Positions 1 to 43,415 of a stretch of DNA of 43,415 nucleotides are shown here, piece after piece. Below the pieces are notes generated by a model. It saw only the letters and a list, made by a program, of their open reading frames with translations, was not told the origin of the DNA and ran no database searches. A program made the position numbers and the translations under genes. This stretch comes from a virus (Duplodnaviria; Caudoviricetes), in the IMG/VR virus record IMGVR_UViG_3300032231_000007, positions 1 through 43,415 of that record; one strand, given 5' to 3'. Numbering within the stretch: position 1 is the stretch's first letter; the number at the start of each line of letters is the position of its first letter.

Positions 1-74
1 CTTGCTGTTTCTAATTCACTTCTTACTATGGTTACTGTACCGTTTGGTCGTTCTATTACTATTTGCTTTGCCAT
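1..74 (-). CDS. 5' part of second copy of Zn-finger cassette gene (MAKQIVIERP...), cut by window edge
   Basis: Identical to 27039-27112. Confidence 0.85.
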   Translation of the reverse strand, partial: MAKQIVIERPNGTVTIVRSELETA

Positions 75-127
75 CGTTTCTACGTATTTAATCGGTTAAA
101 AATCAGTGTTTATTATTTCCGTTAGGC
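1..127. repeat. Exact copy of 27039-27165 (right part of duplicated cassette unit)
   Basis: Base-by-base identity ending at GTTAGGC (121-127 / 27159-27165). Confidence 0.97.
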
Positions 128-137
128 ACAATAAAAA

Positions 138-308
138 TTATTCATGCTTACCATTATCTTCTACGTCTTTAATAAAGTCCGTTATGGCTTGTTCAAGCCT
201 ATCGTATTGTTCTTTCTCTCCTACATGGGTTTGTAGCATACTTTTAAGTTCACCTTTAGCTCGTTCCCAAGCCATTAATCTAATAATCTGTCTATCTTGT
301 GAGTTCAT
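138..308 (-). CDS. Cassette hypothetical protein (start likely MNSQDR)
   Basis: ORF between GTTAGGCAC (121-129) and its inverse GTGCCTAAC (319-327). Confidence 0.7.
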   Translation of the reverse strand: MNSQDRQIIRLMAWERAKGELKSMLQTHVGEKEQYDRLEQAITDFIKDVEDNGKHE

Positions 309-320
309 AATTTTAAAAGT

Positions 321-442
321 GCCTAACAATATGTATAAGCAATAGCCGTCAGGCGTTTTAACTATTGCAGTTGTTTAATATTTAATTTTGTTTCATTTAC
401 TTGGTTCGTGTAGGCTACTGCTCATACACTAGTCCGTTAGCA
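321..442 (+). repeat. attC-like hairpin site
   Basis: GCCTAAC; arms 332-347 / 413-428 pair 14/16 (both mismatches A.C); GTTAGCA at 436. Confidence 0.85.
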
Positions 443-448
443 ACAAAT

Positions 449-667
449 TCACTTACTGTAAGTGTTCACCCAATGATTAGGGTTACTTGTTTGCGCCCTG
501 CCCTTTGTTTCAATCCAAAGATTTAATTCATTGTAAAGAACAATGTCGTTTGTCATATCTTTTAAGCATCTAACAAAAACCTTCGCTAAAAACAGTTTAA
601 ACCACATTGGCAGTATATATGCATTGTTCATTAACTTCCAAAACTTAATTTTAATTCTCTGTATCAT
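449..667 (-). CDS. Cassette hypothetical protein
   Basis: ORF between GTTAGCAAC (436-444) and GTTGCTAAC (701-709). Confidence 0.65.
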   Translation of the reverse strand: MIQRIKIKFWKLMNNAYILPMWFKLFLAKVFVRCLKDMTNDIVLYNELNLWIETKGRAQTSNPNHWVNTYSK

Positions 668-702
668 AATTTCAATTCTTTGTATTTGATTCGTTCATCA
701 GT

Positions 703-755
703 TGCTAACACAACCTAAAGCACATTAAAACGATGCTTTAGCCAAACCGTTAGAG
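703..755 (+). repeat. attC-like hairpin site (short)
   Basis: TGCTAAC; CTAAAGCA 715-722 / TGCTTTAG 734-741; GTTAGAG at 749. Confidence 0.8.
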
Positions 756-1073
756 GTCATTCAGAGCCTCTAAAAGTTGTGTTTCATATTGATGGAAGTT
801 TGTTCTTCTTCCTAAGCCAATGACAAGATATCCCATATCGTCTGTGCCTACATCAAACCAAGGCACACCTAATTCATCAAGTTTAGATTGTAGCAATGTC
901 ATTTCTGATTCTGTAATCATTCCCTCTTTCACTTTAGGTATAGATACCGAATGTGTCAGGTATTCAAAATCCGAGGTTTGAAACGAACCTCTAACAAAAG
1001 ATAAAGAGAATTGAGCTTCGTAATCTGAAACTATCTTTTTTGCCTTTTGATACTGTTGTTTTGTAATCTTCAT
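750..1073 (-). CDS. Cassette hypothetical protein, N-terminus encoded in site loop
   Basis: Stop overlaps GTT box at 749; reads through ACCTCTAAC (987-995) as ...SFVRGS... Confidence 0.75.
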   Translation of the reverse strand: MKITKQQYQKAKKIVSDYEAQFSLSFVRGSFQTSDFEYLTHSVSIPKVKEGMITESEMTLLQSKLDELGVPWFDVGTDDMGYLVIGLGRRTNFHQYETQLLEALNDL

Positions 1074-1116
1074 GGTGTTTTTTGTTGCTCAACTCTCCTT
1101 ATCAAAACCGTTACCC
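989..1116 (+). repeat. attC-like hairpin site containing a gene start
   Basis: CTCTAAC; arms 1000-1016 / 1087-1103 pair 15/17 (A.C mismatches); GTT at 1110. Confidence 0.85.
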
Positions 1117-1130
1117 ACAATAAAAAATGG

Positions 1131-1433
1131 CTACTGTTCCATTTCTAATAAGGTTAGTTTTTTACCAGCATTCCCATCTTTACAGTCGCCCAAGCAGTCT
1201 GCTATTCCGTCATTAAGCCAGTAGTGTATTTCAGTCATTTCTTTACCATTGTGGTAGCCAGTTCTTATGCTTGGTCTTAGAGTTGGTTTCTCTAAATCAC
1301 CGTTCCAAGTCCAAGCATTTGTTCCTTGCCTTGTACCTTTTGTAATTACAGGTAGTTGCATCAATCCAATGTCTTCTGTTACTTTAAAAGTCAAGCAATC
1401 AACTCCGTTTATGTTATCTAATTTTGCTTTCAT
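1131..1433 (-). CDS. Cassette protein, DUF6527-like
   Basis: WTWNGDLEKPTLRPSI...HYWLNDG...DC pattern. Confidence 0.6.
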   Translation of the reverse strand: MKAKLDNINGVDCLTFKVTEDIGLMQLPVITKGTRQGTNAWTWNGDLEKPTLRPSIRTGYHNGKEMTEIHYWLNDGIADCLGDCKDGNAGKKLTLLEMEQ

Positions 1434-1452
1434 CGTATTGATTTTAAAAAGT

Positions 1453-1527
1453 TTCTAACAAACAGCATAGAGCATTTACCCTACGCTCGATTTCCTACGC
1501 TAACGCTCCATGCTTGGTACGTTAGAG
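1453..1527 (+). repeat. attC-like hairpin site
   Basis: TTCTAAC; arms 1464-1473 / 1505-1514 pair 9/10; GTTAGAG at 1521. Confidence 0.8.
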
Positions 1528-1536
1528 TGCATTGTG

Positions 1537-1791
1537 CTATATCGGGTTACAATTATTACAATTCCTACCCATTGAAGGTGCTTCTATAATGTCATCGCTT
1601 CCGCATACATCGCACAACGTTCCCTTTGGCACAATAACACTAGCTAAAGAAGAATTTTTAACTAGTCCTGCTTCTTCTATATAAACTGTGATCAGATTTT
1701 TAAGATACCAATAGCCGTCATCTGAGGTATCTATTTTCTCGTTAGGGTTAACCCTGAAACGATGTGTTAAAAACATTTCTAGCTCTGTCAT
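1537..1791 (-). CDS. Cassette protein with C-terminal Zn ribbon, N-terminus in site loop
   Basis: CDVC...CNNC; reads through AAC box at 1636-1638 as ...LASVIVP... Confidence 0.7.
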   Translation of the reverse strand: MTELEMFLTHRFRVNPNEKIDTSDDGYWYLKNLITVYIEEAGLVKNSSLASVIVPKGTLCDVCGSDDIIEAPSMGRNCNNCNPI

Positions 1792-1841
1792 ATTTTCTCT
1801 ATTAAATCGTTAAAAACTCTTTTTAGCTCTGTAAGTTATGG
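1632..1841 (+). repeat. attC-like hairpin site containing a gene start
   Basis: CAATAAC; arms 1642-1662 / 1809-1828 (one bulge, one A.C); GTTATGG at 1835. Confidence 0.8.
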
Positions 1842-2069
1842 TGCATTAGGTCTAAGGTAGTGCTTATCTAGCGCACAAAGTTCTGAAACAAAAGAACTTA
1901 TTTTAGTTAAGTCCATTTTACTAACCCCTACAATAGCATCGTATTTTTCTTCATAAGTACCACGACATTCTTTAAGTTTAGTTCTTGTTTCATTGTCTAT
2001 TTGGCTTTCGGGAGCTTTAACAACTTCTGTAAGAATCATATCAATAAGTTCTTCGGTACATTCTTTCAT
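1836..2069 (-). CDS. Hypothetical protein at array end
   Basis: ORF whose stop overlaps the GTT box (...NAP*). Confidence 0.65.
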   Translation of the reverse strand: MKECTEELIDMILTEVVKAPESQIDNETRTKLKECRGTYEEKYDAIVGVSKMDLTKISSFVSELCALDKHYLRPNAP

Positions 2070-2102
2070 AATTTTCTTTTAATTTCTCTAGCCCTTCATT
2101 CT

Positions 2103-2918
2103 TTATACGTCTATCTCTGCTTGTTCTTTTACTTTTTTTCTGATTGTTGAGGCTGACGGGTTTACATCTTCGCCTTGGCTATCTTTAAGATTAACTATCA
2201 TTACGTCAAGTTCTGACATGTTTGAATTGTTAATTTTAATACTCAACGCCTCCTTTGTATCATCATCGTACGTGGATGTTCTTAATAATTCACCGGCATA
2301 ACTAATTTTATCCCAATCTTTATCTACATGATCGCTAGGCGAAGCAATATTATCCCTCACATCCCAGTCGGTATCTATTTGAACGCCCGATAATCCAAAG
2401 GCTTTTTTAAGCGCATGGCTTTCAGCAACCTTTTTAATCATGGCTGCGGGGTCACTCTTCCACGTTGCATAGCCTGTATTGTACGCCTCAAAGTCTACCC
2501 ATTCAATTAACGGCTCCCCATTTTTTCGGAATACAAAACAGTAAGCTCCTATAATAGTCCCTCTATCTTTCCCGGGTGTAAATACATGGTCTATCTTTCC
2601 GTTAGGGATATCAATTTCTATTTTGTCGCTTGCCCTTACTTCGCTCGATCTTAATCCATTAAACAATGGGTTTTTCTGAGCCTTGGACAATAGCCCGTCA
2701 CGCCCTGCAAATATTATTAAATTTCCTTTATGGTCTTTGTACGCCCAAATTTCCTTTTTAAAAGGAGACAATCCCATGTCCTTGCAGACGTTTAAAAAAT
2801 AAGCGAGTTCAAAAGCATTCGCCCCTTTAGCTATCTGGTTGGCCACTACGGCCACTTGATTAGCTTCATAGCCTGTTATTTCGGCCACTTTTTTATATTG
2901 CTCTAAGTTTGTTTCCAT
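2103..2918 (-). CDS. bet: Bet/RecT-family single-strand annealing recombinase
   Basis: LSPFKKEIW, AGRDG, W..DPAAMIKKVAESHALKKAFG motifs. Confidence 0.85.
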   Translation of the reverse strand: METNLEQYKKVAEITGYEANQVAVVANQIAKGANAFELAYFLNVCKDMGLSPFKKEIWAYKDHKGNLIIFAGRDGLLSKAQKNPLFNGLRSSEVRASDKIEIDIPNGKIDHVFTPGKDRGTIIGAYCFVFRKNGEPLIEWVDFEAYNTGYATWKSDPAAMIKKVAESHALKKAFGLSGVQIDTDWDVRDNIASPSDHVDKDWDKISYAGELLRTSTYDDDTKEALSIKINNSNMSELDVMIVNLKDSQGEDVNPSASTIRKKVKEQAEIDV

Positions 2919-2919
2919 T

Positions 2920-3234
2920 TTAGTTTAAAATTTTGTTAAATTCTTTGTCATGTATTGAGTCAAATCCTAGCAAAAAATTAGCGTCAATTCCAAAAGTTTC
3001 GCACAGCATTTGTATAAATTCTAACCTTATAGAAGTAGCTTTGCCCGTTATCATTAGGTGCATTGAAACAGCCACAGATTTATATTTTGCCGCACTGCTA
3101 TCTCCGCCATATAACATAATGCCCACTTTCTGGATGTTGAGCTTTTTGTAATTAGGCGGCTTGCCTATTTTGGCATTCTTTATTTTTCTCCTGTGATTGT
3201 AAAGGGCTATACCCTCTTTAACTCGTACTTTCAT
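2920..3234 (-). CDS. Putative XRE-type HTH regulator
   Basis: C-terminal IRLEFIQMLCETFGIDANFLLG resembles XRE/Cro helices. Confidence 0.5.
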   Translation of the reverse strand: MKVRVKEGIALYNHRRKIKNAKIGKPPNYKKLNIQKVGIMLYGGDSSAAKYKSVAVSMHLMITGKATSIRLEFIQMLCETFGIDANFLLGFDSIHDKEFNKILN

Positions 3235-3258
3235 TTTAGTCTCTCCTTATTATTAATG

Positions 3259-3289
3259 TAAAGTTATAATTATTTTTTTATAAAACAAG
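3259..3289 (-). promoter_or_regulatory. Bacteroidota sigma-type promoter
   Basis: Minus strand CTTG-N19-TAACTTTA; overlaps TTATAA-N8-TTATAA (3264-3283). Confidence 0.6.
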
Positions 3290-3308
3290 CGTTTATAGAC
3301 AAAAAAAT

Positions 3309-3337
3309 AGGCCATTAGCCCCTCGTTAGGGTGCATT
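3309..3337 (+). repeat. Isolated half-site (TAGCCCCTC-GTTAGGGTGCATT)
   Basis: Same TTAGCCCCTYGTTA motif as at 37298, 41216 and 43314. Confidence 0.6.
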
Positions 3338-3539
3338 AGACATGCTTAGCCCATTCCAAACTTGCAAACTCATTTTCGTACCATTGACTCATTTTTACAA
3401 CTACGCTATCTTCTTTTACCTCTACCCTATACCAGCCGTAGGTTTCTTTTAAGTAGTCTTCTAAATCTTTGTGATTATCTGCTATAAGCACTATATCACT
3501 TCCAAAATCATTTTTTAATGTAAATATTAATTTGTTCAT
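3336..3539 (-). CDS. Hypothetical protein
   Basis: ORF in tightly packed minus-strand run. Confidence 0.6.
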   Translation of the reverse strand: MNKLIFTLKNDFGSDIVLIADNHKDLEDYLKETYGWYRVEVKEDSVVVKMSQWYENEFASLEWAKHV

Positions 3540-3543
3540 AATA

Positions 3544-3771
3544 TTAAAGTTTTAAGTTCTCGATATCTTTTATTTCTGCAAGAATATCTTCTATCTCTTT
3601 TTTCTTGTCTTTTATCACCCCCTTTTTATAGGTGATATATGATGAAATAACTAGGGCTTTGGCTTTGGCCATATCCTCTGAAATGTTGGAGTTCCACTTT
3701 TCCTTAGTTTTGTCGTTTGTTATTTCTCCCCTCCATCCGTGGGGTACTTTTATGGAAGCTATTTTTATCAT
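3544..3771 (-). CDS. Hypothetical protein
   Basis: ORF, ATGA-coupled to upstream gene. Confidence 0.6.
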   Translation of the reverse strand: MIKIASIKVPHGWRGEITNDKTKEKWNSNISEDMAKAKALVISSYITYKKGVIKDKKKEIEDILAEIKDIENLKL

Positions 3772-4058
3772 ATTACTTTGGCCATATGTTCAACTAAATG
3801 AGTGCGCAAGTCTGTCCCTGACACCTCGATAAAGTCTAAATTTTCTAAAAATAATTGCTCTAAAGAAGCACCTGAATATTTGGGGTCATGGTCTAATAAT
3901 TCGCATGGAGGAAACTTTATATCCGCTGGGTTAAACCCCTCAGGAAACCAAAGCCCTGTTACCTGGATGTCCTCGGTTTCGGTTCCGGTTCCCGGCCTGT
4001 AAATTCCCGAAAACTCAATTATCATTCCTCCTATGTCGATAGTGTACGTCTTCTCCAT
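3768..4058 (-). CDS. Hypothetical protein
   Basis: Packed ORF. Confidence 0.6.
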   Translation of the reverse strand: MEKTYTIDIGGMIIEFSGIYRPGTGTETEDIQVTGLWFPEGFNPADIKFPPCELLDHDPKYSGASLEQLFLENLDFIEVSGTDLRTHLVEHMAKVI

Positions 4059-4060
4059 TT

Positions 4061-4297
4061 CTATAATCTTATCGTTGAAAGGTCTTTGGTCATAAGATGT
4101 TGCAAATTAATCTCATGCTCAGTATCTTTTTCCGTGCCGTATAAGCTAACAATCCTATGGGTGTTAAAAGACGGGTCGGTGTTTCTTATTATTTTACCTC
4201 TCTGGACTGCTACGAGGTCGCCCTGCGCTATTCTTTTGCGTGGGCCGTTGTCTAGCCTTAACCAGATGGCTTCGAGCTTGTATAGGTGATTTTTCAT
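4061..4297 (-). CDS. Hypothetical protein
   Basis: Packed ORF, ATGA overlap. Confidence 0.6.
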   Translation of the reverse strand: MKNHLYKLEAIWLRLDNGPRKRIAQGDLVAVQRGKIIRNTDPSFNTHRIVSLYGTEKDTEHEINLQHLMTKDLSTIRL

Positions 4298-4611
4298 GAT
4301 TTCATTTGTTCGTCTAACCAGTTATTTCTTGCTTCTCGATTCTCTACTTTCCAAACTCGATTCTCTACTTTCCAAAAAAATTGATCATCACTTAAGGTTT
4401 CCCCTCCATCATAAGTGTAAAATATTGTTTGCGACTTCCTTTGTTTTTCAAGAGCATCATTTACTATTAACAATTCTTCTTCAGTTAATGATTTTGCGAT
4501 TGTTAAGTAATCGCACACACCGCATATTCCGTGATGTCTACTGTGACAAACAGTTCTACCTTCGTTATACTCTTTTTTAACAATCTCAAATATCTCTTTG
4601 CGGGTTCTCAT
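4294..4611 (-). CDS. Hypothetical protein with in-frame 21 bp tandem duplication
   Basis: WKVENRVWKVENRE; repeat 4335-4376. Confidence 0.6.
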   Translation of the reverse strand: MRTRKEIFEIVKKEYNEGRTVCHSRHHGICGVCDYLTIAKSLTEEELLIVNDALEKQRKSQTIFYTYDGGETLSDDQFFWKVENRVWKVENREARNNWLDEQMKS

Positions 4612-4931
4612 AATATTGATTTTTTGATCTTCTCCCTGGCTTCCCTCACAGCCCCATTGAGACTTGCTAATGACCCTTTTGGATCATACTGAGCATCAAC
4701 GATGTTTTCTAGTAATTCCAGCAATTCAGCTTTTTGATTTGCCAGTTGTCTAGGCGTGTAGCCTGTTTCATTGGCTACGTTGAAAGCCTCGGCTATTAGA
4801 TTAGCGTTGGCCTTATCCTCTGACCATTTTGTAACATGACAAATAGAGCCGCCATCTTCGGCTATAACTGCAAAGCTAAAATCATCGCTACCCGAGAAGG
4901 ATACAGCGCATTTTCCTGTAGTGTGTTTCAT
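4608..4931 (-). CDS. Hypothetical phage early protein
   Basis: MKHT.G ... ANANLIAEA ... ELLELLE pattern common in small phage proteins. Confidence 0.65.
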   Translation of the reverse strand: MKHTTGKCAVSFSGSDDFSFAVIAEDGGSICHVTKWSEDKANANLIAEAFNVANETGYTPRQLANQKAELLELLENIVDAQYDPKGSLASLNGAVREAREKIKKSIL

Positions 4932-4956
4932 TATCGTTTCGTTTATTAATCTACTG

Positions 4957-5013
4957 TAAAAGTAAAATAGAACAATAAGAATAACAAGCTTTTTATAAAA
5001 TATATTTTTATAA
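4957..5013 (-). promoter_or_regulatory. Promoter plus putative operator
   Basis: CTTG-N20-TACTTTTA; 21 bp TTATAAAATATATTTTTATAA at 4993-5013, identical to 29013-29033. Confidence 0.65.
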
Positions 5014-5024
5014 ATGCCTTGGGG

Positions 5025-5453
5025 TTAAGATGGGTGTTTAAGCTTGCGCAGCAGAATCCACGCAATAAGGGTAATCATAAAAAGGGCTATGAACGTTAAA
5101 AATCCATAAAAAATTTTCTGCCTGAATGTTGGGTATTGTTTAATGATTTTCGTTTTTGTTGTTGTCTCGGTTATGACCGCATTATCCGGGCAATCGACTT
5201 CTAGGTAAACGGTACTATCTTTGGTTTCATAGAAGTATTTAACATATACGCTATCTTTCCAGAACTCAACCGTATCGAATTTATACCTAAAAAGCGTATC
5301 AATCTTTTCAATTTCAACAAATACCGTGTCTATAACCTTAACTGTTTCGACCTTGATAATTTCCGGGTCTTTAAATACCGCCTTTCTTAAATACCAATTA
5401 GCTGAGCAGCTACTAAACAAAATGATTAAAATAAGGTACTTTATATATTGCAT
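5025..5453 (-). CDS. Putative unimolecular spanin (lipoprotein; start likely MQYIKY)
   Basis: Lipobox LFSS-C after hydrophobic stretch, beta-rich middle, C-terminal TM; directly after endolysin. Confidence 0.6.
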   Translation of the reverse strand: MQYIKYLILIILFSSCSANWYLRKAVFKDPEIIKVETVKVIDTVFVEIEKIDTLFRYKFDTVEFWKDSVYVKYFYETKDSTVYLEVDCPDNAVITETTTKTKIIKQYPTFRQKIFYGFLTFIALFMITLIAWILLRKLKHPS

Positions 5454-5992
5454 CTGATAAATCCTTTTAGTGCTAGGCCGTCTTTTTCCTTCCATGAGTA
5501 CGATCGTATTTTGCGTGAAACTTCTATGCCTTCACGCCCACCCTTATTATTAGAATTTCCTTCAATAGAAACAAAGCTTAAAGTAGAGGCTGTCTCAATT
5601 ATGCCAGCATGGCCGATTGTCCAAATATCTTTCTTAACAGGAACCCCACCCCTTCGCTTTTCCCATATCACTATATCTCCAGGCTCTGGGATTGCATCTA
5701 CGAATACCTCAAACAACCCTGTACCGTCTTTCTCAAAGTTCTCGCATGTTTTCACAGCATTGGCGCTAAAGTTGTCTGAGAGGCTTACAAATACCTCATA
5801 TTTATTGTCATAAACAGGATAAGACCAACATAATTCTGCAAATAGTGAGCACCACGCCCATGTGTTTTCAAAGCCTACTTGCCGCATTAGAGTATCAAAT
5901 ACTTTATCCTTAAATCCCATGTTTCCCGGATTCTCTTTATACCCAACATGGGCACGGGCAAAAACTACTACCGCTTCTCGCATTTTAAACAT
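5441..5992 (-). CDS. CHAP-domain endolysin
   Basis: AWCSLF, PGDIVIW, GHAGII, SIEGNS motifs. Confidence 0.85.
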   Translation of the reverse strand: MFKMREAVVVFARAHVGYKENPGNMGFKDKVFDTLMRQVGFENTWAWCSLFAELCWSYPVYDNKYEVFVSLSDNFSANAVKTCENFEKDGTGLFEVFVDAIPEPGDIVIWEKRRGGVPVKKDIWTIGHAGIIETASTLSFVSIEGNSNNKGGREGIEVSRKIRSYSWKEKDGLALKGFIRCNI

Positions 5993-6312
5993 TATTCCCC
6001 TTTTTTGAGGTTGGCCACTTCCGTTTTTAATAACACAGTCTCTTTTATCAAATCAAGAAGCTCTTGTTTTATTTCTCTAAGGATAACCATAAACTCAGCA
6101 TTCTTTTCGGCCATTGTTTCCTTGTAAGTATCAAAAGCTTTTTGATCGGCTTCATCTTGGAGTTTGTTTTGCAAGAACTTTTCACGGTTTTGTTGTGCCA
6201 TTTCTTCAACCTTCTTAAACTCCTTGTAGCGCCTTTCTGCTTGTACCCTAAATAACGCTATAACAACGAGTACAATCGTAGTAACTATAAAAAAGATATA
6301 TTGGTCACTCAT
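5992..6312 (-). CDS. Holin-like single-TM coiled-coil protein
   Basis: N-terminal TM plus coiled coil, upstream of endolysin. Confidence 0.5.
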   Translation of the reverse strand: MSDQYIFFIVTTIVLVVIALFRVQAERRYKEFKKVEEMAQQNREKFLQNKLQDEADQKAFDTYKETMAEKNAEFMVILREIKQELLDLIKETVLLKTEVANLKKGE

Positions 6313-6529
6313 TTTTTAAGGCGTTATATATGAACTCGGCTAATTTATTTCTCTGCTCTACGGCATTTATAGCGTCCTCGGCCATTAATGAATCAAAACC
6401 ATTTTCTTCTTTTGGCTCAATTTTAATATGTAGCTTCATTTCTATTCTGCGCAGTAAAATTACCACAGCGAATAACATAACGATTTCAAACAGCAAGAGT
6501 ACTATTATTGCTACGCTTTCCATAATCAA
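6305..6529 (-). CDS. Single-TM membrane protein
   Basis: Hydrophobic N-terminus. Confidence 0.55.
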   Translation of the reverse strand: MIMESVAIIVLLLFEIVMLFAVVILLRRIEMKLHIKIEPKEENGFDSLMAEDAINAVEQRNKLAEFIYNALKNE

Positions 6530-6851
6530 ATAATATTATCAATAATAAAGACACGACCACTTTGATCGCAAAAGAGATCCCTGAATTAAGGCTATTGTAC
6601 ATAATAAGGTACTCGACTAAATTCAGCCCATAAAAGCAAAGGAATATATTTGCTGCCATTCTTTTAATTCCTTTTAGATTAATTGATAGTGCTAAGGTTA
6701 GCAATACAAATCGAAGCTTGTAGCATAGCAAAACGATATACCACTGTTGATTGATTACAGCCGATGTAACAAAAGGGGCTACATCTTTATCGTCCGCTAA
6801 CTCAAAAGCAAAGCCCAATAATAACGATATTATTAAAAGGGCTAATGTCAT
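6486..6851 (-). CDS. Multi-pass membrane protein
   Basis: About four hydrophobic segments. Confidence 0.6.
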   Translation of the reverse strand: MTLALLIISLLLGFAFELADDKDVAPFVTSAVINQQWYIVLLCYKLRFVLLTLALSINLKGIKRMAANIFLCFYGLNLVEYLIMYNSLNSGISFAIKVVVSLLLIILFDYGKRSNNSTLAV

Positions 6852-6922
6852 TCTGTTGGTGGCTTGCTTGGTGGTTTTGGTTTTGGGTCTGGTACTGCCA
6901 TTCTGTGTGCTAGATAAATCAT
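6848..6922 (-). CDS. 24 aa proline-rich peptide MIYLAHRMAVPDPKPKPPSKPPTE (not in ORF track)
   Basis: Fills intergenic gap; ATGA overlap with next gene. Confidence 0.5.
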   Translation of the reverse strand: MIYLAHRMAVPDPKPKPPSKPPTE

Positions 6923-6933
6923 AGTTATTTTGT

Positions 6934-7149
6934 TTATTGTTTCTTTTTAAGCCATCCGAATATAAAGTTAATCAATCTATCCGGTGCAAGCAATAGGCCA
7001 AGGCCAACGCCTAAACCTACAACAACATACATATTGTTGATCTCCCAAAGCTCCTTTTCAGAAAAATATGGCAAAGCAAAATATAACAAATCCAAGACTA
7101 TTAGTATAGACCCGGTTATGGTTGTTTTCAGTTCTTTTAGATTATTCAT
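6934..7149 (-). CDS. Holin-like two-TM protein
   Basis: 71 aa, two TMs, basic C-terminus. Confidence 0.55.
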   Translation of the reverse strand: MNNLKELKTTITGSILIVLDLLYFALPYFSEKELWEINNMYVVVGLGVGLGLLLAPDRLINFIFGWLKKKQ

Positions 7150-7691
7150 TATCGAAGGGTTATTTTGTTGATGTTTATTTCGTCTTCATCATTATCAAGA
7201 GGGCTGGACTGGAAGAACCAATATTCATAAGCCGTTCCCGCTGCCTCCCCGGCCATTCTGTCAAGATAGTCTTTAACCAGCCCCCACTTCGCAAAAGCGA
7301 CTTTTCTTATCGATGAGTATATTTCACGATTACGAGTATTTCCGGTGGGTTGTGAATCTTGCGATTGTTTAACAACGGTACTAAATGGTGTATCAATGTC
7401 TGATCCCATGAACCGATAGCGAGCAAAGGCAAGATCAACCAAAATATCTTTAATCCCAGGATGCGTATAAGTATAACTGGAATATGTATAAACAGAACCA
7501 TCTAGCAAATTAGGATAACTACCCCTTGCTATTTCTGTTGGGTTCGTTACAATATCTTGATATAATATTTCACCTAACAATGGCCTTAAATCAGTCATTT
7601 CGGCATCACGTATAAATTGATTTACTCTTGCTTCTTTTGCAGAAGTAGAGACATCACGTGTTTTCTTTATATCAGCCAATGTAATAATCAT
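7149..7691 (-). CDS. Putative head-tail adaptor
   Basis: FIRDAEMTDLRPLLGEILY pattern resembles Bacteroidota phage adaptors; position in structural module. Confidence 0.55.
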   Translation of the reverse strand: MIITLADIKKTRDVSTSAKEARVNQFIRDAEMTDLRPLLGEILYQDIVTNPTEIARGSYPNLLDGSVYTYSSYTYTHPGIKDILVDLAFARYRFMGSDIDTPFSTVVKQSQDSQPTGNTRNREIYSSIRKVAFAKWGLVKDYLDRMAGEAAGTAYEYWFFQSSPLDNDEDEININKITLR

Positions 7692-8074
7692 GAGATATAA
7701 ACTCTTAATTCAAAACTAACAGCAAAACTAACAAGCGTTGAGGTCAAATAAATGTCAGTGCCTGCGCCATAGTTAATATTGGTTACTCTAGCGTTGTAGC
7801 TTACCGTGTGAGTTGAAATGTCAATTCCCAAACCTGTGCTAGCCGATATGAACGCATCAATATCGGCCACTAGTTCGGTGTTTAACAAATCATTAAAGCC
7901 AGCCACATCGGTAGCTGCCACCGAATCAGAAGCCAGCAAATCCCATGTGTAAAGCTCTGTAATGTCCGCTGTTCCTAGCGCAGATTCTGCTACGGCAACA
8001 CCATGGCCAGCCGGAATTTTAGCCGCTGGTAGCTGTGTTACATCTATGTATACTGTTTTTGTTGATAGTGCCAT
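7688..8074 (-). CDS. Putative virion protein, paralog B
   Basis: Highly similar to 8087-8479. Confidence 0.6.
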   Translation of the reverse strand: MALSTKTVYIDVTQLPAAKIPAGHGVAVAESALGTADITELYTWDLLASDSVAATDVAGFNDLLNTELVADIDAFISASTGLGIDISTHTVSYNARVTNINYGAGTDIYLTSTLVSFAVSFELRVYIS

Positions 8075-8086
8075 TGTTTTTATAAT

Positions 8087-8479
8087 TTAAAATATAATCC
8101 ATACTTTTAATTCAAAACTAACTTTAAATTGTACATGGGTTGATGCTAAATAAATGTCAGTGCCTGCGCCATAGTTAATATTGGTTACTCTAGCGTTGTA
8201 CCATACTAAATGGCTGGCAATGTCAATTCCCAAACCTGTGCTAGCCGATATGAACGCATCAATATCGGCCACTAGTTCGGTGTTTAACAAATCATCAAAG
8301 CCAGCTGTCTCTGTTGCCGCCACCGAATCAGAGGCCAGCAAATCCCATGTGTAAAGCTCTGTAATGGCACCTGTTCCCCCAAGAGATGAAACTGTTGTAG
8401 CAACACTATGGCCAGCCGGAATTTTTTCAGGCGCTAGCTTTGTTGTGTCTATGGATACATTTTTGATAACAAACGGCAT
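8087..8479 (-). CDS. Putative virion protein, paralog A
   Basis: Shares identical 53 bp and 77 bp blocks with 7688-8074. Confidence 0.6.
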   Translation of the reverse strand: MPFVIKNVSIDTTKLAPEKIPAGHSVATTVSSLGGTGAITELYTWDLLASDSVAATETAGFDDLLNTELVADIDAFISASTGLGIDIASHLVWYNARVTNINYGAGTDIYLASTHVQFKVSFELKVWIIF

Positions 8480-9519
8480 TACTGTTCTTTTTTATGGACT
8501 CGTTTTGCTAGTTCTTCGGCGGTTCCGGTTGAGGTTATATTAAGAGCTTTGGCCTTTTTTACAAGTCGCTTCTTATCCCACGAAAGTAGCTGAACAAGCC
8601 TTGTCTTTCTTTTTTCTTCTAAATCATCCTGTTCTTTTGAAAGAGCGATTTTCCTTCTGGACTCATCTGTTGGCTTATTGGCAATAAGCTCTTCTCGTGC
8701 CTTTCGTTCACTTTCCTTTTGAGCAGATGCCCTCGTCCTTTTGGCGGCATTTAAAGCATCCCATTTTTCTTTCGCTTCAATTCCTTTCGCTTTTTGAGCT
8801 TTCACCCTTGCAGCCTTGCCAGCTTTTTCTTTTTCTCTTAATTTTCGCTCCTTCGCTTTTTGCTTCGAAATCCTTGCAGCCTTGTCGGCTTTTTTTCTTT
8901 CCCGTTCCTCAATTTCATCAATCTTCCGGGCTTCTATTCTAGCTAACTTGGCCGATTTTTCTGCATCCCGTGCCTTTCGTTCATCAGCTTTTTTCGCATT
9001 CTGAGCGGATAATTTTAGGTTATTTTGCTCTTCCTTGTACTTTTCGGCCTTTCGTTCACTTTCCTTTTGCACTTGTCGATCGGCAATAACATTTTCATTA
9101 TATTTTTCTATTCCGTCTTCATAAGCCCTTTGCTCGGCTTCCTTTTTATCATCGACTATCTTTTGCAGATCAGGTGGCAATGCAGAAAACAACTCAATAC
9201 CTCTAGGATGCTCTTTAATTAACTTTTGTGCTTTCTTATTAGTCAAATCAGCATTATTATAACCATACACACCGTTATACTTGCCTTTGAGTTGATAATT
9301 ACATTTATTTTCAGCCATTACTTTTAGTTTTTGCTTAAACAAATTTAAGCTTTTTTCTAATCCCTTGCAATTAAAACAAGGTACTGGTGTTCCCATGGTT
9401 ACCACCCACTGCCTTTCAAACAAAGAAGGAAGCTTAGACTTGGGGTCGTTAGCTTCCTTCCTTAATTCTTGTGCAGTAAGATTATCCCAGGCTATGCTCC
9501 CACCAACTTGTTCGTCCAT
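8479..9519 (-). CDS. K/E/A/R-rich coiled-coil protein, possible C-terminal SAP/HeH-like domain
   Basis: CFNC motif, long charged helix; follows tail tube gene; start uncertain. Confidence 0.6.
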   Translation of the reverse strand: MDEQVGGSIAWDNLTAQELRKEANDPKSKLPSLFERQWVVTMGTPVPCFNCKGLEKSLNLFKQKLKVMAENKCNYQLKGKYNGVYGYNNADLTNKKAQKLIKEHPRGIELFSALPPDLQKIVDDKKEAEQRAYEDGIEKYNENVIADRQVQKESERKAEKYKEEQNNLKLSAQNAKKADERKARDAEKSAKLARIEARKIDEIEERERKKADKAARISKQKAKERKLREKEKAGKAARVKAQKAKGIEAKEKWDALNAAKRTRASAQKESERKAREELIANKPTDESRRKIALSKEQDDLEEKRKTRLVQLLSWDKKRLVKKAKALNITSTGTAEELAKRVHKKEQ

Positions 9520-10106
9520 ACTGTTGTTACAGTTGTGGCATAGTCAGTATCAAGATACACGTGAGGCAAGTACGGCTCCTTGAAGCCTTCCGGAGTTTGC
9601 AAGGTAATTACCATTGCACCGTCATTCTCATTGGAGTTGTCAATGATTCCGCCATCTGGAATTGTCAAGCCAAATTTAAGGCCATGAAATAAGAAAGCAT
9701 CAAGTGAACTCGTCCCCCTCCATTTTCTTTCGATAAGGGCAAAAACGGTGGCTCCGCCCGTGGCAAGCTTATTAATTTCGTCTCTTTTTTCTTGCGATGG
9801 GTCTAAAATTCTAATTCCATTCAGCATATGAATGAAACCAGGCGAACCATCGGTTGGATTAACGAACGTATTGCCACTACTAATCCAAGTTTTGTTCATA
9901 ATACCTTCGATTAGTTCTCCTGTTGCTGAGGTCGTTAAAGCCAAAGCGGTTATAAGCGAATTAGGATTCGTTACATCAAATGTAATTCCAGAAGCCGCCA
10001 GAACAGAAGCAGGTATCAACAATACCTTTTGCTCGTAATTCGCTACTGGTTTGTTGGCGCAATCCTGAAGGATGTCGTTTTCAATATTTTCGCAATATGT
10101 AGCCAT
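9492..10106 (-). CDS. Putative major tail tube protein
   Basis: 204 aa, beta-rich, N-terminal C..I...I..DC and HGLKFGL; position. Confidence 0.65.
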   Translation of the reverse strand: MATYCENIENDILQDCANKPVANYEQKVLLIPASVLAASGITFDVTNPNSLITALALTTSATGELIEGIMNKTWISSGNTFVNPTDGSPGFIHMLNGIRILDPSQEKRDEINKLATGGATVFALIERKWRGTSSLDAFLFHGLKFGLTIPDGGIIDNSNENDGAMVITLQTPEGFKEPYLPHVYLDTDYATTVTTVWTNKLVGA

Positions 10107-10191
10107 TGTATTTTGTTTTTAGTTTCATCCAAAGATAAGTGCTTATTTTATCAATTTACTGCAAAGGGTATTTCAGTAATTTTTCGCAGGA

Positions 10192-10428
10192 TTAGCTTTC
10201 CATCTTTTTTATGATGTACCATAAAGATCGCTCGGACATTTGCGATTCAACGGACGTGCTCATAACGGCTGCTGTTTTTTTCTCATGGTTGCGGTACATT
10301 AAATAAAGCTCATAGACCTGCTTGTGAAATATTGAAGTGGTTTCGATAAGTTCTTTTTCGACAGCCTTAGTTAGCAGTCCTTTATCCTCAATTTCTGTAA
10401 GTACCTCGTAGGTTGTTTTTAAGGTCAT
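10192..10428 (-). CDS. Small HTH-like protein
   Basis: C-terminal SVESQMSERSLWYIIKKME. Confidence 0.45.
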   Translation of the reverse strand: MTLKTTYEVLTEIEDKGLLTKAVEKELIETTSIFHKQVYELYLMYRNHEKKTAAVMSTSVESQMSERSLWYIIKKMES

Positions 10429-10459
10429 ACAATTGTTGCTCCTTTATATTGTGCCATAA

Positions 10460-11239
10460 TTAATAATGTTTCCTACAAATAAATACTACCCTTGCAAAAG
10501 CTTTCCCATAACCTGAAACCATTCCGGTTGTTCCATTAACATGAATTGCCGAAGTTGTTGGAGATGCGTAAGTTGTCGAAGTGGCCAAATTGCTGCCGCT
10601 ATCGAATTGGCTAACTATCCCATCCTCCATATTTACAACACTCTTTAGCTGACTGACATTAGGCAAGACCCAATCAGTGAATGACAAATTTGTTGCCGCC
10701 AACGCATTGTCAATAGCGGCATTCCAAGCCAAATTCCCTATATTTGACGTAAACCACCCGATTCCTGTATAATGATCAATTAAATAGTCGACTAAGCTTG
10801 AGTTGGTGCCATCGTAGTCTTGCCCTCCAACCGAATCCGTAAATCTATTGGTATTCCCGAAAGTATTATTATTATTAAGGGTTGAAAATGTTGCAAGGCT
10901 ATTGCAAGCTTGTAGCTTATTGGCTAGTCTCGCTGGCGACCAAATATTTACATCCGTGTCCTTGTCATCTCCTGGACGGTAAACTGTTGTGGTTTGGCCG
11001 GTAGGAGAAGCGTAATTATAGCCTATTCCCCCCTGTTGGGCTATTAATTGAGCCCACGTTAGTTCACCAATATACGTTAGTATCTCAGTATCATTATCAT
11101 CTACAAATGTATTTTTCTCGGGATCGGTTGAACCATCCCATGTTGTTTGAAGGGTAGGATTGGTAACCCGGCCTGTTTCTTTTGTCAACACCATTTCAAT
11201 GGTCTGAACGACATCGGTTGTGATTATTATATCTGCCAT
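10460..11239 (-). CDS. Putative receptor-binding protein with DUF1566/Lcl-like C-terminal domain
   Basis: NRF, DHYTGIGW, WNAA, FTDWVLPNVSQL, TSTT, terminal ICR. Confidence 0.65.
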   Translation of the reverse strand: MADIIITTDVVQTIEMVLTKETGRVTNPTLQTTWDGSTDPEKNTFVDDNDTEILTYIGELTWAQLIAQQGGIGYNYASPTGQTTTVYRPGDDKDTDVNIWSPARLANKLQACNSLATFSTLNNNNTFGNTNRFTDSVGGQDYDGTNSSLVDYLIDHYTGIGWFTSNIGNLAWNAAIDNALAATNLSFTDWVLPNVSQLKSVVNMEDGIVSQFDSGSNLATSTTYASPTTSAIHVNGTTGMVSGYGKAFARVVFICRKHY

Positions 11240-11244
11240 TTTAA

Positions 11245-11598
11245 TTAAACTTCATGATCGATTAAATTCTTCTCAACGACTAAATTGCCAACATCTGTAT
11301 TTGTAATAACATTGCCAGAATCAATCAATCTGGTTTGGTACATATAATTTCCCGGTGCAAAGGCTTTGGTTGTGTCTTCTGATATAACAAAATCATGAAT
11401 GCCATTGGCACCATCCGAAAAATTAGCAGCCAAGACAGATATATAATACAGCGCATCGTCATTGGTCACATTTAAAGCCTTTGCGATCTTTAAAGTTGCC
11501 GATGTATATCCTGTGATATCTACTGCTATCTTATTGGAATCTCTCGCTAATAGCTGTATTGTCGGGGTTCCTCCGCTTTTTATTTTTAATTCTTTCAT
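11245..11598 (-). CDS. BppU-like baseplate/tail adaptor
   Basis: VDITG...NG...F.IS..T...PGNYMYQ pattern. Confidence 0.55.
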   Translation of the reverse strand: MKELKIKSGGTPTIQLLARDSNKIAVDITGYTSATLKIAKALNVTNDDALYYISVLAANFSDGANGIHDFVISEDTTKAFAPGNYMYQTRLIDSGNVITNTDVGNLVVEKNLIDHEV

Positions 11599-12407
11599 AA
11601 GTCATGTGCATTTATATAGTCACTCGATCCGCTTGCTAAAATAATGTTTGCCTCTGGCTCTGCCCATAGTTGACGATCAGAAATTAATTCATAAGGCCAT
11701 GATTGATCTGCAGAAACAGCAACATCATCTATCTCTACATTATCATGAAGCAAAGCCAAATTAACTTTTTCAATAAACCATTGCGGTAATAACTTCGTAG
11801 CTTTCAGCACTCTTGTTCTTGTTCCTTGTGCTGAGATTAAACTGGTATTGCCTCCACTATCTTTAAATATTTCTCTCTCGGCTGTGTCTGCGGTTCTATT
11901 GAAAAATGCAGGAACCCTAATATCAAATTGAACATTTGAGTTTTCGTAATCAATTCCAAAGGCCGTATCATCATTGTAATATTCTAATTTAACGGTATTG
12001 CACTGCGTTCCGCTTATTGATAGGGGTTCTGATATGGCAACATAATTGCCTCCGCCGGGTGAGCTTCCAAACACTTTAACATAATAAAGCCCATCAAGCC
12101 CAGTGATTGTAATAGCACCCTCAAGCACCTTGTAAGTAGTGCGATCGTCTTTCTCTGTTGCTGCAACTGAATAAACATCGGCATCAGTATAATAATTACA
12201 TAGCCTTACAATGTTGTTATCGTAAGAAGAGTCAAATTGAACGGTTAAAATATCAGTGTTTAGAAATGGCTGGAAAAACGAATCAAAGCCCGGCAACGAC
12301 CATTCTCTGAAATACTGATTATCCCTGTCACTTGCATTTATACCTTCCGACCATTCGGTGATAACCATGCGGACGGGGTTGGCGTTTGAAAATGTTAATA
12401 CAGCCAT
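11595..12407 (-). CDS. Minor tail protein
   Basis: Position, acidic beta-rich composition. Confidence 0.6.
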   Translation of the reverse strand: MAVLTFSNANPVRMVITEWSEGINASDRDNQYFREWSLPGFDSFFQPFLNTDILTVQFDSSYDNNIVRLCNYYTDADVYSVAATEKDDRTTYKVLEGAITITGLDGLYYVKVFGSSPGGGNYVAISEPLSISGTQCNTVKLEYYNDDTAFGIDYENSNVQFDIRVPAFFNRTADTAEREIFKDSGGNTSLISAQGTRTRVLKATKLLPQWFIEKVNLALLHDNVEIDDVAVSADQSWPYELISDRQLWAEPEANIILASGSSDYINAHDL

Positions 12408-12409
12408 TG

Positions 12410-14572
12410 TTAAATATTAGTGTTTGATAAAAACTTTAATTTTGCGACTCCCTTCTCCAAATTTACATCTTTAAAACTTTCTATAAAACCCGTATAGCTA
12501 GTTCCATTGTCGATAACCGTTATTTCGGTCAATAATCCCTCTTTAATTATCTGCCTTTGGGCTTTAGTAACTGTTACTATACAGCTCCCCATTTCAGAAG
12601 CATCGAACAAAGGCGCATTGCTATAAACTTCTGCTGCCATTGCCCGGGTTAAGTCTCCATCTTCGGGCACTAAAGTATCTCCAGTTACCGTTGTTTCAGC
12701 GGCTGTGTTACCGTCTCCGGATTGGTATCTTGCCAGTCCCGTAAAAGCAGGGGTGTCAATTATTCTTTTGGCTAATCCTGCCAATAGCAAAGGAGCCTGC
12801 CTTAATAAATTCCTAGCAGGTGTTAAATGTAAATTAGAATTAGTCGTTGGGTTGTCGATATTAGAAACAGCACTAAAATCATCGTCCACAACCCTATCAA
12901 AAGAACCGCCTCCATCTCTTTCTAAATGGAGACATACCAAATCTTCGTCAAATGGTAAATCTTTTTGGTTCGATTCATCATATCTATTACGCCTTAATAA
13001 TTCAATTAAATGACCGCTTGTAACAAAATTGCAAGTATTGTCATATTGATTTGATATATGCTCCGATAAGTAAGGGATTGCATAATTTCTTGGTGTATGT
13101 GGGCTTCCTAAAATTGGGTTTCGCTCTAGCTTGTACTTCGAATAACCACCTTTAACGTTGCCCCACATATACGATATTGCGGCCTCCCAATCAATCCCGG
13201 GATAAGCCGCCACAAAAGTAGTTGCCGAACTACTGTCATCCATAAAGTGTTCTAATCTTTCAATGACTATGTAAGGAACGCCTGATTCATACACCACACC
13301 AAGGCCAAGCAATAGCATTTTATCATAACCTTTAAAGACGCTCATTAAGTCTGCATTAATTGGATTGGTTGCTAATGGGAAGCCCCTTAATAGTTTAGGT
13401 GTCGTTATAGCATAAAATGCAGCATCTCCGTCAGCGACATATGTTTTTACCTCTCCGTCTGTGCGCCCAAATAAAGTGCTCCGCAAGCAATTGTTATTCC
13501 CGGTTATCTTTTGGCATAATCTCAGGAACACCTCCCATGGTAACATAAATTCACAATCGGTGTCTTCGTAAGTGGTGGATTGCAATAGTTTCGTTTTTGC
13601 ATCTGATGATGTTATAGTAATCTTTGGAGGGAATGAGCCGTCAAGGTCTACAATTTTAATATAGAATAAAAGACCATCTCCTGATGATATTCCAGACAAT
13701 GACAAAGAAGAAACTGTTAATGTCCCATTCTCAGTCGTCCCTGTTGCTGGGAGCGTGTCTGTATCTAAAACAATTTCAGCACCTCCGTTCTTGGTATAAA
13801 CAATTGTTACCGTACTAATTCCGTTTAGGGTATAGCCTCCTGATCTAAAATATTCGATATCAAAACTAAAGTCAGTCCATGTTATTTCTACATCTCCGCT
13901 GTCGTTAAAATACATTTGTGGTTCTATTGGCTTGGTTGTTTCGTAACCAGTCGACACATCAAGGACTGCAACCATGCCCTCGTTAATTACTTCTTTAAAA
14001 AAAAGAGGAATTGGCACATATAGGGTGTAGTCCGTTGTAACTGTAAATTGAGAAAGGTCGGTTATTCCCGATCCTTCTTCGTACTTAGCCGAAAAGTCTA
14101 TAACCTGATCGCTTAATGTTACTGTATGGGTTTCGTCTGTGAACGTAGTAATAGCATCACCATCCATATCCAAGAGGCTCTGCAAGTCGGTTTTTATTTC
14201 ATCCCGATTAAGAACGTTCATAATGAAATCTGTAGGTTCAAAGCCCACTTCTGTAGAATCCCGGCTACGCTTGTACTTCTCTGATAGGTTAAGTCTGCCT
14301 AATGAAAAGATAGTCTCATAGGCATCCGTGGCGTAATCGTATTCCAACCATTCAACAGAAATAGTTTGCGCTGCGCCATACTGAGCATAGGCGGTGTCGA
14401 CATAATTTTTAGCGGTCTTTATGAGTTTAACCGTGCCCTCGGAGAATGTAGTTAGCAGCGTTCTATAAATTTCGTGCCTCTCGGTAGTAGGCGTGAAATT
14501 AATCCAGTTCTCAGGATCAGTTTTAATAGTACTGTCTAGCTTTATTTGAAATCTGTTTTGAGGCTGTGGCAT
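12410..14572 (-). CDS. Tail tip/hub protein
   Basis: 720 aa directly downstream of tape measure. Confidence 0.65.
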   Translation of the reverse strand: MPQPQNRFQIKLDSTIKTDPENWINFTPTTERHEIYRTLLTTFSEGTVKLIKTAKNYVDTAYAQYGAAQTISVEWLEYDYATDAYETIFSLGRLNLSEKYKRSRDSTEVGFEPTDFIMNVLNRDEIKTDLQSLLDMDGDAITTFTDETHTVTLSDQVIDFSAKYEEGSGITDLSQFTVTTDYTLYVPIPLFFKEVINEGMVAVLDVSTGYETTKPIEPQMYFNDSGDVEITWTDFSFDIEYFRSGGYTLNGISTVTIVYTKNGGAEIVLDTDTLPATGTTENGTLTVSSLSLSGISSGDGLLFYIKIVDLDGSFPPKITITSSDAKTKLLQSTTYEDTDCEFMLPWEVFLRLCQKITGNNNCLRSTLFGRTDGEVKTYVADGDAAFYAITTPKLLRGFPLATNPINADLMSVFKGYDKMLLLGLGVVYESGVPYIVIERLEHFMDDSSSATTFVAAYPGIDWEAAISYMWGNVKGGYSKYKLERNPILGSPHTPRNYAIPYLSEHISNQYDNTCNFVTSGHLIELLRRNRYDESNQKDLPFDEDLVCLHLERDGGGSFDRVVDDDFSAVSNIDNPTTNSNLHLTPARNLLRQAPLLLAGLAKRIIDTPAFTGLARYQSGDGNTAAETTVTGDTLVPEDGDLTRAMAAEVYSNAPLFDASEMGSCIVTVTKAQRQIIKEGLLTEITVIDNGTSYTGFIESFKDVNLEKGVAKLKFLSNTNI

Positions 14573-17500
14573 CTATGTTAGATATTTTGTTCTATTCACT
14601 ACTTTAAAGCCATCGGTTACGTGTAGACTTGTGGAAGAAGCAGCCTTACCTTTGAGGACTTTGGTGTTTTTATTTATAGCATCAACTATACCTTGGCCTC
14701 CTAAATTAGTGCCCCCGTTCAGTTTCATGCTACGATACATCTGCGCAGCCGTTGCCAGTTGGTCGTTCGATAAATCAAAGCCAATTCTTTTGTTATTTTT
14801 TGCATCGACTACACGTTCATTCTTACTTAATAAAGCTGGTACTGAATCGCTTGTTTCTGTTCCAACTCCTAAAACTCGCTTAGTGCCTGTAGCAAATTTA
14901 GGAGTTGGAGGGGGTTTTTGCGCAGATACTACGATCGCCTGTATTAGACCTTGGGCAGCAGCAAAAGCCGACCAAGGCAGTCCTAATGTTAAGGGAGATG
15001 CGACAATAGATTTGCCGATAGCAACTGCCGTATTTATGGCAATTTTGCCCAGGGATATCTTTTTATCACTATTAAACTCTGCCACCTTAATTTTATGCAG
15101 ATCAGAGGCTTGTTTTTTGTCTAATTTTTTCTTTTCCTCGGCAAACTGCTTTTCATTAATTTGCCCTTTGTCTAATTTGTTTTGCAACAACTGAACATCA
15201 GTATTGTACCGCTCAGATAATCTTAACCTTTCTTCGGCAAATTGTGCATCATTCTTTTGCCTTCGGTTCGCTATTGCTCCGTCAGCGATATCGTTAATCA
15301 GGTCAATAGATGCTAGTTTAATTTCCTTTTTTTTATCTTCTTCGTCTTTTACTCTTTCAATCTCAAGTTTAGCCTGTCCCTTAAGCTCGGCCATTCTGGC
15401 ATCATTGTGCTTCTTTAAATTAGCTATTCGCTCGTCTAGGTGTGCATCTTCTAGTTTACTCAATTCTTGATATCCTGCCGCTTTGATTGGTACTACTTCT
15501 TGTAATGCCTCCGGATCGGGGACGATTTCATCTGAGTGTGATCTGGTGATAGTCTTTTCTCTTATCACCGGATCGGGGACGATTTCATCTGAGAGTAATC
15601 CAGCCTCAATAAAACTATCTCGTAGCTTATTGGTCTCTTCTCGCAAGTCATTGGTTTTTTCAGATGCTCTGCCTAGAACAACCTCCGCAATCTCAACTCT
15701 TGATACATATTCGTCCAAAACTCTTATGCTAGACTCCTCGAATTTTGTTTGTGTCCCTAAGGTCTGCGAATACGTAGTTCTTTTTGCAGATACTGCTTTT
15801 AGAGCATTGGCGATTTCTAAATATGTTTTTCCTTCTTTTTGCCCTTGGTCTATAAATGTCTTTTGTTCATTAGTCCCCTCTCTTCTTATTTTTGCAAGCT
15901 GATCTCTAAGCTCTTTTTCTTTGTCGAACAACCTTAGTCTTGCCTCGGCCTCTGCTGTTGCAACCTCAGTTATCTCTTCCGCTTTAATTTGGAGAGCAAT
16001 ATTTGCAATAAAACTTTCATTAAGTTTATCAAGTGCAATCCTAGTTTTGTCTGTTGCAATTCCTTGGTCATTTAAGGTAGTCACCAAGTCAGGCGCAACA
16101 GTATTTAGTTCATTAATTAACTTTAACCTCTCACCTTCTTTTAAATTTAAATCCCCAAGTCTAAGGACAACGTCATTAATTTTAATTTGCTCTTTTTCTA
16201 ATGCTTCGCTTACCTTTTGAGTAGGGGTTAAGAAATTAAACATTGAAGTAGTTGCATCAATTATTCCCCTTGCAAATTTAGCCGTACCACCTGTGCCATT
16301 TTCAAGACTTAAAATAAACCCATCAAATCCAGAACTTAAAAGGGTTATTGCTCCGCTTAAATTATCTAGCTGAGTATCTGCCGCTCTTTGTGCCGTGCCG
16401 GCCGCTCCCTGAATTACAAGGTCTAGTTCTTTTGTTGAGTCTATATTTTTTGATAGAGCAATTGCAGAAACAGCAGCCCTTTTGCCAAATTCATCATTTG
16501 CAGCAGTTAGCTTATTTTGGCTGCCTTTTATCTTTTCAAGGATTTGCTCATAGGAGCTTCCGTCTTTGGCACTTTCTATAAATATATTGCGCAATGATGT
16601 CGAAGACTTGCTGGCATCAATTCCAGAATCTGCCAGTTTTCCCAAAAGCGCCAACAGTTTTGAAAACGGAATACCTGCTGCACTTGCAGCGGCTGCAACA
16701 TTTGGAATCCCTGTTTGTAATTTTTCGAATGTTAATGCGCTATTCTGCGTGGATGCTGTTATTTGGTCGAGTATAAGAGGGGCATCGGTTGTGCTAAGAT
16801 CATCAAACGAGTTAACAACTGCCCCTGCTAAATTAGCAGTATCTGAAAGGTTTGAGTTTAGAGCTACAGATGCGTTAATTGTAGGTTTTGTTAAGTCTAT
16901 TATTTCTTGCTGCTTGAAACCTAGTCGGGCATAAGCCTCTTGAAGTCCCAGAACTTCTTTTGCTGTTTTTGCCGTAGATGCTCCTAATTTTATTGCATTA
17001 TCTGATAGTTCTTTTATTTGCGAAACTGGCTTATCAAGCACAGAAGCCAAATTTGAAACCCCTGCTTGAAAGCTTGAGATTATTTTGAATAACCCTTTAA
17101 ATGCAAGTACTAATCCAGCAACGCCTCCAATTAATCCTGCTGATCTCAATACTGATCCAAGACCCCTTAATGCGCTTTTATAATTACCAATATTTAAACG
17201 CTGTTTTTCAAGAGCACTTGAATTTTTATGTATTAAGGAATTATTTCTTGTCAGCTTAGCATTAATCTGTGATATTGCAACCTGCCCTTCCTTTGTTTTT
17301 GTGTTTACCTGGTTTCTTATTTTTACTAATTTGCTGTTGTTCTTTTGAGCATCTCGAACGGACTTAACCTCTTTTTCCAGCGCACCAGATAAATCTTTTA
17401 CCCCCGTAGTTACCTCTGCAAGTATATTTTTTTGTTGATTATAGTCGGTTTGAAGTTTCTTTAATTGGGCATCAGTTTGGGCATACTTTTTTAATTGATT

Positions 17501-17650
17501 ATCGTCTGCTTCGGTTAGTTTTTTTGTTGAATCCCTAAGTTCTTTTTGCGCTGTTTTTAAGGCGGTAATATTCCCGAGCAATTCACCGCTCTTTTTTTTC
17601 ATTGCCTCTATATTAATATCAAGTTGCGCTATTGTTATTTTTCTTCCCAT
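14573..17650 (-). CDS. Tape measure protein (TP901-type core)
   Basis: 1025 aa, Ala/Leu-rich helical; LADSGIDASKSSTSLR core; C-terminal FATG...GTETSDSVPALLS. Confidence 0.9.
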   Translation of the reverse strand: MGRKITIAQLDINIEAMKKKSGELLGNITALKTAQKELRDSTKKLTEADDNQLKKYAQTDAQLKKLQTDYNQQKNILAEVTTGVKDLSGALEKEVKSVRDAQKNNSKLVKIRNQVNTKTKEGQVAISQINAKLTRNNSLIHKNSSALEKQRLNIGNYKSALRGLGSVLRSAGLIGGVAGLVLAFKGLFKIISSFQAGVSNLASVLDKPVSQIKELSDNAIKLGASTAKTAKEVLGLQEAYARLGFKQQEIIDLTKPTINASVALNSNLSDTANLAGAVVNSFDDLSTTDAPLILDQITASTQNSALTFEKLQTGIPNVAAAASAAGIPFSKLLALLGKLADSGIDASKSSTSLRNIFIESAKDGSSYEQILEKIKGSQNKLTAANDEFGKRAAVSAIALSKNIDSTKELDLVIQGAAGTAQRAADTQLDNLSGAITLLSSGFDGFILSLENGTGGTAKFARGIIDATTSMFNFLTPTQKVSEALEKEQIKINDVVLRLGDLNLKEGERLKLINELNTVAPDLVTTLNDQGIATDKTRIALDKLNESFIANIALQIKAEEITEVATAEAEARLRLFDKEKELRDQLAKIRREGTNEQKTFIDQGQKEGKTYLEIANALKAVSAKRTTYSQTLGTQTKFEESSIRVLDEYVSRVEIAEVVLGRASEKTNDLREETNKLRDSFIEAGLLSDEIVPDPVIREKTITRSHSDEIVPDPEALQEVVPIKAAGYQELSKLEDAHLDERIANLKKHNDARMAELKGQAKLEIERVKDEEDKKKEIKLASIDLINDIADGAIANRRQKNDAQFAEERLRLSERYNTDVQLLQNKLDKGQINEKQFAEEKKKLDKKQASDLHKIKVAEFNSDKKISLGKIAINTAVAIGKSIVASPLTLGLPWSAFAAAQGLIQAIVVSAQKPPPTPKFATGTKRVLGVGTETSDSVPALLSKNERVVDAKNNKRIGFDLSNDQLATAAQMYRSMKLNGGTNLGGQGIVDAINKNTKVLKGKAASSTSLHVTDGFKVVNRTKYLT
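15511..15593. repeat. 26 bp direct repeat, 57 bp period, inside tape measure gene
   Basis: CCGGATCGGGGACGATTTCATCTGAG at 15511 and 15568 (SDEIVPDP twice). Confidence 0.9.
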
Positions 17651-17784
17651 TATATTCCAAGCAATCTATGCCTCTTTTCGTTGTCAACTAATAATCTAAC
17701 AAATGCAATTGTTCCAATCACTCCAATAACTATGAATAAAAGGAGGGAGGCGATAATTACGGTTATGATTTTAAATATTTTCAT
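17650..17784 (-). CDS. 44 aa single-TM protein (not in ORF track)
   Basis: MKIFKIITVIIASLLLF...; ATGA and TAATG coupling on both sides. Confidence 0.6.
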   Translation of the reverse strand: MKIFKIITVIIASLLLFIVIGVIGTIAFVRLLVDNEKRHRLLGI

Positions 17785-18263
17785 ACTGCTATTTTTTTAA
17801 GTTCTGCTACAAGTCCGCTTACAATAACATCTATATTGATTATTCCAACTTGATTTACTATACTGTCAATCCTCTCAGTAGTTACAACGCTACTTATTAA
17901 TTCTACACCTCCATGCTCTTGCCTTCTCCATCCATCTTTGTGTATTTTTCGAGCTATCAAATAAGCGAGTGATTTAACTGGTATTTCTGAGCTTATTCCC
18001 TTATCTTTTATCCACTGTTCTATTGCTGGCCTTAAATCTCCTTTCCCTTTTTTTGTAGTTGGACTTCTTCCTCCTTCTAATGCCCCCGTATATTCTAACC
18101 CTTCAATCTTTCCGCTTATTACAGATCCTTTTTCTGAAACCTCTACTGTTTTCTCTTTATCCCATTTACCAGATGCTCGCATGCCAAGCTCCTCATACCG
18201 CTTTGTCAAATCAGCACTAAGCTTGTCAAGTTCTGTTTTCAGTATTTCGGACGATTGGCTCAT
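17781..18263 (-). CDS. Putative neck/tail-completion protein
   Basis: ASG...YTGALEGGR...IEQWIKDKGI...LAYLIARKI pattern; position. Confidence 0.6.
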   Translation of the reverse strand: MSQSSEILKTELDKLSADLTKRYEELGMRASGKWDKEKTVEVSEKGSVISGKIEGLEYTGALEGGRSPTTKKGKGDLRPAIEQWIKDKGISSEIPVKSLAYLIARKIHKDGWRRQEHGGVELISSVVTTERIDSIVNQVGIINIDVIVSGLVAELKKIAV

Positions 18264-18739
18264 ACAACTATATATAGTTCATATTTAAACCAAATACCAT
18301 CTGCATTAAAATCAAAAATATTGTAAACCTCTTTAATACCTGAAAAGCTAATTTCATAATTAGTATTGCAAGAATTGTAGTCAATGATCTTCTTAATTAC
18401 GCCACCGTCTTCAATCATCCCCTTTACATAAAGCTCATATTTTGTATCATCGACTGCAACTCCTTTCTGCACATCAATTGTCTGATCTAAATCTGATTTA
18501 AGCAACATCAGTATCTCTCCGGTGTACTTAACTCCATCAACAGAACTCGATTCATTCTTAACTACCTCAATCTCGTTGGTATAGTGAAACATTTTAATTT
18601 GGTCGTCTTCTTCACTATCAGCATCGTAAAGATTAGCAAAGTCCTCTCGTGAGTGCTCAAAATAGTAAGCTACATTCTTATCTGTTACGGTGGTAACATC
18701 GGCTGCAAAGGCTCGGAAGAAATCTACATTTGTGGCCAT
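18260..18739 (-). CDS. Putative tail terminator/neck protein
   Basis: Acidic 159 aa protein in neck region. Confidence 0.45.
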   Translation of the reverse strand: MATNVDFFRAFAADVTTVTDKNVAYYFEHSREDFANLYDADSEEDDQIKMFHYTNEIEVVKNESSSVDGVKYTGEILMLLKSDLDQTIDVQKGVAVDDTKYELYVKGMIEDGGVIKKIIDYNSCNTNYEISFSGIKEVYNIFDFNADGIWFKYELYIVV

Positions 18740-18740
18740 A

Positions 18741-19277
18741 TTACTTTATTTTGTTTTTCATCGTTTTGCTATATTCTATTTCAATATCACGACTGATCTT
18801 ATCGTGGTACATAATAGTAAAAATTGTCGAGTATTTCCATGAGGCAATTTCATCTGGCATCATGCCGTACTCCTTACTTAGCGGAATCAAGATGTTCATT
18901 TCCTGAAATACATTAAGCCGTTCCGAACCTGCGTCAACCATCTCCGGGTCTTCTTCGCTCATCAAATGTTTCTCACGATCAATAAGCTGCTCTAATTCCA
19001 TTCTCACCCAATTTAATGCCCTAAAAAAGTCTTTTACCCTTACCCTTAATAATCTTCTCTCAGAGATTCCAAAGATTATGACGAACACCTTAGTAAAGTC
19101 TGACGCCTGTGCTAGTTTCTTGATGTTTACAACCTCTCCAAATGGGAACCCTGTGATCTTTTGGGCTTTATACTTACCGATACTATCACTCGCTTTTACA
19201 AATTGGAAAACATTAGCATAATACGACATCTCTTTCTCACTTAGTTGCAAGTATTCATACAGTCTTATGTTCTTCAT
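18741..19277 (-). CDS. Structural-module protein (possible tail assembly chaperone)
   Basis: Position; helical. Confidence 0.5.
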   Translation of the reverse strand: MKNIRLYEYLQLSEKEMSYYANVFQFVKASDSIGKYKAQKITGFPFGEVVNIKKLAQASDFTKVFVIIFGISERRLLRVRVKDFFRALNWVRMELEQLIDREKHLMSEEDPEMVDAGSERLNVFQEMNILIPLSKEYGMMPDEIASWKYSTIFTIMYHDKISRDIEIEYSKTMKNKIK

Positions 19278-19282
19278 TCTAT

Positions 19283-19314
19283 AAAAAAAGCCCCACCCCG
19301 TTTAGGGCAGGGCT
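19283..19314 (-). terminator. Rho-independent terminator after capsid genes
   Basis: AGCCCTGCCC-TAAAC-GGGGTGGGGCT followed by a T-run on minus strand. Confidence 0.8.
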
Positions 19315-19339
19315 AGTTCACAATACATTTTTATAATGG

Positions 19340-19759
19340 TCAGTACTTCCGGTAGTTATACCTGACAGTTACGCTTGTCGTGTCACCAGAAGTGCCAATG
19401 ACTCGTACTCGATAATTGCTAAATGCCGGGTTCTCGATCTTTATCTTATGACTAGCTCCATCGGTTATCTGTAGTGAGTCTAGTGCTGAGTTATAAGATA
19501 TTCCAGACCATGTTGCCTTTGGTAACTTCTGCCAAGCTGCCCCTGAACCATTTCTGGCCAATAAAGCAACCCATCCGTCAGTCGTACCGCCTACCTCTGT
19601 AAACAATACGTCTATACCAATGGCTGCATAGTTGCCCGAAGCGCTTATATCAAAGTTTACGGTTTCAACACCGTCAACCTGATCTGTCTGCGACCTTACT
19701 TGCGAACTAGCTACTAGCCCACAAAGTAAGAATGTTAATAAGAATAATATCCTTTTCAT
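19340..19759 (-). CDS. Signal-peptide-bearing beta-rich protein (start likely MKRILF)
   Basis: MKRILFLLTFLLCGLVASSQ signal peptide; 4 bp after capsid stop. Confidence 0.7.
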   Translation of the reverse strand: MKRILFLLTFLLCGLVASSQVRSQTDQVDGVETVNFDISASGNYAAIGIDVLFTEVGGTTDGWVALLARNGSGAAWQKLPKATWSGISYNSALDSLQITDGASHKIKIENPAFSNYRVRVIGTSGDTTSVTVRYNYRKY

Positions 19760-19763
19760 AGTT

Positions 19764-20801
19764 TTATAGTAAAAGTCCTGCGGTAAATACTGGGCTTGTC
19801 TCAGTGTGGAATGCACTAACCGGAGCTGATGCGTAGGCCATCTCCAAAGAGATTTCCTCGTGTATCAAAATATCCTGCTCATCTCCACCTGCTCCCGATT
19901 GATCTGATCTCCCAGCGTAGATAGAATGGGCAAATGTTGCTCCTGGAAATTCTGGTACGGTAAACTGCCCAAAGTCTCCCACGGAATCCATCATAGCCGC
20001 TGTGGCGTTGATAGTCTTTCTGTTCTTGGGTGGTACCCAAAAGTTAACCCCTACTAAACCATTCTGATAAAATATACCAGACCCTTGGTAAGTAGCTGTA
20101 GGCAGAAGCGTTCTGCTTGTAGGTACAATTGCTGAATATCCTAATAGTTGAGCTTGGGTGTTGCTAGCATTGCCAGCGCCATCACGGCCTAACTTATCGG
20201 CAAGAACAGCTCCTTGCGAATCTACGAGTCCAACAATCCCCCCTGGATATAGGTTATTCCTCATCATGGCCTTAATCTCTCCGAAGAAATTATCTCCATA
20301 AGTAGCGGCTATCTGAAATTCATCAACAGCTGCATCAAATTCACCGTTTCCGCCTCCTGCGTTATCAGTGGTTTCATCGGCAAGCAATGCTGCTACATAT
20401 GCAGCATCAACACGAGTCATAAGGTTTAGAACTGCATTTCGCTTTGCAGCGGCATATAATTCAGCCCATTCGTACACGTTGTTATCAGAAAGGGACAACC
20501 CTATACTGAAATCTTCCACATACTTTGACCAGGTGATCGTCTCTGTTGCGGTATCTGGATTGTTACCAGAGTGAGAAGCTACACGAACAACACCACCCGT
20601 GGCGGCTTGTCGTATTGGGAATTTAGCCGTAACCGTCCGTGAGGCACTTGTGCGTATCTCCCGTAATGCTGGGTTGGCCATCTCTGCGAGACTAGCCGAC
20701 TTAATGGCAGCTGATTCTGGTAATTTCCATTCAGCGCCAAGCATGTTTTCGTTAAATTTAGTTTGTCCGGCAACAAGTACCGAATCAGCAGCGTTAGCCA
20801 T
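19764..20801 (-). CDS. Major capsid protein
   Basis: 345 aa Ala/Gly-rich, after scaffold, before strong terminator. Confidence 0.75.
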   Translation of the reverse strand: MANAADSVLVAGQTKFNENMLGAEWKLPESAAIKSASLAEMANPALREIRTSASRTVTAKFPIRQAATGGVVRVASHSGNNPDTATETITWSKYVEDFSIGLSLSDNNVYEWAELYAAAKRNAVLNLMTRVDAAYVAALLADETTDNAGGGNGEFDAAVDEFQIAATYGDNFFGEIKAMMRNNLYPGGIVGLVDSQGAVLADKLGRDGAGNASNTQAQLLGYSAIVPTSRTLLPTATYQGSGIFYQNGLVGVNFWVPPKNRKTINATAAMMDSVGDFGQFTVPEFPGATFAHSIYAGRSDQSGAGGDEQDILIHEEISLEMAYASAPVSAFHTETSPVFTAGLLL

Positions 20802-20856
20802 TGTTCTTAGTTTTTAGTTTTTCTTTTCGCCATCGCAACTTTTACGATAGTTTGGC

Positions 20857-21690
20857 TTACGACTTATAGAAGTCCTCGCTGCCAACAGATGCATCCCTTT
20901 TATCGGTTAGAATCTTGCTTGCCTCCGGGGACATTGGGTTAATCGGTGGGTCTTGCGACTTACACCAGTCATTAAAATCAGTAAGCTTTGTGAATTTTGC
21001 GGAACCTCCGCCTGCGCCTTTATCGTCTCCCCCTCCCATGCCATTAATCGGGATATATTTACCCTCGTCAATGAATGAAGAAACGACATCTTTTAAAGCA
21101 AGTGGCTCTAATCGGTTATCTTGTAACTTATCAGTGCCTTTGTAAACAACGGTACGACCGTCTTCTTCTGCTATACGATAGCGATTGTTGAACAATGTAA
21201 CTAAATCTCCTTTTGGGATGATCGTTTTATCCGGTATCAAGGACATCACATTGTTCTTATTTTCAATATTACTCAATTTTTTACTAAAACCCTCAGTTTC
21301 ATCTAATAATTTTTGTTCTGCATCAATAATCTTAGCTTGAAGCAATTTCTTTTCCTCTGCCCATTCGGACGGCTTTGCTCCTGTTTCGGCAATTTTCTTG
21401 GCTACATAGGCCTCAACCACGGTGTCTATGTCCTTTCCTTCAACCTCAATGCCGTGCTTTTCTTTAAGCTCTTTGGCCTTGATTTCAGACATGGCATTTT
21501 TCCCTTCATTGAAACGATTGTTGCCAAATATCTGTTTATCATCTTCTGATATGAGCTTACTAAACTCATCAACTGTTTTTAGCGTTGGAACTTCCAAACT
21601 TGTTTCTGATTCGGCCTTTACGGCTTCCTCTAGTTTAGAAACATCAAATCCTAAAGCTACGAGCTTGTCTTTTGTTTCTTTGTTTAACAT
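20857..21690 (-). CDS. Capsid scaffolding protein
   Basis: K/E-rich helical protein with Gly-rich linker near C-terminus; precedes capsid. Confidence 0.65.
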   Translation of the reverse strand: MLNKETKDKLVALGFDVSKLEEAVKAESETSLEVPTLKTVDEFSKLISEDDKQIFGNNRFNEGKNAMSEIKAKELKEKHGIEVEGKDIDTVVEAYVAKKIAETGAKPSEWAEEKKLLQAKIIDAEQKLLDETEGFSKKLSNIENKNNVMSLIPDKTIIPKGDLVTLFNNRYRIAEEDGRTVVYKGTDKLQDNRLEPLALKDVVSSFIDEGKYIPINGMGGGDDKGAGGGSAKFTKLTDFNDWCKSQDPPINPMSPEASKILTDKRDASVGSEDFYKS

Positions 21691-21692
21691 AA

Positions 21693-22121
21693 TTATTTCT
21701 TTATTTCCATGAATACTTTATACGGGTGTGGCTCACCTTTTGAATTAATACGGCCTTTAGCGTAAACGCTCTCTAGCTTGTACTTTACGCCGTCCTTTTT
21801 AATGAACAACAAAGTATTTAGCTGCTGAGTGTTGTACTCGTCAATATTACTTTCGTGCATGTTCTTGATTCTGTTGACATCCTCACCGAAACTTTCAATA
21901 TTGTTGTCTTGCCCTTTTACCAGCTTAACTCTTGTGCAATGATGAAATCCTTTGTTAAGTTTGGATTTCTTTGGGGCTTTTGGTTTTGCTTCAACAGTTT
22001 CTGCCTTAGGCTCTTCTGCTTTCACCTCTTCAATAGGAGCTTCTACTGCCTCTTTCTCAGTTTCTTTTGCCGTCTTTTCAGCGTTGCCCTTAGGCAACTG
22101 TGATTGTTGTTGTTGTTTCAT
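21693..22121 (-). CDS. Hypothetical protein
   Basis: ORF between portal and scaffold. Confidence 0.6.
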   Translation of the reverse strand: MKQQQQSQLPKGNAEKTAKETEKEAVEAPIEEVKAEEPKAETVEAKPKAPKKSKLNKGFHHCTRVKLVKGQDNNIESFGEDVNRIKNMHESNIDEYNTQQLNTLLFIKKDGVKYKLESVYAKGRINSKGEPHPYKVFMEIKK

Positions 22122-23784
22122 TTTTCTTTTGTTCAGTTATAAATTGAGATAATTCAGTTTTAAGTACACCCAAGTCCTTTTCAACTACTTCAACCATGGT
22201 CTTGGTATGTAAGAACTCAGATAAATATATCTTTTGGTTTTTAAAGTCTTCGGGCACTGCCATGCTTAATGCTTCACTAATAGTGCTGTGTGGCATTGGG
22301 TCAAGCAATGCTACCTTGATAAAATAATCTCGAAGCATGTCATTGGTCTGGTATTCCGTTTCAAAGTACTGCGCTAAGAGTTGATTTAATACCAATTCGC
22401 TTGCTCCTTCTTTCTTTGCGTTTAGATATTTCTGCCAAATTTGATCTGGTGTCTCAATAATAAACCTCCGGCCTACAGCATAACTAGCTCCCTTGAATGA
22501 TAAAGGTGCATAAAGATCACCAAACATCTTTAATACATCTGTACCTACTTCATCAACAAGATCGGCAAAATCATCTGATCTATTTCGCACGGGTTGTATA
22601 TCGATAAATCTCCCCGTGGCGGTTTCGTTCGTTCCCTTCTCCATTGTAGTTCCCCAAAATGAGAAGTATAGATTGTTTTTTGTCCATTCCTCCTCCGCTC
22701 TTTGATCTTCTGAAACTTCTCTTTTTGGCCCATTATATCCGGCCACATTAGGAGCTATCACAGGAGCATCTTTTGACTTTGGAGGATTTAACAAAACAAC
22801 GTCTGAAACATCTTTCCTATATGTATATCCCTGCCCTTTGCAATTACCGCATTTGCCTCTTATTTGGCCATCTTCATCCTTGGAGTTACCCGTGCCGCTA
22901 CAATTGTTACACGTATCGGTTACATTTCCATAAGCCCAAAAGACAGGGAACCCGTGCTTTGCTAAAAATAACTCATGTACAGAACTATTTCTCAGGTACT
23001 TATCCAACAGCTCTACTTGCTTTTGAATAGGAGATATCTTGAAGCCTCGATTTGTGTCAACAATATTTGAGTTTGATATGGCTGGAACATAGCCAAAGCT
23101 ATTCACAATCTTATCAACAACCTCAGATTTCTTCTCTGATTCTGCCCAGACCTTTAAACGATAATAATAGGCATCGTCCACAAACCAGTGAAGAGTATAA
23201 CCTTTATCTATTTGATTGCCGTCTTCTTCTTTAACATCGCTGATTTTTACATCGGCCTCAAACATGACATACTCCGGCCTCGTGCCGTGAAGTTTCATCT
23301 TCCTTATATGGTTGATGCTCTTTTGGGTCAAATAGCCTCTGCCATTGGCCGGGTGGTCATCAAAACCCCCTTTGACTTCCAGAAATATAAGGCCGTTCGG
23401 GTCAGCAATTAGGTTATCCTTCCAGATGCTCTTTAAGTAAGCATCTAATGTCAACCCTCCTTTAACATCTTTAATTAATTTTGTGAATGCGGTCTTCGCC
23501 CCCTCGGTAGGAATATCAATATCTATCGTTTTCCCTTTTGCTGAAAACACATTATCAAACGGTCTTAGCCATCCTTCGATGAGCCATTGGTTTGACATCG
23601 AATATCTTTTGCGGATTTCAAACTCCGTGGTTCCCTCTAGTCCTTCGATCTTTTTGAGGTGCTCGTCTTTGCCTTCACCATAAAAATGGACTTTTAAAAC
23701 TCGGTGGTCTTCACGTGCCTGGGTTATCCATGTGTCAACTGGTTCGCTTGATTTGGATAAGATTTCTTGTTCTTGAACTATCAT
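22090..23784 (-). CDS. Portal protein with CxxCxGxG Zn-finger insertion
   Basis: 564 aa after terminase; CNNCSGTG and CGNCKGQG. Confidence 0.75.
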   Translation of the reverse strand: MIVQEQEILSKSSEPVDTWITQAREDHRVLKVHFYGEGKDEHLKKIEGLEGTTEFEIRKRYSMSNQWLIEGWLRPFDNVFSAKGKTIDIDIPTEGAKTAFTKLIKDVKGGLTLDAYLKSIWKDNLIADPNGLIFLEVKGGFDDHPANGRGYLTQKSINHIRKMKLHGTRPEYVMFEADVKISDVKEEDGNQIDKGYTLHWFVDDAYYYRLKVWAESEKKSEVVDKIVNSFGYVPAISNSNIVDTNRGFKISPIQKQVELLDKYLRNSSVHELFLAKHGFPVFWAYGNVTDTCNNCSGTGNSKDEDGQIRGKCGNCKGQGYTYRKDVSDVVLLNPPKSKDAPVIAPNVAGYNGPKREVSEDQRAEEEWTKNNLYFSFWGTTMEKGTNETATGRFIDIQPVRNRSDDFADLVDEVGTDVLKMFGDLYAPLSFKGASYAVGRRFIIETPDQIWQKYLNAKKEGASELVLNQLLAQYFETEYQTNDMLRDYFIKVALLDPMPHSTISEALSMAVPEDFKNQKIYLSEFLHTKTMVEVVEKDLGVLKTELSQFITEQKKNETTTTITVA

Positions 23785-24206
23785 TTCATTTCAAAGATAG
23801 GTATCTTTTTAAAATTTTTCGATTCGGTGAAGATGTATTCTGCCATACAGGCCTGCCATTCTTGTGAATTAAAATCCATATCAAGCCCTGAATATTTGGA
23901 AAGATACCATAATACATGAATTATTTCATGCACCAATGTTGGTATATGAGGATTTATTACCATTACAATCCTTTTTGTATTTCCATGTTCTGATTTTGTG
24001 GCTCCTGTTACCTGAAAGACTTCGTTTACGCTATTTGTTTGTTCGTGCCAATACTCATAGCCATGACCATATTTCTGGACAAATATTGATGCAATGACCT
24101 TCCTGTCTTTTTCGGATATCCGGTTATGTTTATATTTTTCACCAACAATATAAACATCGAGCGAGAATAAAGTTGGGAGTAGCTTAATTTCTTTGTGTTT
24201 AATCAT
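23781..24206 (-). CDS. HExxH metallopeptidase-like protein
   Basis: LVHEIIHV...SQEWQA. Confidence 0.55.
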   Translation of the reverse strand: MIKHKEIKLLPTLFSLDVYIVGEKYKHNRISEKDRKVIASIFVQKYGHGYEYWHEQTNSVNEVFQVTGATKSEHGNTKRIVMVINPHIPTLVHEIIHVLWYLSKYSGLDMDFNSQEWQACMAEYIFTESKNFKKIPIFEMK

Positions 24207-25529
24207 CTATGCAAATATATCGTATTCTTTTTTAACCTCAAAGAACATACCCATTAGCAACCAATCAAAATAATCTGGCGAATGCTGTAGGCTTTCTTTA
24301 GCGTTCTCCTTAGGTATCAGCCTCTTCTTGGATTCGTCAGCATCAACCTTATACCTTCGTAAACATACTGACAATTCAGCCTTTATATTTTCCTGCTGTT
24401 CACGTGTGCAGTTGACTTTTAATTCTCTATTATTAATAACCTCTGCCAATTTAAATCCGCATTCGCTTTTAAGATTAGCATATTGGGCGTCATTCGGTTT
24501 AGAATTGCCATGAAATTCTTTGATGTTCTCTATATAACTTCCTAAGTAAGCCCCTAGCCCGTCACTATCGGCCACTATCCTAGAATTAGGAACGCCTCTA
24601 TCATTTTTCAGTTGCTCTAAACTAGTAACTATGGATTTACCTGAACTCTTTGGTTGGTCTATATCTAGGTTGGCAATTAAGCCCGTCCAGTGGCCAGCTA
24701 TAAATCTATCACGCCCCTGCATCGCTAAGTCTGCGCTGATTCTTAGTTCACCCGGTGGGACATGGCTATTTGTAAAGATATCACATATCGCATCGTAATC
24801 GCATAAAGCATCAGGGGAGTCGTCAAAGTCCCAATTACCTCTAATAAGCCTCTCTATTTCATTAGGCGAAAGTATTTTAAATAGGTTGTCAATATAGTTG
24901 TCCGGCAGCATTTTGTTGTCTTGAGGCAACGCCTGAATAAAGCACTTCCAGTCTTCAATAGAGCCGTCCCGCCACTTTTTAAAATAGTCGGTGTATAAAT
25001 AGTTGTGCGAAGGGTTACAAGTCTGTAGCAACTTAGGAGGTAAATCGTACTCAATATTTTTCCACCTGCCCACAGAAGCTTGAAGGTTGCTTTTAGCGTT
25101 CTTGTTAAATTCCCCGGCCTCTTCTATCCATCCTCTTGTCATTTGCATAGAGCCAAATCTTTCGTATAAAGGATCGGAGGGGAGATGTTTCGCATCTAAT
25201 AAGAAAACCTTTGATTTATTATGAAGTTCATAGTAATTGTCTTGGCCGTTAAATTTGTAATACTTTTTATTATCAATCCCCCAATGCTGGAGTACCTCGT
25301 GAATAGAAGGAATAGTAAACTTCCTTACATCGGCCAATGTTTTACGTGCTATAAAATAATGAGTTCCCGGATAAGTAAAGGCATCGCCAAAGATCAAAGA
25401 GCAACCAGTGTAGCTTTTGGCCGATCCCTTAGAGCCTCCGTAAACTATATCTATAATTACCTTATCAATCCATGCCCTTGCGCACTCCTTTTGCTTTTCG
25501 TTGCCGTGGGTGTCAAATATGACGTTCAT
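24207..25529 (-). CDS. terL: Terminase large subunit
   Basis: Walker A YGGSKGSAKS, Walker B WIEEAGE, TCNP, nuclease SADLA and SPDYFD. Confidence 0.92.
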   Translation of the reverse strand: MNVIFDTHGNEKQKECARAWIDKVIIDIVYGGSKGSAKSYTGCSLIFGDAFTYPGTHYFIARKTLADVRKFTIPSIHEVLQHWGIDNKKYYKFNGQDNYYELHNKSKVFLLDAKHLPSDPLYERFGSMQMTRGWIEEAGEFNKNAKSNLQASVGRWKNIEYDLPPKLLQTCNPSHNYLYTDYFKKWRDGSIEDWKCFIQALPQDNKMLPDNYIDNLFKILSPNEIERLIRGNWDFDDSPDALCDYDAICDIFTNSHVPPGELRISADLAMQGRDRFIAGHWTGLIANLDIDQPKSSGKSIVTSLEQLKNDRGVPNSRIVADSDGLGAYLGSYIENIKEFHGNSKPNDAQYANLKSECGFKLAEVINNRELKVNCTREQQENIKAELSVCLRRYKVDADESKKRLIPKENAKESLQHSPDYFDWLLMGMFFEVKKEYDIFA

Positions 25530-25972
25530 TTGACAATCATGCCTGTGATTTGCTCCCCGCCGGTGGTAATGTCGACATCAACCTTTTGAATATTCTTGAA
25601 GTTCTCCGGATCAAGGTTGCATAAGGTAAATATAACAGCCGCTGAGTTAGGCATCATTCGTTTCTTTATTAGCTTTCTGTTTCTAATAACCTGATTGCCT
25701 ATAGCATCTACTTTATATTCGATGTGCTCCTCCTCGTATTCGTAAACATCAATTAATTTAGCAAGGCCAGATCTGGCCATTCCTTTAAATGAGCTAACCC
25801 TTTCAACCTCTGCCTCTTTTAATAGCTCTAAAAACTTGGGTTTCGACTTCTTCCATTCGTAATATGTTGGCTCAGCTATCCCAACCTGTTTACAAATATC
25901 TATTATCTTATTCTCCCCTGTGGCTAGGAGTTCAGCTATTTGTTTAGCTTTTTCTATTGTATATTTTGCCAT
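25526..25972 (-). CDS. terS: Terminase small subunit
   Basis: N-terminal HTH (ICKQVGIAEPTYYEW), AAVIFTL, overlaps terL. Confidence 0.8.
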   Translation of the reverse strand: MAKYTIEKAKQIAELLATGENKIIDICKQVGIAEPTYYEWKKSKPKFLELLKEAEVERVSSFKGMARSGLAKLIDVYEYEEEHIEYKVDAIGNQVIRNRKLIKKRMMPNSAAVIFTLCNLDPENFKNIQKVDVDITTGGEQITGMIVK

Positions 25973-26166
25973 TGTATTTCATTTAAGTACGACTTAAATT
26001 TACGTAGGGATGTATTTATTCTCTGCTACTATAATTTCATAGCCTCCGGAAACTTCAACGCTGCCGTTAGATACAAGTGCCCTTATTTCTACGTCTGTTC
26101 TTTCTGTAATTCTATGCGGAAACCATTGGGGGTGTATATATATTCCCTGATTGCTTCCATTTAATT

Positions 26167-26218
26167 CAAATATACAACATTAGCCAATAAAAAAAGGAGG
26201 CTATTAACCCCCTTTTTA
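26167..26218 (-). promoter_or_regulatory. Terminator-like hairpin followed by TATATTTG -7 box upstream of packaging operon
   Basis: AAAAAGGGGG/CCTCCTTTTT stem at about 26190-26217; TATATTTG at 26167-26174. Confidence 0.5.
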
Positions 26219-26253
26219 TTATTGTTTTCATCAAAGTTCCTTTTTTGTCTATG

Positions 26254-26616
26254 TTAGTTCCCTTTGATTAATAGGCTTGTCGCAAGTCCAGCTCTAGGAT
26301 TTCTATCCAAGGTTGTTGCATGAATTGAGTGCTTCGTAGCCTTTAGTTTAATTGATCGCCATGTGATTGCCTGTTTATAGGTACATAATATTACTTGCTG
26401 CGATTCAAATACTGGTTTGGCATAGGCGCTAAATGCGGTAGTGCTGCTACAGACTTTTAAGGTTACTTCATTAATGGCAATCGCATTAATGACATCGGTC
26501 TGGCCGACATCAACATACGTTATTCCATCATCGATAACATCGGCATGAAGTGTGCCAACGCCCGGCATGGCTACGAAAAGCAGCGATGCCAAGATAAATA
26601 AAACATGTTTTTTCAT
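26254..26616 (-). CDS. Hypothetical protein with signal peptide
   Basis: MKKHVLFILASLLFVAMPG. Confidence 0.55.
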   Translation of the reverse strand: MKKHVLFILASLLFVAMPGVGTLHADVIDDGITYVDVGQTDVINAIAINEVTLKVCSSTTAFSAYAKPVFESQQVILCTYKQAITWRSIKLKATKHSIHATTLDRNPRAGLATSLLIKGN

Positions 26617-26772
26617 AGTGTAATATTACAACCTTTTTAGCCAATAAAAAAACCGCAGCCAAATTAATGATTGCGGTTAAGGTAATACTAACAGTAAACC
26701 CCCTACCTCTCATTGTCAAATATACACCTTTTTACCCTAATGGGAAAATTGGTTTCTGTTTTACATTCCCTC

Positions 26773-26806
26773 GAAGGGGAGGCCATATATTAGCTTGGTG
26801 TTACCC
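26773..26806 (+). repeat. Right half of attC-like site at array entry
   Basis: 30 bp (26773-26802) identical to 29922-29951. Confidence 0.85.
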
Positions 26807-27158
26807 GTAATGCTAAATAACTTTTGTGCCATTACATACATCACAGGTAAATGAAGTTGCTGAGCTTGTCCATTGGTCTACGTCACCTGCTACCCCCGGT
26901 GGCTTACTTACAATTCCTTGCCCATTGCACTTAGGGCATAGTTGTAAAGCACTACGGGTAACACTAAATAAACCCAAATTCTTAACCTTACTGTGTAGCT
27001 CATTTATAATTTGCTCATGTTCTGTAAGTGGGTCTTCACTTGCTGTTTCTAATTCACTTCTTACTATGGTTACTGTACCGTTTGGTCGTTCTATTACTAT
27101 TTGCTTTGCCATCGTTTCTACGTATTTAATCGGTTAAAAATCAGTGTTTATTATTTCC
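26800..27158. mobile_element. Duplicated gene cassette unit
   Basis: GTTACCCGTA / TACGGGTAAC (26953-26962) ends; second copy spans the window ends with different neighbours. Confidence 0.85.
26813..27112 (-). CDS. Cassette protein with DnaJ-type Zn finger
   Basis: CPKCNGQG...CDVCNGTK; reads through AAC box as ...LFSVTRS... Confidence 0.75.
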   Translation of the reverse strand: MAKQIVIERPNGTVTIVRSELETASEDPLTEHEQIINELHSKVKNLGLFSVTRSALQLCPKCNGQGIVSKPPGVAGDVDQWTSSATSFTCDVCNGTKVI

Positions 27159-27165
27159 GTTAGGC
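26956..27165 (+). repeat. attC-like hairpin site containing a gene start
   Basis: GGGTAAC; arms 26968-26987 / 27132-27151 pair 16/20; GTTAGGC at 27159. Confidence 0.75.
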
Positions 27166-27182
27166 TTCATTTAGCCAACGCA

Positions 27183-27356
27183 CTAATCAATTACTTCCAC
27201 ATCTTCAAAAAACTCATCTTTAAAAATATCAATATTGTCAGCATAAATAACCAATTCACCAGCGTTTACACTTATCTCTAAGTTTTCCAAATCGTTTTCC
27301 AAATCTGTTATTTCAACAGCATACCATTTCTGGCTTCTTTTTACTATTTTATACAT
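27183..27356 (-). CDS. Cassette hypothetical protein (start likely MYKIVK)
   Basis: Between GTTAGGCTT (27159) and AAGCCTAAC (27389-27397). Confidence 0.65.
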   Translation of the reverse strand: MYKIVKRSQKWYAVEITDLENDLENLEISVNAGELVIYADNIDIFKDEFFEDVEVID

Positions 27357-27390
27357 AATCTTGTTTTTATCCCACCGCACAAAAACGAAA

Positions 27391-27507
27391 GCCTAACAAC
27401 AAATAAATGCCATTGTCAGTATTTCAATTGTGGGTAAGTAGTTATTATTCAATTTATCTCTTTTTTTCAAATTAAGTGTTCAACGGCATTTATTTAAACC
27501 GTTGTAA
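27391..27507 (+). repeat. attC-like hairpin site
   Basis: GCCTAAC; arms 27401-27415 / 27481-27495 pair 14/15; GTT at 27501. Confidence 0.85.
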
Positions 27508-27594
27508 ACAATAGGGGCTGAAAGGCTTGCTACAATTAAGTGCGGATTTAAAGAACTCTCACCTTTCATTTTTAATTTTGTTTTTGAATATCCC

Positions 27595-27622
27595 CTACTG
27601 CTCATATACTTTGCCGTTGTTA
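27595..27622 (+). repeat. Degenerate site, right arm plus GTT only
   Basis: CTACTGCTCATA matches right arm at 415-426; GTT at 27616. Confidence 0.6.
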
Positions 27623-27634
27623 AAAATAATAAAA

Positions 27635-28006
27635 TTATTCGCTTAGTCCTTCATTCAAACTTTCTGCAAATTTCTTTATTATTTGTTCTTTGGTTATTAA
27701 GCCATCTTTTACAGCTTTCTGTATTGCACCTCTTGGTAAATCTTCATCTTCTTTCCTATCATAATAAAGAAAGTCAGACACTAAATCTTCTATTGTATTT
27801 TCTATGTTTTCAATCATGATTTTACTATTTATGTTAATATTTCTTTTTTTGCAAAATTCATCCCATTCTTCTGGAGTCATTAACTCCTTGGTTTTGCCAA
27901 CATCCTTAACTTTCTTAACTAATTCTTGCACTTCTAGGCTACCCTCGAAATTATATTTTACGTAAGGGTGAAGGCCGCTATTGGAACTACAGTGTGATAT
28001 TCTCAT
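27635..28006 (-). CDS. Hypothetical protein (alternative start at 27817)
   Basis: ORF; LYYDRKEDEDL motif in C-terminal half. Confidence 0.55.
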   Translation of the reverse strand: MRISHCSSNSGLHPYVKYNFEGSLEVQELVKKVKDVGKTKELMTPEEWDEFCKKRNININSKIMIENIENTIEDLVSDFLYYDRKEDEDLPRGAIQKAVKDGLITKEQIIKKFAESLNEGLSE

Positions 28007-28208
28007 TTCTTTATTTTTATTAAAGGCTACTTAATATTTTCTAACCATATATTATAATTAGTTTCTCCTTTTTTTGTAAGATAATACTTGCCATTTTTCT
28101 TCATAAACCAACCTAGGTTTACTTTCGTTGATGTGCCCCCTTCAATAAATGAATCAAATGGCTTATGATTATTTTTATCCCACCACCCGGAAACTTCAAT
28201 CTGCTCTA

Positions 28209-28472
28209 CTATTTTAGGGTTAAATTCTTTCGCGTCTTCTGTTTTTTTATGCTCATATTTACAGCATGATACGTTAATTGATTCGCTAAAATCATAGCAG
28301 CTTTAGGAGACAGATTAAACATCAGCGATTTCATTCCTAATCTATTCTCTGCAATAAAATACTCGTTAGCTGATTCTTTGTCGAATACTTTCAACTCAAT
28401 TGTTATGACGCTTCCGGTAATTTGAGTGCTTACCCTTGAGTTTCGCTTTGGCTTAGTTGTTAGGCTATTCAT
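28209..28472 (-). CDS. Hypothetical protein
   Basis: Packed ORF. Confidence 0.55.
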   Translation of the reverse strand: MNSLTTKPKRNSRVSTQITGSVITIELKVFDKESANEYFIAENRLGMKSLMFNLSPKAAMILANQLTYHAVNMSIKKQKTRKNLTLK

Positions 28473-28765
28473 CTTTTCAGTCGTTTATTTACTATTGTAT
28501 AATCTTTCTTTAAAACCATATCGCTATCTGCCCATTTTTGGAACGCTTCACGAGCTCCTAAATGATAATAATTGATTCCTTCATAGGCGATGGTTAGGTC
28601 GTGGACTTCGCCAGTTGCTTTGCATTGCACACGCTTCCCGGAATTCCTGGTGCTGATATAAACATTGAAATATTTATCTTTGTGCGCCACTCCTGTAGCA
28701 TGGTCGAGCACAAATGTTTTTAGTCTTTTATACCCCGTTCTTTTAATGTTTTCCGGTATAATCAT
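28469..28765 (-). CDS. Hypothetical protein
   Basis: Packed ORF. Confidence 0.55.
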   Translation of the reverse strand: MIIPENIKRTGYKRLKTFVLDHATGVAHKDKYFNVYISTRNSGKRVQCKATGEVHDLTIAYEGINYYHLGAREAFQKWADSDMVLKKDYTIVNKRLKR

Positions 28766-28976
28766 TTTCGTTTATTTCGTTTAACTCCTTAATTGCTCAC
28801 ACCCAAGGCAAATGCCCTTAATGCCAAATTGATGCGGCTTTCTGTATTTTTTACAGCTCGAACAAATACGGCTTATCCTGTTAGTGCAGCCTTCCTTTGT
28901 GTGTACAAATGGCTTGCCCGGCTTAAAATCTTGATCTGATCCTTTAATCATTTTAGTGGCTCTCGGTTCTCTTATA

Positions 28977-29033
28977 TAAAATTAACTCTTATGAATGTGA
29001 ATGACAAGTTAATTATAAAATATATTTTTATAA
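28977..29033 (-). promoter_or_regulatory. Promoter plus putative operator
   Basis: CTTG-N20-TAATTTTA; same 21 bp element as 4993-5013 at the same offset. Confidence 0.65.
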
Positions 29034-29114
29034 GTAAAATTATTGCCACTATTAGCAATATTATAACTGGCCAGTAATATCGATTTTCAAATAGGTAATA
29101 TTTTGTAATTTTTC

Positions 29115-29393
29115 TCATAACTTATCGTGCAATTGATGACACTCCCTACATCTAGGGTGTATGTTTCTTATGTCCCAAGCCAATTCCGTGCGCCCTTCCT
29201 TTTGGCAGCGATCAACACTAATATCATGACTGCAATCGATGTATACCCCGGAAGCTCGCCCACAATCTACGCAAAAGTTATAACCATGCTCTAGCAATTG
29301 GTTATCTAAAACTAGTTTTTTAGCATTGCGAACTTGCAGGTCTACTGCTGACTTTTTAACACGCTCTCCGGAAGAGGTTTTATAACTGTTCAT
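29115..29393 (-). CDS. HNH (NinG-like) endonuclease
   Basis: CVDC...CSH...NIHPRCRECH. Confidence 0.7.
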   Translation of the reverse strand: MNSYKTSSGERVKKSAVDLQVRNAKKLVLDNQLLEHGYNFCVDCGRASGVYIDCSHDISVDRCQKEGRTELAWDIRNIHPRCRECHQLHDKL

Positions 29394-29740
29394 TTGCGCT
29401 TTATTACATGAATTTCCTTACCTATTAAAGCTTTAAACAATTTAGCCTTTAGCCTGAATATTGGAGTTACTACCCCCTTGGTGTCTTCGTAAGAGATTAG
29501 CCCATTATTATAAATGACGACAAAGTCAACCTTTACCCAGGCTATCAATTTGCCGTTCACAATAAGATCAACCCTCTCTTGCATTCTGAAGTCAGCTATT
29601 TCCCCATCCCTTTTTCTTAGCTTTAAAATATTATAATAGTCACGCTCCCATTTGCTGTCAAATGTGATGCCGTCCGAGACCGCTTTCTTAGCCCCGTATT
29701 TATTTCGCTTTTTCAGCTTCTTGTATTCTGTTATATTCAT
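29390..29740 (-). CDS. DUF1064 family PD-(D/E)XK endonuclease
   Basis: NKYGAKK, DGITFDSKWE, VDF...EDTKG..T.IFRLKAKL. Confidence 0.85.
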   Translation of the reverse strand: MNITEYKKLKKRNKYGAKKAVSDGITFDSKWERDYYNILKLRKRDGEIADFRMQERVDLIVNGKLIAWVKVDFVVIYNNGLISYEDTKGVVTPIFRLKAKLFKALIGKEIHVIKRK

Positions 29741-29892
29741 GCCAATGAAGCGTAAATTAAAGTAGCCATTATTATAATATTGGCTATCAATAATATTAGG
29801 TTAAAATAAAAGGCTCCGGATATTAGTTTCTTGCTACTCATAATCTTCTTTTTAAAATTTTTTATGGCATATCTGCGAAGGGCAGAGACGCC

Positions 29893-29955
29893 AGTTAACA
29901 GTCGCTAATATCAAGCCTCCTGAAGGGGAGGCCATATATTAGCTTGGTGTTGTAT
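29893..29955 (+). repeat. attC-like hairpin site (short)
   Basis: AGTTAAC; GCTAATAT/ATATTAGC and GCCTCC/GGAGGC stems; GTT at 29949. Confidence 0.75.
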
Positions 29956-30033
29956 TCCATTGCGCCAAAAAGTATATTTATAAAATTGAAAAGTAGTAGT
30001 GGCGCAACGTAAGCTTGCCGAAAAAGGCAAGCA

Positions 30034-30670
30034 ATACAACACCATATATACTTCATGGCTGGGTCAGCATTTCAATTTAGCATTCTACAAGTTTGACCAA
30101 AAATAAAAAGCCGACCCGCTTTAGTTTTTTCAAAACTATTTGGATTTTTCAGTCATCAACTTTCCATACTCCTTTAATGCTTCATCAAATGTTTTACCGA
30201 AAGCATAGTTATCTGATTCTTGCAAGTTAATAAAGTCTAATCCGTGGGCGCAATACTCGTTCCCATCTTTTTCAACTTTAACTTTCCACCAATCATTATC
30301 CACATTTTTACCACCACAATCATTGCAAACCCAAAAACCTCCATACTGGAAAGGGCAACCGCCGCAGCATTTGCATCTAAATTTATGTGTAAATGCAATT
30401 TCTCCTTTCTTTGCCATGCTTTCGGCATATTCATAACCTTGCAATCTTGCGTTTATGTCATGGTGTCCGTCACCAAAATTAGGCTTGCGGTGTCCCATTA
30501 TAAACATATTAAATCCACAGGCAACGCTTGAGTTGCTGGTTTTAATTAAATCCTGTGCATACTTTAATTTTTCCATTTTTTGCCTCCTCTATTTTTTCTT
30601 TTTTAAGTTAGTATTTCAAATCAAATTCAGTGGGTAATTTCGCCACGAAAGCATATATTTTTCGTTATAT
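30034..30670 (+). repeat. Giant attC-like site with an entire gene in the loop
   Basis: ATACAAC; arms 30044-30059 / 30642-30658 (2 A.C, 1 bulge); GTT at 30664. Confidence 0.7.
30136..30576 (-). CDS. Cys-rich hypothetical protein inside site loop
   Basis: CKCCGGC...CNDC; FINLQES..AFG motif. Confidence 0.7.
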   Translation of the reverse strand: MEKLKYAQDLIKTSNSSVACGFNMFIMGHRKPNFGDGHHDINARLQGYEYAESMAKKGEIAFTHKFRCKCCGGCPFQYGGFWVCNDCGGKNVDNDWWKVKVEKDGNEYCAHGLDFINLQESDNYAFGKTFDEALKEYGKLMTEKSK

Positions 30671-30877
30671 GCCATTGGGTGCAATTGTGTCAAGCGTATT
30701 GCACAGCATATCTTCAATTATAATTTCGTGTGGTTTATCATCTCGGTAATCTACTCTTATAGCTATATCTTCTTTATCAGCATTTGCCAATTCTGCCACA
30801 TTTACAAAACAACGGCATATAACATCAGCTATATGTAATGCCTTGCCGTTCTCATCAAATATTTTTAAATCTTCCAT
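30665..30877 (-). CDS. Cassette protein starting in site loop (start likely MEDLKI)
   Basis: GTTATATGCC / GGCATATAAC ends; reads through as ...IADVICR... Confidence 0.7.
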   Translation of the reverse strand: MEDLKIFDENGKALHIADVICRCFVNVAELANADKEDIAIRVDYRDDKPHEIIIEDMLCNTLDTIAPNGI

Positions 30878-30945
30878 CTTTGTATCTTTTATTAAAGTTT
30901 GGTGTAGTTTTGTAAAAGGCACTACACATAGCCAAACCGTTATGA
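30817..30945 (+). repeat. attC-like hairpin site containing a gene start
   Basis: ATATAAC; arms 30828-30844 / 30916-30932 pair 15/17; GTT at 30939. Confidence 0.85.
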
Positions 30946-30949
30946 TCAA

Positions 30950-31321
30950 TTAAGATCGTCTGTGCTCGAAGCATTCCTGCGTATCTAATTGCAATACTTC
31001 AGGGATGCAAGATACTTGCTTATTCAGCTTTCCACAGTCACCATAATGCAAAGCACATTCAGCTTCATCAAATTGAAAAACCAGCTTTCTAGCTTCTTTT
31101 AGCAGTTCTTTTGCTTTCAATTTTTCGCCTTTCTCAATCCAAAATTGAGCCCTTTTAATCTTCCTCAATCTCTTATTATCAAAGTAGTCCTTTTGCCATT
31201 TATAATGAAGGTCTACTGATTTTTGTCTTCTGAACATTGACCGTTTGAAGTGTTTGCAATCACTGCAATTACAATCACTGCAATTACAATCAAGTATTTG
31301 TAAATCGAATTTATCTATCAT
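30950..31321 (-). CDS. Cassette Cys-rich protein with 15 bp tandem duplication
   Basis: DCNCSDCNCSDC; flanked by GTTATGATC and GATCATAAAC (31344-31353). Confidence 0.7.
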   Translation of the reverse strand: MIDKFDLQILDCNCSDCNCSDCKHFKRSMFRRQKSVDLHYKWQKDYFDNKRLRKIKRAQFWIEKGEKLKAKELLKEARKLVFQFDEAECALHYGDCGKLNKQVSCIPEVLQLDTQECFEHRRS

Positions 31322-31451
31322 TGTTTTCCTGTTTAAATTAAAAGATCATAAACACTAGGTAAATTTAATTGCTCTCTATTGCCCTTTATGTAGTTCTGGT
31401 CTATAAACTTTGATGTAACTCGCAATTACACCTTTTGCATTGTTCTTTTAT

Positions 31452-31814
31452 TTACGCTTCTAGTATCTCAATATACTTGTTTTCAAAAACATCATATCCA
31501 CTATTTGAAAGATGCTCCATTCTATATTTGTTGTCTGACACTTTAATTATTCTTGCTTCAAAGTTCAGTCCACCATCCTCATTAACCATGAATATACCTT
31601 GTACACCGCTCAGTCTTATAGCAGAAGGGCTATAAGACCCTGAATTTGTACCTTGAAATAAGTTAATAGCAGTAAGGCATTTATCAATTGTGTCATGCGT
31701 TAATTCCCCAACCCATTGCGTTTCTTTTATCGTTTTTAAAGCTGATACTTTTGCGTTGTTTTCTGCTGTGTTTTCTAAAGCTTTCATTTCGTTGTTTGTT
31801 TGCGTGTTAATCAT
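31452..31814 (-). CDS. Hypothetical protein
   Basis: ORF behind promoter; start may be MKAL at 31787. Confidence 0.6.
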   Translation of the reverse strand: MINTQTNNEMKALENTAENNAKVSALKTIKETQWVGELTHDTIDKCLTAINLFQGTNSGSYSPSAIRLSGVQGIFMVNEDGGLNFEARIIKVSDNKYRMEHLSNSGYDVFENKYIEILEA

Positions 31815-31818
31815 ATAG

Positions 31819-31850
31819 CAATAATAGTGTAATATAATTTACTATACAAG
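31819..31850 (-). promoter_or_regulatory. Bacteroidota-type promoter
   Basis: CTTG-N20-TATTATTG. Confidence 0.5.
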
Positions 31851-31863
31851 TATTTGGTAAAGT

Positions 31864-32220
31864 TCATATTAATTTATCTTTAATTTGGTCAATTAGTCTA
31901 TCCATTCGTGACCTGTAGAACAATGAAAAATCTACAATTCCAGCATTGTCTTGCGACCATAAAACATAAAGAACATCTCTTAATCTTTGACTTTCTGTTT
32001 TATATCCCGCCTCTTCTACTTTTAAAGAGTCTATAGTATCGGAAACCTCTTTAACTATATTCTCCTTTGAAATGAGCACCTTTGAAAATTGTCCATTTAG
32101 CGATACTATCTCAGCTAATTTTTCTGGGTCTGTTATTTCTTGGAGATCAAATGTTAATCTTACCGTCCGGTCTTGTAAAACCCTAAACCCGTTAATAATT
32201 CCAGTTGTTAGTACACTCAT
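31864..32220 (-). CDS. Hypothetical phage protein
   Basis: KTESQRLRDVLYVLW...FY...M..LI pattern. Confidence 0.7.
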   Translation of the reverse strand: MSVLTTGIINGFRVLQDRTVRLTFDLQEITDPEKLAEIVSLNGQFSKVLISKENIVKEVSDTIDSLKVEEAGYKTESQRLRDVLYVLWSQDNAGIVDFSLFYRSRMDRLIDQIKDKLI

Positions 32221-32394
32221 GTTTCAAATGGTTTAGATAGGTCGTATTTCATTTCTTTTTAATGTACTCTCTAATAATTTGGTGAGTAGCTTTTGGTTCA
32301 TAAACATAACTATCATAAGGCATTGCATTCTTTTGCAAGTCCTTAACTATTTTCTCCATGACTTTGTCCAGCCGCTTTTTATCTTCCTTATTTT

Positions 32395-32622
32395 TCATGA
32401 AAATAAATCTGGTTGTTTTGCGTTTTTGCTTTTTATTGTTCGCCTATTTTTTGTAAGCGGCTTTTCTAAATCATTAGCCAATCGTTGTTCTGGGTGCTCT
32501 TTGATAATTTGGTCGTAAAGCTCCCGATTGTCATAATAAGCTCTGATCTTTTCAACCCTATTGGCTGTTTCATCTTGCCAGGCGTTGCCTGTTGGGCTAT
32601 CTAAGAATGGGTAATTAATCAT
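32395..32622 (-). CDS. Hypothetical protein
   Basis: ORF ending in QPDLF. Confidence 0.5.
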   Translation of the reverse strand: MINYPFLDSPTGNAWQDETANRVEKIRAYYDNRELYDQIIKEHPEQRLANDLEKPLTKNRRTIKSKNAKQPDLFS

Positions 32623-32784
32623 AATGATAAGCTACAATTGACCAGCCGATGAAGCCTCCTATTATGAAGTATCCAATTTCTTGCCTTGGCAGCGGCTTCC
32701 TAACTTTATAAGATGGGTTCAAACTAGCCGAACAACTTGAACAAATAATCAACGCAGCTATTGCCGCTTTTCGAATAATCCTTT

Positions 32785-33051
32785 TCATATCTCTTTAATT
32801 GTTAAAATTGCCTCTGATATCTCCGCCCAGAACTCATCAACATAACCCGCAAAACTTCTGCTAACTAAGTTGTTTAATTCTCGATCATTAGGACAGTACA
32901 GCGTTATTTCCTTTTTAGTAGTACTTAGACGGCAGAAGAACGCTGTTGCATTGCCATAATGAACCAATAAAGCTACTTTAATCAATAATAGATTTCCGGC
33001 CTCTATTGAGTGCTCCTTATCTCCGGTCGATTTTTTAAACAGTATCTTCAT
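32785..33051 (-). CDS. Hypothetical protein
   Basis: Packed ORF. Confidence 0.5.
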   Translation of the reverse strand: MKILFKKSTGDKEHSIEAGNLLLIKVALLVHYGNATAFFCRLSTTKKEITLYCPNDRELNNLVSRSFAGYVDEFWAEISEAILTIKEI

Positions 33052-33224
33052 TTTGGCTTATTCTCATATATATAAATAGCAAAATTCACCCACCGGGGTA
33101 ACTTCCCATTTGGTTGCAGCATTGTCTTTACTGAATTATATGTGTGCCCGGTAATCTTGGCTATCTTTCGGTAGCCAAGATCAAGTTCTTCCATAATAGC
33201 GTATAGTTTTTCGTGGTCTGTCAT
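33048..33224 (-). CDS. 58 aa HTH-like protein (not in ORF track)
   Basis: MTDHEKLYAIMEELDLGYRKIAKITGHTYNSVKTML...; ATGA overlap. Confidence 0.55.
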   Translation of the reverse strand: MTDHEKLYAIMEELDLGYRKIAKITGHTYNSVKTMLQPNGKLPRWVNFAIYIYENKPK

Positions 33225-33242
33225 TTTAAATTTTATTTATAA

Positions 33243-33866
33243 TTATATTAAGCCATCTAAATCTTCGTTTTCAACTTCCCATGATTTTGAGAAGTCTTCA
33301 TCCATAAAGGCTTCCGCAAGCCCTGTAACCTGTTTTAACCTTAATACTTCGTCCGCATCCATTCCAAGTTCTTTGCCTATGCGGGCATTCGTCCAATTAT
33401 GCTTTTTAAGCATTACAATAAGATTAGCTGATAATTCAACTTGATGTGTTCCTCTTGCAATGTTGTGCCGAACTGTTGATGTTATTCTGTCTTGTATGTT
33501 TTTATCAAGCTTACTGATTGGTAAATAACCTTTCAGGCTATCACGTATTACCTTGTCATTTGCAGCATGAGTTCGCCTGTGAAATCCATCTACAACAACA
33601 TACTTATCATTGTCATTTGCCGCTACAACTGGCATAGTTAAACCATCTTTTCTAATCGAAAGATTCAACAACTTCATTTCAGGTGGAGCAACCTTGTTTG
33701 GGTTATAATCATTAGCTTTTACATATTCAACTGGAACAAGCTGAATATTCAAAACAGGATGTTTCAATCCAATAAAATCATAAAGTTGTTGAGTTACCTC
33801 ATTGTAAATTTCAACTTTTTTATCAAAAGCGGATTCCTTATACTTTTCAAGTAATTCATGTATCAT
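33243..33866 (-). CDS. ibrB: IbrB-like ParB/Sulfiredoxin-domain protein
   Basis: ANDYNPNKVAPPEMKLL..SI..DG.T.P, VVDGFHR, STVRHNIARGTH, ELGMDADEVLRLKQ. Confidence 0.88.
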   Translation of the reverse strand: MIHELLEKYKESAFDKKVEIYNEVTQQLYDFIGLKHPVLNIQLVPVEYVKANDYNPNKVAPPEMKLLNLSIRKDGLTMPVVAANDNDKYVVVDGFHRRTHAANDKVIRDSLKGYLPISKLDKNIQDRITSTVRHNIARGTHQVELSANLIVMLKKHNWTNARIGKELGMDADEVLRLKQVTGLAEAFMDEDFSKSWEVENEDLDGLI

Positions 33867-35068
33867 AATTGCTGGTATTTTTCAATCATTTGTAATTGGC
33901 GTTCCATTTCTTTTTTGGTCTGTGAAAAAGATAAACCTTTGCACCAATAATCATTTTTTAAAAGCACCTTACAAACACGCCTCCACGATGGAGCTTTCTT
34001 TGCAGCTTCCATTTTCGGGTCTGACTTATCTGGCATAGTCTCAAATCCTTCTTTTTTCCAATAACCCCAGAATTTATTTATCTTCTTCTGATAATGTTCC
34101 CGTAGATATGGAGGCATAGTTTCAAGTAGAAATTTTGCGTAGCTCTCATAGGTGTGTCCTTTAGGTAAATTAATTTTATAGTGCCCAAGTGTGGTTTTAT
34201 TATTTTCTACATATCTATTCCCAAAATTTGCTCCTTCTACCCTATTAACAACTTTTGCCCAAGTCTCAGGTTCTAATATTTTGAATAAATAGAGCCCTTG
34301 CCTTTGGTCATCGCCATAAGGCTGGCACAATCGTTGTTTATGAATAGACACGCCTGCGAGATTCATTATATCATATATTTTATTATATTTCCATCTGAAT
34401 TTTCCATTGGCCACCCAAACATCTTCAGTCCTCCAATCATAAATAGGGAAAGCACTATAAATTTCCCATTTATTATCTTCTCTAAATAATTTTGTTGTCC
34501 ATTGGTTGCCCTTGTATTTAATTTTCGAATCGCTCGCAATAGTTCTATATCTATTTAAACTTTCATCTGAACGAATACCAACTACTTGGCATGTTTTTTT
34601 TCCATTTGAAAACCATTTTGCAAATTCTGAAACAAATTCCTCAAACTCCATTCCTACACGAAAAAATGGGAAATAATTAACATCTGATATTACACTTTTA
34701 TGAATAGGTAAATCTCTCACCCAAGCCTCTTTTTTGCTTTTATCCCAACATAACCAATGAGGCTGAAACTGAGAAACAGCATTTCTTAAATGCATAGGCA
34801 AGCACACCCAATATGCTTTTACTTCATTCCTATTAAACATTTCATGCGTATATTCGATAGCATGCTTATATTGTGCCTCAAAATCTATATACAATGCATG
34901 AACCGGGAGTTTCCCCATTTCTTTGGCTACCTCAATAGCCAAGTTTAATAATACTCCACTATCTTTCCCATTTGAAAACGACACACACACTCTATCAAAT
35001 TCTGAAAATATTATTCTGAAACGATTTTTTGCAGCTTCATGAACGTTTATATCAAGATATTTTTTCAT
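33863..35068 (-). CDS. ibrA: IbrA-like PAPS reductase/DUF3440 protein
   Basis: PP-loop SFSNGKDS, GIRSDESLNR, PIYDW...DVW, QRLCQPYG, PSWRR.CK.LLKND. Confidence 0.88.
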   Translation of the reverse strand: MKKYLDINVHEAAKNRFRIIFSEFDRVCVSFSNGKDSGVLLNLAIEVAKEMGKLPVHALYIDFEAQYKHAIEYTHEMFNRNEVKAYWVCLPMHLRNAVSQFQPHWLCWDKSKKEAWVRDLPIHKSVISDVNYFPFFRVGMEFEEFVSEFAKWFSNGKKTCQVVGIRSDESLNRYRTIASDSKIKYKGNQWTTKLFREDNKWEIYSAFPIYDWRTEDVWVANGKFRWKYNKIYDIMNLAGVSIHKQRLCQPYGDDQRQGLYLFKILEPETWAKVVNRVEGANFGNRYVENNKTTLGHYKINLPKGHTYESYAKFLLETMPPYLREHYQKKINKFWGYWKKEGFETMPDKSDPKMEAAKKAPSWRRVCKVLLKNDYWCKGLSFSQTKKEMERQLQMIEKYQQL

Positions 35069-36264
35069 AAATCCTTTCTTAATTCTTCAATTGTTTTCTC
35101 ATTAAAAACATCTAGCAAATTTCTTTTACGTTCAATATTTTGGTTTATCATTGACTCTAACCCTACATTTCCAGTAAGATCATAATATGTACATTCATCA
35201 TTCTGCCCCTCTCGGTAAATTCTCCTTTCTATTTGCTCACGCTGTGCATAATCCCAGGTCTTATCCCAAAATATGATTGTATTGTATGCTTGCAGATTAA
35301 GACCGTATGAGTGTTTTGCAATGCTCTTTATCTCAACGTCTTTGTAATATTCTTTAAGTGCCTCCTGGGTATCAATGTACTTAGCATAAATCAGTACTTT
35401 CGACTTATCCGAAGCATTGATTATTTTATCTACAACGTCAAATTTTGCAGGAGACAATGAATAATTATGCTGCATCTTTTGGGTAATTTTCAAAAAGATA
35501 TTATTGTTTATTGCTAATAGATATTCATCATCAAGGTATTTGGTCTTTAGCCTATCATGTTCCTCATGCTCTTCATCTGTAAGAAAATAATCGACATCAA
35601 TGTGTTGCTGACCAATGCTAAGGGACAATTTGCTTTCAAAAATAAAAGGCTCAATCAAAGAATATAGATAATCAATATTATGATATTTCTTAATAAACTC
35701 TTTACTATATGAACTGCCAAACCCTTTTGAATGATAGGTAACTTTCACGTATTCGCAAAATGTGTTCTTAAATTCAGCAAGCCCCATTTTTAGGATTTTA
35801 GGGCTTAGAAATTCCATTTGAGACCATAAGTCAAGCAGATTCCTTGAAAGGGGAGTCCCGTTAAGTATAAGCCTGTACTGTGATATTTCAGTTAACCTCA
35901 TTAGTCGCTGCGTTCTGTTTGCATCAGCGTTCTTTATTTTCAAACTTTCATCACATACAACAAAAGCCTTTTTTGCTTTCTCAACTTTGCTATGATAATC
36001 AAGATAAATTCGGTCGCCATTCTGAATACTTTCAATGCCAACAATGTCACAGTCCATTCCTCCCCATTTGTTAATCTCTGCTTGCAAATTTTCTTTTGTT
36101 TGAAATGGAGTAAACCAAAGCACATAATCAGCATTTGTGTTTTTGATAAGCTCTAAAGCGGAACGTGTTTTACCTGTGCCAGGCTCCATAAATAAAGCTC
36201 CGCACCTGACAGGATTTAGCTTATCAATGGCTTTTATTTGACTATTTAAAAAGGCGGTCGTCAT
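35065..36264 (-). CDS. SNF2-family helicase/ATPase
   Basis: MEPGTGKT, VCDES, LNGTP, DLWSQ..FL, GLNLQ, Q...RIYR.GQ. Confidence 0.85.
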   Translation of the reverse strand: MTTAFLNSQIKAIDKLNPVRCGALFMEPGTGKTRSALELIKNTNADYVLWFTPFQTKENLQAEINKWGGMDCDIVGIESIQNGDRIYLDYHSKVEKAKKAFVVCDESLKIKNADANRTQRLMRLTEISQYRLILNGTPLSRNLLDLWSQMEFLSPKILKMGLAEFKNTFCEYVKVTYHSKGFGSSYSKEFIKKYHNIDYLYSLIEPFIFESKLSLSIGQQHIDVDYFLTDEEHEEHDRLKTKYLDDEYLLAINNNIFLKITQKMQHNYSLSPAKFDVVDKIINASDKSKVLIYAKYIDTQEALKEYYKDVEIKSIAKHSYGLNLQAYNTIIFWDKTWDYAQREQIERRIYREGQNDECTYYDLTGNVGLESMINQNIERKRNLLDVFNEKTIEELRKDL

Positions 36265-36523
36265 GCTCTATTTTAGTTTTATCTTCCTTTTTTGGCACGT
36301 GATGAATTACGGTTATGTCTGCTAAATCTTCTGTTACTTCATATCCCATCCGTTCATAAAAGAATGATGGAATACACACATTGCCGCCAAGTTTATTATT
36401 TATAATTAGTTTCCTGCATAGTTTTATTGGAATCCAATGCTCAATACCATCAATACGGACAAGAATTGCCTTGCCCGTATCGTGAAGGAATTTGTCAAAT
36501 TTTATTCTTACTGACTTAATCAT
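36242..36523 (-). CDS. Hypothetical protein
   Basis: Packed ORF; TGKAILV...WIP. Confidence 0.6.
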   Translation of the reverse strand: MIKSVRIKFDKFLHDTGKAILVRIDGIEHWIPIKLCRKLIINNKLGGNVCIPSFFYERMGYEVTEDLADITVIHHVPKKEDKTKIEHDDRLFK

Positions 36524-36980
36524 TTAGAATTGTCTTAACTTTAAAATCAGAATTTCCACTACATTCTTCTAATCTGAAATTTTCTGCACCAATTTCAGTC
36601 AAATATCTTTCAGCATCTTCCAAATCAGATAAATCACCGATACAGTCAGCATACTTATTTTCTTTTTCATCAAACACCACAAATACTTTTTCGGCAGTAA
36701 TAAAATCAACATCTTCCTGAACTGAATCAATTATTTGTTGTTGTTGTGATTTAATCCAATTCCAATCCTGTGAAGGACAATCAATGTAGCAACATACCTT
36801 AAATTCGCCATTATCTAACTGGCAAACATAAGTAGCCGTTTTCATCTTTTTTGTATTATGCCCTCTGTCAAGGTAAACTCTTTTCTTGTCGCCTTTTTCC
36901 CAATACTTTCCGTTTAATTTTTCTGCTAATTCTTGAAGTGCTAAAGCTTTCATTGTAGTATCGTTTAGTTCTTGTTTCAT
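36516..36980 (-). CDS. Hypothetical protein
   Basis: WEKGDKKRVY; first gene after promoter. Confidence 0.6.
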   Translation of the reverse strand: MKQELNDTTMKALALQELAEKLNGKYWEKGDKKRVYLDRGHNTKKMKTATYVCQLDNGEFKVCCYIDCPSQDWNWIKSQQQQIIDSVQEDVDFITAEKVFVVFDEKENKYADCIGDLSDLEDAERYLTEIGAENFRLEECSGNSDFKVKTILND

Positions 36981-36988
36981 TGTACTAG

Positions 36989-37020
36989 TAAAGGTCGTAC
37001 ATTATAGTTTACCAAACAAG
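36989..37020 (-). promoter_or_regulatory. Bacteroidota-type promoter
   Basis: CTTG-N20-GACCTTTA. Confidence 0.45.
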
Positions 37021-37031
37021 CTTTTAGTCAA

Positions 37032-37220
37032 TTATCTTTTACTTTTCTTTAAATTTATTGCAAATAAATAGTCATTGCTAGTCAAGCATGTACTATTGGC
37101 TAGCTTCCTCCCTAGGTTATTAAATAGCTTTTCGTCTCTCGGCAGAGGAACCATCTCCCTTAGTAATTGAGACTTGCTAACTACTACTAAACTGTTATTC
37201 ATTTTCGATTGAAATATCAT
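37032..37220 (-). CDS. Hypothetical protein (degenerate cassette gene)
   Basis: Reads through TTGCTAAC (37174-37181) as ...VVVSKS... Confidence 0.45.
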   Translation of the reverse strand: MIFQSKMNNSLVVVSKSQLLREMVPLPRDEKLFNNLGRKLANSTCLTSNDYLFAINLKKSKR

Positions 37221-37232
37221 ATCTCCCGGGTT

Positions 37233-37301
37233 AAATTAAAGCGTAACTAATTGATATACAGGCCATTGTTCTTTAGTAAATGTGCGTTTAGCCCCTCGTT
37301 A
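37233..37301. repeat. 69 bp repeat of 43249-43317 (3 mismatches): half-site plus truncated MACISISYALI*
   Basis: Direct comparison; identity stops at GTTA. Confidence 0.9.
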
Positions 37302-37304
37302 TAT

Positions 37305-37496
37305 TTAATGCTCTGTTTCTGGTTCACATTTAACATCTTCACTTTCTCCAAAAACTTCATCAATAGTTTGTTTTGTAAATCCGTCTAATTCCATAGCCAA
37401 TCTAAAGGCTCTTTTAATAGCATAAGGATAAACACAGTCTTTTGTATCAATTGTATGTTCTGCTACTTGTTCGTTTTGTTTAATTACTATTTTCAT
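37305..37496 (-). CDS. Cassette hypothetical protein
   Basis: Between GTTATATTT and AAATATAAC (37530-37538). Confidence 0.65.
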   Translation of the reverse strand: MKIVIKQNEQVAEHTIDTKDCVYPYAIKRAFRLAMELDGFTKQTIDEVFGESEDVKCEPETEH

Positions 37497-37531
37497 CTCT
37501 ATAAATTTACTTGTTAATAACCCGCACTAAA

Positions 37532-37595
37532 ATATAACAAAGTGTAAAGTTAACCCTGCGGGTCGCTATCGCTTAACCTTACACAAACGTTATAC
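37532..37595 (+). repeat. attC-like hairpin site
   Basis: Arms 37542-37553 / 37573-37584 pair 11/12; GTT at 37589. Confidence 0.85.
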
Positions 37596-37602
37596 ACAAG
37601 CA

Positions 37603-37893
37603 CTAAAAATTATCGTTCTCGTATAAACTTACCTCAAATCCGTGAGAGAAAAAATCCCCCAGCCCACCCGCGTCAATTACGTACATCATTCCGTAATCTG
37701 GATGCACCAATGTAACTTGTGTTCCATCGTGCCATTTAATATTGTCTCCTGTTGCTCCTATGTGGTCAAGGAAGTACTCCATACTTTGGTTGTTGTCCAT
37801 TTCCATCTCTGGCGCATAGTCAATTATTCTGTACTGGTTTTCTCCTTGTTCAAATAATTCTTTTACTGTGTCTGGTAATTCGTAAGTTGCCAT
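37603..37893 (-). CDS. Cassette hypothetical protein
   Basis: Between GTTATACAC and GTGTATAAC (37944-37952). Confidence 0.7.
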   Translation of the reverse strand: MATYELPDTVKELFEQGENQYRIIDYAPEMEMDNNQSMEYFLDHIGATGDNIKWHDGTQVTLVHPDYGMMYVIDAGGLGDFFSHGFEVSLYENDNF

Positions 37894-37945
37894 CTCTATT
37901 TTTTCTTTTAGTTCGTATTAAAATTCTGTGGTGTAAAGTGCCAGT

Positions 37946-38009
37946 GTATAACAGCAAATCATACCCCATTTGTGAAAAACAAACGGTGCATATTTGCAAA
38001 CCGTTGTAT
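37946..38009 (+). repeat. attC-like hairpin site
   Basis: Arms 37954-37973 / 37979-37997 with one extrahelical C; GTT at 38003. Confidence 0.8.
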
Positions 38010-38036
38010 GCCATTAAAACGGCAAGGGTTTCACCC

Positions 38037-38359
38037 ATACAACAATGCGTATAAGCAATAAACCCTTTTCCAACGCTCATTCAATCACCGTAATAATCTT
38101 CACGTTCAATTATTTTAAACCATTCACTACCATAAGGCAAGGGTATGTCTCTACATAATTGCCTTTTACATTTAGCAATTACTACTTCATTATCGTCATT
38201 TGCATCACAATACACGATTTCTTCGCCTGAATAAGATGCAATTTGGTACTTTACTACACATCTTTGTCTTTGTTCTGTTCCGTACATATCTATTTTATTT
38301 TTAAGTTATTAAAATCCCACGCTTAAAGGGTTTACTGCTCATACGCTCGTCCGTTATGC
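38037..38359 (+). repeat. attC-like site with entire gene in loop
   Basis: Arms 38047-38067 / 38326-38346 pair 19/21 (2 A.C); GTT at 38353. Confidence 0.85.
38081..38287 (-). CDS. Hypothetical protein inside site loop
   Basis: ORF wholly between the arms. Confidence 0.65.
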   Translation of the reverse strand: MYGTEQRQRCVVKYQIASYSGEEIVYCDANDDNEVVIAKCKRQLCRDIPLPYGSEWFKIIEREDYYGD

Positions 38360-38416
38360 TTCATTGCGCCAAAGCATTAAGCCAAATTTGAAATGCAATT
38401 CGTGGCGCAACGAAAA

Positions 38417-38828
38417 GCATAACATGTGGTATAATGCAAAGCTGGTCGGCTCGTTGTAGCAACTGTTCTGTAAACTTGGAACAATTAAAAACAAAAGCCG
38501 ACGCGCCGTTCTAATCACTGTAAAAGTTTCCAGTAAATACATCAAATATATTTTTCATTTTGGTGTACATCTCTGAAACTTCACCTGCTTTTTTAAAAAA
38601 CTCTTTTCTTAATTCTTCTGTTTTCTTTTTAGCTGCAATTTGTCTTTGAACCAATTCATCTTCGTAACTGTAAGCAATATCGAGTTTTGAATTTATGGTT
38701 TTCAAATCCAACTTTGCTTCATAAATTTCAGTTTCTAAAACTTTTAATCTCTCTGTTAGTTCATGTTTTTTATCCATCTCTATTTTTGTTTTTTAATTCG
38801 TAACTAATCTTATTACCATTCGTTAGTG
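38417..38828 (+). repeat. Hybrid attC-like site with entire gene in loop
   Basis: GCATAAC; weak arms TGGTATAA / TTATTACCA; right arm shared with 41413-41456; GTT at 38822. Confidence 0.6.
38511..38777 (-). CDS. Coiled-coil hypothetical protein inside site loop
   Basis: ORF wholly between the arms. Confidence 0.65.
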   Translation of the reverse strand: MDKKHELTERLKVLETEIYEAKLDLKTINSKLDIAYSYEDELVQRQIAAKKKTEELRKEFFKKAGEVSEMYTKMKNIFDVFTGNFYSD

Positions 38829-39095
38829 TTCATTTCTCATAACCAAAATTACATCTCCATCAATAACCGAAGTTGCTGGCTTCATTGTTAATAAGGATTT
38901 GATTTGCTGAATAGCTTGCGAAGATGGCAAGGCATCTAGATAGGTGGCCGCCTGCTCTATGAGCATGAAACGCTCGCTAACATTATCTAAAGCAACATGT
39001 GAGGCTAGTTCCTTTCTAATTGCTACCTTGTAGTCATCTGGGCAGGTGTCCCAATACAATATATTTTCCAGTATTTCTCTTATCTCTTTTTTCAT
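38823..39095 (-). CDS. Cassette protein starting in site loop
   Basis: Reads through AAC box as ...LDNVSER...; stop overlaps GTT box. Confidence 0.7.
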   Translation of the reverse strand: MKKEIREILENILYWDTCPDDYKVAIRKELASHVALDNVSERFMLIEQAATYLDALPSSQAIQQIKSLLTMKPATSVIDGDVILVMRNEH

Positions 39096-39145
39096 ATCAT
39101 CGTTATTTAAACCGCCTCAAACGTTGTTTAGCCTTGTGGTTGTAG
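38975..39145 (+). repeat. attC-like hairpin site containing a gene start
   Basis: Arms 38987-39005 / 39114-39131; GTT at 39139. Confidence 0.8.
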
Positions 39146-39151
39146 GTAATA

Positions 39152-39379
39152 CTACTCAATTGCTTTAATTATAGTATTCATGGCTTCAATTACATTTGGT
39201 CGCTTATCAAATTCATGCTCTGTTTCAAGTAAATCGTTAAGCAATTTAGATAAATAATCTTTTCGAGCTTCTTTTGTCATGCAGTCGTAAGTGATAAACT
39301 CAATTAACTCTTTTCGCTCATCATGCCCAAAGCTATACTCAACTACTTCTTTAATATTAATGCTAAAATTGTATTTCAT
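39152..39379 (-). CDS. Cassette hypothetical protein
   Basis: Between GTTGTAG and CTACAAC (39413-39419). Confidence 0.65.
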   Translation of the reverse strand: MKYNFSINIKEVVEYSFGHDERKELIEFITYDCMTKEARKDYLSKLLNDLLETEHEFDKRPNVIEAMNTIIKAIE

Positions 39380-39412
39380 AATCGTTAATTTAATTAGTTA
39401 ATAATGTACTGG

Positions 39413-39479
39413 CTACAACACTATGTCATACGCCATATTCCGCTGCGCTCCATACGGACGCATACATTTAACGTTAGGC
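39413..39479 (+). repeat. attC-like hairpin site
   Basis: ATGT(C)ATACGCCATAT / ATACGGACGCATACAT with extrahelical bases; GTT at 39473. Confidence 0.8.
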
Positions 39480-39689
39480 TTCATTTGCCAACCCACGCCT
39501 ATGAAAATCATCCTGTATCATAAATTCAGTAGTCAATATATCCCCATTGCTTATTTGTAGTTGAAATTTGTTGCAGTATTTCAATCTAATGAGCCGTATA
39601 ATTTTACCACCTTTTCTTCCAAATTTATCAGTCCATTTAGGAATACTTTCTCCTAATCTGAATCCATAAAGTTTCTTTGTACGTGTCAT
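39474..39689 (-). CDS. Cassette hypothetical protein (start likely MTRTKK)
   Basis: Between GTTAGGCTT and AAGCCTAAC (39722-39730). Confidence 0.6.
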   Translation of the reverse strand: MTRTKKLYGFRLGESIPKWTDKFGRKGGKIIRLIRLKYCNKFQLQISNGDILTTEFMIQDDFHRRGLANEA

Positions 39690-39723
39690 AATCTTGTTTT
39701 TTATTCCACCCCACAAAACGAAA

Positions 39724-39856
39724 GCCTAACAATGTATAAAAATAATAGGCGGTTTCTGCGTGTAGGTAGTTTATATTCATTTAATTAACTTTATCTGTTA
39801 TCGAAGTTCAGCGTTTTAAACCGTTAAAATTTCTCTACATACACTTGTCGTTAGCG
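39724..39856 (+). repeat. attC-like hairpin site (imperfect arms)
   Basis: GCCTAAC-AATGTA ... TACAT-N-GTT at 39850. Confidence 0.65.
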
Positions 39857-40102
39857 CACATTAAGCACGCCATCAATCCATTGTTTAAGTGGTTCTCCAC
39901 TACCAACTACTTTGTGATTTATCCAAAATCTACCGTCTTTGTCGGCTACTATCTCATAATCATTACCTTCAACACATTCACCGAGAGAAGATGATAAACG
40001 TGCGCTAACGTCAGCTAAAACACATAATTGGTCTATCGCTTCCGTTAAGTCTTTAGTTCCTGCAATCGCTTGTACTACTATTTGCCTTATTTGGTCTCTC
40101 AT
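39851..40102 (-). CDS. Cassette protein starting in site loop (start likely MRDQIR)
   Basis: GTTAGCGCAC / GTGCGCTAAC ends; reads through as ...LADVSAR... Confidence 0.7.
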   Translation of the reverse strand: MRDQIRQIVVQAIAGTKDLTEAIDQLCVLADVSARLSSSLGECVEGNDYEIVADKDGRFWINHKVVGSGEPLKQWIDGVLNVR

Positions 40103-40131
40103 AATTACGTTTTTTAGCTTTATCATTATAA
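40003..40131 (+). repeat. attC-like site with ATT in place of the GTT box
   Basis: Arms 40013-40029 / 40103-40119 pair 15/17; ATTATAAACAAT at 40125. Confidence 0.7.
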
Positions 40132-40135
40132 ACAA

Positions 40136-40294
40136 TTAAAACATTATTTTTCTGCTTTCAGGTAGCTTATCTAATTCTTTATAACAATCAACACATTCAA
40201 ACTTTCCGTTCGATTTGCCAATTAAGTATTTATGCTTGCAAGCAGGTTGCTTTTTTATCTTCTGTTCTTTTTCGTATTCTTCTATTAATCCCAT
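40136..40294 (-). CDS. 52 aa Zn-ribbon protein (not in ORF track)
   Basis: CKH...CVDC. Confidence 0.5.
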   Translation of the reverse strand: MGLIEEYEKEQKIKKQPACKHKYLIGKSNGKFECVDCYKELDKLPESRKIMF

Positions 40295-40355
40295 GTTTCA
40301 ACTATTAATAATAATGTTTATAATTAACTTCTTTCTGTGTCTTTTCCATTATTAT

Positions 40356-41174
40356 TTAGTTTTTGTAATTTAATTTATCTTGTACTTCTTTTTTTACCCT
40401 CTCATAGCCAGCCTTTATCTCCCTTATTTCTCTATCTTTTTTTATTTGCTCTTCTTTGGTCTCCTTGTTCGGCTTAATTGATATTGAAGCTTTCAAGTCA
40501 TGGCAATAATTATATCCGTCAAGTTTTTCAAGCAATCCGGTAATATCTTTTTTTCGGTACTTTTTTTCTGTGACTTGCATGTAGGCTTCTAAATTCTTTT
40601 TTTGATCTCCTGGGTTCTTGCCTACAAGCCACCTCCTTACATCGGCCTCGATAATGTGAGTTGTAGGGTTACCCCTTACGTAGACCTTCCCAAGATAAGC
40701 AAAAGCTGATAAAAGGAAATCTTCAAAATTATTGTGATTTATTAAGTCTTCGCTGGTTATATTGTTATTTGTTATATTGTTAGATTGTTTATCTATACTA
40801 CCATTGCTTTGACTATTGGATCGTGTTTGCTTTGACGCATGGTTTATAAATGCTTTGTCGAGTGCTTTGTCGCTTTTTGGCATTGCACTTGCTAGGCTTA
40901 TGATGTTTGCAGAGTATTGATTTGTTGACTTTTGAACCAATTCAATGAAGCCCCACTCTACTAAATCGTTAAAATATTTTATGTACGTTTGATGCCTTTT
41001 TATTCCTATCGCATCCATTGTCATTTGACTTGGGAACCCGAACTTTTTGCGCCACCCCAATCTATTATTATGCTCTATTGCAAAGAAATAGATTGCCGTA
41101 TGATTAGGGCTTATCTTTTCTGGATTGTCAAAACTCCAATCAAACCATGCTCTAGAAAGTTCGTACCCAGTCAT
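40356..41174 (-). CDS. Replication initiator/replisome organiser
   Basis: N-terminal winged-HTH-like (NRLGW..KF...L.EWGFI) plus low-complexity S/K/N linker carrying DNA repeats. Confidence 0.7.
   Translation of the reverse strand: MTGYELSRAWFDWSFDNPEKISPNHTAIYFFAIEHNNRLGWRKKFGFPSQMTMDAIGIKRHQTYIKYFNDLVEWGFIELVQKSTNQYSANIISLASAMPKSDKALDKAFINHASKQTRSNSQSNGSIDKQSNNITNNNITSEDLINHNNFEDFLLSAFAYLGKVYVRGNPTTHIIEADVRRWLVGKNPGDQKKNLEAYMQVTEKKYRKKDITGLLEKLDGYNYCHDLKASISIKPNKETKEEQIKKDREIREIKAGYERVKKEVQDKLNYKN
40755..40871. other. Putative replication origin
   Basis: TGCTTTGWC at 40805, 40828, 40851 and 40863 next to AT-rich TTGTTA repeats. Confidence 0.55.
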
Positions 41175-41193
41175 TATTTTATTTCATGTTTAT

Positions 41194-41222
41194 GTAAATG
41201 TGCGGTTAGCCCCTTGTTAGCA
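41194..41222 (+). repeat. Half-site at array entry
   Basis: GTAAATGTGCGGTTAGCCCCTTGTTA identical to 43292-43317. Confidence 0.85.
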
Positions 41223-41237
41223 CACAATTAAAAAAGC

Positions 41238-41469
41238 AGGTAACACGTAATAAAATTAATTACTACATTTCTGCTTTTCACTCCAATATTTAGCAAATTC
41301 TATACTCCTTCTCATATGCGAGAAACTTTTATAGTTATGGTCGCCTTTAGGGTGTTTTGCTAACCAAATATTGTACGCTCGTTCCATTAATCTAAATTCT
41401 TCTTTATCCATTGTTTTTGTTTTTTAATTCGCAACTAATCTTATTACCATTCGTTACCATTCGTTAGCA
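41238..41469 (+). repeat. attC-like site with small gene in loop and doubled GTT box
   Basis: Arms 41247-41263 / 41431-41447 pair 14/17 (3 A.C); TTACCATTCG duplicated; GTT at 41453 and 41463. Confidence 0.8.
41256..41411 (-). CDS. 51 aa protein in site loop (not in ORF track)
   Basis: MDKEEFRLMERAYNIWLAKH...; leader shared with gene starting at 38777. Confidence 0.55.
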   Translation of the reverse strand: MDKEEFRLMERAYNIWLAKHPKGDHNYKSFSHMRRSIEFAKYWSEKQKCSN

Positions 41470-41691
41470 TTAATTATGCTCTCCATTTATTATATAAGTG
41501 TCGCAGTTATGGCAATGTTTAGTTATTAATTTAGCTTCGTTCTCGTTACATATCTCGCATAACTTCCCTTCGTTATTGCTAACACTAAATAAAACACATA
41601 TTAAGTCGTGTGCTTGATGTTTAGTTAGCTCTCTATTATCTAAGTCTGTTAATATACTTTTAAGTTGTTCTATATTTTTCTTTTGCATCAT
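41470..41691 (-). CDS. Cassette Zn-ribbon protein (start likely MMQKK)
   Basis: GTTAGCATTAA / TTATTGCTAAC ends; ...LFSVSNN...; CEIC..CHNC. Confidence 0.65.
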   Translation of the reverse strand: MMQKKNIEQLKSILTDLDNRELTKHQAHDLICVLFSVSNNEGKLCEICNENEAKLITKHCHNCDTYIINGEHN

Positions 41692-41892
41692 ATCGTAAGT
41701 GGCATAATTGGCATGGTTACTTTTCAATTATCTCTTTTAGCCAAAAAAATGCTCTTTCTTTAGCATCATAATCTGATAAAGCATTTTTAACAAAAATATT
41801 GCCTTTTTTATCAGAACCTTTTATATTGAAAGACACTTTATGTTCTCCATTCTCAAAAGAAACACTTGTTTTTTCTATAAATTCACTTAAAT

Positions 41893-42105
41893 TCATCTGT
41901 TTATTTTTTCTGCATTAAACCCTATATATACTGAGTTAAAGTTCAATTTCTTTTTAGCTAACTTAATAAAACATTGAGGGCAGATATTATCTTTATGGTT
42001 ATCGCATATCTCATTCCAAAGTTCGGTTGATGTTCCCCAGGGAATATTATCATTTCCGCATTTCCCGCATTTTTCTGTTTTTAAAAATCTCTCTTCTATT
42101 TTCAT
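41893..42105 (-). CDS. Zn-finger hypothetical protein
   Basis: CGKC...W...LW...ICPQCF. Confidence 0.6.
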   Translation of the reverse strand: MKIEERFLKTEKCGKCGNDNIPWGTSTELWNEICDNHKDNICPQCFIKLAKKKLNFNSVYIGFNAEKINR

Positions 42106-42136
42106 TCGCCTACTAAATACTGAGTACCTGTTTTTA

Positions 42137-42275
42137 AAAGAAAAAACCCTTTAGCAGATCAATCCGGCCTTCACTCCGAACGTCACCACTAAAGGGTTTA
42201 CGAATATCATAATAGAAATCTAATGTGAAGGACAATTCCATAATCAAAGTTAATCATTTTCCTGACAAATCCAAA
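42137..42275 (-). promoter_or_regulatory. Promoter followed by structured leader and terminator
   Basis: TTTG-N19-TAACTTTG (42245-42275); CCTTCAC/GTGAAGG pairing alternative to AAACCCTTTAG/CTAAAGGGTTT terminator stem. Confidence 0.65.
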
Positions 42276-42291
42276 TTGTTTTCAAATAAAT

Positions 42292-42885
42292 CTACCCCCA
42301 CTGCTCGGCAATAGCCTTTGCAATTCCATGGTAAGTTTTGCTTCTTAATTTTGCCCGATCCTTTGTCTTTGGTAATAAGTGCATTCTTTGGTGTCTCCCT
42401 TCTACAATATTCGTAGGCTCTAATCTTGGTAGGTTTCTAAGCCATAAGCAAGTCGCTTTCGTTTCACCGTGGCCAAACATCCAAGGTTGTAAAACTTGGT
42501 CAGGTTTTCTAAATCGGCTACTCATTACACCTATTGGGTTCTCAATACTCACTTTTATTATTTTACAATTGTATAGTTTCATAAAAAAATAAATAGCTTT
42601 TTCTCTCGCTTCTCTTCTTTCGGCACCTACCAAAACACCACTTTTCCTTGGTGGCATATCCTTGTACCATTTGTTGGCACTTATAGTTAAGTATGTACAA
42701 TCAGGGAAGAATATTCCCATATCCCATTCTTTTAAATCTATTGCCTGGAATACATCCATTTTTAAATGCCATTCAGGATGACCTCCGCTACATTCAATTA
42801 AATCGCATGAATAAGCCTCGTGCCCTCGTTTTCTTAGTTCTATTGTTACCGCTTGGCTTTCTTCACAGCCTACTAATATTTTCAT
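42292..42885 (-). CDS. Short phage-type DNA cytosine methyltransferase
   Basis: LVGCEESQ, SCDL, FPDCTYL, IENP, QPWMFGH..KATCLW, RSKT. Confidence 0.8.
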   Translation of the reverse strand: MKILVGCEESQAVTIELRKRGHEAYSCDLIECSGGHPEWHLKMDVFQAIDLKEWDMGIFFPDCTYLTISANKWYKDMPPRKSGVLVGAERREAREKAIYFFMKLYNCKIIKVSIENPIGVMSSRFRKPDQVLQPWMFGHGETKATCLWLRNLPRLEPTNIVEGRHQRMHLLPKTKDRAKLRSKTYHGIAKAIAEQWG

Positions 42886-43064
42886 AAATAAAATACTTTA
42901 TATTTTCCCTTGCCGCTGCCCTCCCATCTTTCTTTAATATCTAACCCCCTTCTGAGCTCGTGGATTCTGCCAGTAAGCCGGATTATACCCATTTTAAACC
43001 CGTCCATTGATGTTAATTCATGGCCTAATAATAATCTCGATTTAATTTTCTCTGCTTGCGTCAT
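42882..43064 (-). CDS. Small HTH protein
   Basis: LTSMDG..MGI.RL..RIHELR. Confidence 0.65.
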   Translation of the reverse strand: MTQAEKIKSRLLLGHELTSMDGFKMGIIRLTGRIHELRRGLDIKERWEGSGKGKYKVFYL

Positions 43065-43282
43065 CAGAATGGTTTTTCGTTTATTTTGATTAATTCTTTT
43101 CGTAGTTTATTTAAAGTTACAAATTTTCCTTTAATGCAGTAACCTAACGAGCCTCCATTATAGCACTTCTTTAACTGTCTGCCAGTTCTTAAATTAAACA
43201 ACTTCCCGCACTTTGACCATTGATAATAATTATAGTCTTTGTGCTGCCAAATTAAAGCGTAACTAATTGATATACAAGCCAT
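43064..43282 (-). CDS. Hypothetical protein (NUMOD4-like pattern)
   Basis: YQWSKCGKLFNLRTGRQLK...GY. Confidence 0.55.
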   Translation of the reverse strand: MACISISYALIWQHKDYNYYQWSKCGKLFNLRTGRQLKKCYNGGSLGYCIKGKFVTLNKLRKELIKINEKPF

Positions 43283-43312
43283 TGTTCTTTAGTAAATGTG
43301 CGGTTAGCCCCT

Positions 43313-43415
43313 TGTTACCCGTAATGCTAAATAACTTTTGTGCCATTACATACATCACAGGTAAATGAAGTTGCTGAGCTTGTCCATTGGTCTACGTCAC
43401 CTGCTACCCCCGGTG
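43313..43415. repeat. Exact copy of 26799-26901 (left part of duplicated cassette unit)
   Basis: Identity begins one base before the GTT box at 43314 and runs to the window end. Confidence 0.97.

Follow-up and report, generated by a model that had tools for sequence, protein, structure and literature searches.

Integron-like gene cassettes in a probable Bacteroidota phage and their likely mobilisation by a borrowed Xer-like recombinase

The window, that is, the whole 43,415-nt stretch of viral DNA analysed here, belongs to a 43.5-kb bacteriophage, likely one of Bacteroidota. About 7.7 kb of it consists of small accessory genes held in five cassette rows bounded by predicted DNA hairpin sites, located at 26800-27618 (array A), 29897-31443 (B), 37298-40127 (C), 41216-41666 (D) and from 43314 across the contig ends to 1837 (E). 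Hand curation yielded 17 intact sites, one that the ends of the contig interrupt and six damaged ones, figures that fit the five arrays and "about 19" complete sites of the original prediction, made from the letters alone, which also had one array running on at the genome start, as array E does. The damaged sites are those at 27509, 31351, 38421, 40007 and 41581 together with an orphan right half at 26773-26802; thus, parts of the arrays are decaying. The split site ends at 123, its left part lying inside the contig gap. The structural module had been described as free of sites, and a covariance model built from the sites returned a single match there, not credible at E=0.52. Other features of the genome include a RecT/Bet-like annealing protein (2103-2918, minus strand; PHROG 2780, E=1.9e-25; PF03837), whose gene adjoins array E, and a resolvase-like nuclease (29390-29740). 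No tRNA genes were found in the window, promoter and terminator scans stayed at chance level, and skew is uniform, so that replication direction is not readable from it.

Sites and arrays are given here on the plus strand. Array A is headed by the orphan right hairpin half, which by its sequence matches the right half of 29897-29951. Behind it stand copy 1 of a duplicated cassette (26800-27158; body 26800-26962, hairpin 26960-27161), whose 99-aa ORF (26813-27112, minus strand) starts in the loop and has a CXXC-rich end part, a cassette at 27159-27503 (ORF 27183-27380, minus strand; hairpin 27395-27503), and a damaged terminal site with a shortened left arm (27501-27618). Array B opens with a 55-nt hairpin (29897-29951), followed by a cassette (29949-30666) in which a 92-nt body precedes a 629-nt hairpin (30038-30666) with a 146-aa ORF in its loop (30136-30576, minus strand; relatives in L093-L095 and L222). 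Its next cassette (30664-30941) carries an ORF (30665-30877, minus strand) that starts within hairpin 30821-30941, and its last one (30939-31443; ORF 30950-31321, minus strand) has a damaged box and the damaged site 31351-31443.

Array C contains bodies at 37298, 37589, 38003, 38353, 38822, 39139, 39473 and 39850. Its hairpins lie at 37536-37591, 37950-38005, 38979-39141, 39417-39475 and 39728-39852, the latter with a worn right arm; hairpin 38041-38355 holds ORF 38081-38287, a chimeric one at 38421-38824 holds ORF 38511-38777, and in the last one (40007-40127) GTT is changed to ATT. Array D comprises a 29-nt mismatched body, a hairpin with an ORF inside (41242-41455; ORF 41256-41411), a body at 41463-41583 and the damaged site 41581-41666. 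Array E begins with copy 2 of the duplicated cassette (43314-43415, identical to 26800-26901), which crosses an inferred 137-nt gap into 1-123. The remainder of the array (1-1837) holds the end of that cassette and further bodies (121-327, 436-709, 749-995, 1110-1459, which is chimeric, and 1521-1638, which is mismatched) alternating with hairpins (325-438, 707-751, 993-1112, 1457-1523 and 1636-1837).

The GTT box opening each body had been said to pair with the AAC box closing that same body, and not with the box of its own hairpin. Indeed, the four bases after GTT fully match the body's own AAC box in 15/20 cases and the hairpin's own box in 0/17, five of the 20 bodies being mismatched, and the box pairs quoted as examples were located at 121/327, 436/709, 37589/37952, 39850/40009 and 30664/30823. 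The own-box match score of 68 compares with 33.2±4.7 in 20,000 permutations (maximum 55), a difference that hand-picking of the bodies may inflate. When bodies were defined as GTT...AAC stretches of up to 800 nt with at least nine complementary bases, 13 were counted in the accessory region against 1.89±1.51 in 100 dinucleotide shuffles (maximum 7), so self-complementary body ends are enriched over shuffled sequence; 2/13 (37366/37984 and 41868/42147) fall outside the arrays and look like chance. Between 1900 and 26772 there are none, with 1.63 expected. The core is therefore of the integron type (RYYYAAC...GTTRRRY-type, with boxes complementary in the circle), the strict RRRY/RYYY consensus not being kept.

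Regarding folding, the minus strand is predicted to be the more stable one in 16/17 sites, a preference that in the models would arise from G:T oppositions standing in for A:C ones. In the best sites the predicted stem is free of extrahelical bases. Out of eight predicted duplexes, four are unbroken stems and four show isolated unpaired positions in no fixed pattern, unlike the two or three extrahelical bottom-strand bases typical of attC. Covariation in the site alignment is high, a circular measure because pairing served to select the sites. Loops are up to 629 nt long, and some contain a gene. Several array genes start within a hairpin loop or are entirely contained in one.

In the window, every array gene is encoded by the minus strand, antisense to site polarity. 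The same holds for 21/21 genes in other phage loci, whereas 29/32 genes in host arrays are sense to their sites. The classical layout, with the gene sense to the top strand and the site at its 3' end, is thus not that of the phage arrays, and cassette polarity is reversed relative to both classical and host cassettes. Consequently, the hairpin lies at the gene 5' end, where it often supplies the leader or the first codons.

What is gained, lost or duplicated is a unit of the form G|TT - body - AAC - hairpin - G, with the right-hand hairpin included. Over the 229 bases that can be compared, the two copies of the duplicated cassette show 100% identity, which extends from one base before G|TT to a point inside the next GTTAGGC; being identical and ending at boxes, the duplication is recent. 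This cassette also occurs as a separate 367-nt contig (26799-27165) at a depth of 23.6 versus 14.6 and 13.5 for its neighbours (~1.7x), which is not independent evidence because the contig is probably from the source run. For cassette 1110, DNA homology sets in at position 1110 with L029 and L030 and at 1106 with L031 and L034, next to three different left flanks; L030 and L034 have the same right hairpin but continue with different cassettes, the right end of cassette 1110 is foreign, and relatives of the 1131-1433 protein share the left boundary in only 4/9 cases. Homology of cassette 39473 to G002 extends from GTT to GTT, hairpin included, with a compensatory change between GTT and AAC boxes that pair only in the circle. 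Among cultured viruses with this site family, Polaribacter phages Danklef_5/_1 differ from Danklef_2/_4 by a 781-nt methylase cassette plus hairpin, whose presence or absence is delimited precisely by the box, while most indels between these strains, a second methylase included, fall outside arrays and not at sites. The ends of cassette 27159-27503 recur at 39473-39730 and in L223 around different genes, and the same body ends elsewhere carry different genes and hairpins; cargo genes are also found without sites (L033, L094 and Leptospira phage LE3). With mismatched bodies, the foreign right end of cassette 1110 and these recurring ends, several units depart from a simple G|TT transfer. Therefore, the prediction that accessory genes are gained and lost at GTT boxes is borne out in the duplicate, in relatives and in the Danklef sisters. 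The circular junctions also foreseen did not appear: none was found in the one run holding this DNA, covered as contigs and to 74%, four joints with sides shorter than 30 nt having been set aside. No close whole-genome relatives were detected, a terminase search giving only 46-62% relatives. RecT had no close relatives among the viral contigs searched and, apart from the window's own record, metagenomes gave one 1.3-kb contig at 77% and one weak match.

As anticipated, no tyrosine or serine recombinase is recognisable in the window, where PF00589, the host-recombinase profile and PF00239 gave no match at E<=10. No intI lies in cis, and the five arrays have the form of CALINs, at least two clustered sites without an integrase nearby. 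PF00589 is likewise absent from two complete phages, of which one has 39 site matches and the other 2. The covariance-model scan proposed for Bacteroidota genomes located the site family in 43/101 of them, and the suggested host tyrosine recombinase beside such sites did turn up, as a related Xer-like enzyme at 10/20 end stretches of the chromosomal arrays that these sites form, none being present at the other 10. Against TIGR02249 the host recombinases score 187-216 bits, in two pieces, with 8/8 below the cut-off of 265, and they lack ~43 residues that IntI4 has, corresponding to the IntI insertion (I2) region. The candidate enzyme is thus an Xer-like recombinase without this insertion and not a classical integron integrase. 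Its catalytic spacing (64-65 residues, against 70-72 in the host's XerC/D-like proteins) further marks it, at the sequence level, as a separate family from the latter. Since the genome encodes no site-specific recombinase, the enzyme is likely borrowed from the host or another phage. The idea of a hairpin-recognising recombinase supplied in trans agrees with none being encoded here; its attribution to the host stands only in part, as some phages carry an Xer-like recombinase and the host is just one possible source. Among 80 viral loci that encode a related recombinase, nine have two or more sites adjoining it (three being identical copies), and in eight of these nine the cassettes are mostly antisense.

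A candidate attI-like entry site was noticed at the array heads. The motif TTAGCC-N4-G|TT has four exact copies in the genome, three of them heading arrays, at 37276-37301 (array C, within an 80-nt repeat of 43249-43328), 41194-41219 (array D, upstream of the replication-type gene 40356-41174) and 43292-43317 (array E); the fourth, at 3303-3339, has no hairpin behind it. Its geometry equals that of the recombinase-side heads, though the sequence differs from their ATATA type. A family-wide attI was considered and discarded, the 18-mer giving 0 matches and all 39/39 viral matches of the 15-mer lacking hairpins; with no hairpin-linked matches elsewhere, the motif is specific to this phage. The copy at 3303-3339 may be an entry site without a cassette, or else what is left of an array that had a single cassette. 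When the head of array E was joined in silico to its tail, 23/25 positions were the same as in the 3315 site; this tail also opens an ordinary cassette in L162, for which reason the reading of 3315 as an empty site is given clearly less than even credence.

Altogether, the five arrays consist of integron-like cassettes with boundaries at G|TT, and we consider it probable that these cassettes are moved as circles by a borrowed Xer-like tyrosine recombinase acting on the folded minus strand. The recombinase, provided by the Bacteroidota host or another phage, is predicted to act on this strand of each hairpin, with the AAC of the folded strand as the putative cut point. On excision the cassette would become circular, bringing its own two boxes, GTT and AAC, together as a pair, and re-entry would take place either at a different hairpin or at an array head in double-stranded form (6-nt box, 4 nt, G|TT). 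RecT possibly provides a second exchange route between cassettes, not being the cassette recombinase itself, and would likely add a layer of homology-driven exchange of cargo and hairpins, yielding chimeric and gene-in-loop sites.

Other explanations were weighed against the same observations. The arrays might have been built by an ancestor's own recombinase, later lost, and now be mostly frozen, changing by homologous or illegitimate recombination. The nine viral loci pairing recombinase and sites, eight mostly antisense, and the six damaged sites, one with GTT turned into ATT, speak for such a past, but the fully identical duplicate ending at boxes denotes a recent event, and the precise cassette difference arose in Danklef strains whose annotated "integrase" is only 43 codons long; we regard this history as unlikely. 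Homology-driven movement, in which the RecT-like annealase and the resolvase-like nuclease move genes through short arm and box homology, requires no site-specific enzyme in the phage. It draws on the position of RecT beside array E and on the cassette ends that different genes share, the chimeric sites and the 80-nt head duplication, which look homology-driven. Nevertheless, neighbouring sites have little common sequence outside the boxes, homologous exchange would not maintain body-box complementarity such as that of the compensatory change in cassette 39473, and homology would not make breaks fall at G|TT where the flanks are unrelated, all of which makes it quite improbable as the full account.

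That the sites are ordinary attC on which a classical host IntI acts would agree with their AAC/GTT core, the complementarity of their 7-nt boxes and their G:T strand skew, all the same as in attC, and with five phage sites recombined by IntI1 in Qi 2023 (PMC9892861). Yet none of the eight scanned host recombinases reaches the IntI cut-off, extrahelical bases are missing from the predicted stems of the best sites, and P12002L_attC1, from the same site family, was the sole site there that IntI1 failed to recombine, which renders this option very unlikely. Finally, hairpins located at gene 5' ends, on a coding strand that is also the better-folding strand, could be RNA structures serving small early genes as terminators or leaders, the cassette appearance being incidental. 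This leaves unexplained the complementarity at far body ends, the G|TT breakpoints, and the host arrays with opposite gene orientation beside a recombinase; moreover, terminator-like matches in 36900-43415 number 4 against 3.4±1.9 expected, and we give this interpretation hardly any weight.

Turning back to cassettes moved by a borrowed Xer-like enzyme, integrase-less attC clusters in phages are already published, one site of the present family included: Qi 2023 reports 17 CALINs in 10,705 phages, as integrase-less attC clusters in virulent phages, and two P12002L sites assayed, with attC1 not recombined by IntI1. Those CALINs resemble the window in being integrase-less attC-like clusters between small phage genes; the text of Qi 2023 describes neither a reversal of polarity nor breakpoints at G|TT, loop-borne genes or an Xer-like partner. 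The virion module of Polaribacter phage P12002L is related to that of the window (terminase 32%, portal 29%). Its attC1 matches our site model (E=1.3e-4), while attC2, a sequence occurring twice in that genome, gave no match.

With classical integrons (Nivina 2016, PMC5027507; Escudero 2016, PMC4792948; Cury 2016, PMC4889954), the window shares the AAC/GTT core, the G|TT crossover, tandem arrays, box pairing complete only in the circle and one strand favoured by G:T pairs. It differs in having no cis integrase, a candidate partner without I2, stems with few or no extrahelical bases, antisense genes with the site at their 5' end, and loops up to 629 nt that may hold a gene. CTXphi, as outlined in Escudero 2016, is likewise an integrase-less phage that uses a folded single strand without extrahelical bases and borrows an Xer-type enzyme without I2, the XerCD of its host, although its whole genome integrates at one site, in contrast with the many small cassettes within a tailed phage genome here. 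Double-stranded off-platform cassette insertion at attG sites, described by Loot et al. (bioRxiv 10.1101/2022.09.11.507474), offers a model for array origin, despite being shown there for IntI in bacterial chromosomes and not for a short head motif present four times in one phage.

More broadly, and with only modest confidence, these features would point to a second integron-type system in Bacteroidota, made of an Xer-like enzyme without I2 and bulge-free hairpins. Lytic phages such as this one would draw on it in trans; with cassettes that are reversed, entry sites of their own and genes carried in body or loop, they would shuffle accessory genes and protein halves during infection. No description of such a Bacteroidota Xer-like system turned up in listings of the openly accessible literature, and the terms "integron", "cassette" and "attC" are all absent from the main text of the Danklef paper. 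Such a system would explain some of the mosaicism of phage genomes, a long-standing question, by a site-specific mechanism instead of the homologous or illegitimate recombination to which it is usually ascribed. It would also challenge the rule that hairpin-cassette recombination depends on an enzyme with the IntI insertion and on sites with extrahelical bases. Most of these sites appear to escape standard integron searches, as in P12002L, where two have been assayed in print and our model gives 11 matches at E<=0.5.

The integron-like hairpin arrays claimed by the original prediction proved to be real, with 13 self-complementary bodies (stretches between an opening GTT box and a closing AAC box) where shuffled sequence gives 1.89 ± 1.51; the genome core has 0. 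The five arrays (A, 26800-27618; B, 29897-31443; C, 37298-40127; D, 41216-41666; E, from 43314 across the window ends to 1837) span about 7.7 kb of the window, and the hairpin sites comprise 17 intact ones of 45-629 nt, one split by the contig gap, five damaged and one orphan half. The claim that the GTT box usually pairs with the AAC box of its own body also held, the four bases after GTT matching in 15 of 20 bodies picked by hand (five being mismatched) and in 0/17 comparisons with the hairpin's box. In 16 of the 17 sites, predictions give the minus strand the more stable fold; the recombining strand of attC is likewise the better-folding one (Nivina 2016, PMC5027507). The best predicted stems contain no extrahelical bases. 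Bodies 29949-30040 and 38353-38423 are short and related, contain an inner inverted repeat, and each leads into a similar left arm and then a loop that holds a gene. In another locus, L087, a RecT relative (77% identity) has at its end a short hairpin of the window's site family, so that phage likely has an array in the corresponding position, after RecT.

In a duplicated cassette, identity begins one base before G/TT and stops inside the next GTTAGGC, limits indicating that the unit consists of a body plus its right-hand hairpin. The left boundary of cassette 1110 recurs in four of nine viral relatives, next to any of three different neighbours, and loci L030 and L034 share one right-hand hairpin that is followed by different cassettes. 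The alignment of cassette 39473 with phage G002 runs from one GTT to the next, covers the hairpin, and shows a compensatory change of one GTT-box base and the matching AAC-box base, in boxes that pair only in the excised circle. The G002 genome (L031; 93 kb, complete) has 39 site matches and zero PF00589 matches.

Comparison of four cultured Polaribacter phages shows a 781-nt methylase cassette in two of them (Danklef_5 and _1) that the other two (_2 and _4) lack, its boundary lying exactly at the box. Gain and loss at GTT boxes is thus seen for this cassette, as for the duplicate and the cassettes shared with relatives. Several observations count against clean movement at G/TT: (i) the remaining Danklef indels lie outside arrays and not at sites, (ii) five of 20 window bodies are mismatched, (iii) identical body ends enclose different genes and hairpins, and (iv) L033, L094 and Leptospira phage LE3 have cargo genes with no accompanying sites. 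We infer a second layer of homology-driven exchange, plausibly by the phage RecT. Judged from sequence, the cassette system is real and looks recently active; this genome adds the precise internal duplication, the paired change in two boxes and a test pair available in culture. The in-loop gene 30136-30576 has 72% DNA identity to a gene of LE3 (L222), a phage that has no hairpin site, which hints at gene flow between phyla. Phage record L223 (OP947161), with the label Rhodobacteraceae, has sites of the window's family and cassette ends in common with 27159-27397, and may carry an incorrect host label.

Relative to the plus-strand reading of the unit, all window cassette genes are antisense, so that the hairpin stands at the gene's 5' end. 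Taking the orientation of the longest ORF, 21/21 cassettes in eight other phage loci are antisense and 29 of 32 in hosts are sense. Were replication co-directional with transcription, this reversal would make the strand that folds part of the lagging-strand template; Loot 2017 found that leading-template orientation limits excision. Six ORFs begin inside a loop and run through the AAC box in one frame, seven end on the TAA of a GTTA box, and in three intact sites a complete ORF lies inside the loop, beside a body of 29-92 nt; a relative of one in-loop gene occupies an ordinary body in L091. All 32 of 32 cassettes are antisense in L039, L040 and L041, from genomes labelled Methanolobus, Gammaproteobacteria and Saccharofermentanales, contigs that are likely mis-binned phage DNA.

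In agreement with the prediction, profile searches found no tyrosine or serine recombinase among the window's genes. A 50-site model matched 43 of 101 Bacteroidota genomes (32 candidates scored per genome), and the anticipated host tyrosine recombinase was encountered beside the same site family, as one family in 10 of 20 array-end stretches (six genes co-directional with the cassettes and four divergent; a GTT box lies near the recombinase gene). Eight recombinases scanned scored best on NF040815, all under the IntI cut-off (TIGR02249), and these Xer-like enzymes are without the IntI insertion (I2). Since 9 of 80 viral loci (three of the nine being identical copies) have a related enzyme next to an array, the helper for the window's cassettes may be host, prophage or co-infecting phage.

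Heads next to the Xer-like enzymes consist of ATATA plus about five bases, then G/TT; arrays C, D and E open with TTAGCC, four bases and G/TT, with the same geometry and another arm type. This window motif, in four exact copies, is read as a candidate attI-like entry site; it was not found beside hairpins in other sequences. In the P12002L locus (L089), the P12002L_attC2 sequence occurs twice (about 29150-29240 and 37180-37270), each copy with a GTT box at its end, and resembles half of an array-head site.

Phage clusters of attC sites that have no integrase have been published (Qi 2023, PMC9892861), so the broad claim is already in print. Its P12002L_attC1 belongs to the window's site family and is given there as the sole site of six not recombined by IntI1, which fits a different enzyme for this family. 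In mechanism, the nearest parallel is the use of XerCD by CTXphi (Escudero 2016, PMC4792948). By analogy, the system would work like an integron cassette array, yet differs in integrase, I2 insertion, extrahelical bases and gene polarity. A literature search did not find a Bacteroidota Xer-like cassette system described.

The window is a tailed phage (completeness score 85%) whose recognisable genes are on the minus strand. Terminase, portal, capsid-type and tape-measure genes occupy about 5-26 kb; the genes for replication and recombination, together with the accessory genes, lie at 26-43 kb and 1-5 kb. Its last 102 bases are identical to 26800-26901 and its first 127 to 27039-27165, so that both ends fall within one repeat; in the run holding the window's DNA, this repeat is a separate 367-nt contig at depth 23.6 versus 14.6 and 13.5 for two neighbours. 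The simplest closure would be a 43,552-bp circle, of which the window lacks 137 bases in the second repeat copy; the contig for 27136-43345 was not among the pieces listed, and the assembly graph could instead represent two circles. The host is probably a member of the Bacteroidota, because a replication-type gene (66% identity to Polaribacter phage Danklef), virion genes (similar to their counterparts in Polaribacter phage P12002L) and a hairpin (91% identity to one of Cellulophaga phage phi18:3, and 84% to one of Bizionia) resemble Bacteroidota phage or host sequences.

Elsewhere on the minus strand, 33243-36264 encodes in a row a ParB-N protein, a PAPS-reductase/DUF3440 protein and a SNF2-type helicase, a block that we take to resemble the IbrB/IbrA type and that possibly acts in DNA modification. 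An orphan DNA methyltransferase (phrog_757; 42292-42885, minus strand) lies between arrays D and E, outside any cassette. A tail-region gene at 7688-8479 is duplicated in tandem (275 nt, 87% identity), and intergenic regions 4983-5033 and 29003-29033 have in common an AT-rich repeat, possibly regulatory.
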